A DNA stretch of 64,000 nt from Antedon mediterranea (Eukaryota; Animalia; Echinodermata). This document shows, one piece after another, positions 1 through 64,000 of the stretch. Numbering within the stretch: the first letter of the stretch is position 1; every line of letters begins with the position of its first letter. Below the pieces are notes generated by a model. It was not told the origin of the DNA. It did not search any database and saw only the letters and a list, made by a program, of their open reading frames with translations. The stretch covers positions 6,262,001-6,326,000 of the forward strand of contig NC_092674.1 of the NCBI RefSeq assembly GCF_964355755.1. Direction: 5' to 3'. The position numbers and the translations under genes were made by a program.

Positions 1-211
1 ATGTGTGTCCCTCGACATGTTTCTATATATATTATCCTGTCTACTATCTAACTATATAGGGGGCAAACTTGCAGATGAAAGAAGTGTTTTTCCAGCCTTG
101 AATTGGTTGATTCAGATTTTATGACCGTTGACGGTAATTTATTCCAAATAATAATAATATAGTTTTGCATAATATTATATTATATTTTGTCGTTTTTTTC
201 TTTTATTTCAG

Positions 212-3200
212 TTATTTCAAACATTATTACCTAACATCAATGATTAGCAATGGTTACTTGCTGTGGGTTTTGGTGAACGTTTACTTTCTTGGAGGACAAG
301 CACCCTCTTGGTACATCAAATGTGTTCAGATGCTTACCTATTACCCAGTAAACAAACCATCAGGTATTTTAGACTCTTATTTAAAACTGATTTAAGAAAA
401 AATTAAATTTGTAGGAATGATAATGATGAGTAAACAAGTATTTACAATTAAGACGTACTGTAGCTACAATTCACACACTTTGTGTACCATGCATTCCCTA
501 ATAATCTACCGTTCTCTCCAAAATTTCTCAAGGCAATAGTCGGTAAAGCCACCCTTTTATACTCAATATAAACAATGGGGAGTGAAGAAAAACCCCTAAA
601 AAATGGTAGTGCAATGGCTTTTGAACCTTGATCTATTGTAACGTAGGAAGCCATTCGCCTGGCCTAGCTTGAAGCAATAACTCATTACAGGGTACTTGCA
701 TCAAACGTCATAGCTCCCTCTATTTAGTAATTTGGAGTGGCAATAGCCTTACTGTAACTATATATTCTAAATCTGCAGAATTCACAAACTTCCTCATGAA
801 AATATTGCTGATATCATAATAAATACATAAATGCATGAAAAACGTTGTACAAATGAAAGAATAGATGACGTTTTATAATTGCTATTATTATCTTTTCAGT
901 GTCGCATCTTTCGGTGCTGTTAATGGCTACAGTGATCGTGTTTCAAGGTACAAAGCGTTTCTTAGAGTGCGTCATATTAAGCAAGTACTCAAAGGCTACC
1001 ATGAATGTAGTTCATTACGTTCTTGGTATAACATTTTATCTCTTTTGTGGATTTTCATTGATAAGTGAAGCACCAGATTTAAGTAAGCCTGGTGAGTATC
1101 CCTTACTCCATGGTATCCCTAGAAGGTAATATGATTTTTATTAACACATTGAAACACCGGTTTTCGTCCATTCACCAAAGTTAATCAATGGTTTGGATGG
1201 AAGACTATATGACAATATCAAGTGCTGTATAGACAAAATGTAGCTGGGGTCCCATCAAGCCCCACCCCTGCATCTAGTACCCCTTTCACACAAGTGAAAG
1301 GGGTACAAGCAAAACTCCGGAGACACTCCAGAGGCACCCCGGAGTTGACGCCCCGCTGTTTGGTGTGAAAGGTAAAATCAAGCAACTCCGGAGTTTAAAA
1401 CTGCGGGGTTGAACAGCTGAACATTCTCCGGAGAGCGAACTGCAGGGACACCCCGGTGTTTTGGTGTGAAAGGTACCAACATCAAACTCCGGAGTGTTTC
1501 GGGTCAAAAGGTCATCCTCACACGATCACTCATTGCTTTAGTTTTATTTCAAAATACTTTAAATATTTGTACAAAATATATAGCGGGTTTAAAAAATAAT
1601 AAATAGTATCAATAAAACATTATATTACTTCTGAGACTTTTGAAAGTAATTATTAAATTAAAAATGTTGTTAATTAAAATTATTCTAATAATCGTCGCTA
1701 TGTAAAAAAAAATAGAGGGCGACATTTACAATTTTATTTTATTAACCCCGGTGTTGCTAGGTTGGTGTGAAAGGGGTATCTCCGGAGTGTCTCGACGTTT
1801 TGAATGGTCATAAACACCCCGTGGTGTCTCCGGAGACACACCAGAGTTTTGGTGTGAAAGGGGTATAGTATCTGCCTCAGCCTTTCTTCTGGGGACTCAA
1901 AATGGTCCTAGCTTAGTCTACATTCATGGATGAAACTATCAAACTTTATGTGACAAAAAATAGTGATGTGCATAATGATGTCATATCACTACCGTATTTG
2001 GGCATACCACTACCATATTTGGGCACAGGAAATTTTTTTTGTCAAACTATAAAAAACAAAATGAATGTTTGTGAGTGCAATGGTACAAATTTGTTCATGA
2101 AGTGAAAATAGAACATATTTTTTTCCATGCAATATTCGTGTTCATTTTAAAACATCTACTGTTTTAAAGTTCTAAGATAATAACTTAGATTTTATTCTTT
2201 TCAGTTCCATTTACTGGTCCAGTTGAATTATTTAAACAGCAGATTCGGTGGTATCATATTTTTGCTATTCTTCTCTACGTATGGAGTAGTTGGCATCAGT
2301 ATATCTGTCATAAAATATTTTCTGACTTAAGAAAAACAGATAAAGGTTAGTATTTGTGACATTTTCCTTTACTCTACAGAACTGTGCTTTGAGAATTGAT
2401 AATCGTCGTGAGGTGGTTTCCCGAATGATTGTAAAATCAAAACGGTACTGGGTATGACCAACTAGCGTTATTGTCACCGGCTAGTCATCCATTCATAGAA
2501 GTACTAATGTAGTAGCCTACCTGTGCGGTGACCATAGAATGTGACCCGAGGCATGACTAACTACGACTTTTAGATGATAGAAAGTTGAGAAAAATGTTAC
2601 GAGTAGTTGTACAACATGAAGATGTTTATGAAATTATGTTAAAGATGTAAAACATATTACATTAGGCATATAAACAGTAATGTGTGTTAGTAAAAATAAT
2701 TCTATGTTAAAAGATATAAGGAAGAAAAGCAAAGAGATTATGGAGCGGCTGTACCTGAATATAAATATTGTAAGGTTAAAAACTAGAAATTTAGGGGATC
2801 TTGTCTGCCTGTTCACAAAACTGTGTATTCATTAGGATAATAGGCAAGTTTTGCAATCATACGAAAAACGAATATATCAAAATTTTCATAAGAGCATAAA
2901 ATCTGTTTCAAATGGCAACAAAGTATTGAATGCACTGTGCAAATTAAAGTAAATAAATACTGTACTAAAATAGCAAAATACTAATAAATTACTTAAAATA
3001 AATATATATTAATATAACCGTATGCATTCAGAACAAAATGTGGTAAATAAATTTGTTAATAATATTCGTATTGGACTGGAGAAATACAACTACGTAAAAA
3101 TAAATATATGGACGAATATGAAACAATGATCAGCTTAGAAGTTTCAAAATTCATGATATTATTTTTATTATTGCAAAACCTCTACATTAAAAATCTTTAC

Positions 3201-3565
3201 TTTTAGTTCATATTTGTCTTTAGATGCATTTTATGAAAAAAAAAAAAACCTGAAATGCGACATAATTTGAACGAGAGTATCTTGTAATTTAACTGAAGTT
3301 GTTTTCCTTTACAGATAAAAATTCGCACAAGATTCCGTACGGAGACTGGTTCCAGTACGTCAGCTGTCCGCATTACTTTTTTGAGATACTAATTTACACA
3401 TCCGGAATCTTCATGTTAGGATTTAGTCATCAGATGTGGTATATGGTGTACGCATTTGTAATAACCAATCAGCTAGCAGCGTCTTACACCGTCCATAAAT
3501 GGTATAAAGACAAATTTGAAGACTATCCTAAAAATAGAACAGCGGTTATTCCATTTGTTTATTAA
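212..3565 (+). CDS. SRD5A3: Polyprenol reductase / steroid 5-alpha-reductase 3 (5' end outside window); exons 212-363, 900-1091, 2205-2345, 3315-3565
   Basis: GT-AG bounded exons join in frame: YFKHYY..., QGTKRFLECVILSKYSKATMNVVHYVLGITFY, WSSWHQYICHKIFSDLRK, HKIPYGDWFQYVSCPHYFFEILIY...HKWYKDKFEDYPKNRTAVIPFVY*. These match the steroid 5-alpha-reductase C-terminal family, SRD5A3/Dfg10 type. Confidence 0.9.
1145..1232 (+). mobile_element. Degenerate 5S rRNA-derived SINE head
   Basis: TTGAAACACCGGTTTTCGTCCATTCACCAAAGTTAATCAA...TTGGATGG...GTGCTGTA resembles 5S rRNA with deletions; same type of head as the copies at 28975 and 32282. Confidence 0.55.
1278..1865. mobile_element. PIF/Harbinger-like MITE in SRD5A3 intron
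   Basis: TIR TACCCCTTTCACAC...GTGTGAAAGGGGTA, 3-bp TSD TAG (1275-1277 and 1866-1868), internal repeats of CTCCGGAG and GGTGTGAAAGG. Confidence 0.8.
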
Positions 3566-4464
3566 AAATAATTGATTAAAGGTGGAGAATGTGTATCTTT
3601 CGTATCTAAATGGCTAAAAAATTTACTTTTCATAATTCTATATTATGCGATGGTATTTCTATACATGGTTATTAATCAGCATAATTGAGAAGTCAAAAAT
3701 GTGCAAAAATGTACCTTTTTTCGAAAATTTTCCTGTACAGGGATTTTTTTCGAAAATTACCAATTTTCGCAATTTTTATTTTTCGATATAACTGGTTACT
3801 ATATTAACATGCGCAGAACACATTATTTGACTTTGTGCATGTTAATTATTATATAGTAACCAGTGATGTAAAAAATGACCAAATTATTATTATTCGATGA
3901 TCTTTATAGTACCATAGAAACCAGTTTTGTCAACAAATAAAAAGTTCGAAAAATCTTGTACTATCTTGTACTATAGTACAGGAATATTATCGAAAAATGA
4001 CCAAAATATAAAGTTTTTAAAATTCAATTATTATTCGATAATATTTCTGTATATGATCATATATTCCGTTATCATCTTATAGTACCATAGACGCCAGTTT
4101 TGTCAAAAAATAAAAAGGCAAAAACGTGGCTATTTAAAAAAAAAAAAAATCCTTTGTGAAAAATAGCCAAGTTTCGACCCTTTTATTTTTTTACATAACT
4201 AGTTGCTATGGCTCTATAAGATGATTTATATAGGGCCTACTGTTATGAAACCTCTAAGCGCTGAACATTATTACCCCAGTCATTTTTTATTTATTTATTT
4301 ATCTAACACGTAGGGAAACATACCCCCATAATAATGCAGCTAGTAATAATATAAGTGCAAAGTTGTGTCTTGCTATAACCTGGCTCCCATTTCTACACCT
4401 GGGTAAAGAGAGGAAAATGTAAGTAAAATATCTTAATAATATAATATAATAAGGATATAAGCAA

Positions 4465-4540
4465 TGCGGCGAGAGTTGGATTCGAACCTCAACCAGTAGT
4501 CGAACGTCAAAACACACTGCGCCACACGCCCTTACTAATT
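4465..4540 (-). mobile_element. tRNA-derived SINE head
   Basis: Minus strand reads GGGCGTGTGGCGCAGTG...GGTTCGAATCC (A and B boxes) but there is no intact cloverleaf. Confidence 0.5.
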
Positions 4541-4575
4541 CTAGGTGATACAATTACGGAATGTCTAGACTAGTT

Positions 4576-5098
4576 ACCCCCGTGACAGATTGCAGTCCCC
4601 CACAATTAATTGTGCTCAACATCACTTATTCCGCAAACCGTTTGAGCGGAATATAAAACTCCTAAAATTAAGCATTATGAATGCAACGTCAATTTTAGCG
4701 GTTTTGTAGAATCATTTTTCGATTTCCCACTAGTCATAATAGTTGTTATTCATCTAATGAAGACCTTTTGTAGCCCAGCCTTTTTACAGTGTCGTCAATA
4801 AAAATAGAAACATTATTATATTAGTACAAAAGTTACAATTCGTAAAAAACTATACTTTATAACCTGATGTTGAGAATAAAAATGATATGACATAAATGCA
4901 TATAAAAACTTATTTAGATTACAGAGAACAGCGTTGTTTTTTATTCAGTGTAGGCGATTGCTTTACAAAAGTAAGTAATCTTCTTGAGATTACGAGTACT
5001 GTCTGATGGTATTTATGAACTATATATTAAAAATGTTAATATATTGCACCTCCTATAATATATAGTTATTAACTAGAGGGTGCAATCTGTCACGGGGT
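4576..5098. mobile_element. MITE-like element inserted in the satellite complex
   Basis: Inverted termini CCCCGTGACAGATTGCA / TGCAATCTGTCACGGGG; TSD not resolved. Confidence 0.55.
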
Positions 5099-8000
5099 CC
5101 TATAAGATGATGTGAACGCAATATATGTGCATAAATGACAATATTATCGCATAATTATTGAATTTAAAAAAGTAGACATTTTTCGAAAAAAATTGTGAAA
5201 AATAGACAAATTTTGACACTTTCATTTGTTGACATAACTAGTTGCTATGGCTCTATAAGATGATGTTAACACAATATATGTGGATTAGTGGCAATATTAT
5301 CGCGTAATTATTGATTTAAAAAAATTAGAAATTTTGCCAAAAAATATCAAATGTCAAAAAATAAAAGGGTCGAAAATCGGCCATTTTTCGAAAATTTCCT
5401 GTACTATAGTTCAGGGATTTTTTCAAAAAAATGGCAAATTTTTGACCTTTTTATTTTTCGATAAAACTGGTTACTATAGCACAATTAACATGCGCAGAAC
5501 CCATCAGTCGACTCTGCGCATGTTTATTATGCTATAGTAAATTACCATTGCACAATTGACATGCGCAGAACCCATTATTCGCCTCTGCTCATGTTTTTAT
5601 ACTATAGTAACAATTTATGTCAGAACTAGTTACCATAGCACAATTAACATGCGCAGACCCCATTAGTCGGCTCTGCGCATGTTTATTTTGCTATAGTAAC
5701 CATTTATGTCAAAAGTTGTTACTATAGCACAATTAACATGCGCAGAACCCATTATTCGACTCTGCGCATGTTTATTATACTATAGTAACCATTTATGTCA
5801 AAACTGGTTACCATAGCACAATTGACATGCGCAGAACCCATTTTTCGTCTCTGCGCATGTTTATTATGCAATAGTAACTATTTATGTCAAAAAATAAAAG
5901 GGTCGAAAATCGGCCATTTTTCGAAAATTTTCTGTACTATAGTACAGGGATTTTTTTTAAAAAATGGCGAATTTTCGACCTTTTTATTTTTCGATAAAAT
6001 TGGTTACTATAGCACAATTAACATGCGCAGAAGCCATTAGTCGACTCTGCGCATGTTTATTTTGCTATAGTAACCATTTATGTCAAAAGGGGTTACTATA
6101 GCACAATTGACATGCGCAGAACCCATTTGTCGACTCTGCGCATGTTTATTATGCAATAGTAACCATTTATGTCAAAAAATAAACGGGTCCAAAATCGGCC
6201 ATTTTTAGAAAATTTCCTGTACTATAGTTCAGGGATTTTTTTTAAAAAAATGTCAAATTTTCGACCTTTTTATTTTTTGATAAAACTGGTTACTATAGCA
6301 CAATTAACATGCGCAGACCCCATTAGTCGGCTCTGCGCATGTTTATTTTGCTATAGTAACCATTTATGTCAAAAGTTGTTACTATAGCACAATTAACATG
6401 CGCAGAACCCATTATTCAACTCTGCGCATGTTTATTATACTATAGTAACCATTGATGTCAAAACTGGTTACCATAGCACAATTGACATGCGCAGAACCCA
6501 TTTTTCGTCTCTGTGCATGTTTATTATGCAATAGTAACCATTTATGTCAAAAAATAAAAGGGTCGAAAATCGGCCATTTTTCGCAAATTTCCTGTACTAT
6601 AGTACAGGGATTTTTTCAAAAAAATGGCGAATTTTCGACCTTTTTATTTTTCGATAAAATTGGTTACTATAGCACAATTAACATGCGCAGAAGCCATTAG
6701 TCGACTCTGCGCATGTTTATTTTGCTACAGTAACCATTTATGTCAAAAGTGGTTACTATAGCACAATTGACATGCGCAGAACCCATTGGTCGACTCTGCG
6801 CATGTTTATTATGCAATAGTAACCATTTATGTCAAAAAATAAAAGGGTCGGAAATCGGCCATTTTTCGAAAATTTCCTGTACTATAGTTCAGGGATTTTT
6901 TAAAAAAAATGGCAAATTTTCGACCTTTTTATTTTTCGATAAAACTGGTTACTATAGCACAATTAACATGCGCAGAACCCATCAGTCGACTCTGTGCATG
7001 TTTATTATGCTATAGTAAATTACCATTGCACAATTGACATGCGCAGAACCCATTATTTGTCTCTGCTCATGTTTTTATACTATAGTAACAATTTATGTCA
7101 AAACTAGTTACCATAGCACAATTGACATGCGCAGAACCCATTGGTCGACTCTGCGCATGTTTATTTTGCTATAGTAACCATTTATGTCAAAAGTGGTTAC
7201 TATAGCACAATTGACATGCGCAGAACCCATTGGTCGACTCTGCGCATGTTTATTATGCAATAGTAACCATTTATGTCAAAAAATAAAAGGGTCGGAAATC
7301 GGCCATTTTTCGAAAATTTCCTGTACTATAGTTCAGGGATTTTTTCAAAAAAATGGCAAATTTTCGACCTTTTTATTTTTCGATAAACTGGTTACTATAG
7401 CACAATTAACATGCGCAGAACCCATCAGTCGACTCTGCGCATGTTTATTATGCTATAGTAAATTACCATTGCACAATTGACATGCGCAGAACCCATTATT
7501 CGTCTCTGCTCATGTTTTTATACTATAGTAACAATTTATGTCAAAACTAGTTACCATAGCACAATTGACATGCGCAGAACCCATTGGTCGACTCTGCGCA
7601 TGTTTATTATGCAATAGTAACCATTTATGTCAAAAAATAAAAGGGTCGAAAATCGGCCATTTTTCGAAAATTTCCTGTACTATAGTACAGGGATTTTTTC
7701 AAAAAAATTGCAAATTTTCGACCTTTTTATTTTTCGATAAAACTGGTTACTATAGCGCAGACCCCTTTAGTCGGCTCTGCGCATGTTTATTTTGCTATAG
7801 TAACCATTTATGTCAAAAGTTGTTACTATAGCACAATTAACATGCGCAGAACCCATTATTCGACTCTGCGCATGTTTATTATACTATAGTAACCATTGAT
7901 GTCAAAACTGGTTACCATAGCACAATTGACATGCGCAGAACCAATTTTTCGTCTCTGCGCATGTTTATTATGCAATAGTAACCATTTATGTCAAAAAATA

Positions 8001-9950
8001 AAAGGGTCGAAAATCGGCCATTTTTTGAAAATTTCCTGTACTATAGTACAGGGATTTTTTCAAAAAAATGGCGAATTTTCGACCTTTTTATTTTTCGATA
8101 AAATTGGTTACTATAGCACAATTAACATGCGCAGAAGCCATTAGTCGACTCTACGCATGTTTATTTTGCTATAGTAACCATTTATGTCAAAAGTGGTTAC
8201 TATAGCACAATTGACATGTGCAGAACCCATTGGTCGACTCTGCGCATGTTTATTATGCAATAGTAACCATTTATGTCAAAAAATAAAAGGGTCGGAAATC
8301 GGCCATTTTTCGAAAATTTCCTGTACTATAGTTCAGGGATTTTTTCAAAAAAATGGCAAATTTTCGACCTTTTTATTTTTCGATAAAACTGGTTACTATA
8401 GCACAATTAACATGCGCAGAACCCATCAGTCGACTCTGCCCATGTTTATTATGCTATAGTAAATTACCATTGCACAATTGACATGCGCAGAACCCATTAT
8501 TCGCCTCTGCTCATGTTTATTATACTATAGTAACCATTTATGTCAAAACTGGTTACTATAGCACAATTAACATGCGCAGAACCCATCGGTCGACTCTGCG
8601 CATGTTTATTATGCAATAGTAACCATTTATGTCAAAAAATAAAAGGGTCGAAAATCGGCCATTTTTCGAAAATTTCCTGTACTATAATAGTACAGGGATA
8701 TTTTCAAAAAAATTTTCGACCTTTTTATTTTCGATAAAACTGGTTACTATAGCACAATTAACATGCGCAGAATTTATTAGTCGACTCTGCACATGTTTAT
8801 TATGCTATAGTAACCATTTATGTCAAAAGTGGTTACTATAGCACAATTGACATGCACAGAACCGATTATTCGCCTCTGCGCATGTTTATTATACTATAGT
8901 AACCATTTATGTCAAAACTGGTTACCATAGCACAATTTACATGCGCAGGACTCATTGTTTGTCTCTGCGCATGTTTATTATGCAATAGTAACCATTTAAT
9001 AAAAAGGGTAGAAAATCGACCATTTTTCGAAAATTTCCCTGTATAATAGTACAGGGATTTTTTTTCGGAAAAATAGCTAAAATATCAAGTTCTTAAAATT
9101 CAATTATTATTCAATAATATTGCTGTATATGATCATATATTGGCTATCATAGGTAGAATTTTGGAAAAAAAACTGACTATATAATTCAATACGCGATAAT
9201 ATTATTATATGCATATGTTATTTGGAAGGAGCTGTTTTCTTAAACATGTCTATTCACCTGTTGGCTTCAATCTGCTATCATTAACACTTTTGCATCCTGC
9301 AACAATAAATTAATGACACACTAGTCTTAGCTTTGATGTTTTATTTGCAAATAACATCTACAGATTTTCAAGACTGTGAACTAACAGTAAAAAAAAACAA
9401 AACATTATTCACTGTAATTCTCACTATACCTTGCTGTACGATTGATAATTCGTGGTTACTTGTGAAACATTTACAAAATATCAAGTGTTGTCAAAAACAA
9501 TACATTCTATGCTTTCTGGTTGATTAAGAACATTCTTTTGCTGCGTTTGGCGCCTCATACCTTTGAATCCTAAATATCCATAAATGCTTAGTTGCAAAGC
9601 TACCGATTTCTAACTATGTGAGCATTTTAAGGTAAACATACAATTTAAGTTCATGAAAACATCAATTTATCACCGAATGATAAAATTCTAAATACAGACA
9701 TTATAACAATTTTAAAAAGCAGGAAAATTTATTAAAAGACATGACATTTTCAATAATATATGGAAAGTAGTAAAAACTATATTTTAATTTTTTTTAAAGC
9801 AATTTTCTAAACGAATTACAATCACAACCATTATCTAACCCCTAAAATAACATTACATAATATTTATTTGAAAGAAAATAAATGTTTCAAAAGTTGATGT
9901 TCATCAGGATGATGTCATTCCAGTTGAAACGGTGAGGATGAAAAGAGCCA

Positions 9951-12900
9951 TCAGCGCAGTAAGAAACTGAAAGAAAATAAATGATGGTAACACGTTTATG
10001 GGTCTTTCATTCATGTGGTTGTTGAATTGATCAATTATCATTATTTGTTCTTTATATTGGGTAGCCTCTTCAGTCAGACTGTTCTCCCAGAGGGCCAAGT
10101 GTATAGTACTATGATGCGTTTGTGACAGTGGCTGTGTGTGAACTAGTATACCGGGGTAACCCCCTACTCGTTTTGAAAGATGTACTAGTTTCTTTAAAGT
10201 GCACATGAACCATATGTGTACACGGACCTATGGTTTATAGTCCTTATCCGAGAAGACTCGTTCCACCACCAGAACCACGGAGTGAGTGAGCCTCGAATTC
10301 TTGCTGATGTTATGGCTACATAATGGTATTAAAATAAGAAATAAAGTTTGTTTTACCTGTATGGGTAACCTCTGTATTTGGAACGAAATATTGATAAAAT
10401 AAGACTGAAGAAAAACACTATCATAAACAGACCTATGATGGTCATTACTGAAATATAAAAAGAAAAATTAATTTATTTAAAAATACAAGACTGCTGAGTG
10501 ATACTTGCTTATGTCTTTTTCATTCTTAACATTAATAGTATTATTATAAAATACAAGACTGTAGAGTGATACTTGCTTACGCCTTTTTCATTCTTAATAT
10601 TAATGTTATTTATTTACGATCGATCTTACCTCTTTTCTGACCACCATTTGTTTCTGTAATAAAATTATCTTTACTTAATAACACCATTCCCACAGTCAGA
10701 AAGGCATCTGTTTACCAAATGTCAAGGGTCAAATGAAGTAAAGCTTGGGTAGGCAGTCCTTTACTTAAATCTGTCCAGTAACTGTAAATTCTGCAGAACA
10801 GCATGTTTTTCACATGTGCTGCCTGTATCATAAAACCTAACCTTCCATGATACAGGCAGCACATGTGACACAGATGAGATGCTGTATTACAGAATTTGCC
10901 TATGAATATATTTATATATGTGGCGATACAGCACTGAGAATTGAGTGTAACCAGCATGTGCCATAAAACAAACCCACTTGACTTCAATTAAAGGATACAT
11001 AAAACAAATATGATATATGTCTCTGCTTGGAACTGTCCCTGGCTGCTACCATGGATGTAGTTCTAAATGAAAAAAAAAAAAAAAATTCAATACACAGAAA
11101 TAGGTTGGTATATAAAACAAGAATTTTGTCCACAAGAAGTTTAAGGACAGTTAACATCCCTACCACCCACTTCCTTTTGGTTGTATATAACCTTCTTAAT
11201 CTTTTTACACACAAGTATGTGGTTTCTTTATGGCAATAATTATTGTGACATACTCACCACTTGGCCCGATTGAGGGTTTCTATGAGCAAATGGTGGGCCT
11301 CTTATGTGATTCCACATCTGACCAGACATCATTGAGAATACAACCAACTAAAACAACAAGTTTGAGTTTATCAGTGTTGGCATTGAAACTTGGTTGAGAG
11401 AGCAAAAAAAATGCAATTTTATTAAAGAATCAAGTACTTCGGGTGAGATATAAAGCCGTTGGTCCTGTGTACATAGTGCTTGGTACACTATTCGCAAAGA
11501 GTAGCCTAATCTCAATTTCTTCAGTTTCTAGTTAAGCTTAAGGACAAATACCTTGACGAGGCTAAACAACTTATCCTCTCTTAGTTTAGTGCATTTTAAA
11601 CTGTACGTGTATATGCCAAGCTATTATTTGAGTATTAAGTAATCTTAATTATACACATGCTTACCAGTGCCAGCATACCCCACATGTTTTTATTGTAAAG
11701 AAATTCCAGGTTATTTCTTCTGAAGTATAACAACCCAGCAATGGTTGTAAGGGCCAGGCCAAGTAGTAGAATTCCAGCATGGTTTGGTGGACGAAAGATT
11801 CTTATCTGGAAAAAATTAAAATAATAAATATGTAAATACAAACACTTTTTGTTTGAAAAGGGCTTTGAAACTTATAAAGAACTAAGCGACTACAAGATGA
11901 ACTAAGCGACTACAATATGAACTAAGCGACTACAAGATGAACTAACCGTTACATCAGTACGCTCGGCAACCCACTTGGCAATTTGTTCAGCCTGAAATCC
12001 AAGCCTACAATAAATCAAAAATTTAACATAAAAAGAAATATATAAAGAATAAATATTTTTTATGTTGATGTATTATTTTTTTATTTTAGTTTTCTTTATT
12101 CAGAAAGGAAAGTGAGGATTGTGGGGGATAAAATGAGAATTATGGGGTAAAAAAAAGTAAGGATTGTGGGGTAAAAAAAAGTAAGGATTGTGGGGTAAAA
12201 AAGTAAGGTTTGTGGGGTAAAAAAGTAAGTATTGTGGGGAAGAAAAGCAAGGATTGTAGGAGGAAAGTGCTGAGTGCGGGAAAAAAGGTGAGGATTGTGG
12301 GAAAAAAAGTAAGGATTGTGGGGCAAAAACGTGAGGATTGTGGGGAAAAAAAGTGAGGATTGTGGGAAAAAAAAGTAAGGCTTATGGGGAAGAAAAGCAA
12401 GGATTGTGGGGGAAAAAGTGAGGAAAGGAATACTTATGTGATAATCTAAAGAGGGAATAAAATGGTTTAATCATACCGTTGCATATCAAATGTATCGGCC
12501 TTCTTTGGCTTTCCTTTCATGGGAAAATGTATTATACTTGGAGCTGACGTTGCTTTTAGCTGTACATAAACAATTCAAAAGACAAAAATTATTAATGAAG
12601 AGGCTGATAGATGTCATTGGCAGCTACACACTGCAGAGGAGGGGGGGGGGGGAGGGCTGGCTTACAGAGAGAGGCTACTGTACTTACTGCAGAGAAAACA
12701 TCCTGCCCACTGTCATAATCCACACTGACAAAAAAAAGTTTATTTGAGTAGGAACCGGAAAAGCGCCATGAATTTGCCAGGATCTGGAACTCTTCATTCA
12801 CTTGCCTAAAAAAGAAGATATAAAATATTTAATTAAGTCATTGTATATAATTTTAATCGATCCAATCTGTCTACTCAGTGGTTTCTCGCTGTTGAATACG

Positions 12901-13673
12901 AGCGAAAATAATAAAGGTTTCTTAGGACAACTATGATTTCTTCGACAGATGAGAAAGCATGTTTCGGTAGTAGTATGATTTTTTAATGGACAGATGTGAG
13001 GAGAATTTCTTTCTTTCTAATGTTATGTATGATTATTATTAATAATATTAGAGGAAGTAGGAAGTTTAGAAGGTGCAGAAAAAGAAGAATAATACAGTTC
13101 TTACTTGCAAACTGAGCATTTTCTTCTTGAATCCATGGCGGTCAGCATTAGAATAACAGAATAATTTCTTGGCGAGGCTTTGATAAACTGGCGATACTTC
13201 TCACCGTTCATATTGATGACCGGTCTTTTGTAACTCCAATCCGTCAGTTGTTTTACTCGTTCTCCAAGAGTTTGCTGAAGAAAAAAAAATAATCAAGGTT
13301 AAATCGTTCACCAGGCCTACAAATAAAAATTCTTTAATCAAATTCAAAACTCGCATACAACAGAAAATACCGGTCGAGCCTAGGCCCAAGCATACGAAAC
13401 TGGGCGGAAGAAGGTCGAGTCGGCGTTGCCTGACTGAGCAGCGGTGCTAGGCTTGCTGCGAGCTCGACGGTACTGCTGTGTGGCCTGCGCTGGCTTGGAT
13501 GATTTGTGCACAAGTAAAAACTATCTATCTTTATATTTAACTGCATTATTATTTAGAAATACCTCTTTTTTCTTTGCATTAATCGACACATTCGTAAACA
13601 AGAAAATTAAGAAGGTAAACAGCCATAATTTTGCTATCGTAGCTAAGCCCCGATGCCGAACAGTCGCCGCCAT
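9951..13673 (-). CDS. TUSC3: Oligosaccharyltransferase oxidoreductase subunit TUSC3/MAGT1 (OST3/OST6 family), 11 exons, ~339 aa
   Basis: Exons 13563-13673, 13105-13274, 12688-12805, 12477-12559, 11947-12004, 11665-11805, 11258-11347, 10999-11062, 10630-10707, 10357-10447 and 9951-9966 total 1020 nt in frame. Signal peptide, thioredoxin-like [59 protein letters not shown]. Probably the single co-ortholog of TUSC3 and MAGT1. Confidence 0.95.
10075..10290 (-). mobile_element. SINE fragment with Deu-like core
   Basis: Reverse complement contains GTGCACTTTAAAGAAACTAG...GAGTAGGGGG...CCCCGGT, the same core as at 27408-27465. Confidence 0.55.
10708..10998 (-). other. U12-type (minor spliceosome) GT-AG intron in TUSC3/MAGT1
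   Basis: 5' splice site GTATCCTTT; branch site CCCTTGAC just upstream of the acceptor AG; no polypyrimidine tract. Confidence 0.85.
12105..12425. repeat. ~20-21-bp minisatellite (AAAAAAGTAAGGATTGTGGGG)n in a TUSC3 intron
   Basis: About 15 degenerate tandem units. Confidence 0.85.
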
Positions 13674-13682
13674 GATGAACAT

Positions 13683-13941
13683 AACACAAGTACAATTGTA
13701 CAGATCCTATTGGTTAACCAATTGCTAGGTTTGACAATCTAGCCAATAAAATCAAGCGTAGCATACACTTCTCGGTTACTGGGAGTACTGTCTGCTACCC
13801 TCTAGAGGACAGACGCCGAAGGGATTATTTATTTTTAATCAAGATCTCTCCGAGTGTAGTCCGTATCGGGAGTGTTTTGCTAATTATAAATGTATTTTAT
13901 CTATTTTCCTTTTAAGCAGAAGAAATAAATCGTTTCTGAAG
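13683..13941. promoter_or_regulatory. Candidate bidirectional promoter between TUSC3 and the sarcoglycan gene
   Basis: CCAAT boxes in both orientations (ATTGG ~13709, CCAAT ~13718 and ~13743) and locally CpG-richer sequence. The sarcoglycan ATG (16554) is preceded by an acceptor at 16543-16544, implying an upstream non-coding exon (candidate donor ~13941). Confidence 0.5.
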
Positions 13942-16553
13942 GTATTAAGTATGTTTTGTTACTTGAATTTAGACAAATACTTAGTCCGTTATATGTATTT
14001 AATCGTGATGAACACCCGGCTTGCTAGGCCGCAGGCGCAGATTGAACACAGAGTGTTTACTGTCAACAAACACAGTTGAAGGAGGGTACAATGTACTGGT
14101 ATTTGATTATGGTTCCACAACTTGATGGCCTAGCTTCATTTGGGTGTCGTTACTATGCTGTATAATCCAATTGTAATTTATTACAAATCTTGTCAATTAA
14201 TGACCAGGAGGGTAATTGAGACCACTTTGATTTGGCACTTAGATAGTATTAGGCCTAGGCTAGGCCTAGTAGAAAAGAAATTAAAAAAATGTACACCTAC
14301 AGTACTTTTAGTACTACTAATACTAACTAACTATGTACAGTAATAAAATCATGATTTACATTACTAAAATTTGTCGCATTAAAAGGGGCTCGCATTAAAA
14401 TCAACTTCTGGTATTTAGTATGGAGTGCTACTAAATTGAGTATCCCTCCTCCTTTCTATGCGATAGTGAGTGAAAGACGATGATAAGAAAAACTGATATG
14501 ATTAAAAAGCGTATCTACTGTACAGTATATGAATGAGTGAGTGTTTTGAATTAAGAAATACCAGAAGTTTCCAAAATTAAATGTGACTGTTTTCACCTTA
14601 TATAGGCTGACCTAACAATATTTTGTTTAGCAAACAGTATTCAATAGGGTGACCTATTGTTATTTTGTTATTTGATGTTTAATGCAAGCTTCTCCATTAA
14701 TTACCATTTGAATCGTTCGACACTGAATAGAATATTTAATATATTTCCCTATCAATCAATGCTAATAATCATTAATCTAAATCAATATAAAAGAAAATCC
14801 CTGTTTTTCATTTATTTTATGCACTGCTGAACAATCTTGATATATTTTTCTGTACAAAAAGATATTTTGCTAAAAATTATCATTAGAAGATTTAAAGCGC
14901 TTGTTTCTCAATTGCTTTATGCTTCAGTGAGCAGCAGTCTCTCTTTAATTGATGATTAATGTGATATATTGACGGGTTATAACAACATCTTAAGATCATG
15001 TGACATATGAAATACAGCCTTTTAAGTAGTGTTTAATGATGCACTTATGCAGAGTGTATGTATGTCTTGTAAACATAATGAAGAATACAATAATATGGAC
15101 ATTATTTGTAATAAATTATATTATATAGTAAAGTAATAAGGCAATAAAATAAACAGTTAAAATATTGGAATCAGAAAACATTAAATTTTGGTTTTTATTC
15201 ATTATTGATATGACTGAGTATACTAGTCCAAGAGGACTTGCGTGCAGTTTGAAATTTTGCAGATGGGATGGGAATAAGCATGTTAAATCTTGTGTCCAAA
15301 TGTGGGTGGGATTATACTGGGACATGAGATTTGCATGGGATTATTCACGGTCTACTGGTTAAATATTATTATTCAATGTATTTGTTTATTTTATTATTTT
15401 TTTTTTATTTATTTAATTTTCTGCCATATACAATACAAAGAAGACAATAAAAGGCAAGGAAAGACCAAACAGGTGCTAAACACCTATGCTAGTTGGTCAA
15501 CTCAGAACAGAGCACAGAAAAAAAACCAAAAAAATTACTTTCTACAATTAAAGCATACTGTAATATTATACTATATATTATTGCATTCTCCTCAAAGCAA
15601 AAAAATAAATGCTGTTTACAAGAGTGTTGTTGACGTTTTTATATCACAGGAATTTATTCACTCCTTTAATTAACAGTGACCTGGGTGGATTTTCATTGAT
15701 ATACCCTAAGGGTAAACTGTCACCACCAATTAGTGACAATCTAGTTGATTGTCGCCTGGCAGTAGCACATACCTGTCACATACCCCTTAAGCAAAATTAG
15801 TGACATAATAATTTGACATACTCTTCGATCAAAATTGTGTGTCACTACTTGTAATCCAGTATATAGGTTAAAATATTAATTGAGTCTCATTCAACTATTT
15901 GTAGTTGGTAAAATAAATTAGCTGTGTGATACTGGGAATTCTTTAGTGTGATGAAATACAGGTATGAGACTGTAGTATATGTAGAGATAAATTGTCAATG
16001 AACAAAAATCTAAAATTCTCATACTAATCAGTATTATAACAGTACATATAGGACGTACTGTAAGAACAGAAATGATATTATAAATAAGACGTTAATAACT
16101 ATATAAAAATGTAAAAACATATATCACATCCCAGTTTCTATTCTATGAATAAATTATTATTTAATGAATATTAAATACAGTATTGTAATATAAAATTGTA
16201 TAGGGTGAATCATATGTCACCTAAGGGTGGGTGAAAAGAAAATAATACAGTACTGTAACTTGGAGTATTAAATTATTTCTGTTGTTGTATAAGTACAGTA
16301 GGTGGTAGACGTCCTCCTGGGCAGAGGTGGGTGGGGACACATTTACTTCCTACTGTATGGGCGGATTCAGGAGTGTCCTCGGCCTTTTGACAAATGATAG
16401 CAAAAAAAAGAGTTATCTGTACATTTATTTTAAAGAGTTGATATCTGTTTTTTACTATTATGTAAAAAAAACGTTTACAAAATCTTGGATTTACCATTGA
16501 TTTTCTTTTTTTTAAAAATGTATAATTTTTATTTATTTTTATAGGTTTAAAGC

Positions 16554-19500
16554 ATGGGTAGAGGAGGTGCGTATACCTCCACACATCGAGACAGCGAGCC
16601 CGAAGTGATTCCCACCAAAATCGGCATTTACGGTTGGCGGAAAAGATGCCTGTATTTTCTTGTACTACTTCTGCTTGTTCTCATCATCATTAATTTTGCC
16701 CTTACCGTCTGGATTCTCAAAGTGTTGGACTTTTCCATTCATGGTCTAGGGAGTATAAAAATAACGGATAATGCAATCAGTATATCGGAAGATGTGGAGT
16801 TTCTTAAACCAGTCTATGCATCAAAAATACATGCAAATTATGTAAGTGAAAGTTTACAGTAGAGCGGTACCATTCCTTTTTTTTTTAGGTGAGCGAGTGC
16901 GATCACTCACCTAACAAACTCCTGCCATTGAGGAGTGTGATTTACTGTACAACACACTTAAATTTGGTAACACACCAAAATACAAACAGCAAACCTACAG
17001 CACCCAAGAATGTATTGAGGAGTGCAATTTGTAGCACACTTCCAATTTTAAAAAGACATGGCCTGAGTAGAACCTCTATTAAGGGGACACCTTTAGGACC
17101 CAACAAAATGTCCATTTAATAGGTGTCCCCTGAATGGGAGTGTCCCAAAGGAGGTTAAATCTTCATGGTACAATATTATGTGAATATGAAATAACATTCT
17201 ATATTTAGCACTTTATTAAAACAACCTTAATAATTCATTTTTTAAATAATGTAGCACCGCTTGAGTGAGCAGACTGCTATGTAAATTAACAAGTTGTTCA
17301 AAAGCTCTTAAATTATTTATCAATGATTTTTGAAAGGTTATTTATAATGTTTAAATCAAACTAAAGCTCTGTCTACACTATCAAACTTGATGTGACAATA
17401 TATGGACATGATGACAGAGCTTTATACAGTTGTTTCTTCATGTTTTTTTTTTCAGGATCTGCCTTTAGTCTTAAACTCAAAGAATAATATTACTTTCAAT
17501 ACAAGAGATGGGAATGGAAACGTTACAGGACAGTTTGTAATTGGTGAGGATATGCTGGTCAAATTAGTCATTAAATATACAGTCAGGGGATAGCTGTATA
17601 ATGTTAAAACGTATTATCAATTCAATCAATTTTAACAAGAAAGTGTCCCCTGAATAGGGATGTCCTTATCTATATGTTAATCTTATAGTACCTCCATTTA
17701 GTGACCATTATATGGCTTGGATGAAAAGAAGCTCTAAATCGATTATTTTCTAATTGATTGAACCAAAACTGCTAATGTTATCAATGATGCAAAATAACTA
17801 TACATGTACTATTGGGACATTGCTGCTCTAAGGTGTCTATGTGTCCTCTGTGTGTTGTTAAGAGTGGTTTTTTTGTATTAATCTGTATATTTCTTTTCCA
17901 CAGGATCAAAATCAGTAAAGTCATTTAGTGAAAGGTTTATAATATATGACAGTGAACAGAATATGTTATTTGATGCTAGTGATGAATTACTTACTATAGG
18001 GGACATAGTCAAACATGTGAAATTTAAAGGTAGATATTCATGTGTTCTTTTAACAGAGATTGTTGGATTGCACGATATAGATCAGCATACACTGATGGTT
18101 CAGTGTTCTCCTAATATAGAAATCATGTCCGTCAAATTAAGTGAAGTACCGAATTATTGATATAAGATGTAACTAATCTACTAAATTTATACAAAAATAT
18201 CAAATTATATTGTAGTGGAGCTGTAGCTTGGTGGTTAACATGCTTTCCTTCCAATCTCAAGGTCCAGGGTTTAATCCTGACCTAGTGCCAGGGCTGTAAC
18301 TCACGACTCTTAATTTAGTGTTACCTGTTTGTACCATGTTTAATAAAAAACATTTCGGGCAGCTTGCTTACAGTTTTCCTTGGCACCACCATTTACACAA
18401 CCAACTGTACCTAATATAACTAGAAAAAGCAGTTATGTTAATTTATGGTAGTGGCATTTGGACTATCTACGGACTATCAAACTTTATGTGACAAAAAAAT
18501 TTGATGTGCCCATATATGGTCATATCACTGCCATATTTGGGAACTTTCTTTGTCAAACTAGTTTTATAGTGTAGACAGGGCTTTAAAAAAACTAACCATA
18601 TTACTACCATATTTGGGCACATAACAACATTCTGTCAAACTAGTTTGACAGTGTAGACAGGGCTTTAAAAAAATAACTAACTTGTAATGTTTCGTTTTTT
18701 AGTTTCAGAAGGTGTAGCATTTCAAGGTCCTGTTCAAGCAGATAGAATTTCATCAAATGAAGTTGATTCATTAACGTATGTTATATTCATGTACTAAATT
18801 ACATGGGGTACTCTGGGCCCAGGAGGAGACATAGACACCCCCCATGGGAGTGGAGGTTTATGGTATCATGCCTTACAAATACCATATGGACATATTCACT
18901 ATTCGCACTTAGGCTAAGGGAAACACTGTAGAAAAATCTATTTCAGTGAATACAATTTAAGGGAAATAAAATAAAACAGCAATGCAAATAAAATATTTGC
19001 AATTGCCTAGCAGTAGAAGCTAAACCCTAAATGTATGCACTATCAGAAACCGATTTTAGTATAGTGAAAAGAAACAAGAGAAATTGCATCTTTAGTGGGA
19101 GACTAGAGATTACTAACAATATTATCTCTTGATTATCGAAAGACTTGAGAAGTCTGACGTTAAATTGAAAACAGTGATACAACTCTAAAACTGTCTACAC
19201 TATCAAACTAGTTTGACAAAAAAGATTGATGTGCTATAATAGTAATATAACATCATCATGTCCATATATGGGCACATAATATAAAGTTTGATAGTGTAGA
19301 CAGAGCTTAACTATTGTTCAATGAGAAATTGAATCACATGCAATAATATTTGTTGTTTTTAATTCCCCAGGTTAGAATCACCAATAGGAGATGTTACAGT
19401 GGATGCTGCTAAGAAAATAACAATATCTTCTAAAAATGACATTAAATCTAGTTGCCATGGAGACATGACACTTGGTTCAAGTACAGGAAAAGTAAGTAAA

Positions 19501-20069
19501 GAAAGAAAGAGAACTTACATTTGTGTTCTATCGTCATAGATCCATTTAATTCTGGAAAAAAAATATTGAAATATAAAAAGATATTGAATTGTGTATTTTT
19601 ATTTATTTATTCATTTAGCATCCATTCAACAATACATTTAAAATGCATAACAAAGAAAAAATACAAACAATTGGAGTATTAAAATTGAATAAAACCAAAG
19701 TGAATGGATGCAAGAACGACCCATAAAATCGACATGTCAATTTATTTCCAATGGGGTCCATTGCAAGAGAAATCAGAGATGTGAAAGTGAACAAGGATCA
19801 TAAGAAGGAAATGGAAATGTGAAAGACACCATGTACATACTGTATAGATAACTTGTTTTTTCTGGAATTTCAACAACTAAATTCTATAACTTCTTTTTTA
19901 TTTTATCTTTTTGCAGATTATTTTAAAATCGTCAAATATTCAAATTCCTGGATTAACAGATTCTTCAACAGCCGCCAGTGCCTACCAATTGTGTATCTGT
20001 GAAAATGGCCGTATTTTTCTCGCTGAACCATCACAGCAATGTGTCCCAACCAATACTACTTGTCCCTAA
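16554..20069 (+). CDS. SGCZ: Sarcoglycan, delta/gamma/zeta class, ~282 aa; exons 16554-16841, 17456-17543, 17904-18029, 18703-18775, 19371-19491, 19917-20069
   Basis: KIGIYGWRKRCLYFLVLLLLVLIIINFALTVWILKVLDFS (signature type II TM), LTLESP, C-terminal YQLCICENGRIFL...C...C. Exons join in frame (849 nt). Co-ortholog of SGCD/SGCG/SGCZ; the symbol is tentative. Confidence 0.9.
18217..18312 (+). mobile_element. tRNA(Gly-like)-derived SINE; related copies at ~30727-30838 (+), ~60444-60551 (-), ~59722-59795 (+)
   Basis: Shared head GGAGCTGTAGCTTGGTGGTTAA...CCTTCCAA...GGGTTCAATCC; the first three copies share the non-tRNA tail CCAGGG..TAACTCACGACTCTTT. Confidence 0.7.
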
Positions 20070-22017
20070 TTCACCCAAATACCTTCTCTGTTCAAACAAA
20101 ATGTTTTATTAAATTGAAAAAAAAAAAAAAAAAGTTGTTAAATAATACAAAGTGTTGCAAAAAGATTTTGTATAAAAAAATACATCCATAGAATACATCT
20201 ATAGAATTTTAAAAAAATGCTATTCCACAGTACAACATTGAGGGTGAAAGAGTTTGCTATCGAATCATATGTTTACATACCTTGAAAGTCCAGTGGTCTA
20301 ATGGTAATGGCATGTTATTTCGAGTAGAATTCCAAGTTCGAGTCTTGTGGGGAAACCTTTCATCCTCACAGATTTACTTATTTTCAGTGTTATTATAGCT
20401 GTTTAGAATTGTCTTGAAATTACCACAAAATAGTTACAATACAACCAACCACATCACTAGTAGGATGTCTACTATTTCTCTATACAGTAGGTATTCAAAA
20501 GTCATCAAGGTATCAAACACATTGCAAAACAATAGAAAACTATACTTGTACTGAACAGATTTGACTTTTTAACATTTTTTTTGGTAAAATAAAATGTTTG
20601 GTATGAACAGAGTTTTTAAATTTTCTGTAAAAAAAAATGTGTGTAAAATAATTTTTACTATTTATAAAATACTAGAACTAGTAAACCTTGACTGTTTTAT
20701 TTGTACATTAGATATAATATGTTTATATGTTGTATAGTCTATTTGTTCGTATTTATTGAGTAGAATCTATTAAATCCAATTTTCAAATTTAATTCCTAAT
20801 TCCAAACGTTATTTGTTTGTCATTTTAAGAACACAGTGTGTGTGTGTATTGTTCCTTATAATATCTTGGTTTCCACTAGAGACCCAACGCACATGAATTG
20901 ACCAATCACAAGTAACTGTTGGCATAACACATCACCTTTGATTGGTCAATTCGTTTTTGTTGTGTCTCTAGTGAAAACCAAGCTTAAATAATTTAACTTA
21001 ATTAATAAACAATTAATTAAACTTATCTTTTAAGCTGAGTATGTCAATTAATTATGGCCAAAAATATTTTAAAACACCTCATGTAAAAATAATTTTTAAT
21101 ACTTAATCCCAATTATTTATTTATATGTACAATACTTATTATTGTTACTTATAAACACAGTAAATAGGTAGGTGAGAGAAGCACTTGCATGATGGGGAAA
21201 CATTGGATTAACTACATGAGCTATATTTAGGCTACATAATGTGTACCCTAAATATGCCTCACAACATTACAGATATATAAAAAGCGCGACTTACGTTTGG
21301 TTTATTTGGTATGTCCATTCCATCTTTTCCGACCTGGTAGCAAGATTATTTTCCGTTCAGTAATTCAGATGGGTTCCGTAGTTTGGTTAAAAAAAATTGG
21401 AGCTCTATTGACCAATGATCCAATTTTACTAAATTCACTACAAATGCTTTTGCCGATTTCTATTTGTGTTTATATTATCTTTGACGATAACTACTTTTTA
21501 TGGAAAAAATGTAATTGTGTGTAATCTAGTGTAGTGAAAGAATATTTAAAAACACATTTTATGTGCTTTTTTTATCTTCAAATATTTTGATTTCAATTTA
21601 AATTGTCTAGAACAAATATTTGTAGCATTTTAAACTACCGATTGAATTTATGTAGTAGAATTTAGTGAAAGAGAAAAAGTCACAGTTTAATGTTTTATCA
21701 ACCATTTTAATTAACTAAGATTAATAATGAAAAGAACACAACATTTGTAAGGGTGTATGTAGAGTGCAATTGGGGCGGGTAGGGTCCAAGAGTTTGCAAT
21801 TACAGAGGGTGTGTGTGTCCTACAGTAGAGATAGTTTTAAAAGTGTGTGAGAATAGGAGATAAAATTAATTCTAAATGTATTTATCAAGCACATTAATGC
21901 AAAATATTGATATACCATATAAACATTTGTTTAGCTCTTACGGAGCAATTATTAAAACATGGTGTGCCTATTTCAGCCCTTATTTACAATTGCGATCATG
22001 AGTATGATACCAGATTT

Positions 22018-22256
22018 AAAATATTTGTTTGCTTGCAAATAAATGATAATAATTCATTATGTAAAGCATAAAATAAATTTGTTATTTTACTAAAGTTTTA
22101 CCTCCCCTCCACTACTGTGGTACCAAATAATAAAAATAATACCACATACAAGATTACAGTAGTGGAGGGGAGGTAAAACTTTAGTAAAATAACAAATTTA
22201 TTTTATGCTTTACATAATGAATTATTATCATTTATTTGCAAGCAAACAAATATTTT
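22018..22256. repeat. Perfect 101-bp inverted repeat with 37-bp spacer
   Basis: 22018-22118 is the reverse complement of 22156-22256 (e.g. CCTCCCCTCCACTACTGT / ACAGTAGTGGAGGGGAGG). Confidence 0.9.
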
Positions 22257-22331
22257 GCTTGCTTGCTTGCATTTTAATAAAATGTTGTAATAAAGTTAAA
22301 TTTTAAAGACAATGAATAACTACTTCTATTA

Positions 22332-22744
22332 CAGTAGAACCCCTCCTTTGGGACACCCCCATTAAGGGGAAACTTTCCCACGAAACGAACAAGGGGCAAC
22401 ATATGTTTTAATACTATGTTCAACTATTCAGGGGACACCCCCATTAAGCGGAAACTTTCCCACGAAACGAACAAGGGGCAACATATGTTTTAATACTATG
22501 TTCAACTATTCAGGGGACACCCCCATTAAGCGGAAACTTTCCCACGAAACGAACAAGGGGCAACATATGTTTTAATACTATGTTCAACTATTCAGGGGAC
22601 ACCCCTATTAAGGGGAAACTTTCCCACGAAACGAACAAGGGGCAACATATGTTTTAACACTACGTTCAACTATTCAGGGGACACCTCTATTAAAGGAACA
22701 CTTTGTTGTACCCCGAAAATATCCCCTTAATAGAGTTTCTACTG
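22332..22744. mobile_element. Tc1/pogo (Tigger)-like MITE with four internal 82-bp tandem units
   Basis: TA-CAGTAGAAC...GTTTCTACTG-CA termini; unit GGGGACACCCCCATTAAGCGGAAACTTTCCCACGAAACGAACAAGGGGCAAC... x4. Single-unit relatives at ~17067-17155, ~29760-29855 (-) and ~31320-31460. Confidence 0.75.
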
Positions 22745-22829
22745 CAAATTGTTAAAGGCATGACGAAATATAATATTTTTAATTTGTAATTGTTTCAGAA
22801 ATGTTTGTATAATTGATTTAATAACTGTT

Positions 22830-23503
22830 AAACTACGGTAATTGGCTGTAATGGCGAGTGGTAGGGGAGGGACGTGATAGTGTCATAAACTACGGTAATT
22901 GGCTGTATGGCGAGTGGTAGGGGAGGGACGTGATAGTGTCATAAACTACGGTAATTGGCTGTATGGCGAGTGGTAGGGGAGGGACGTGATAGTGTCATAA
23001 ACTACGGTAATTGGCTGTATGGCGAGTGGTAGGGGAGGGACGTGATAGTGTCATAAACTACGGTAATTGGCTGTATGGCGAGTGGTAGGGGAGGGACGTG
23101 ATAGTGTCATAAACTACGGTAATTGGCTGTATGGCGAGTGGTAGGGGAGGGACGTGATAGTGTCATAAACTACGGTAATTGGCTGTATGGCGAGTGGTAG
23201 GGGAGGGACGTGATAGTGTCATAAACTACGGTAATTGGCTGTATGGCGAGTGGTAGGAGAGGGACGTGATAGTGTCATAAACTACGGTAATTGGCTGTAT
23301 GGCGAGTGGTAGGGGAGGGACGTGATAGTGTCATAAACTACGGTAATTGGCTGTATGGCGAGTGGTAGGGGAGGGACGTGATAGTGTCATAAACTACGGT
23401 AATTGGCTGTATGGCGAGTGGTAGGGGAGGGACGTGATAGTGTCATAAACTACGGTAATTGGCTGTATGGCGAGTGGTAGAAGAGGGACGTGATAGTGTC
23501 ATA
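22830..23503. repeat. 56-bp G-rich minisatellite, ~12 near-identical copies
   Basis: Unit AAACTACGGTAATTGGCTGTATGGCGAGTGGTAGGGGAGGGACGTGATAGTGTCAT. Confidence 0.95.
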
Positions 23504-24123
23504 AGGGGAGGGGTTAATTTTGTAATCATTTGGTAGAATATTTGATTATTTTAGAATAATGAAAAAGCAGTTTAAAGAATGTAAACATTTATGGTTTGTA
23601 AATTGTGTATTAATTTCCATTTTTTACAAATAAAATCCATCGTTTGATTTTACACTAAACGTTTGTGTTTTTCTTCTTCCCCCCTCCCCCTGTTTGTTTT
23701 TTATGTTCCTGCGGTATGCCAAAATCAGATCCAGATGATAAGCTCTATCGTCTAGCAGGGGGTAGCGGAGTATTAAATGCAAGTGCCAGAGACTCCTAAG
23801 GAAAGAGCCCCTAGTCGATGCCTGTTTTTCAGTTCACATTTACTGTAACAAATGTAACCAAAGAAAGGATAGGTTTAGAACTAATACAATTTTCTGAATA
23901 AACATTATTATTACAATAATAAAAAGTGCAGCGGTTGTGTTGTTAAATCTGTGAACAGTACTTTGTTGCCAACAGAAACATTTTTCTACTGTGTTACTAA
24001 ATGGCATTTATGTACATTATTAAATAATTGTTAAATATGTTGGTCTAGTTAATACCTACACCTGAAAAAATGGCATTTATGTACATTTTATTTAATAATT
24101 GTTAAATATGTTGGTCCAGTTAA

Positions 24124-24616
24124 AGATGTATTGTCGCTTTGACTAATTCCAAAAAAATTTAAAAAAAAAAGATTTCGAAAAAAGGGGGTCATTTTGAAGG
24201 ATCATAATAGTTATTAACTTTCACCAAAAAAAAATAATTTAACTGAAATACAGATGTTTTTTTGTTAAAAAAATAAATTTTTCGATTAAAACATATCTCA
24301 TAATGCAACGCGCTTGTTTGGCTACTCGGTATGCAGCATAATCATAAAACTTCCTTGCGATCTGTGTGAAAACACCTTCTCATCCGTGACGAGTTGTAAA
24401 CAATCCTAATTAGCATCAGGAATAATGCATACTCGTAGTTTGAAATCTTTGTTTAATTTGTAATCAAATTAATTTACCTGTCAATTACGTAAACTTGTTG
24501 TTTTTGGCTCGAATTTTCGACTTAAAGTGAATAACTTTAATATTACTTTGATATGGCCAATTTAAATTTAGAATATTTTGACCTTCATTTTTTGTGTTTC
24601 AAGGGACAATGCATCT
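24124..24616. mobile_element. Kolobok-like non-autonomous element inserted in a ~69-bp tandem repeat (24000-24765)
   Basis: TTAA-AGATGTATTGTCGC...GGGACAATGCATCT-TTAA. A neighbouring repeat unit shows the empty site GGTCTAGTTAATACCTACAC. Confidence 0.8.
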
Positions 24617-24826
24617 TTAATACCTACACTTGAAAAAATGGCATTTATGTACATTTTATTTAATAATTGTTAAATATGGTGGTCCAGTTAATATACCTAC
24701 ACCTAAAAAATGGCATTTATGTACATTTCATCAAATAGTTTAAAATAATGCTGGTCCAGTTAAATAATACTTAAAAAGTTTATTTTGACAATAAATACAA
24801 TTTTACTACAAATTAGTGCTATTAAA

Positions 24827-27800
24827 TCAAATATTGGTGACGTAGTTCTCTTGCATATCCAAGTACATAGGTTCAACTGTCGGTTGATCTGGGGTATCTG
24901 GATTTTGTTTTGTTTCTTTCTGTGCTTTCTTCCTCCTAACAATGTACACCACAACCACAACAATACAAAACACAGCAAATATTGCTATTACGACCAGCAC
25001 TGCAACTAAAATTCAAAATAAACATTATTTTACATATTAATGTTATTTAGTGGTGTGTAAAAATAATGGACCTACATTGTTGGTCTCATTTTGTATTTTT
25101 TTTTCCCTCTTAAATTTAGCCATATTGCCATACGAAACTCTAAAGCAATATACAAAATGCCTATATTACCTGGGCTAAATTTAATTTCTTGAATGGGAAT
25201 ACGAAATACCAAATTTTATGGAAACCTCGAATCTCTGTCTACACTATCAAACTAGTTCGTTTGTTTGATGTGCCCAAATATGGTAGGGATATGACATCAT
25301 CATGTCCATATATGGGCACATAATATTTTGTTGTCACATAAAGGTTGATAGTGTAGACAGCTTAAAGCAAGATAACTTGTTATTGTCAAATTCTATAAAA
25401 AAATTTGTTTTACCTAACTTTCCACCGGTTTGGTTACTGTTTTTTGTAGAATCTCCTTGACAATTTCCATTAATACTTTTACATTTAGATTCATCACAAA
25501 TTTCACAGACCAAGCTACTCGAACATGAGCTAAAATTTACATTACGTTTAGAATTAATTGCAATTGAACTATTATTGAAATTAATATATAACAATAACAA
25601 TTAAATCTAAATCTTAAGGCTCTGGCTATACTATCAAACTTTATGTGACAAAAAAAAATGTGATGTGCACATGGACATGATGATGTCATATTACTACAAT
25701 ATTTAGGCATATTAATACCATATTTGGGTATATCACTACTATATTTGGGCACATCACACTTTTTTTGTCGAGCTAATTTGATAGTGTAGACAGAGCTTAA
25801 TGATTCTATTTTTATATCGTTTTTCTAATTGCAATTTTAAACGTGAATTTTATAGATTTATAGTTCTATACGTATATCTGTATTTGTCAGTGATCTGTAA
25901 TAGCCGAAGGCTGGATGGCAATCTTTTAATGTTATCGCAGTTCAATTCTCCTTGGAGAGGGAACCAACAAGATGGCGGCTGCAATCGACCAATCAGATAT
26001 GCCCTATGCAGTCTGCACTACGTACTACGCCTGTGTTGAGCCTATCTACGTGAGAACTGTACGCAGCGCAGCGCGTTAAGCGTAAATAAACGCGAATGCA
26101 TTCTATATGATCCTCGCTATACAAAAAATGCTAGATTACCAAGAAATTATTCATTCTATTGCGATTAACAATATATTGAATTTTATAAAAACTTCACTAG
26201 TGTGCTTTGGCAAGAATATGTGTTTATTGGACTTAATGTATTATATTAGATTATTATTTTTTATATTAAATAATGTTTTTGAACACATTTACGGCCGCCA
26301 TCTTGTTGGTTCCCCCTCCTGTTGGAATCACTTTTCAGTCTGGAGTATGCCCTCTTATAGCCTTCGGCTTACAGCTCACTGGTATTTGTTCATATTAATT
26401 TTCCATGTGCACAAATAAATGAATTGAAATTTAAAATTTTGGAGATGGTAGTTGCTTTTAGTGGAAACCCATGATTTCATAAACAAATTTTACTTCCATT
26501 TTTTTGTATTTATTTATTCACTGAAATGTACATACAAAAAAGAAAAAGACATAGCATATAAAAAGAACATTCAGTGAAGGATGGGACCAACAGGTGGTAG
26601 ACACCTCTAGAACGGTCCAATCACAAATTGCACAATGAGTATTAAAAAGGTTTATAACATAATAATAAATATTTAAATATAAAAGTAATTTATAAATTTG
26701 TAATATTGAAGATTTAACTTAAGTTGGCCAACATTTACAGCAGCGACAACAAACATAATTTGTACACATGGAAATTGAATGTGAAACCAGCAAGAACAAA
26801 AGAACAATGTCTTTTGGTTCTCACTAGGATGTAACTTAAGGACATAAGCGCAACAAGCGAGTTGACCAATGACAGTTCGTATAATCCATTGTCATCCATT
26901 GGTCAAATTACTTGCGATGCCCTTATTCCAAGTGAGAACAAAGCTTATCTGATTGAAATGATTGTACTGTACCTTAATGTAGATTTTACACTGCAATCAA
27001 CATTAAGACATGTTTGGAGTCCGTCTACCGAGGTGGCCTCTTCAATTTTTTCTTGGACATACAATGGGGGACTGCAAGAAGGAGCACTGTTTTCATCAAC
27101 ATTATATCTAAAATCACAATAATCAAACAATTGTTCATTTTCAGCGCACGGACATTCACACGTCGAAGGGTCCTCTGATACACAATTGAGCTGAAAGAGT
27201 ATAAAAACATGTTAAATAGATTTGCCCAGTGGAAAATAGGCTTTAAGTAATGATGATAAGTAGCCTACTTGGTGGATCAAATGCACAGCAGTATTCTGTA
27301 TTATTTTGTTGGGTCTGTAATATTCTAACAATTTGCGTATCCAGTTTGAACCAGTTTAGGTTGGAAATTCTTAAACTTTAATCTGTGTACACACACATCT
27401 GGCTCATGTGCACTTTAAAGAACCCAGTTAATCTTTTGGAAGAGTAGGGGGTACCCCGGTGTACTGGTTCATCTCAACCCTGTCGTTGTGGACAGACGAA
27501 TGAGTGCCGTTTGGTGGCAGCTGTATGACACAAGGGGGTCTCTTAGGGGAGAAGAAGGTTGTTGTATGTGTCGTTCAAACTTGTGTGCAATTCAGCCAGC
27601 TGTACGACAAAGGATCCTTATTGGAGAAAACAGTTTTATGTGTCATTCACACCGGTGCACAATTCGTAGGCTGCGAGTTGCAGGTTAATATTCCGCCCCT
27701 GCATTTACTTTATACAGACCATGTCTCTGTTGAGCTTCTCTCTGTGGGTGTTGGCAGAATCGCATCACACAATTTTAACACTACTACTGGGTCTTAAGCT

Positions 27801-30800
27801 TGGTTCACACTACCAATACAATGCAAGAACCTAATGCAATGTAAGCGATTTGACCAATTACAAGCGATGGATTAATGGAACAGGGGCTCATTGGTTAAAT
27901 CGCTTGCGTTGCGCGTACGTCCTTGCGTCGCATCTCTAGTGGGAACCATGCTTTATAAGCAAGCAGTTACATTACCAATTACTTACTGGAGAACAGTAGC
28001 AATTGTAGTTACAATTCAATTGAAATGAAATGATAACTAAAACAGCGTTCGTTCTTGGAATGATTTGTAGTCGATACTGAAGGCAATCAATACTTTTTAA
28101 TTTGTCATGAACGCCACCCTCTATGTCCGTAATCTGAAACGAATGACAAGTGTATTTTATTAGCCATCTTAAAGCTCTGTCTGCACTATCAAACTTGTTT
28201 GACAAAAATAGTGTGATGTTCCCAAATATGGTAGCGATATGGTTAAATATGGTAGTGATATGACATTGTCATGTCCATATAAGAGCACATCGCACAGAGC
28301 TTTAAACAGCATAACTGGTTCAGTTTTTCATTACAAACGAAATATGTTAAGGACTCTTTTTAAAATTGAAATAAAAAATGCAATTCAATACTTTTGTTTT
28401 TTTACACTTTATAAATTAAAAACCAAACTAAGATTAAACAAAGTTTAATATAATATAGGCTTAAACAACATTAATTGTTAAAATTTATTTTAAAAAAAAA
28501 GGTTTTAGAAAAACAATAAATGAAGTATATTCTTTATTATACTTCTTAATTAAAAGAAATAACAATTCTTAGTTTACCTCATAATAGTATTGTCTTTTAA
28601 TATCCTGATAATTAATGCAAGCTTTGCGCACCATAATCCCATTTTCAATCAAATCAACAGACAGTAGTCTTTCTTTATCAACAATGTGCGTTTTCTTGTA
28701 ATTGGACAAGAGATCTTGATGAACAATCAGATACCCACTTCGATCCATTACAAAACAACTAAAAAAAAAATGAATAAATAAAGTTGAAAGTAGGCCCATA
28801 CAACTGTTAAAAAAAGACAAATAAATGTGCTATCGTAACACACCTAAATGTATGCCATTATATTGTTTACAAATACACTCATACACTATTCGTATTCTCT
28901 CGATTGGGGACATTGTACATTGATGTTTTGGAACAATTGTTGAGAACTTTGTACGGTTAAAAACCACCCTGTAACATACGGCCATACTGCGTTCTCATCA
29001 GATCACCGAAGTAAGCAATGTTGGTATGGGTCCAGTTTGCGTTGGATGGGGATATCGTGGCGGGTGCTGTAACAGGCATGGGTTTGAGCCTCTGTACCAT
29101 ACTGATTGCATCCTTAGGATGCTTTACTCTCATTGCCTTGTCCTTCGGTGGGATGTCCGTTGGTCCCGTGTACAATCAGTAGGGTGAGTAGGGGATCATC
29201 TCCCTGTGTGCTGATCTGGTAGGCGCTGCACTGGAGGTTTGTACCCGGGTTTGTAGAGGGCCTAATCCAAATTTCTTTACTTTCCATGTATGCTACCTTT
29301 ACCCCGGAGACAACGTAGTTGTCTTCTCAGAGGGTTTACGCTGTCTATCACAGCAGTATGTACAATACAGTTTATTGGGTGGAATGGAGAGAATTTAATA
29401 GGGAGCATTATTATGAATATGCATCATGTTTCATCTGCTCTGCTCTGCTCTGCTCTGGCCCGTATTATTATACTAATCAACTTACTTGTACGTTGAATCT
29501 TGACAATCAGGATACAAATCTGTTATCGTTTTGTAGAAATAATCTAATGTTATATCCATCCCCATCACTCCAAAGATTTTGGACGAACCTCTGTCAAGAA
29601 ATGGTACCAAATAATTAATTATTATGTTTATTATTATCATTGTTATTTTATAAATTTATCTGATGTGAACATGATAAGGAGGCTAAAAACTTTCCACACA
29701 TGTTTTTCTGGACTAAGAAACAGCAAAAAACTGCAAATTTCAGCCAATTGCTATCTTGAAGGGTTGACCATAGTGTAAAAACATATATTGCCCTTTGTTC
29801 GTTACACGGGAAAGTGCCCCTTTAATAAGCGTGTCCCGAAGGAGGAGTTCTACTCTAACTTCAAAATAATTATAATCAATTGCATGCAACAATGTTTGTA
29901 CATATTAATAATATCTTCAAACTTTGTAATCCGCCAAAGAGATATTAGAAATTGTATTATTCCCTAATCAACAAAAACTTGTTTGTTTGTCCCACCAAAT
30001 GGAACAAGTTTCCTATTAATATAAAAGAAATGAAACATTTTGTTCAATTCAAGAAAAAAGAAAGAAATATCTTTTAATTAAATATTTCATTTTTATTATA
30101 TACTATTACTGATGCTTCATAATTCTCACTTGTTCTTATTACTTTTTTGTAACCATGGCAACTGAGACAAGTTTACTTCTAGGTTTGTCCTCATTTTATG
30201 CTCTGTATTATGTGTATGGCATTTGATGAAATAAATATTTGATGAATTTGAATTTATTGTTTAAAGGTTTGCATGGCAAAATCAAATGTTGATATAAAGT
30301 TTGCAGTACACCACATATCTTAGTTCTGAAAAGAACAGTTGAGTTTCTCAACGTTTTGATCAATATGCGTTGAGTGAGAATGCAGAAAGTCCAGGAAACT
30401 TGGAATATAAGTGGAAAGGGTGGAACTGATGTGAAATTTGAATGTACATACCTGAATGTTATTGCTCTACTAAGTGATACTGTTGGCCTGTAAGATGCTC
30501 GGAACGAATCAAAGTTTGATGCGGTGATAATAAGTGAATCTTTGGAACGTACTGCTTGGGCAAACCTAAACAATTGAATTTCAAATGAACAACAAAATCT
30601 TATAATACTTGTCTCCGTCACTGTTATAGAATTATCTATGATTTACTAAAACATCATTGTCAAATATTTGCATGCTTTTGGTTACACTTTTGTAAATTTG
30701 TATGTTGTATACAGTACTGTGTGGAATGGAGCTATAGCTTGGTGGTTAATGTGCTTGCCTTCTAATCCAAAGGTCCAGGGTTCAATCCTGACCTAGTACC

Positions 30801-33800
30801 AGGGTTTTAACTCACGACTCTTTCAACTTCACTCCCTCGAAAAATACTCATTGGATTCTTAAAAATGATGAAATAGATCGAAAAATTTATTCTCAAAATG
30901 TGTCCCTTTATTTGGAGTTCTCTCGTATTAATATCCCTGATATATTTTGAATTAAATTAACATTTGGGCTGGAAAAATGAACTGAGTATATACTGTACCA
31001 TTGTTCATTTGTAAAATCTCGATACTTATTCATTCTGAATCCGGGGTAAAATCGCAACACGCCGTTGGCTGTGCCGATATAACGTGTTGCAACATTATCA
31101 TTGTTCACATCACTCAACCATGTATCATCTATTAAATGAGTGATAAAAACCTCATCTCTGATACCATCCTGAAATGAAGATACAATCTTTCAATAAATCA
31201 TAAAAAATCAAATCATTTTTTTAATGAACAAACAAGAATTGAGGCAGATATGAGAATCAAAGTGATTCCATTTCAAAAAGTTACACAAGCATTTTTGCTT
31301 GTTGTACAAAAAAATTCCTTTAGGGACACTATGGGGACATTCTTATGATGGGGACAATTCCTTGTGAAATGAATGTTCAATTATGGCTAACTCCTATCAA
31401 AGCGACACTTCTAATAAGGATACATTTTGTCTCGAAGGGGTCGTCAGTGGTTCTACTGTAGTTTTAAAACATTTTTCTGTAAAATCTGGTATTCTATTCG
31501 GAATGTGTTTTTAATGGTAACAATGAATTTGGGACCTTGTAGACCCCGAAAAAAGTCTGGTTTTGGGAGAGTTTCCGGTTTTCAGAAAGTCTGGTATTGG
31601 GAGATTTGACTGTAGTTATTTTCAAGCTGCTAATTCCATTTTTCAGGGGTCTACTACTCAAACCCCTCAAGCTCCTGATATTCATTATGAGCGTTTCCCA
31701 ATAACAATTTGAGTAATCTCCAGTCTCTCACTAAATGTGCCATTTTTCCCCCGATTGTTATAGATATACTATATATAGATTGTTCATAATATGGCATTTT
31801 CCACAATGTACACATAAGAGCCTGGCATACTCATTTAGCGTTCAATACTATGCACTATTTAACGATCATTAAATAGTACTTTTTTTCCTTTTTTTTTCAC
31901 ATACTGAAATATTTGTAATGTTCAATGGGATACATATAGATTCAAGTATTATTTATAATGGCCTTATATGAAAATACTTACTGTCGGTGGCATAATCACC
32001 TAGGTGATTGCATGCTACTATTCCACTGGGTTTCCATATATCAATCCGATGGTACACAAATGGGTTTCCTAAAATCAAAAAAGATTCTCAGCTGAAAGTT
32101 GCGTAAAGAAATATGGCACAAAAAATTTGATATTCGGAACACCATAGAAAAGATAAAAAAGTAGTGAAATATTTGCGCATGATTAATTTCTGTTCTTAGT
32201 GTTTTCAGTCTTCCAACATTAAGCTTCCCACAATTTGTTTAGGGCTTACCAACCACAATTGTGCACTTCCCTTTGCTTTAACTACTATACTACAGCGTTG
32301 AATCACCGGTTCTCGTCAGATCACCAAAGTTAAGCAATGTTGGGCCCAGTTGCATTCTGGATGGGAAACCGTCTGGAATCACGGCGGGTGCTGTATTACC
32401 GGAGAGTGATGGAATGATAATATCACACTAGCATGTGATAGGCAAGGGTTCGAGCCTATCTGTACCATACCAACTGTATCCTTAGGCAAGATGCTTTGCT
32501 CTCATTGCTTAAAGCCATTGGTCATGTATACATAGTGCACGTTAAAGGACTTGGTACACTATTCGCAAATAGTAGGGGATCGTCTCCCGGTGTGCTGATC
32601 TGGCTGGCTGCTGCCATTGGTCCACGGAGGGCCTAATCTGAATTTCCTCAGTTCCTCAGTTTGTTTGAGAACAAAATATAAATACCTTACATTGATTAGA
32701 ATATGACAAACACTCACCAGTTATCTCTTGTCTAAAAAGTTGAGCTATGTCCTCTTCAACCAAGGCCAACACTGCTACAAGTGTTGTGCCTTCAACCTTT
32801 ATTAGGATGTAAAAATATGTAGATTGTAATATACGTGGGTGATTGCTGTATTAGGATAGAAAATGAACTAAATAAAGGTGGTGGCACCATCCACATTAAT
32901 CTTAATAACTTAACTTAATGAAAAATAATCTGGCGCTGGGTTGTCAAAGGCGGGTGTGTAGAAAGCGACGACCTCGAATTGGACGACCCCAACGACCCGG
33001 GCGACCTCGAATTGGACGACCTAGAATTGGACGACCCATAACACGAAACCGACGACCCCTATAATAGCCTAGCCTAGCCTAGGCCTAAGTATGGTATAAC
33101 ATCCCGAAGCCGAACATAACCAAAGATCTTTAAACCATACCTTATATAATACTCGCAAGCAAGCAATTGATTGAAAAAAATACAGAAATATCGCCATTTG
33201 ACAGGTATAGTATGTAGTTGTTTTTTGATAACAGAGAACTATCACTTATGCCATCCTCGTATATAATTAATTTCGTACGGAAAATACATTTAATTGATTA
33301 TATCATTAGATAGAGTATCATTCTTAGAATTAATTGTCAGTAATATATATAATTTTTTAAATGTTAGGGATATATTTTAAAATAACTATAAATAGATATA
33401 TAATTACACAAACTCAAGATGTTCTTTTCTGCCTGAAACCTAGGCCGAGGAGGGAGCTATATATCCAATACCAAATTGGCGAGTAAATCATGTTTTACTT
33501 TAAATTAAATTTATACGCTCTTCCACAAGGTCAATTGTTAGTTATACATACAGACTATATTAAAACAATGATTTTGAACACGTAGGGCATTTCTTTGAAT
33601 TCTTTCCTATTGTCGTTTTGTGGTAATTTACAGCTTTTTATATGTTTAACAAACGTACATAATCAATTGCGTCTGCATCATGCTAGACTACAACTTCCGG
33701 TAGTGACGTAATCAGCATATTTTTGGTAATAAAACTTTTTCACTAAGCTAGGGAATCTTCTGATATCAATATTCATTAGACCGTACTTTAGTTAGCCAAT

Positions 33801-36800
33801 CAAAATAAACGTATAAACAATTTTGCGGCGATGTTGTTGAGGTAAAATATACTGTGTTTTACAATAACCAATTTGGTTAGAGTAAAACACAATGATAAAG
33901 AATAGGAAACATTTAATAATATGATAAATGTCATTACATAGCAATTTATCACTGTGTTTTACTATAACCAATTTGGTTAGAGTAAAACACAATGATATAG
34001 AATAGGCAACATTTAATAATACGATAAATGACATTTACATAGCAATTTAGCACTGTGTTTTACTATAAACAATTTGGTCAAAGTAAAGCAGAATGATAAA
34101 GAATAGGAATTTAATAATATGATATATGACATTTACATAGCAATTTAGCACTGTGTTTTACTATAACCAATTTGGTTAGAGTAAAACACAATGATAAAGA
34201 ATAGGAAACATTTAATAATATGATATATGACATTCACATAGCAATTTAGCACTGTGTTTTACTATAACCAATTTGGTTAGAGTAAAACACAATGATATAG
34301 AATAGGAAACATTTAATAATTTGATAAATGACATTTACATAGCAATTTGCACTGTGTTTTACTATAACCAATTTGGTTAAAGTAAAACACAATGATAAAG
34401 AATAGGAAACACTTAATAATATGATAAATGACATTCACATAGCAATTTAGCACTGTGTTTTACTATAACCAATTTGGTTAGAGTAAAACACAATGATATA
34501 GAATAGGAAACATTTAATAATTTGATAAATGACATTTACATAGCAATTTGCACTGTGTTTTACTATAACCAATTTGGTTAAAGTAAAACACAATGATAAA
34601 GAATAGGAAACACTTAATAATATGATAAATGACATTTACATAGCAATTTAGCACTGTGTTTTACTATAACCAATTTGGTTAAAGTAAAGCAGAATGATAA
34701 AGAATAGGAATTTAATAATATGATATATGACATTTACATAGCAATTTAGCACTGTGTTTTACTATAACCAATTTGGTTAGAGTAAAACACAATGATAAAG
34801 ATTAGGAAATATTTAATAATAATGATTATTTACATAGCAATTTAGCACTGTGTTTTACTATAACCAATTTGGTTATAGTAAAACACAATGATATAGAATA
34901 GGAAACATTTAATAATATGATAAATGACATTTACATAGCAATTTATCACTGTGTTTTACTATAACCAATTTGGTTAGAGTAAAACACAATGATAAAGAAT
35001 AGGAAACATTTAATAGTAATGATTATTTACATAGCAATTTAGCACTGTGTTTTACTATAACCAATTTGGTTATAGTAAAACACAATGATAAAGAATAGGA
35101 AACATTTAATAATATGATATATGACATTCACATAGCAATTTAGCACTGTGTTTTACTATAACCAATTTGGTTAGAGTAAAACACAATGATATAGAATAGG
35201 AAACATTTAATAATTTGATAAATGACATTTACATAGCAATTTAGCACTGTGTTTTACTATAAACAATTTGGTTAAAGTAAAGCAGAATGATAAAGAATAG
35301 GAATTTAATAATATGATATATGACATTTACATAGCAATTTAGCACTGTGTTTTACTATAACCAATTTGGTTAGAGTAAAACACAATGATAAAGAATAGGA
35401 AACATTTAATAATATGACATATGACATTCACATAGTAATTTAGCACTGTGTTTTACTATAACCAATTTGGTTAGAGTAAAACACAATGATATAGAATAGG
35501 AAACATTTAATAATTTGATAAATGACATTTACATAGCAATTAGCACTGTGTTTTACTATAACCAATTTGGTTAAAGTAAAACACAATGATAAAGAATAGG
35601 AAACACTTAATAATATGATAAATGACATTTACATAGCAATTTAGCACTGTGTTTTACTATAACCAATTTGGTTAAAGTAAAGCAGAATGATAAAGAATAG
35701 GAATTTAATAATATGATATATGACATTTACATAGCAATTTAGCACTGTGTTTTACTATAACCAATTTGGTTAGAGTAAAACACAATGATAAAGATTAGGA
35801 AATATTTAATAATAATGATTATTTACATAGCAATTTAGCACTGTGTTTTACTATAACCAATTTGGTTATAGTAAAACACAATGATATAGAATAGGAAACA
35901 TTTAATAATATGATAAATGACATTTACATAGCAATTTATCACTGTGTTTTACTATAACCAATTTGGTTAGAGTAAAACACAATGATAAAGAATAGGAAAC
36001 ATTTAATAATAATGATTATTTACATAGCAATTTAGCACTGTGTTTTACTATAACCAATTTGGTTAGAGTAAAACACAATGATAAAGATTAGGAAATATTT
36101 AATAATAATGATTATTTACATAGCAATTTAGCACTGTGTTTTACTATAACCAATTTGGTTATAGTAAAACACAATGATATAGAATAGGAAACATTTAATA
36201 ATATGATAAATGACATTTACATAGCAATTTATCACTGTGTTTTACTATAACCAATTTGGTTAGAGTAAAACACAATGATAAAGAATAGGAAACATTTAAT
36301 AATAATGATTATTTACATAGCAATTTAGCACTGTGTTTTACTATAACCAATTTGGTTATAGTAAAACACAATGATAAAGAATAGGAAACATTTAATAATA
36401 TGATATATGACATTCACATAGCAATTTAGCACTGTGTTTTACTATAACCAATTTGGTTAGAGTAAAACACAATGATATAGAATAGGAAACATTTAATAAT
36501 TTGATAAATGACATTTACATAGCAATTTAGCACTGTGTTTTACTATAACCAATTTGGTTAAAGTAAAACACAATGATAAAGAATAGGAAACACTTAATAA
36601 TATGATAAATGACATTTACATAGCAATTTAGCACTGTGTTTTACTATAACCAATTTGGTTAAAGTAAAGCAGAATGATAAAGAATAGGAATTTAATAATA
36701 TGATATATAACATTTACATAGCAATTTAGCACTGTGTTTTACTATAACCAATTTGGTTAAAGTAAAACACAATGATAAAGAATAGGAAACATTTAATAAC

Positions 36801-39800
36801 ATGATAAATGTCATTACATAGCAATTTAGCACTGTGTTTTACTATAACCAATTTGGTTAGAGTAAAACACAATGATAAAGAATAGGAAATATTTAATAAT
36901 AAGGATTATTTACATAGCAATTTAGCACTGTGTTTTACTATAACCAATTTGGTTATAGTAAAACACAATGATATAGAATAGGAAACATTTAATAATATGA
37001 TAAATGACATTTACATAGCAATTTATCACTGTGTTTTACTATAACCAATTTGGTTATGGTAAAGCACAATGATATAGAATAGGAAACATTTAATAATATG
37101 ATAAATGACATTTACATAGCAATTTAGCACTGTGTTTTACTATAACCAATTTGGTTAAAGTAAAACATAATGATAAAGAATAGGAAACATTTAATAATAT
37201 GATAAATGACATTTACATAGCAATTTATCACTGTGTTTTACTATAACCAATTTGGTTATGGTAAAGCACAATGATATAGAATAGGAAACATTTAATAATA
37301 TGATAAATGTCATTACATAGCAATTTAGCACTGTGTTTTACTATAACCAATTTGGTTAGAGTAAAACACAATGACAAAGAATAGGAAACATTTAATAATA
37401 ATGATTATTTACATAGCTAGCAATTTAGCACAATGTTTTACTATAACCAATTTGGTTATGGTAAAGCACAATGATATAGAATAGGAAACATTTAATAATA
37501 TGATAAATGTCATTACATAGCAATTTAGCACTGTGTTTTACTATAACCAATTTGGTTAGAGTAAAACACAATGATAAAGAATGGGAAACATTTTAATAAC
37601 ATGATAAATGACATTCACATAGAAATTTAGCACTGTGTTTTACAATAACCAATTTGATTAGAGTAAAGCACAATGATAAAGAATATGAAACATTCAATAA
37701 TATGATAAATGACATTTACATAGTAATTTATCACTGTCTTTTACTATAACCAATTTGGTTAGAGTAAAACATTTTAACTATGATAAATGATATTTAGCAC
37801 TGTGCTGGATACAGTAAAACACAAATTAAGAATAGGAAACATATAATAATATGATACATTTACATACAAATTTAGTATTGTGTTTTACTATAGCCAATTT
37901 GGTTACAGTAAAACACAATGATAATGAAACATTTATTATATGATATTATTTACATAGCAAAATATTATATTAAACATATCTTATTATCTAAACGTTATGA
38001 AAAGAATAGGATACATATAATGTAATAATATAATAAATACAAGTTACATAGTTTATCATCTTGTTTTACAGAACCAATTTGGTAACACAGTTAAACACAG
38101 TGATAAAGAATAGATACTGTTTTAGGTTATATAACCCTAACCCTAGTTTGAAGCGACATAATAAATTCATCGCGAAAAAGTACGTATCGTATTTAGAAAC
38201 TTTTGAAATTTGTTAGATATGTTTAATAGGTTCTTACGTCTATAAAACAAACAAAAAATATAAATTTCACAAAAAATTCGTGATTTTAATAATTTGCATT
38301 TCTAAAAATGTACACTTATGAAATACCATACATTTTCCAACACATTTTTACTTCATTGATGATTCCCAGAAATCAAAATAAAACAAATTATGATATTTCT
38401 TTTACATTATAGATGTAAGAACCTATATTGAACATGTACCAAATTTCAAACGTTTTTTAAGACGATACGTATATTTTTATCGATGAATTAAGTATGTGAT
38501 CGCTTCAAACTAGGGTTAGGGTTAAATAACCTAACAGTTCCATTCTTTAACACTGTGTTTAACTTGTAACCAAATTGGTTTTAGTACAACACAATGATAA
38601 ACTATGTACATTTTATTTTTCATATTACATTATAGGATACATATAATGTAATAATAATAAATACAAGTTACATAGTTTATCATCTTGTTTTACAGAACCA
38701 ATTTGGTTACACAGTTAAACACAATGATAAAGAATAGACACTGTTTTAGGTTATATAACTCTAACCTTAGTTTGAAGCGATCACATACTTAATTCATCGC
38801 GAAAAAATACGTATCGTATTCAGAAACATTTGAAATTTGGTAAATATGTTCAATAGGTTCTTACGTCTATAAAACAAACAAAAAATAAAAGTTTCAAGAC
38901 AAATTCGTGATTTTAATAATTTGCATTTCTAAACATTTACACTTATGAAAGACAATACATTTCCAACACATTTTTACTTCATTGATGATTCTCAGAAATC
39001 AAAATAAAACTATTAGGATATTTCTTTTGCATTTTAGATGTAAGAACCTATATTGAACATATCTACCAAATATCAAACGTTTTTCAAGACGATACGTATT
39101 TTTAGCGATGAATATTAAATATGTGATCGCTTCAAACTAGGGTTAGGGTTAAATAAACTAAAACAGTTCTATTCTTTATCACTCACTGTGTTTAACTTTT
39201 AACCAAAATGGTTATAGTAAAACACAATGATAAACTTATATGTCAATTTTATTTTTCATAACATAAAATGTTTGATATTCTTTATAATATTTAATATTAT
39301 ATTTTAGGCCTACTATTAATGACGTATAAATGCACACTACATCTGAAATAACTTTCTACTTCATTGGCGATTCTTACCAAAAAAAAAGAACTAATTTTGT
39401 TATGTATATAGAGCAACCTATTATAACATGTCTTGTATGATTTTTATCTCGTTTCAATGACATTTTATACTACAATTCAAATGAAAAAGCATCACAAAAA
39501 AATACGTCTGGTATTCAAAAAGTTTCTAAACTCGGTACACAGAAAAAAGGAAATATTGAAAATGTATGGTCTTTCATAAGTGTGAATTTTTAGAAATGCA
39601 AATAATGGAAATCATCGATTTGTCTTGAAATTTATAATTTGTTTTGTCTTATTGAACATATCTATACAAAATGTCAAACGTTTCTGAATACGATACGTTT
39701 TTTTTCTCGATGAATTTATAATGTCGCTTCAAACTAGAGGGTAGGGTAGTAACCTAACAAGTATCTATTCTTTATCACTATGTTTAACTGTGTAACCATA

Positions 39801-42800
39801 TTGGTTCTAATAAAAAACAATGATAAACTATGTAAATTGTATGTTTCATATAATTACATTTTTTCAAAAAAAAAATTATTGGGAATGTCAAATTTCTTTT
39901 TCATGACATATATCTACAAATTTCAGAAGCTTTTGAGTACGAGTATTTTACGCGATGTTTTTTTATCCTCATTTTAATATTTTGGTAATGTAATTCACAT
40001 AAAGTATTATATCCAAAAATTGTTTATTCTTGGGTAGAAATGAGGAAATAAATAGTATTCCTGTATAATATAATAATCAATAATAAAGTATAAAAAAAAA
40101 TGTTGTGTAAACGAACGTTTTTTACGCTTCGAATTTTCTGTTACATTATGTTTGGATTGAAGCTACAGATATTGAATCATGGACCTATAAATTAGTAATT
40201 TATAGGTCCATGATTGAACATATCGTCACTCACCACACATTTTTTGTTTTGTATTTCGAAAGTATTTATTCTAAAGAACAATTGATGCAAACATCAACTG
40301 CGTATCTTATTTCATTAATTAATTATATTAATTATAATTTGGCGATTATTCGTCACACGAAGAGTCGAATATCGATTCGTCTCGTCATGAGAAGAAAACG
40401 TGCATTGCGCACACTGTTTACGCGCCTCAACAATAAACGGCGAATATGCGATTCGTCACTTATGGAACGCCGTTTTACACAAGTTTTTGGCGATGATAAA
40501 AATTGCATCGATGATGAAATTGCGTCGATGAAAATTGCATCGACGCAATGTAGATTGCGTCGATGCAATGTAGATTGCGTCGACGCAATTTACATTGCGT
40601 CGATGAAAATTGCATCGATGAAAATTGCGTCGATGAAAATTGCGTCGATGAAAACTGCATCGATGAAAATTGCGTCGATGAAAACTGCATCGATGAAAAT
40701 TGATGTGATGAATTTAATTGATTATGAAAATTCCAAATGGTTTTAATTCAATCAATGATGAAAATGACTACTAGTAAAGTAAATGATGATGTTAATAATG
40801 ATGTTAATAATGTTATTATGTTGCTAAAAATTGACGGTTTCTGAATATTTTGATATGATAAACATGTTTACCGCTTGCGCTAGCGCGCGTTATAGACAAG
40901 CGCACAGTGATCGCGCACTAAAACAATGTTGAAATATATGCACTGATTAACATTTTAGTGATTTATTGTCAACACATTTTAGCAATGGATCCATTATTGT
41001 CCTTTCGGACACATTATATCTTCTAGCTAATTGCTTCCGTTAATCCACCAGTTCAGTACATAAAATCCAGATGTCCAGCATCCATGACATCATATTCAAA
41101 TCATACCGGCAGGGAGATCGCAATTTTCATCGATGAAAACTGCATCGATGAAAATTTTTTTTTTTTTTCATCGATGCAGTTTTCATCGATGCAGTTTTCA
41201 TCGACGCAATTTTCATCGACGCAATTTTCATCACATTAACGCAATTTTCATTACATCGACGCAATTTTCATCGACGCAATGTTCATCACATCATTACATC
41301 AATACTATATTCATCGACGCAATTTTCATCACATCGACGCAATTTTCATTGCATCATTGACGCAATTTTATCATCGCCTAAACTGGCATTCCATACTAAT
41401 TGCGTGTGATCTGATTGGTGTATTATAAATAAATTCATCGCGATGAAATTTTCAGTAGATGTAATGAGACAGTTCAGTAGATGTAATGACAGTTAATTTA
41501 ATTGTTCTGCTCTTTTTGTACAAATCTATACTACTTTATATTATGGATTTTGTAGTACTGTTAAAATTATTAAATCTCTGGAAGTGTGTTTTACGAGTAT
41601 GTCCGCAAATTTATGCGTTTACGGTTTTAAAATGTGAGTTTTAAATAGCGAACATGATCTTGTTAGGTGCACTACGCACGCAGTATTCCAAAATGTCTTA
41701 CTAATTGGGAGAAAATCATATTGTATCATATCATATTATATCCATTCTTTAAATTCATATTCTTTATCCAAAACTAAATTGGTATAGTAAAACACAGTGC
41801 TAGCAATTTATCATATTATTAAATGTTTCATATTCTTTATCATTGTGTTTTACCCTAATCAAATTGGTATAGTAAAACACAGTGCTAAATTGCTATGTGA
41901 ATGTCATTTATCATATTTTTAAATGTTTCCTATTCTTTATCATTGTGCTTTACCATAACCAAATTGGTTATAGTAAAACACAGTGCTAAATTGCTATGTA
42001 AATGTTATATATCATATTATTAAATTCCTATTCTTTATCATTGTGTTTTACTCTAACCAAATTGGTTATAGTAAAACACAGTGATAAATTGCTATGTAAA
42101 TGTAATTTATCATATTATTAAATGTTTCCTATTCTTTATCATTGTGTTTTACTCTAACCAAATTGGTTATAGTAAAACACAGTGATAAATTGCTATGTAA
42201 ATGTAATTTATCATGTTATTAAATGTTTCCTATTCTTTATCGTTGAGTTTTACTCTAATCAAATTGGTTATAGTAAAACACAGTGCTAAATTGCTATGTA
42301 AATGTTATATATCATATTATTAAATGTTTCCTATTCTTTATCATTGTGTTTTACTCTAATCTGATTGGTTATAGTAAAACACAGTGCTAAATTGCTATGT
42401 GAATGTCATTTATCATGTTATTAAATGTTTCTTATTCTTTATCATTGTGTTTTACTCTAACCAAATTGGTTATAGTAAAACACAGTGATAAATTGCTATG
42501 TAAATGTAATTTATCATATTATTAAATGTTTCCTATTCTTTATCATTGTGTTTTACTCTAACCAAATTGGTTATAGTAAAACACAGTGATAAATTGCTAT
42601 GTAAATGTAATTTATCATGTTATTAAATGTTTCCTATTCTTTATCGTTGTGTTTTACTCTAATCAAATTGGTTATAGTAAAACACAGTGCTAAATTGCTA
42701 TGTAAATGTTATATATCATATTATTAAATGTTTCCTATTCTTTATCATTGTGTTTTACTCTAATCTGATTGGTTATAGTAAAACACAGTGCTAAATTGCT

Positions 42801-45800
42801 ATGTGAATGTCATTTATCATGTTATTAAATGTTTCCTATTCTTTATCATTGTGCTTTACTCTAACCAAATTGGTTATAGTAAAACACAGTGCTAAATTGC
42901 TAAATGTCATTTATCATGTTATTAAATGTTTCTTATTCTTTATCATTGTGTTTTACTCTAACCAAATTGGTTATAGTAAAACACAGTGCTAAATTGCTAT
43001 GTAAATGTAATTTATCATATTATTAAATGTTTCCTATTCTTTATCATTGTGTTTTACTCTAACCAAATTGGTTATAATTTATTTAATTTCATTTCAAAAG
43101 ACATTTACCTAAATTGCTATTTAAATGTCATTTATCAAATTATTAAATGTTTTCTATTATTTATCTGGTTATATAGTAAAACACTGTGCTAAATTGCTAT
43201 TGTATTAAGGACGAGTTCCGAGAAGATGTATTCAAAGCTACAACCAATCAGAACAGTGTTAATCAATATAGTCCATGGCTACAGCCAATCAGAAACGTCC
43301 AAATCGCAATAACCCCTAGGCTAATAGAAATTATTGGTCCGAGTAGCCTTTTCAACCAGACGTTGCGAGGTTTAAAAAGTAAAACATGATTTACTCGCCA
43401 ATTTGGTATAGTTTATATACCTGGAGGAGGAGGAGGCCTCCTCCTCTCCTCAGCTCTCTGCTCTCACTTCGTTCGTTTCGCTACCTGATCCGTGCAGGCC
43501 TAGGCCTAGGCTAGACTGGATATTATGATTGCAAGCCAAAAAGGTAGATTTAGAAGCATATTTTATTGATTACCCATCATCAGTGTCACCCTTAAACAGA
43601 TAGTTAAGCTATATTTGTAGGTCATAGCTTATTTCAGACAATATTTTAGCCTCCAAAAAGGGCAGATTAGGCCTAGGCCTAGTAGGCCTAGCCTAGGCCT
43701 AGGTAGAGGGCAGGCCTATAGGCTAGCCTAGTCTAGGCCTAGCTGGCTAGCTAGGGCCTAGCCTAGGCCTAGTTAGGCTAGCAACTCTATACTCTAGCTA
43801 ATAGTTTAGGCCTAAAAACTAGGTAGGCCTAGTACTACTAGGCCTACTATATGGCTAGCCTTGTCTAGCTAGGCCTAGAAATAGAAAGATCTAGCCTAGC
43901 TAGAGTAGTAGGCTAGGCTAGTAGGCCCACCTGGTTAGGCCCTACTAGGGAACTTGTAGGCTAGCTAGCTAGGCCTACTTACTAGCTAATAAGTAGCTAG
44001 GCCTAGGCTGCCTAACTAGCTAGCTCTATGTATTCTAGTTAGGGCCTAGACTAGTTTATTAGGCCTTAGTTTAGGCTGATTAGGCCTGCCTAGTCCTAGT
44101 TAAATAAATAGGCATATAACCAGGCTCAGTCTAAACACTCTAGGCCTATCTATATGAGACCTGTGCTATTAATTATAGGCCTAGGGCCTTGCTAGCTAGC
44201 CAGCAGAATGGTCTAGAGAGGCATAGGCCTAGCTAGGGATAGGCTGGGGGGTCATAGACAGCCTATCTATATAAAATATTAGATAGGTAGGTAGGAGTAT
44301 TAAGATTCATCAGTGTGTAAGTTGATTTCATTGCTAATGCCAAGGTATTAGGCCTGTTTATTTTCAGGTTGAAAGCAATGGATAAACAGAGATTCAATTC
44401 TACAACAAAAGAGACAAAAGTCAAACTCAAACTGATAATTAACAATGTTTCCAGTTAAATTAATGTTAATTATTTTAATAGATTGTAGTGACCCTAACTA
44501 CCTTACTGTTTGTGTATGGCTGTAATATTATATTAAATGTCATCACAATTAGTAAGGTTGTGAGGCTTCACAATTTCAAACAACTCTTGTGTCTCTTCTT
44601 CATGTGGATGGATTAAAAAATACTGTGAGTATTGTACACTCTTTATATGAATATATCATCAATCACAATATCAAATATGATCCGTGTAGTAACAATTTGA
44701 TAACTTAGCATGCATCTTATAATATCTACATCATCAATAATTAATATTAATATAAATCTACATCACAATGTTGGATATGATCTTTGTAGTCAAAATTTGA
44801 TAACTGAGCACACATCTTTTAATAACTACCTTATCAATAACTATTAATAATGTCCTATATCACATTGTTGGATATGATCAGTGTTAGTCATAATTTGATA
44901 ACTGAGCACGCATCTTTTAATATCTACCTCATCAATAATTAATATTAATAATCTATATTGCATTGTTCAATATGATCAGTGTAGTCATAATATGATAACT
45001 GAGCATGCATCTTTTAATATCTACCTTATCAATGACTATTAATAATATCCTATATCACAATGTTGGATATGATTAGTGTAGTCATAATTTGATAACTGAG
45101 CATACATCTTTAGAATTACTTTTATTTAAGTATATAAAAGAATAATCTATAATTTACAATGTTTTATATGTTGTTAATTCATCAGATATTATCTATTGAA
45201 CTGATATGGTTTTGTTTATTACAGTATAGTACATACAGCACTTTATGTTATGTTATGTTATTTATTTATTATTCAACATTTTTTGTTTGGTTTTTGACGT
45301 TATCAAATTTTTATTTTCTTTTAAGTTCTGTTATTTATTTGTTAATTTTGTAGCTTAAGTTAGTTAAGATAAAAGGTACCAAGCTTGATTAGCTTCGGCT
45401 ATACCTTGGCTACCTTTTGTATTGAAATTGTTTTTGTTTGATACAATAAAGAAGAAGAATTAATAATCTATATTACACTGTTGGATATGATCTGTTTGGT
45501 TTTTTAATATCTACCTTATCAATAACTATTAATAATATCCTATATCACAATGTTGGATATGATCAGTGTAGTCATAGTTTGATAACTGAGCATGCATCTT
45601 TAATATCTACCTCATCAATAATTATTATTAATAATCTATATCACAATGTTGGATATGATTAGTGTAGTCATAATTTGATAACTGAGCACGCATCTTTCAA
45701 TATCTATTTCATCAATAATTATTATTAATAATCTATATCACATAGTTGGATATGATCAGTGTAGTCATAAATTGATAACTGAGCAAAAATCTTTTAATAT

Positions 45801-48800
45801 CTGCATCATCATTAATTAATATTAATAATCTATATCAAACTGTTGGATATGATCTGTTTAGTTTTTTAATATCTATCTTTTCCATAACTATTAATAATAT
45901 TCTATATCACAATTTTGGATATGATCAGTGTAATCATAGTTTGAACTACCTCAACAATAATTAATATTAATTGTCTATATACCAATATCAAATATGATCA
46001 GTGTAGGCCTAGTCATTTGATAACTGAGCATGCATCATTTTATATCTGCTTCAAATATTAATATTGTCTTAATATAATAAGTGGTTTGAAGGATGTTTGC
46101 AGATGGCCTTTTTTGCATTGTAAAGTTCAATTTATCCAAAAGGTCAAATTTTGACCTATTTCAATAAAATCATTTCATAAGTTGTCTTCTTTTATAGTTT
46201 TAGTGATAATCAATATTAAGTGGTTTTTTACCCCAAAAATGTCAAACCTAGAGCTATTTAATAATAAAATGATTTTATAAATTGTCTTCTTTTATATTTC
46301 TAGTAGTGGTATAATCAGTATTCAATTGTTTGAATGATGTTTGTGGGGTATTTTTTAATTAAGTTTACGCAGTTTACATGGTAAAATCTGTCAATTATCC
46401 AAAATTGACATTTTTCACTCCTAAAAAAATCTTAGAGCCATTTCAATAAAATTATTTCATAAATTGTCCTCTTTTTATGGTTCTAATAAGGATATAATCA
46501 AAGTGGTTTGGATGATGTTTGTGGGGTGTTTTTTAAAAGTTTGCACAGTTTACATGGTAAAATGTGTCAATTTATTCCTAGAGCTATTTCAATAAAATTA
46601 TTTCATAATCACCCCAAAAATGTCAAACCTAGAACATTTTAATAAAATGATTTCATAAATTGTCTTCTTTTATAGTTCTAGTAGTGGTATAATCAGTATT
46701 CAATTGTTTGAATGATGTTTGTGGGGTATTTTTTAATTAAGTTTACGCAGTTTACATGGTAAAATCTGTCAATTATCCAAAATTGACATTTTTCACTCCT
46801 AAAAAAATCTTAGAGCCATTTCAATAAAACTATTTCATAAATTGTCCTCTTTTATAGTTCTAATAATGATATAATCAATATTAAGTGGTTTGGATGATGT
46901 TTGTGGGGTGTTTTTTAAAAGTTTGCACAGTTTACATGGTAAAATGTGTCAATTTATACCTAGAACTATTTTAATAAAATGATTTCATAAATTGTCCTCT
47001 TTTATAGTTCTAGTAGTGGTATAATCAATATTAAGTTGTTTGGATGATGTATGTGGGGTGTTTTTTTAAAGTTTGCACAGTTTACATGGTAAAATCTGTC
47101 AATTTATCCAAAGTTTACATTTTTCACCCTAAAAAATCAAACCTAGAGCTATTTCAATGAAATTATTTCATAAATTGTCCTCTTTTATAGTTCTTGTAGT
47201 GGTATAATCAATATTAAGTTGTTTGGATGATGTTTGTGGGTGTTTTTTTAAAGTTTGCATTAAGTTTACGCAGTTTAAATGGTAAAATCTGTAAATTTAT
47301 CCAAAATTGACATTTTTCACCCTAAAAAGTCAAACTTCAGAGCTATTTCAATAAATTGATTTCAAAAATTCTCTTCTTTTACAGTTCTAGTAGTGATATA
47401 ATCAATATTAAGTTGTTTGGATGATGTTTGTGGGGTGTTTTTGTTAAGTTAGCATTAAGTTTACGCAGTTTACATGGCAAAATCTGTAAATTTATCCAAA
47501 ATTGACATTTTTTACCCTAAAAATTCAAACCAGAGCTATTTCAATAAAATTATTTCATAAACTGTCCTCTTTTATAGTTCTAGTAGTGGTATAATCAATA
47601 TTAAGTTGTTTGGATGATGTTTGTGGGTGTTTTTTTAAAGTTTGCATTAAGTTTACGCAGTTTACATGGTAAAATCTGTAAATTTATCCAAAATTGACAT
47701 TTTTTACCCTAAAAATTCAAACCTAGAGCTATTTCAATAAAATTATTTCATAAATTGTCCTCTTTTATAGTTCTAGTAGTGGTATACTCAATATTAAGTG
47801 GTTTGGATGATGTTTGTGGGGTGTTTTTTTAAAGTTTGCACAGTTTACATGGCAAAATCTGTAAATTTATCCAAAATTGACATCTTTTACCCTAAAAATT
47901 CAAACCTAGAGCTATTTCAATGAAATTATTTCATAAATTGTCCTCTTTTATAGTTCTTGTAGTGGTATAATCAATATCAAGTTGTTTGGATGATGTTTGT
48001 GGGTGTTTTTTTAAAGTTTGCATTAAGTTTATGCAGTTTAAATGGTAAAATCTGTAAATTTATCCAAAATTGACATTTTTCACCCTAAAAAGTCAAACTT
48101 AGAGCTATTTCAATAAATTGATTTCAAAAATTCTCTTCTTTTGCAGTTCTAGTAGTGATATAATCAATATTAAGTTGTTTGAATGATGTTTGTGGGGTGT
48201 TTTTGTTAAGTTAGCATTAAGTTTACGCAGTTTACATGGCAAAATCTGTAAATTTATCCAAAATTGACATTTTTTACCCTAAAAATTCAAACCAGAGCTA
48301 TTTCAATAAAATTATTTCATAAACTGTCCTCTTTTATAGTTCTAGTAGTGGTATAATCAATATTAAGTTGTTTGGATGATGTTTGTGGGTGTTTTTTTAA
48401 AGTTTGCATTAAGTTTACGCAGTTTACATGGTAAAATCTGTAAATTTATCCAAAATTGACATTTTTTACCCTAAAAATTCAAACCTAGAGCTATTTCAAT
48501 AAAATTATTTCATAAATTGTCCTCTTTTATAGTTCTAGTAGTGGTATACTCAATATTAAGTGGTTTGGATGATGTTTGTGGGGTGTTTTTTTAAAGTTTG
48601 CACAGTTTACATGGCAAAATCTGTAAATTTATCCAAAATTGACATCTTTTACCCTAAAAATTCAAACCTAGAGCTATTTCAATGAAATTATTTCATAAAT
48701 TGTCCTCTTTTATAGTTCTTGTAGTGGTATAATCAATATCAAGTTGTTTGGATGATGTTTGTGGGTGTTTTTTTAAAGTTTGCATTAAGTTTATGCAGTT

Positions 48801-51800
48801 TAAATGGTAAAATCTGTAAATTTATCCAAAATTGACATTTTTCACCCTAAAAAGTCAAACTTAGAGCTATTTCAATAAATTGATTTCAAAAATTCTCTTC
48901 TTTTGCAGTTCTAGTAGTGATATAATCAATATTAAGTTGTTTGAATGATGTTTGTGGGGTGTTTTTGTTAAGTTAGCATTAAGTTTACGCAGTTTACATG
49001 GCAAAATCTGTAAATTTATCCAAAATTGACATTTTTTACCCTAAAAATTCAAACCAGAGCTATTTCAATAAAATTATTTCATAAACTGTCCTCTTTTATA
49101 GTTCTAGTAGTGGTATAATCAATATTAAGTTGTTTGGATGATGTTTGTGGGTGTTTTTTTAAAGTTTGCATTAAGTTTACGCAGTTTACATGGTAAAATC
49201 TGTAAATTTATCCAAAATTGACATTTTTTACCCTAAAAATTCAAACCTAGAGCTATTTCAATAAAATTATTTCATAAATTGTCCTCTTTTATAGTTCTAG
49301 TAGTGGTATACTCAATATTAAGTGGTTTGGATGATGTTTGTGGGGTGTTTTTTTAAAGTTTGCACAGTTTACATGGCAAAATCTGTAAATTTATCCAAAA
49401 TTGACATCTTTTACCCTAAAAATTCAAACCTAGAGCTATTTCAATGAAATTATTTCATAAATTGTCCTCTTTTATAGTTCTTGTAGTGGTATAATCAATA
49501 TTAAGTTGTTTGGATGATGTTTGTGGGTGTTTTTTTAAAGTTTGCATTAAGTTTACGCAGTTTAAATGGTAAAATCTGTAAATTTATCCAAAATTGACAT
49601 TTTTCACCCTAAAAAGTCAAACTTCAAAGCTATTTCAATAAATTGATTTCAAAAATTCTCTTCTTTTACAGTTCTAGTAGTGATATAATCAATATTAAGT
49701 TGTTTGAATGATGTTTGTGGGGTGTTTTTGTTAAGTTAGCATTAAGTTTACACAGTTTACATGGCAAAATCTGTAAATTTATCCAAAATTGACATTTTTT
49801 ACCCTAAAAATTCAAACCAGAGCTATTTCAATAAAATTATTTCATAAATTGTCCTCTTTTATAGTTCTAGTAGTGGTATAATCAATATTAAGTTGTTTGG
49901 ATGATGTTTGTGGGTTTTTTTTTAAAGTTTGCATTAAGTTTACGCAGTTTACATGGTAAAATCTGTAAATTTATCCAAAATTGACATTTTTTACCCTAAA
50001 AATTCAAACCTAGAGCTATTTCAATAAAATTATTTCATAAATTGTCCTCTTTTATAGTTCTAGTAGTGGTATACTCAATATTAAGTGGTTTGGATGATGT
50101 TTGTGGGGTGTTTTTTTAAAGTTTGCACAGTTTACATGGCAAAATCTGTAAATTTATCCAAAATTGACATCTTTTACCCTAAAAATTCAAACCTAGAGCT
50201 ATTTCAATGAAATTATTTCATAAATTGTCCTCTTTTATAGTTCTTGTAGTGGTATAATCAATATTAAGTTGTTTGGATGATGTTTGTGGGTGTTTTTTTA
50301 AAGTTTGCATTAAGTTTACGCAGTTTAAATAGTAAAATCTGTAAATTTATCCAAAATTGACATTTTAAAACACAAACTAGGTTGTAAAAAGTGAAGGAAG
50401 TCATTATATTTTAATATTGTTTGGTAATAAAGATGCCTATCATAGTCAAATGGCAATAACTGATTAGCCGAGACCAATGACATTTAAAACAACTCCTACT
50501 TAAAATTCCCTACTTATACAGTACAGCAGCTTTTTGATTGGCTGCAAGTTTAGTTTTCTGTTCGTTCATCAGAAATGGTATAAATAATTATTAATCAATA
50601 AGATTACTGGATTTCTTTAGTATTTCTGACACATTTCAAATCTTAATTGAATTATTAATGTAATGGAAATTTGTCATAGGCCTATTATAGCAACATATCA
50701 TTTCTGGAAGAGTATTACGGTCTGAATAGATCGATGTTAAAACACACGTCCTCATTTATCAAATTATTCATTCACTGCACATTTATTCTGTTAAGAAGAA
50801 CTGGGACCCTCAATAGAAGCCAAAGCATGTCTCATGATGGCCCCTACAATACATATCAAACATAAAAAGATATGGAATATTTTTATTTTTACAACGGCAC
50901 ACGTTCATCATAAACGATGCGTTCTTAAAAGTATAAATTTAAACAGCAAACGGATACAAATCAATAGGGTAATTAGGAACAAAAGAATAACACATTTTCA
51001 AAACCCATCGACTCGATCTCTTGTATACAGTGAATCTAACAAAATCACACTGATCATATCCAACATTAAGTATTAATAATTATTATTGATTAGGTAGATA
51101 TTAAAAGATGCGTTATAACAAATTATGAATATACAGATCATATCCAACAATGTGACATAGATTATTAATAATAATTATTGATGAGGTAGATATTTAAAGA
51201 TGCGTGCTCAGTTATCAAATTATGACTACACTGATTATATCCAACAATGTGATATAAGATATTAATAATAATTATTGATGAGGTAGATATTGAAAGATGC
51301 GTGCTCAGTTATCAAATTATGACTACACTGATCATATCCCACAATGTGATATAGATTATTATTAATAATTATTGATGATGTAGATATTGAAAGATGCGTA
51401 CTCAGTTATCAAATTCTGACTACACTGATCATATCCAACAATGTGATATAAGATATTAATAATAATTATTGATGAGGTAGATATTCAAAGATGCGTGCTC
51501 AGTTATCAAATTATGACTACACTGATCATATCCCACAATGTGATATAGATTATTATTAATAATTATTGATGATGTAGATATTTAAAGATGCGTGCTCAGT
51601 TATCAAATTATGACTACACTGATCATTTCCAACAATGTGATATAAGATCTTAATAATAATTATTGATGAGGTAGATATTTAAAGATGCGTGCTCAGTTAT
51701 CAAATTATGACTACACTGATCATATCCAACAATGTGATTTAGATTATTAACATTAATTATTGATGAGGTAGATATTAAAAGATGCGTGCTCAGTTATCAA

Positions 51801-54800
51801 ATTATGACTACACTGATCATATCAAACAATGTGCTATAGATTATTAATAATAATTATTGATGAGGTAAACATTTAAAGATGCGTGCTCAGTTATCAAATT
51901 ATGACTACACTGATCATATCCAACAATGTGATATAAGATATTAATAATAATTATTGATGAGGTAGATATTAAAAGATGCGTGCTCAGTTATCAAATTCTG
52001 ACTACAATGATCATATCGAACAATGTGATATATGATATTATTAATAATTATTGATTAGGTGGATATTTAAAGATGCGTGCTCAGTTATCAAATTATGACT
52101 ACACTGCCACAATGTGATATAGATTATTATTAATAATTATTGATGATGTAGATATTTAAAGATGCGTGCTCAGTTATCAAATTATGACTACACTGATCAT
52201 ATCCAACAATGTGATATAAGATCTTAATAATAATTATTGATGAGGTAGATATTAAAAGATGCGTGCTCAGTAATCAAATTATGACTACACTGATTATATC
52301 CAACAATGTGATATAGATTATTAATAATAATTATTGATGAGGTAGATATTTAAAGATGCGTGCTCAGTTATCAAATTATGACTACACTGATCATATCCAA
52401 CAATGTGATTTAGATTATTAACATTAATTATTGATGAGGTAGATATTAAAAGATGCGTGCTCAGTTATCAATTAATTATGACTACACTGATCATATCAAA
52501 CAATGTGCTATAGATTATTAATAATAATTATTGATGAGGTAAACATTTAAAGATGCGTGCTCAGTTATCAAATTATGACTACACTGATCATATCCAACAA
52601 TGTGATATAAGATATTAATAATAATTATTGATGAGGTAGATATTAAAAGATGCGTGCTCAGTTATCAAATTCTGACTACAATGATCATATCGAACAATGT
52701 GATATATGATATTATTAATAATTATTGATTAGGTGGATATTTAAAGATGCGTGCTCAGTTATCAAATTATGACTACACTGATCATATCCAAAAATGTGAT
52801 ATAGATTATTATTAATAATTATTGATGCTGTAGATATTTAAAGATGCGTGCTCAGTTATCAAATTATGACTACACTGATCATATCAAACAATGTGCTATA
52901 GATTATTAATAATAATTATTGATGAGGTAGATATTAAAAGATGCGTGCTCAGTTATCAAAATATGACTACACTGATTATATCCAACAATGTGATATAGAT
53001 TATTAATAATAATGATTGATGCTGTAGATATTTAAAGATGCGTGCTCAGTTATCAAATTCTGACTACACTGATCATATCCAACAATGTGATATAAGATAT
53101 TAATAATAATTATTGATGAGGTAGATATTAAAAGATGCGTGCTCAGTTATCAAATTATGACTACACTGATCATATCCCACAATGTGATATAGATTATTAT
53201 TAATAATTATTGATGATGTAGATATTTAAAGATGCGTGCTCAGTTATCAAATTATGACTACACTGATCATATCAAACAATGAGATATAAGATATTAATAA
53301 TAATTATTGATGAGGTAGATATTAAAAGATGCGTGCTCAGTAATCAAATTATGACTACACTGATTATATCCAACAATGTGATATAGATTATTAATAATAA
53401 TTATTGATGAGGTAGATATTTAAAGATGCGTGCTCAGTTATCAAATTATGACTACACTGATCATATCCAACAATGTGATTTAGATTATTAACATTAATTA
53501 TTGAAGAGGTAGATATTAAAAGATGCGTGCTCAGTTATCAAATTATGACTACACTGATCATATCAAACAATGTGCTATAGATTATTAATAATAATTATTG
53601 ATGAGGTAAACATTTAAAGATGCGTGCTCAGTTATCAAATTATGACTACACTGATCATATCCAACAATGTGATATAAGATATTAATAATAATTATTGATG
53701 AGGTAGATATTAAAAGATGCGTGCTCAGTTATCAAATTCTGACTACACTGATCATATCGAACAATGTGATATATGATATTATTAATAATTATTGATTAGG
53801 TGGATATTTAAAGATGCGTTCTCAGTTATCAAATTATGACTACACTGATCATATCCAAAAATGTGATATGGATTATTATTAATAATTATTGATGATGTAG
53901 ATATTTAAAGATGCGTGCTCAGTTATCAAATTATGACTACACTGATCATATCAAACAATGTGCTATAGATTATTAATAATAATTATTGATGAGGTAGATA
54001 TTAAAAGATGCGTGCTCAGTTATCAAATTATGACTACACTGATTATATCCAACAATGTGATATAGATTATTAATAATAATTATTGATGAGGTAAGATATT
54101 TAAAGATGCGTGCTCAGTTATCAAATTCTGACTACACTGATCATATCCAACAATGTGATATAAGATATTAATAATAATTATTGATAAGGTAGATATTAAA
54201 AGATGCGTGCTCAGTTATCAAATTATGACTACATTGATCATATCCCAAAATGTGATATAGATTATTATTAATAATTATTGATGAGGTAAACATTTAAAGA
54301 TGCGTGCTCAGTTATCAAATTATGACTACACTGATCATATCCAACAATGTGATATAAGATATTAATAATAATTATTGATGAGGTAGATATTAAAAGATGC
54401 GTGCTCAGTTATCAAATTCTGACTACACTGATCATATCGAACAATGTGATATATGATATTATTAATAATTTTTGATTAGGTGGATATTTAAAGATGCGTG
54501 CTCAGTTATCAAATTATGACTACACTGATCATATCCAAAAATGTGATATGGATTATTATTAATAATTATTGATGATGTAGATATTTAAAGATGCGTGCTC
54601 AGTTATCAAATTATGACTACACTGATCATATCAAACAATGTGCTATAGATTATTAATAATAATTATTGATGAGGTAGATATTAAAAGATGCGTGCTCAGT
54701 TATCAAATTATGACTACACTGATTATATCCAACAATGTGATATAGATTATTAATAATAATTATTGATGAGGTAAGATATTTAAAGATGCGTGCTCAGTTA

Positions 54801-57800
54801 TCAAATTCTGACTACACTGATCATATCCAACAATGTGATATAAGATATTAATAATAATTATTGATAAGGTAGATATTAAAAGATGCGTGCTCAGTTATCA
54901 AATTATGACTACACTGATCATATCCCAAAATGTGATATAGATTATTATTAATAATTATTGATGATGTAGATATTTAAAGATGCGTGCTCAGTTATCAAAT
55001 TATGACTACACTGATCATATCCAACAATGTGATATAAGATATTAATAATAATTATTGATGAGGTAGATATTAAAAGATGCGTGCTCAGTAATCAAATTAT
55101 GACTACACTGATCATATCCAACAATGTGATTTAGATTATTAACATTAATTATTGATGAGGTAGATATTAAAAGATGCGTGCTCAGTTATCAAATTATGAC
55201 TACACTGATCATATCCAACAATGTGATATAAGATATTAATATTAATTATTGATGAGGTAGATATTAAAAGATGCGTGCTCAGTTATCAAATTCTGACTAC
55301 ACTGATCATATCGCACAATGTGATATATTAGTAATAATTATTGATGAGGTAGATATTAAAAGATGCGTGCTCAGTTATCAAATTTTGACTACACTGATTA
55401 TATCGAACAATGTGATATAGATTATTAATAATAATTATTGATGAGGTAGATATTAAAAGATGCGTGCTCAGTTATCAAATTCTGACTACACTGATCATAT
55501 CGCACAATGTGATATAGATTATTAGTAATAATTATTGATGAGGTAGATATTAAAAGATGCGTGCTCAGTTATCAAATTTTGACTACACTGATTATATCGA
55601 ACAATGTGATATAGATTATTAATAATAATTATTGATGAGGTAGATATTAAAAGATGCGTGCTCAGTTATCAAATTCTGACTACACTGATCATATCGAACA
55701 ATGTGATATAGATTATTAAAAATAATTATTGATGAGGTAGATATTAAAAGATGCGTGCTCAGTTATCAAATTATGACTACACTGATCATATCCAACAATC
55801 TGATATATGATATCAATGCTAATTATTGATGAGGTAGATATTAAAAGATGCGTGCTCAGTTATCAAATTGTAACTACACTGATCATAATACTATACATAG
55901 TCCTTTATGCATTAGACATTGATTTAGTAGTACTACATATCATTTGTTATATTAAGAATGTTGTTTTAGTGTTATTAAAATACTTATCGAATTTTTTTGA
56001 AAATAAAAATATTAGTATTGGTACCTATAAATTTATATATTATAATAACATGCTAGATGTTATAATAATGTGATCTTTATTACAACTAAGAAACAGTTAT
56101 GTACGAGGATGATACACACTGATAGTTCTCAGTTATCAAAAAACGACTACACAATATAGCTCCATTTGATACTGAATGTGTCGACACGAACAAACGAACA
56201 GATATGGAACGCCAAGAGTGCATCATTAAAACTGCATTCGACTCGATTAGCACACGAAATATCATAAACATGGCAAACCAGGCCCTTTTTCAGCGGCAGG
56301 TAAGGTTTGACCATGGAGGTATATGGTTTGACCAGCTCCATGGTTTGGTAAAAATATTTTATACCTCCATGGTTTGACCGTATACAATGCATGTGTGAAA
56401 TGTAAAGCTTTCTTATGGCCCTCCCCATGCAGGATTAGGCCAAGTTGAGCCGCCGACAAGTTGAGGCGCCGCCAAAAACGTTATTTTCTATGAAACGCCA
56501 AATGCTTACTTTCGCCGGTGCTCGTTTCTATTTAATAGAAGTTCTATTTATATTAATTATTAGATATAACGATGTATATTCCAAAGTTTATATATCACGG
56601 TTTTCAGTATATATTATTAAATATTATAATTAAAGAGAAATAATTATGAATATCTGACTTGTAGATTCCAAAATATAAGGCCTAAAACATGACCGAAAAT
56701 GATCGTTTTTAGCCAAAAATGACGTAAACATGTTGCCCCCTCAGGCGGCAGTTGAAGTAAAATAATTGCATAAAATCACCGTTTTTTAGTAAAATATTTT
56801 GTGTATTAACATTGTAAAATTCAATAAAATATGATATTAAAAGATAGTAAATAAAAAATAATAATTATTTAACCTCATTCGAAGAATATCAATACTCTAT
56901 TAGTCCTGAGAGACAACGTGATTTTACGTGGTAGGCATACACGCGAGAAAAATATTATGGAGTGCACTGCATTTTTACCTTGAAAGATTAAAAACAATTA
57001 AATTATTAAATATGACTACAGTACTTTCCTTTGCTGTTTCAAACCAACAAAATTGTAGTATGTAATTATTATTTATTTTCATGACACAATAAACCTAAAG
57101 ACCATGAACTTATGTAGGGCCTACTAGGACACCACTCTATCACTACGCGAAATGTCGTAAAAGACGCACTGGCCGTTTCATAGAAATTACCGGCGGCTCA
57201 ATTTGTCGGCGGCCCAACCGGTCATATCCCCCCATGCACATGTTACGCTGCTTGGTAGGCCTATAGTGTTCGTTATAAGAAGACGAGATGTAATTATACG
57301 TCCATGGTTTAACCATGTATTGTATAATATTTATTTCTTTTTAATTTATTTTTAATATGTCGAATGCAGTTTTAATGATGCACTCTTGGCGTTCCATATC
57401 TTTTCGTTTGTTCGTGTCGACACAATCAGTATCAAATGGCGATATTTCTGTATTTTTTCAATCAATTGCTTGCTTGCGAGTATTATATAATAAGGTATAG
57501 TTTAAAGATCTTTGGCTATGTTCGGCTTCGGGATGTTATACCACACTTAGGCCTAGGCTAGGCTATAGGGGTCGTCGGTTTCGTGTTATGGGTCGTTCAA
57601 TTCGAGTTCGTTCAATTCGAGGTCGCCCGGGTCGTTGGGGTCGTCCAATTCGAGGTCGTCGCTTTCTACACACCCTGTCAAAGGCCTCTATCAAAAAGTG
57701 GTCAGGTTGAAACCTTACCAACCGTACTGGTTGCTAGAGCCCTGCTCAATAGTTGTATTGGACAGGTCGGTTTTGAGGAGATCTGTAGCTCTTCAGACTC

Positions 57801-60800
57801 CTCGCTGTTTCTGTATGAGCACTGGATGCGATTAGATCTTTTGCAAACAGTTTGAATAGCTCATAATACGCCTAAAATATACATCTACAGCAATCAATAT
57901 ACAGCATACCTGTCTCCAGTAGTACGTTGTTCTCACGGACACAACATCAACACCTTCACCAAATGTGTCTCCACGTGCTATAATTTTGTCTGCCACAAAT
58001 GTACGTTGTCCTTCTTCTCTATCGGGTATATTACTGTTTTGGAAGATAAACAACAAATCAATTGAGTACCATACTATAACATTGGTATACAAGTGATATG
58101 CCATATGGATAATGATAAAGAATATCGAACCAGCATGAGAGAAGCATAGGTTTGAGATATGTCCATTCCATGTTGCTTCTATCCTTATACTTTATATATA
58201 ACGATAAATACTTTACTCTCATACTTCGGATAAGACATAAAGCTGTTCATGATTCCACATATGCACGATAACAAATTTGTTACACTATTTGGAAATTAGC
58301 TGATTGCCATTCTAATACTGAAGAGATCACCATCTAACCTTACTCTAATGTAAAAACTCATTTGACTTGAAATTGTCATAAAATTGTGTTTATGTGAAAA
58401 TTTAACATTGTTTTTACCAGGAGGATTACCTGATTGTATCATTGTAAACATCTTTAAATTCTGGAGCTCTTTCTAAAGTTGTAATGTGAACATATATTGA
58501 ATAGTCATTAGTAACCACTTGTGTCAGAGGTAGCAACGGATGAGTCAGTGTGCGACCTGAAAATAAAAAATGAGTTTATCATATATCATATAACACATTT
58601 TTTTTTTATTCAATTTTTTTTAAACCACTTTAGCTTCAAGGGGCGCCTCAGATAAAAAATACAGTACAAATATAGTTAAACAATAAAGAACAGTACATCA
58701 ATCAAATCTTCCAGAATTAACAAGAAATTGTACATAATAAAACAATGGAGTATTTTCAAGAGTCAAAAGAAGATCAGATCCAAAAATAAAATTTTCACTT
58801 AAACAATTTAAATTATAGGCCTACTGTTAAAGAATAATCCTCGACTAAGATATCCTCGATAATTAAGTTAGCGATTACATCTCTTTGTAGATTATAATTT
58901 AGGGCAATAACATACGAAATGAAGCGGATTCTCAACATTAAAGTCACAAGTAAAATTTGGATTGTCTCATAGTCCATGGAAAAATAAATGCAAATTGAAA
59001 CAAGTCGGATTCAGTGTGAATTTGGTATTATAATCATACTTCAAACTGTTAATTATTCAGGGACACAAATAATTTGATGATAACAGAGAGAAAAAATTTA
59101 AGGATTTCATAAATTGATTTGATTAATCTGTCATAGGAATCAAGTTTTTCAGAGACTGTATCATTGAATTATACATTTGATAAATGAAGAAACTTAAAGA
59201 TCAATACATTTAATAGTCCAGAAATAAAGATGCTTATTAACAAAAAAACAAAATAGTTAAGCATACCTTGAACTGATTCTGCACAAACAAGAAAAAAAAA
59301 GATAAATATTATATACGTATTATAATTATAAATTGTTTATCTATATTGTAAATAACAACAATAATAATTCTTGTGAGGCAAACAAAATATATATATATAT
59401 ATAAATCCAAAGGCAAATTACTGAAAAAAATGACAATGCTGTGGGTATCAGTGGCTGGATCTCAATGGAGATACAAAAATAAAAAGCGAAAAGCTAAATC
59501 AAAACGATAAAGTAAACAGCCAGAAAAGTTAGCAGAGCTTTCGGGCAACACTAGCCCTTCATCAGTGCAAGTGAAGGAATTTGGATAACGTCATATATAT
59601 ATATATATATATAAACATTTACAAGCATTAGAGGAAATTCTAAAACACCTGGTTATAAACTGAATGTTATATTTGGAAATTTGGATACAGTAGAACCTCT
59701 CATTTGGACACTTTCCCGTGATGGAGCTGTTGGTGGTTTAAATGCTTGGATACCAATCCCAAGGTCCTGGGTCCAAATCCTGTAAGATGGCAGGGTTTTT
59801 TTCTAATGACAGAACAACTCTACTCTTGTAATAAGACTTTGTTTGTGTAGAGCATCTTGTGTATATGTTTTCTTTGTGAATTATTTAAGAGGAGGTCGCC
59901 TTATTAGCCACTAGCCTTAACAGTTATGTGGCTATCTGGCCTTTCCAGGAGGCTTTTCTCTAAACTGCCATTACAAATAGAAATAAACAATGTATGAAAA
60001 AAGATATGTCATAAATGTAATAAAAATAACCTACCTTTTTTGTCAAACATAAATGCGTATGAATATTCTCCTTGCTTGAAATAGGTGAGATCTTCAAATA
60101 TTTCTGCTAATGGGATATCAGTACCAACTACACCTCTAAATTCCCCATTAATTCTGACAGGTTTTAACACTGAGCTCAATAAACCTGTAGAAGTAGAAAT
60201 AGGAAATAATAGTAATTATTGGTATTCTGGCAAAATAACTGAACAGAAAAGACAATTAGAAGCAAAACAAAATACAGCTGCCCATATTGACTTTAAGAAG
60301 TTGTTGGGAATGGAAGATTTAGTGACTGGAGATAAGGAAGTATGTAATATACTCATCCAACAGAGAGCACAAACTCGCCAATTACAAGATGGATACAAAT
60401 GTTATAGTTTATCATGCTTATAAACTAAGTCTCATTTGAGGCTTAGGGAGTGGATTTGAAAGAGTCATGAGTTACAACCCTGGCACTAGGTTAAGATTGA
60501 ACCCTGGAAGGGATTGGAAGGCAAGCATGTTAACCACCAAGCTACAGCTCCGCTACTTTTTAAACCGTTTAAACCTTATACAGTCTTTTAAAAAATAGAA
60601 AGACTTTATAAAAGCGTGGTCAAACCAGAGGCTGCAATTACAACTATCAAACTTTATCAAAAAACCTTGCGTATCAACATTTTTACGAAAACAATAGATA
60701 CCAGGTGCTTCCGTCCAAGCGTGTAGATTATGTTTTTTGGGTGGAAAGGGATCTGACATTTGTTAAATAAGAACAAACTTTTTTTTTAGAATCTTACCTG

Positions 60801-63777
60801 CACCAAATGCATCCGCATACGGAACTGTTATTAAAATATCATTATGGGTTCCTGCACCAGAAATGAAATTGTAGTAAGATGCCATTGACGCTCTAAGGTT
60901 ATCAGGATTGCTAACGTAAGTATATTCACCAGGCTAGAAAGAGGAAAAACATGGAAATAAAATCGTAGTAAATAGCATAACTCTCTATAATGGTACACTT
61001 GATAGTGAACAAGAAAAGTTTAAAAAGATCCAGAAATAAAATTTATGGTAATAGTCAAAGATTCTCTAAGATACATGTACTCAGGCTCTAAAATACAAAA
61101 CAAAATGGAACTAGAAATGAAAAGATATGTTAGCCTTCACACGTCAACAGCAATAGGAGGTTGAACGTTTTATCTCAAATTTGTATGGCACCAAGATGAA
61201 CATAAAGACAACTTACATGAATTTCACCAACTGAAGTGTCCGGTGTTAAGTTGTATTTCTGATAATTCTGAAGAGCAATGTCTGATAAGATACCAGTACT
61301 TTCTGCAAACAAAAAAAGCATTTGAAAAGTAGATAAATAGAGGGTTTACCTCTGTACGCAATTTAAAAAAAAATTAATTTTTCGGAATTTATTTGGCATA
61401 TAAAAAAACACCACAACAATCCCAGAGGGCAAACATGTGATTTACAATACACAACAATGAAAATTAATAAAAGATGATTATAGAAAGGTAAAAATTTTAT
61501 AAAAATATACTGAGTTTATTATAATTATCATTATTCGTTAAGATTACCAATTATTTAATTATATACAAGTATGCTACGCTATTCTACATCTTTTGTATTC
61601 CCAGTACTCCCAGATAAACCATCTAATCTGCTATATCATTGTAGACATTCCAATGTGGCCTTATATTAATCCGCCTCAGTTTCTAGTTAAACTAAAGGCC
61701 CATACAGTTTAAAATCAATTGGTCTATTGTTTTTTTTAATCAGTAACTTAAAGCATTTGCCAAGTATATACTTGCTGTGTATGTTTCTTTCTATGTATCG
61801 TTTTTGGTCCACAATTTTCAAGTTATTATCTGATGCCGTGATATATATATTCTGTATAATATTGGTAATGCCAATAAACCCATTTACTTAATTTATTCAA
61901 ATTTTGGTACTGTTTAGTTAAAACACGGGTTGCTGTAAAAAGAAGGAAGGCTGCAGGCTAGGCCTCCTCACTCAAATCAGCCTCTTCTCTAGCCATTGGT
62001 CTCTTGAATTTGAATTTGTTGTTGTTTTTTGGCAGTTAGTGAGGATGGATCTGATTGGTTGAGAAATAAATTAATTCCTTGTTTACCATTCAAAATATCT
62101 TCCTGAATGCTACCAATGTTCTTAGAATTCACACTACCATTCAGAGTAGCTTAACTGAATGCTAACTGACTTTTATAAGCATTCCGATTATTAATTGGTT
62201 TAAACTATGAATGCCTAAAATCTTGAAATGACCACTAAATTAGCATTCAAATGCTTATCGAATGCTTATCGAAGGCTATTTAAGCATTCGGCTTTGCTAA
62301 GGGACCCTGTCTTGTTGTGTATGTCAATTATAAATTGTATACTTACCATCAATACCAATTCCAAATCCAAAAGTCAAGATAGTCACTTTGAACAGAAGTG
62401 CTTGATTTCTCTGCAATAATGTTTCCATTACTGCATCTTTACTATCAGTTGGTATTCCATCGGTCAAGAATAATATTAACTGGCCTAAAATAAAGTATTT
62501 AAAATTGTTCCTAAAGCTCTGTCTAAACAAAAATGTGATGTGCCCTTAAATTGACATGATGATGTCATATCACTCCCATATTTTGGGTATATCACTACCA
62601 TATTTGGGCACATAACACTTTTTTTTGTTAAACTAGTTTGATAGTGCAGACAGCAGAAATATATTGCTATGGTTGAGAAAATGAAAACTATAAATCTTCT
62701 ATCAAACTTCATACAGATGAGCAAAAATATAACAAATTTAAATGTAATATTGTTTATTGTTACTGGGGAATTGGAATACAGTAGTATGCACCTGTAATAA
62801 TTGTCCGCTTGATGTATACTTTGAGAATAATGTAAAAACGATTCTACTGCAGTTACTGCAGTAAATTCCATTTTGTTTGCGACTGCTTCATAAACTTTCA
62901 CATTGAATCAAACTAAAATCAGCGAGTAAATAAATGTAGTTACTGCAGTAACTGCACATTCTTATCTTTTCAAACTTTAATTTGTGCTGTTAATACAAAA
63001 TATCATTTAAAAAATACATTTGAAAAAAGTAATCATTCATTGACAACTTACTTCGAAATTGGTTTTCAGGAATAGAGCTCTCCAGAAGATCAAATGCCAA
63101 ATTGATAGCATTTACATAGTATGTATCACCTGTAGTAAAAACAGATTTTTATTTACATATACAGGTACCTCCATGTCCATACTTTGAATAGAATAGAAGA
63201 CAAGACAACATTTTCCACCAGTATGGCGTGCGAGTTTTGACTTTTGACTTCACTGGAATCGTGAGAGTTTTGACTAATATAGTCGAAAAGTTTTAAAATC
63301 ACAATAAAATTGTTTTCATACTGAGAATGTACCTACTTTGTTTGTGTACATACCAGAAGGTGAAATGTTATTAATTTCAGCTTCGAGACCTAAGCCATTA
63401 AATGCTGAAGCCTCTGCTAATCTTTCTGAGTGACAACCACTATCTGGTGTTGAAGCTTCAGTAGAAAAAGACACAAGTCCAACCTAAATTAACAAAAACA
63501 AACTTTAATATTTCCCAGAGAGAAGGTATTATTACGGTCGTTAGTACTACTACTACTATGGTTTTTTTAAACAGAGAGCATTATTTTCTATGATGAAAAT
63601 TAAATACACAAACATACACGGTCACTTGGATTCAGGGTCTTTAAAACCGTTATTGCTGCTTCTTGAGCAATGTCCATCAAAGTCCGACCATTGTGCTCAG
63701 TTGACATGGATCCACTTCTATCAATTACCAGAACTACGTCTTTTGGCATTGGTGTTGCTGCTTCTATAAACCATGGC
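24827..63777 (-). CDS. CACHD1: VWA and Cache domain-containing membrane protein (CACHD1 / alpha2delta-like); 5' end outside window; possibly disrupted
   Basis: Exons (approx.): 63618-63777 RPWFIEAATPMPKDVVLVIDRSGSM (MIDAS); 63354-63483; 63052-63130; 62347-62484 ILFLTDGIPTD; 61217-61303; 60799-60933 VPYADAFGAG; 60035-60184 GVVGTDI; 58429-58556 GRTLTHPLLP; 57910-58033 TYYWRQ; 32719-32796; 31982-32068 YHRID; 30999-31168 RYIGTANGVLRFYPG; 30452-30565; ~29485-29590 GVMGMD; ~28578-28758 CFVMDRSGYLIVH; ~27987-28133; ~26972-27191 CECPC; ~25413-25530; 24827-25005 TM plus tail. Paralog-level assignment is uncertain. Confidence 0.85.
25617..25798. mobile_element. Abundant Harbinger-like MITE family; other copies at ~1915-2050, 17364-17425, 18470-18665, 19185-19310, 25230-25365, 28170-28300, 62514-62652
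   Basis: TIR AGCTCTGTCTACACTATCAAACT...AGTTTGATAGTGTAGACAGAGCT with TAA/TTA flanks and an internal ~21-bp repeat CACTACCATATTTGGGCA. Confidence 0.8.
25888..26381. mobile_element. hAT-type MITE
   Basis: Termini CAGTG...CACTG with imperfect TIR (TAGCCGAAGGCT / AGCCTTCGGCT), internal inverted GGAACCAACAAGATGGCGGC, perfect 8-bp TSD GTATTTGT (25880-25887, 26382-26389). Confidence 0.85.
27380..27790 (+). mobile_element. 5'-truncated SINE with Deu-like core and (ACT)n tail
   Basis: GTGCACTTTAAAGAACCCAG...GAGTAGGGG core; 3' end ACTACTACT. Confidence 0.55.
28975..29285 (+). mobile_element. 5S rRNA-derived SINE with Deu-like body
   Basis: TACGGCCATAC...TCAGATCACCGAAGTAAGCAA...TTGGATGGG...GGGTGCTGTA head, followed by a body shared with the 32282 copy (ATCCTTAGG, CTCATTGCC, GTAGGGGATC, GGGCCTAATC). 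Confidence 0.7.
29870..30260 (+). mobile_element. 3' fragment of a CR1/L2-type LINE
   Basis: Degenerate C-terminal ORF2 motif WNKFPINIKEMKHFVQFKKK followed by 3' UTR-like sequence and GAAATAAA. Confidence 0.5.
32282..32665 (+). mobile_element. Composite 5S + tRNA-like + Deu-like SINE
   Basis: Near full-length 5S head (GTTGAATCACCGGTTCTCGTCAGATCACCAAAGTTAAGCAA...GGATGGG...GGGTGCTGTA), then a tRNA-like segment with B box GGTTCGAGCC, then TCCTTAGGCAAG...GCACGTTAAAG...AGTAGGGG. Confidence 0.75.
33850..37960 (-). repeat. Satellite A, left array (~40 units of 98-101 bp)
   Basis: Unit CACTGTGTTTTACTATAACCAATTTGGTTAGAGTAAAACACAATGATAAAGAATAGGAAACATTTAATAATATGATAAATGACATTTACATAGCAATTTAG; variant blocks recur at ~990 bp. 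Confidence 0.95.
38010..39860. repeat. Tandem ~620-bp hairpin modules with CCCTAA/TTAGGG dimers
   Basis: Two full modules (~38010-38635, ~38635-39270) plus a partial third. The arms are reverse complements containing AACCCTAACCCTAGTTTGAAGCGA / TCGCTTCAAACTAGGGTTAGGGTT; the outer arm parts resemble satellite A. Confidence 0.8.
40178..40212. mobile_element. 35-bp palindromic P-like mini element
   Basis: CATGGACCTATAAATTA-G-TAATTTATAGGTCCATG flanked by ATTGAAT / ATTGAAC (7-bp TSD with one mismatch). Confidence 0.6.
40461..41395. mobile_element. MITE with inverted arrays of a 15-bp subrepeat
   Basis: Termini TATGGAACGCC / GGCATTCCATA; (TCGATGAAAATTGCG)n on the left arm and its reverse complement on the right arm; TSD not resolved. 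Confidence 0.7.
41755..43200 (+). repeat. Satellite A, right array (inverted relative to 33850-37960), ~14 units
   Basis: Unit CATTGTGTTTTACTCTAACCAAATTGGTTATAGTAAAACACAGTGCTAAATTGCTATG... Confidence 0.95.
43495..44290. repeat. Cryptic (AGGCCT/CTAG) palindrome-rich low-complexity tract
   Basis: Dense TAGGCCTAG and GCTAGC motifs; the same motif occurs in the outer TIR (AGCCTAGGCCTAAG). Confidence 0.8.
44650..46050 (-). repeat. Satellite B, left degenerate array (97-bp unit), interrupted at ~45120-45460 by a probable retroelement 3' end
   Basis: GGATATGATCAGTGTAGTCATAATTTGATAACTGAGCACGCATC is the reverse complement of the right-array unit. Confidence 0.85.
46060..50366. repeat. Satellite C, ~190-bp monomer with 4-mer higher-order repeat (~762 bp)
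   Basis: Diagnostic variant TGATTTCAAAAATTCTC recurs at 47357, 48119, 48881 and 49644. Confidence 0.95.
51040..55890 (+). repeat. Satellite B, right array (~50 units of 97-98 bp)
   Basis: Unit GATGCGTGCTCAGTTATCAAATTATGACTACACTGATCATATCCAACAATGTGATATAGATTATTAATAATAATTATTGATGAGGTAGATATTAAAA. Confidence 0.95.
56312..56371. mobile_element. 60-bp P-like mini element
   Basis: TIR CATGGAGGTATA / TATACCTCCATG; perfect 7-bp TSD GTTTGAC (56305-56311, 56372-56378). Confidence 0.7.
56432..57229. mobile_element. Mutator-type MITE (798 bp)
   Basis: Imperfect TIRs GGAT...GTTGAGCCGCCGACAA / TTGTCGGCGGCCCAAC...ATCC; perfect 9-bp TSD CCCCATGCA (56423-56431, 57230-57238). Confidence 0.85.
59530..59571 (-). 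ncRNA. Minimal type I hammerhead ribozyme (Penelope-like element LTR remnant)
   Basis: Minus strand reads TTGCA-CTGATGA-A-GGGC(TAGTGTT)GCCC-GAAA-GCTC-TGCTA: conserved core, stem II, palindromic AGCT minimal stem III, UC cleavage site, short stem I. Confidence 0.7.
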
Positions 63778-64000
63778 CTAATAGGAGATTAAGTTTAGTT
63801 ATTGTTTTATAACTATCACTCAGCCAGCACAATTCAATGGGATACTCCTTCAAATAAAAACAAATTAGGCTAGAAGTATCATATTATTACTTATCCTAAT
63901 TCCACTAAATTGAAATCATGTGACTCGAAAAGTGTTTGCAGAGGTCAGAAATCAGTTTCGCGTGGATATATTCGCCTACTGAACAAAAGGCTTTAAGACG

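What the first reader, a model, noticed from the sequence alone, without database searches (positions are those of the whole stretch)
32942..57685. 24.7-kb satellite-carrying foldback transposon inserted as one unit into a ~380-bp intron
Seen: ~250-bp TIRs (63 bp identical at the tips) and a perfect 10-bp TSD enclose 24,724 bp, most of it satellite DNA, with no transposase ORF. The host intron (32797-57909) would be only ~379 bp without the element and one TSD copy. Known: G-starting long TIRs with 9-11-bp TSDs are typical of Mutator/MULE and Foldback elements. Inferred: this is a giant non-autonomous element that carries, and may disperse, three satellite families. Intact termini and TSD suggest a young, possibly polymorphic insertion.
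Basis: partly seen in the sequence, partly recalled or inferred. Interest (0 to 1): 0.88.

Follow-up and report, generated by a model that had tools for sequence, protein, structure and literature searches.

The report
Nested transposons carrying mirrored satellite arrays
A 24.7-kb insertion in an intron of what is likely a feather star, absent from one related species' copy of that intron, is a stack of at least four nested transposons, likely built up step by step; the two large inner ones hold all its satellite DNA, partly in mirror-image arrays, and likely help spread it.

Summary
The measurements are right: 250-bp inverted ends, a 10-bp target duplication, 64% satellite, no transposase, and a 379-bp intron without it. 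A contig from a related organism shows the empty site with one copy of the 10-mer. The 'one giant element' reading is not the best fit. The outer ends belong to a ~0.95-kb Mutator-like MITE (L1), about a thousandfold deeper than its flank. Its left arm is split by a 22,961-bp element (L2, 7-bp TSD); removing L2 restores a ~320-bp arm. L2 holds a 9,970-bp element (L3, 7-bp TSD), and a 798-bp MITE (9-bp TSD) sits in L1's middle. L2 and L3 share unusual unequal ends (CAGGTATA / GAGCTATA) and hold all the satellite, the 97- and 101-bp families in mirror-image arrays; L2's monomer contains its own terminal motif. L1's arm carries private changes and its tip appears on both haplotypes of the probable source sample, while L2's end is identical to multi-copy contigs. 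So L1 likely came first and is not very young. Verdict: a Tetris/Galileo-like nest, with two large satellite-bearing foldback elements not found in my literature searches.

The parts
32797..57909 (-). Host intron of a VWA / alpha2-delta-like gene (name CACHD1-like is from recall); 379 bp without the insertion
   Evidence: X5 spliced contig; VWA_2 E=6.8e-6; weak VGCC_alpha2, VWA_N
32942..32951 (+). 10-bp TSD of L1, left copy
   Evidence: single copy in X6 empty site
32952..33201 (+). L1 (Mutator-like MITE) left arm, outer 250 bp, with 15-bp subterminal repeats; last 7 bp are L2's left TSD
33195..33201 (+). 7-bp TSD CATTTGA of L2, left copy (an 8-bp reading shifted by one base is formally possible)
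33202..56162 (.). L2: 22,961-bp element (12,984 bp without L3), ends CAGGTATA..TATAGCTC, TIR ~65 bp (33202-33266 / 56097-56162, 11 substitutions in 65)
   Evidence: X5 contig ends exactly at 56162
33447..33453 (+). 7-bp TSD GAGGAGG of L3, left copy
33454..43423 (.). L3: 9,970-bp element, ends GAGCTATA..TATACCTG, TIR 48 bp (33454-33501 / 43376-43423, 5 substitutions in 48)
33851..38113 (+). 101-bp satellite, left array of L3 (~39 units)
38006..39863 (.). Palindromic ~630-bp units (two in tandem plus an inverted part), related to the 101-bp monomer; no clean TSD found
40461..41395 (.). ~0.93-kb small foldback with inverted arrays of a 15-bp unit; TSD not resolved
41714..43200 (-). 101-bp satellite, right array of L3 (~13 units), inverted to the left array
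43424..43430 (+). 7-bp TSD of L3, right copy
43431..44641 (+). L2 non-satellite interior, TAGGCCTA-rich, with a 26-codon ORF at 44378; no Pfam match
44642..46075 (+). 97-bp satellite, left arrays of L2 (two short, more diverged blocks)
46138..50366 (+). 193-bp satellite with a 193/193/193/183 higher-order pattern; not detectably related to the other monomers
51047..55887 (-). 97-bp satellite, right array of L2 (~50 units), inverted to the left arrays
56163..56169 (+). 7-bp TSD of L2, right copy
56170..56242 (+). Inner 73 bp of L1's left arm, displaced 23 kb by L2; pairs with 57359-57431 (2 substitutions in 73)
56432..57229 (.). L1b: 798-bp MITE with GGAT ends and 9-bp TSD CCCCATGCA (56423-56431 / 57230-57238), nested in L1
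   Evidence: joint 56431->57245 in X1, X5, X6, X8 and contigs starting at 56432/56434
57359..57675 (-). L1 right arm (~317 bp), uninterrupted
57676..57685 (+). 10-bp TSD of L1, right copy
57686..57744 (-). Remnant end of another dispersed repeat (L0) into which L1 inserted; tip at 57744
   Evidence: loose ends at 57676 and 57744; also in X6 empty site

Best explanation
The 24.7 kb is a nest of at least four non-autonomous cut-and-paste transposons, each bounded by its own inverted ends and target duplication, likely built up in place by successive insertions. Shown: a ~0.95-kb MITE (L1; G-starting ~320-bp arms, 15-bp subterminal repeats, 10-bp TSD) occupies a site that is empty in a related organism; a 798-bp MITE (9-bp TSD) lies in its middle; a 23-kb element (L2, 7-bp TSD) splits its left arm; a 10-kb element (L3, 7-bp TSD, same terminal signature) lies 252 bp inside L2. 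Inferred: L1 was moved in trans by a Mutator-type transposase and arrived first; L2 and L3 are foldback-type elements moved in trans by another transposase (hAT- or P-type, from the 7-bp TSD); their 97- and 101-bp satellites are amplified subterminal repeats, likely transposase-binding sites, facing each end in mirror image, so L2/L3 and not L1 are the likely satellite carriers. Whether L3 entered L2 here or before L2 jumped is open.
For: Removing L2 and one 7-mer restores a continuous L1 arm (9 substitutions, 3 indels in 314 aligned bases) and gives 1,756 bp, or 949 bp without L1b. Each nested TSD is perfect; a 7-mer match at a junction fixed by the TIR has a chance near 1e-4, ~1e-3 allowing one-base shifts. 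L2 and L3 share ends (CAGGTATA, GAGCTATA) and only a 7-bp TSD fits both. The layers differ in abundance: L1 tip ~1,100-1,400 times the flank depth (11,613 vs 10 in X1; 262,546 vs 241 in X3; 57,721 vs 41 in X6), L2's right spacer ~12-50 times. L1 copies without L1b exist in 4 of 4 runs. An X5 contig identical to 55911-56162 stops exactly at L2's end. Age order: at 6 of the 9 L1 arm differences the family majority carries the left-arm base, so the right arm has its own changes, while L2's right spacer is identical to contigs at ~10 times single-copy depth. L2's right TIR matches the 97-bp monomer in the mirrored orientation, 0 of 200 shuffles reaching it.
Against: Summed contig depth is not a copy number. 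L3's TIR-to-monomer match is weak (7 of 200 shuffles for its right end, 39 and 83 of 200 for its left), L2's left TIR gives 6 and 3 of 200, and L3's right TIR also scores 5 of 200 against the 97-bp array. The 193-bp satellite is not mirrored and matches no TIR. L1's arm differences could be inherited from a rare donor copy. The L2/L3 ends agree at 9 of the first 11 bases, just short of Repbase's 10-of-11 rule. Tables were cut (768 and 6 loose-end rows not shown).
Confidence: 0.75

Rival explanations
1. One reading: the nest was assembled at a donor locus and the whole 24.7 kb jumped here in one step, using L1's intact outer 250 bp.
For: The outer 63 bp and 15-bp subterminal repeats are intact on both ends, the 10-bp TSD is perfect, and the related organism lacks everything between. 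No intermediate allele was seen.
Against: L1 is a very high-copy small family with its own changes in this copy, while L2's end matches multi-copy contigs exactly and an X5 contig breaks at L2's terminus. The nest needs to be built once either way, so one-step movement adds an event.
Confidence: 0.15
2. L2 and L3 are not mobile units; the satellites are independent arrays that landed or grew inside an old MITE, and the 7-bp repeats are chance.
For: L2's TIR is only 83% alike between ends; the 193-bp array is unrelated to any end; GAGGAGG lies in a low-complexity tract.
Against: Two independent elements show the same unequal termini and 7-bp duplication; L2 splits L1's arm cleanly; mirrored arrays sit inside each pair of ends.
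Confidence: 0.07
3. Assembly artefact: repeats were mis-joined into the intron.
For: No listed piece spans the right junction from unique DNA, array lengths were not checked, and the left-junction contigs reach only 29 bases into the element.
Against: Three perfect nested TSD pairs and an outer TSD that matches an independent empty site would not arise from mis-joining; X1 and X3 contigs run from unique flank into the tip.
Confidence: 0.03

Closest known systems
Tetris, Drosophila virilis foldback (PMC4079207, passages read)
   Same: Non-coding foldback whose TIRs hold tandem repeats that grew into kb-size satellite-like arrays; the repeat shares a short stretch with the outer TIR, as L2's 97-bp monomer does.
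   Different: Tetris has 8-10-bp TSDs and TIRs up to 1.7 kb and was assigned to Mutator. L2/L3 have 7-bp TSDs, short (48-65 bp) unequal TIRs, unique spacers before the arrays, and are 10-13 kb.
Galileo, P-superfamily foldback of Drosophila (PMC4168063, passages read)
   Same: 7-bp (rarely 8-bp) TSD; tandem repeats and nested elements inside the arms; a 9-kb non-coding copy is described.
   Different: Galileo prefers a GTANTAC target; the two targets here are CATTTGA and GAGGAGG. No transposase here to place L2/L3 in P.
Muta1/Muta5 non-autonomous MULEs of Aedes aegypti (PMC5225508, passages read)
   Same: L1: TIR over 100 bp with 15-bp subterminal repeats, hundreds of non-coding derivatives.
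   Different: Muta TSDs are 8-9 bp; L1's is 10 bp (within the 8-11 bp given for MULEs in PMC6446971). No sequence link tested.
hAT families with 7-bp TSD (existence noted in PMC4455052; the name hATw for such a group is recalled, not confirmed)
   Same: 7-bp TSD, short TIR beginning CAG at one end, subterminal repeats.
   Different: One end begins GAG; kb-scale mirrored arrays; no transposase seen.
Helitron-borne satellites of the Pacific oyster (PMC8268682, passages read)
   Same: Satellite arrays scattered in a marine invertebrate genome inside mobile elements.
   Different: There the carriers are Helitrons with a central array; here they are TIR elements with TSDs and inverted arrays.

Membership tests
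Mutator/MULE (outer element L1) | TSD of 8-11 bp | tested here: met
   10 bp, confirmed by empty site; one locus only
Mutator/MULE (outer element L1) | Long TIRs, often with short subterminal repeats | tested here: met
   ~320-bp arms, 15-bp repeats
Mutator/MULE (outer element L1) | MULE DDE transposase in an autonomous partner with the same ends | not testable with these tools
   No genome held; none inside the element; tip not in metagenome contigs
MITE (L1 core, L1b) | Short, non-coding, high copy, TIR and TSD | tested here: met
   949 and 798 bp; depth far above flank
   Left arm split by L2; interior elements have own TIRs and TSDs
   No genome; contigs break at repeats
Foldback-type element (L2, L3) | Tandem repeats in inverted orientation towards the two ends | tested here: met
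   101-bp arrays 0.92 alike across arms; 97-bp arrays 0.88-0.91
Foldback-type element (L2, L3) | Repeat unit derived from the terminal sequence | tested here: inconclusive
   Clear for L2's right end (0 of 200), weak for its left end and for L3
P superfamily / Galileo (L2, L3) | 7-8-bp TSD | tested here: met
   7 bp for both
P superfamily / Galileo (L2, L3) | Galileo target consensus GTANTAC | tested here: not met
   CATTTGA and GAGGAGG
P superfamily / Galileo (L2, L3) | THAP-domain transposase | not testable with these tools
   No remnant found; partner elsewhere not searchable
hAT, 7-bp-TSD group (L2, L3) | hAT transposase / dimerisation domain in an autonomous partner | not testable with these tools
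   No remnant found
L2 and L3 in one superfamily (Repbase rule, PMC4455052) | Same TSD length and at most 1 mismatch in terminal 11 bases | tested here: inconclusive
   Same TSD length; matched ends identical for 8 and 9 bases but 2 mismatches in 11

The most novel reading that the evidence does not exclude
L2 and L3 belong to an undescribed, recently active group of giant (10-23 kb) non-autonomous 7-bp-TSD transposons with unequal ends, in which each family has amplified its own transposase-binding subterminal repeat into kb-scale mirrored satellite arrays, and L2 jumped here as a 23-kb unit already carrying L3, so cut-and-paste elements spread three satellites through crinoid genes.
Probability: 0.3. 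Interest if true: 0.65.

Novelty: new variant of a known kind. Interest (0 to 1): 0.42.

Why it matters
Nested transposons are common, so the locus as a whole is not surprising. The useful part is L2/L3: two large elements, apparently multi-copy in the case of L2, where satellite arrays sit in mirror image inside defined ends. They would offer a direct test, outside Drosophila, of the idea that satellites arise from transposon end repeats and are spread by cut-and-paste. The locus also shows a 0.38-kb intron growing 66-fold relative to a close relative.

Tried and rejected
Metagenome scans for L1's tip and L3's TIR core: 0 matches each. Earlier findings: 0 by place, sequence and words. Transposase remnants: none in 71 ORFs (10 had weak unrelated hits below cut-off) or 36 stop-masked frames; a by-eye 'SIEGP' hAT-like ending near 50800 got no support. 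The 211-aa ORF at 40111 is largely the 15-bp repeat and has no Pfam match. The idea that the 193-bp unit is a dimer of the 97-bp unit was rejected (12 and 68 of 100 shuffles). TSD scans for the 630-bp palindromes and the 15-bp foldback gave only low-complexity noise. My prediction that X6's 698-nt contig would reappear at the left flank was wrong (it runs the other way); the empty site came from another contig. Two homologue searches with host exons found nothing and the Atlas was unavailable, so the host gene name rests on domain matches and recall. No RNA holder was listed on record; X5 is only guessed to be RNA. X5 has no cover in the intron at the left junction, so whether that individual carries the insertion is unknown.
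Full report
Setting. A sarcoglycan exon of the window is 100% identical over 91 residues to a protein labelled Antedon mediterranea, and the other exons match at 93-100% in HSPs that include splice edges, so the window is likely from an Antedon feather star (crinoid). The host gene is on the minus strand and has a VWA exon (Pfam VWA_2, E=6.8e-6) and weak alpha2-delta matches; the name CACHD1-like is my recall. No whole genome is held.

Observation. The ends align at 92.5% with 63 identical bases at the tips. Only a 10-bp flank is duplicated among lengths 4-15. Satellites fill 15,908 of 24,724 bp. The intron 32797-57909 would be 379 bp when empty, the two exons join in frame, and a contig of run X5 is spliced at exactly these points. 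No transposase family was found in 71 ORFs or 36 stop-masked frames of the non-satellite parts.

Empty site. Ten public runs hold part of the right flank; five were laid. In X6 (organism B, a different label from the best holders) one 345-nt contig follows the unique left flank over 32691-32951 (7 substitutions, 4 gaps) and continues for 35 letters, of which the 30 shown equal window 57686-57715. That is the orthologous site without the insertion and with one copy of the 10-mer; it is one contig from one sample. The target itself lies in the end of another dispersed repeat: 54, 82 and 76 contigs in X1, X6 and X8 lack the element before 57676, with a consensus (agreement 0.64-0.67) ending like the window's left flank.

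The interior is a nest. (L2) At 33202 the left arm stops; its missing 73 bp lie at 56170-56242 and pair with 57359-57431. Between them is a 22,961-bp element with a 65-bp TIR and a perfect 7-bp TSD. (L3) 252 bp inside L2 is a 9,970-bp element with a 48-bp TIR and a perfect 7-bp TSD. L2 and L3 have the same two unequal ends, CAGGTATA and GAGCTATA, in opposite orientation. An 8-bp reading fits L2 alone, but only 7 bp fits both, and an X5 contig stops at 56162, the 7-bp boundary. (L1b) 56432-57229 has GGAT ends and a 9-bp TSD; all four runs laid show L1 copies joined across it. What remains of the outer element is 1,756 bp, or 949 bp without L1b. L3 also holds palindromic 630-bp units related to its satellite and a small 15-bp-repeat foldback, without resolved TSDs.

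Where the satellites are. 5,750 bp lie in L3 and 10,158 bp in L2 outside L3; none in L1. The 101-bp arrays face each other at L3's two ends and are as alike across arms (0.918) as within (0.923, 0.934). The 97-bp arrays do the same in L2 (0.878-0.911 across). L2's right TIR aligns with the 97-bp monomer, in the orientation expected for each arm, better than all 200 shuffles; its left TIR gives 6 and 3 of 200. For L3 and the 101-bp monomer the result is weak (7 of 200 for the right end, not significant for the left). The 193-bp array is unpaired and matches no end.

Abundance and age. Summed contig depth is only a rough guide. L1's tip is about 1,100-1,400 times deeper than the flank in X1, X3 and X6; L2's right spacer about 12-50 times in X1, X6 and X8. 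L1's arms differ by 9 substitutions and 3 indels in 314 bases; at 6 of the 9 (the others are not in the cut table) most or all laid contigs carry the left-arm base, so this copy has changes of its own. L2's right spacer is identical to a 176-nt X1 contig at depth 97.7 (single copy about 10) and to 252 nt of an X5 contig, while organism B's version differs at 19 of 144. In the probable source sample, X1 and X3 contigs run from the unique flank through 32951 into the tip, the X3 one carrying alleles unlike the window, and no empty path is listed. This suggests both haplotypes carry L1's tip, with caveats: the contigs reach 29 letters in, below the tool's 31-letter bar, contigs can drop variants, and 6 loose-end rows were not shown.

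Mechanism. Best reading (0.75): L1, a Mutator-like MITE, inserted first; L1b, L2 and L3 are separate insertions, L2 probably recent; L2 and L3 are foldback-type elements moved in trans by a 7-bp-TSD transposase (hAT or P, unresolved), whose end repeats have been amplified into satellites. Boundaries, TSDs, the empty site and array orientation are shown; order, transposases and binding role are inferred. Rivals: one-step jump of the pre-built composite (0.15), chance arrays in an old MITE (0.07), mis-assembly (0.03).

Comparison. From passages read: Tetris (PMC4079207) and Galileo (PMC4168063) show foldbacks with repeats in their arms, Galileo with 7-bp TSDs and a 9-kb non-coding copy; Muta1/5 (PMC5225508) and the MULE survey (PMC6446971) match L1; Repbase (PMC4455052) notes hAT families with 7-bp TSDs; oyster satellites ride in Helitrons (PMC8268682); a review names nested insertion and TIR-derived satellites as known routes (PMC12628747). 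Passages of PMC12905397, PMC5753468 and PMC8277862 added nothing decisive. Searches listed no paper on such elements in crinoids; the library is partial and Repbase/Dfam were not searchable.

Verdict. Real insertion, correct measurements, but most likely a nest rather than one young giant. New variant of a known kind; interest 0.42.

Noticed in passing
window 57686-57744 and 32912-32941: L1 inserted into the remnant of another dispersed repeat whose tip (CAGGGCTC on the minus strand) is at 57744; the remnant is also in organism B's empty site.
   Followed up: partly
window 3670-9142: An 89-bp palindromic satellite (5471-9063, higher-order periods 285-444) with diverged inverted flanks at 3670-4212 and 5096-5491; possibly another, older foldback.
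   Followed up: partly
window 32277-32645 and 28975-29260: 5S-rRNA-derived SINE-like repeats; Rfam 5S hit at 32277-32399, 42.3 bits.
   Followed up: partly
window 43431-44458: Inside L2, a stretch that by eye resembles a first exon, a TAGGCCTA-rich intron and an acceptor before a 26-codon ORF (44378); a similar TAGGCCTA tract lies near 14250. No Pfam match.
   Followed up: partly
window 22350-23504: Adjacent near-perfect 82-bp (97%) and 56-bp (99%) tandem arrays after a 240-bp palindrome at 22018-22256.
   Followed up: no
window 3293-3565, 11635-11871, 13100-13500, 16554-20066: Neighbouring genes: steroid 5-alpha-reductase domain exon (Pfam), a sarcoglycan, and between them a gene that looks like TUSC3/MAGT1 (recall only).
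   Followed up: partly
window 1935-2047, 18463-18668, 19188-19308, 25230-25805, 28166-28294, 62514-62653: A short dispersed inverted-repeat family occurs many times in introns.
   Followed up: no

What the first reader, a model, noticed from the sequence alone, without database searches (positions are those of the whole stretch)
33203..56160. Satellite B appears to be amplified subterminal sequence of the outer element, forming multi-kb foldback arms
Seen: the left TIR continues (33203-33270) into sequence whose reverse complement matches 56097-56160 (TACGAGGATG...GATAGTTCTCAGTTATCAAAAAACGACTACAC). That segment aligns with the satellite B monomer (GATGAGGTAGAT...GATGCGTGCTCAGTTATCAAATTATGACTACAC). 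Satellite B arrays lie in opposite orientation (44650-46050 vs 51040-55890) around satellite C. Inferred: the satellite arose from the TIR itself, so this may be a snapshot of satellite genesis from a transposon end, possibly multiplying transposase-binding sites.
Basis: partly seen in the sequence, partly recalled or inferred. Interest (0 to 1): 0.75.

Follow-up and report, generated by a model that had tools for sequence, protein, structure and literature searches.

The report
Nested foldback transposon carrying end-related satellite
A 23-kb gene-less jumping element sits inside the end of a smaller one and carries two opposed arrays of a 97-base repeat that resembles its own ends, so the repeat likely grew long ago from a copy of that end, a route already described in flies and beetles.

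Summary
The satellite-B-like segments (33202-33266, 56097-56162) do not continue the outer TIR. They are the TIRs of a separate 22,961-bp element B (7-bp target duplication) inserted into the left TIR of a 1.76-kb MITE-like element (10-bp duplication). Public contigs show the empty site, starts exactly at 33202 and a copy with another flank in a second organism. TIR-monomer homology holds (right 0 of 5000 shuffles, left 1 of 5000; a TIR-only profile puts 57 of 62 non-self hits in the B arrays) but is old, 57-70% identity. The arrays are true arms, yet unequal (4.8 kb against 1.4 kb). The direction TIR-to-satellite and the binding-site idea are not shown; shared sites are not better conserved. 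Nested element A has the same 7-bp duplication and the same mismatched ends but an unrelated satellite. No transposase was found. The design matches Tetris, Rehavkus and Galileo. This scan already noted two satellite-filled foldback elements elsewhere in this genome. New member of a known kind; interest 0.3.

The parts
32942..32951 (+). 10-bp target duplication of host element X, left copy (TGTCAAAGGC)
   Evidence: contigs without X: loose ends before 57676 in 63/62/67/8 contigs of X4/X2/X3/X1
32952..33201 (+). Host element X, outer part of its left TIR, split by element B
   Evidence: 92.5% to 57675-57432 over 253 bp; X1 contig 1 runs from 33150-33201 on into the sequence at 56170
33195..33201 (+). 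7-bp target duplication of element B, left copy (CATTTGA)
33202..33266 (+). Left TIR of element B (starts CAGGTATA); holds a decayed satellite-B-like unit on the minus strand
   Evidence: contigs start at 33202 in X2, X3, X4 and X1, the X1 one with another flank
33267..33453 (+). Left subterminal region of B, conserved in the family; includes A's left 7-bp duplication 33447-33453 (GAGGAGG)
   Evidence: tables 2 and 8
33454..43423 (-). Element A, 9,970 bp, inserted in B in the opposite orientation; ends GAGCTATA / CAGGTATA, TIR about 48 bp, opposed 101-bp satellite A arrays 33851-37771 and 41805-43076
   Evidence: empty site and other flanks
43424..43430 (+). 7-bp target duplication of element A, right copy
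   Evidence: the empty-site contigs have one AGG unit fewer than removal of A predicts
43431..44653 (+). Rest of B's left unique region, rich in GGCCTA-type motifs
   Evidence: continuation seen in empty-site contigs of X2, X3, X4 and X1
44654..46062 (-). Left satellite B array (9 anchors, broken at about 45114-45457)
   Evidence: 6 full monomers 88-96% to the consensus
46131..50366 (.). Satellite C (183/193-bp units, one orientation), unrelated to B; whether it belongs to the family or is a later insert is open
   Evidence: C against B: 391 and 1148 of 1500 shuffles reach the score
50720..50782 (+). Isolated decayed B-like unit in the middle spacer
   Evidence: E 3.9e-4
51048..55887 (+). Right satellite B array, 49.8 copies of 97 bp, mean 95% to the consensus, with period-7 and period-11 substructure
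55888..56096 (+). Right subterminal region of B; 56028-56090 is a second, weak B-like unit
   Evidence: 2 of 3000 shuffles; two family variants in contigs
56097..56162 (+). Right TIR of element B (reads GAGCTATA from outside); holds the B-like unit
56163..56169 (+). 7-bp target duplication of element B, right copy
56170..57675 (+). Rest of host element X (1,756 bp without B; TIR about 320 bp), highly repeated
   Evidence: depth step at about 56161
57676..57744 (.). X's right 10-bp duplication (57676-57685) within the last 69 bp of another repeat (Z) into which X inserted
   Evidence: loose ends behind 57744 in 61/58/57/6 contigs of X4/X2/X3/X1

Best explanation
33202-56162 is a gene-less foldback-type element with its own 65-bp inverted ends and a 7-bp target duplication, inserted in the left end of a smaller repeat; it is likely moved by a transposase encoded elsewhere, and its 97-bp satellite likely arose long ago by tandem duplication of a piece of its end. 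Shown: the ends, both duplications, the empty sites, a copy with another flank, the opposed arrays with a shared outermost variant, and the homology of end and monomer. Inferred: (1) a segment beginning about 10 bp inside the end was duplicated inward; (2) the inner copies were amplified and homogenised by unequal exchange while the terminal copy kept its own course; (3) the unit was copied to the other arm, giving the foldback; (4) element A later inserted 252 bp inside B's left end; (5) a 7-bp-duplication transposase (P/Galileo-like or hAT-like) moves both A and B by their shared 8-bp ends. The monomers as extra transposase-binding sites are possible but have no support here.
For: Duplications and matching ends for A and B. 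Empty site of B in organism A and contigs starting exactly at 33202. Depth step at 56161 from about 5,000-18,000 to mostly 100,000-330,000 (low bins 12,312 and 52,287) in X4. Left-end and right-end contig depths agree: 204 and 202 in X2, 1010 and 990 in X3, about 20 times single-copy-like contigs (the tool warns that depth is no copy number). End-monomer homology. One variant motif occurs once per strand, in the outermost monomer of each array. No transposase family in 34 frames from inside B or A, or in 10 from X. Precedent: the Tetris flanking domain shares 37 bp at about 80% with its TIR-220 repeat, read there as an origin by duplication (PMC4079207, passages).
Against: The direction is unrooted: the two TIR units group together on a long branch, as capture of old satellite units would also give. 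No identity gradient toward the end. The left TIR alone is weak (E 1.2). Element A's TIR does not significantly match its own satellite (40 to 703 of 3000 shuffles), so the pattern is not replicated. Shared sites are no less often variable (16 of 39 against 27 of 58 right; 20 of 39 against 30 of 58 left). X2-X4 are one sample and may be the window's source. Other flanks for B's right end were not among the rows shown. An 8-bp duplication with a one-base-short right end also fits B alone.
Confidence: 0.6

Rival explanations
1. The satellite came first: an ancestral element took up satellite B units, and the TIR-embedded unit is a decayed outermost monomer later copied to both ends (TIR extension by recruitment, as described for Galileo).
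For: A second weak unit lies in phase just inside the right TIR (2 of 3000 shuffles) and another decayed unit at 50720-50782, so decayed monomers lie around the arrays. Recruitment of internal sequence into TIRs is reported for Galileo (PMC3573991, PMC4168063; passages).
Against: The unit starts about 10 bp from the terminus, where end functions are expected (inference). The left end differs at only 6 of 204 positions in a copy from a second organism. The second unit has no left counterpart (987 of 3000 shuffles).
Confidence: 0.25
2. The likeness is partly chance in AT-rich DNA, or only a short shared protein-binding word of about 13 bp, not descent of the whole monomer.
For: One unrelated AT-rich window scored 50 against the TIR's 49 under simple scoring. 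The left TIR is not significant alone under profile scoring.
Against: Under profile scoring that window falls to E 7.7 while the right TIR has E 1.1e-5. The TIR-only profile hits 57 array places in the orientation expected and nothing else below E 0.33. 39 of 64 block positions match both TIRs.
Confidence: 0.08
3. One reading: one 24.7-kb element whose outer TIR runs on into the B-like segment.
For: The outer TIRs and a 10-bp duplication do enclose the whole region.
Against: The family form of the outer TIR runs on into the 56170 sequence without B (X1 contig). B has its own duplication, ends and a copy with another flank. Depth differs more than tenfold across 56161.
Confidence: 0.05

Closest known systems
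Tetris of Drosophila virilis with TIR-220 (PMC4079207; passages read)
   Same: Gene-less foldback element; TIR with a flanking domain followed by tandem repeats; the flanking domain shares a short stretch with the repeat; arrays expand inside the element.
   Different: Tetris has 8-10-bp duplications and up to 866 bp of homologous flanking domain; B has a 7-bp duplication, only 65 bp of end homology, mismatched terminal bases, unlike subterminal regions and a third satellite in the middle.
Rehavkus elements and TfSat06/TfSat25 of Tribolium (PMC12581902; passages read)
   Same: Inverted termini made of TIRs and variable numbers of subterminal tandem repeats, arrays up to over 11 kb; the binding-site benefit is already proposed there.
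   Different: Rehavkus is filed under MuDR (PMC4455052, passage); B's 7-bp duplication does not fit the 8-10 bp given for Mutator-like foldbacks in PMC4079207.
Galileo and 1360, P superfamily (PMC4168063, PMC3573991, PMC3698922; passages read)
   Same: 7-bp duplications; gene-less two-TIR copies up to 9 kb with tandem repeats and inserted elements in the TIRs; repeat number differs between the two arms.
   Different: No THAP transposase can be linked here; B's and A's two ends differ at positions 1 and 4; target sites do not resemble GTANTAC.
[quoted passage not shown]
   Same: Duplication length; short imperfect TIRs with unlike subterminal regions are typical of hAT (recalled, no call).
   Different: No transposase; I saw no terminal sequences of these families, so no comparison was made.

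Membership tests
Non-autonomous foldback-type TIR transposon (element B) | Terminal inverted repeats | tested here: met
   33202-33266 / 56097-56162, 83.9% over 62 bp
Non-autonomous foldback-type TIR transposon (element B) | Target duplication and empty site | tested here: met
   7 bp; empty site in 1 contig of organism A; 8 bp not excluded from B alone
Non-autonomous foldback-type TIR transposon (element B) | Tandem repeats in opposed arms | tested here: met
   arms unequal and not contiguous with the left TIR
Non-autonomous foldback-type TIR transposon (element B) | Dispersed copies with other flanks | tested here: met
   left end: 1 contig with another flank in X1, contig starts at 33202 in X2-X4; right-end flanks not among the rows shown
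Non-autonomous foldback-type TIR transposon (element B) | No transposase gene | tested here: met
   0 of 44 stop-to-stop frames (40-45 aa or more; 34 in B or A, 10 in X) reach a Pfam cut-off; the arrays, shorter frames, 33202-33850 and 46062-46131 were not scanned
P superfamily (Galileo/1360) | 7-bp target duplication | tested here: met
   A and B; 7 bp for Galileo and 1360
P superfamily (Galileo/1360) | THAP-domain transposase partner with the same ends | not testable with these tools
   no genome held
P superfamily (Galileo/1360) | THAP-binding sites in ends and repeats | tested here: inconclusive
   by eye, a TAAGTG word at 33243-33248 (minus strand) matches the first 6 of 8 bases of two sites listed in PMC3698922; absent from the right TIR and the monomer consensus
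P superfamily (Galileo/1360) | CA...TG termini (recalled, no call) | tested here: not met
   one end reads CA, the other GA, in both A and B
Mutator/Rehavkus/Tetris group | 8-10-bp target duplication | tested here: not met
   7 bp for A and B; met for host X with 10 bp
hAT with 7-bp duplication | hAT transposase partner and matching termini | not testable with these tools
   no genome held; no terminal sequences found
A and B in one superfamily (Repbase rule) | Same duplication length and at most 1 mismatch in positions 1-11 | tested here: not met
   same length; first 8 identical end for end, but 2 mismatches in 11

The most novel reading that the evidence does not exclude
A 7-bp-duplication transposon group with fixed, mismatched ends (CAGGTATA and GAGCTATA) acts as a satellite nursery: each gene-less family grows its own roughly 100-bp satellite from its end, with the long array always at the GAGC end, and one transposase moves them all.
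Probability: 0.15. Interest if true: 0.55.

Novelty: new member of a known kind. Interest (0 to 1): 0.3.

Why it matters
Satellites growing from foldback transposon ends are in print for flies and beetles. This locus adds an example with about 20 copies, two sequence variants at each end and a copy in a second organism, so the direction of origin becomes testable once assemblies are at hand. The detail of most interest is that two families with unrelated satellites share a 7-bp duplication and the same mismatched terminal bases. That points to one mobilising enzyme, unlike the 8-10-bp Mutator-like group to which such elements are usually assigned.

Tried and rejected
No genome is held, so satellite B was not mapped genome-wide. 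Satellite C as a diverged B dimer: rejected (391 and 1148 of 1500 shuffles; half against half 425 of 1500). A related to B: rejected (345 and 1053 of 1500). A's TIR as the seed of satellite A: not significant (4 tests, best 40 of 3000; profile hits E>=2.4 outside the TIRs). Arm homology inward of the TIR: not significant (195 of 5000; 164 of 1000). Better conservation of TIR-shared sites: variable-site tests p 0.68 and 1.0; the mismatch count is significant in the right array only (p 3e-8) but counts inherited changes many times. The 21-base core test (0 and 3 mismatches in the TIRs, at least 6 in the background) used a core chosen after seeing the match and is not relied on. Intron of the sarcoglycan gene: rejected, since its C-terminal exon lies at 19890-20066. 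Rfam: 0 matches in 32900-57800. TIR pattern in metagenome contigs: 0 matches. Earlier scan notes by place near and by sequence: nothing. A paper search for the terminal word with 'transposon' and 'target site duplication' gave 1 paper, on poxviruses, seen as a listing only. PMC12905397, PMC2817418 and PMC12628747 (passages) gave no terminal signatures. X1 holds only 0.05 of the query words; it is used only for the contigs laid.
Full report
Setting. The window is AT-rich animal DNA. A sarcoglycan gene has exons from 16551 to 20066 (Pfam PF04790; 4 of 131 frames scanned, best E 1.2e-26), ending 13 kb before the region, so the region is not in its introns. Earlier scan notes call the genome a feather star; I did not test that. 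No whole genome is held.

The observation. The inverted match 33206-33266 / 56158-56097 is real (83.9% over 62 bp). The right segment scores 49 against the B consensus (0 of 5000 shuffles reach it) and the left 40 (1 of 5000). Simple scoring has an AT-rich background: of 11,490 windows outside the arrays, two other peaks reached 49 or more. Profile scoring separates them: right TIR E 1.1e-5, a decayed unit at 50720 E 3.9e-4, left TIR E 1.2, the AT-rich window E 7.7. The reverse test is the cleanest. A profile from the two TIR copies alone gave 64 hits at E<=10: 2 self, 57 in the B arrays in the expected orientation (15 below E 0.01), and 5 elsewhere at E 0.33 or worse. The homology is real but distant: 61-70% (right TIR) and 57-65% (left TIR) to the 49 right-array units, against 80% between the TIRs and 95% among right-array units.

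What the ends belong to. The outer TIR pair 32952-33201 / 57432-57675 (92.5%) is flanked by a 10-bp duplication. A second inverted match, 56148-56242 / 57359-57452 (93.7%), shows that this TIR is about 320 bp long and is split on the left. The split point carries a 7-bp duplication, 33195-33201 and 56163-56169, and the insert begins CAGGTATA and ends in the complement of GAGCTATA. Public contigs agree. In organism A (run X1) one contig runs through the outer TIR straight into the 56170 sequence with no insert, and another starts at 33202 with a different flank and 6 differences in 204 bases. In X2, X3 and X4 (one sample, possibly the window's source) contigs begin exactly at 33202. Summed depth in X4 steps from about 5,000-18,000 inside 56161 to mostly 100,000-330,000 outside. 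Depths at B's two ends agree (204 and 202 in X2; 1010 and 990 in X3), about 20 times single-copy-like contigs; the tool warns that this is no copy number, and both outputs showed only the best-supported rows. So the outer element X is a highly repeated 1,756-bp element, itself inserted 69 bp from the end of another repeat (about 60 contigs per run of X2-X4 show that site without X). The B-like segments are the TIRs of a separate 22,961-bp element B.

Inside B. Element A (33454-43423, 9,970 bp) lies 252 bp inside B's left end in the opposite orientation. It also has a 7-bp duplication and the same two terminal words; the first 8 bases match end for end, with 2 mismatches in 11. Contigs show its empty site and other flanks; the empty-site contigs have one AGG unit fewer than removal of A predicts, in a slippage-prone tract. 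A carries opposed arrays of a 101-bp satellite unrelated to B. Without A, B is 12,984 bp: left end, 1.4 kb of unique sequence, a left B array (44654-46062, 9 anchors, broken by 345 bp), satellite C (unrelated to B), a spacer, the right B array (49.8 copies) and 275 bp of right end. One variant motif occurs once per strand, in the outermost monomer of each array, which shows that the arrays are matching arms. Only the right arm is multi-kb; the best inverted alignment is 442 bp at 89%. None of 44 frames scanned from B, A and X reached a Pfam cut-off, and Rfam gave 0 matches.

Mechanism. B and A are most likely non-autonomous cut-and-paste elements moved in trans (inference from ends, duplications, empty sites and dispersed copies). 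The monomer most likely arose by inward duplication of a piece of B's end and later amplification, with the terminal copy going its own way. This step is inferred. The TIR units form a long branch with no outgroup, identity shows no gradient toward the end (rho -0.08, p 0.58), and a second weak unit inside the right TIR (2 of 3000; no left counterpart, 987 of 3000) fits capture of old monomers as well. A's TIR does not significantly match satellite A, so the pattern is not replicated. The 39 sites shared with both TIRs are variable as often as the other 58 (16 against 27 right; 20 against 30 left), so the binding-site idea has no support here.

Comparison with what is known. Tetris has the same design, including a 37-bp, about 80% match between flanking domain and repeat, read as origin by duplication with a proposed binding-site benefit (PMC4079207, passages). 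Tribolium Rehavkus elements carry satellite arms of over 11 kb (PMC12581902, passages). Galileo makes 7-bp duplications and has gene-less copies up to 9 kb with tandem repeats in the TIRs (PMC4168063, PMC3573991, PMC3698922; passages). Repbase lists hAT families with 7-bp duplications (PMC4455052, passage). B works like these foldback elements. It fails the 8-10-bp test for the Mutator-like group and cannot be placed in P or hAT without a transposase. I found no description of these termini in searches, nor of crinoid satellites in one search (listings only); the library lacks most subscription journals and Repbase Reports, and no supplements were read. Two earlier scan notes describe other satellite-filled foldback elements in this genome; I did not check them.

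Verdict. It is a new member of a known kind, interest 0.3. The shared mismatched ends and 7-bp duplications of A and B are the lead most worth following.

Noticed in passing
window 33454-43423 and 33202-56162: In both A and B the longer satellite array adjoins the GAGCTATA end (3.9 against 1.3 kb; 4.8 against 1.4 kb). Two cases only.
   Followed up: partly
window 38006-39860: Inside A, three or four roughly 620-bp units in direct and inverted order (80-90% alike), each holding a satellite-A-like piece.
   Followed up: no
window 40485-41382: Small foldback of opposed 15-bp tandem repeats inside A; its 211-aa frame has no Pfam family.
   Followed up: partly
window 56430-57245: Contigs of X1, X2 and X3 skip 813 bp here with 12 other letters between, and the stretch has weak inverted ends: likely a further insert or variable middle in X.
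   Followed up: no
window 5471-9063: Array of 71/89-bp hairpin-containing units with higher-order periods 285-444, related to short palindromic repeats at 3700-5470.
   Followed up: no
window 16551-20066: Sarcoglycan gene, at least four exon-bearing frames on the plus strand.
   Followed up: partly
window 22018-22256, 22350-22693, 22829-23504: A 240-bp palindrome (89%), an 82-bp array (4.2 copies) and a 56-bp array (12.1 copies, 99% alike) side by side.
   Followed up: no
window 28975-29230 and 32290-32620: Two copies of a dispersed repeat whose start looks 5S-rRNA-like by eye (recalled likeness, not tested; outside the Rfam scan range).
   Followed up: no
window 51048-55887: Monomers 7 and 11 apart are more alike (0.944) than others (0.91-0.93), a higher-order structure.
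   Followed up: partly
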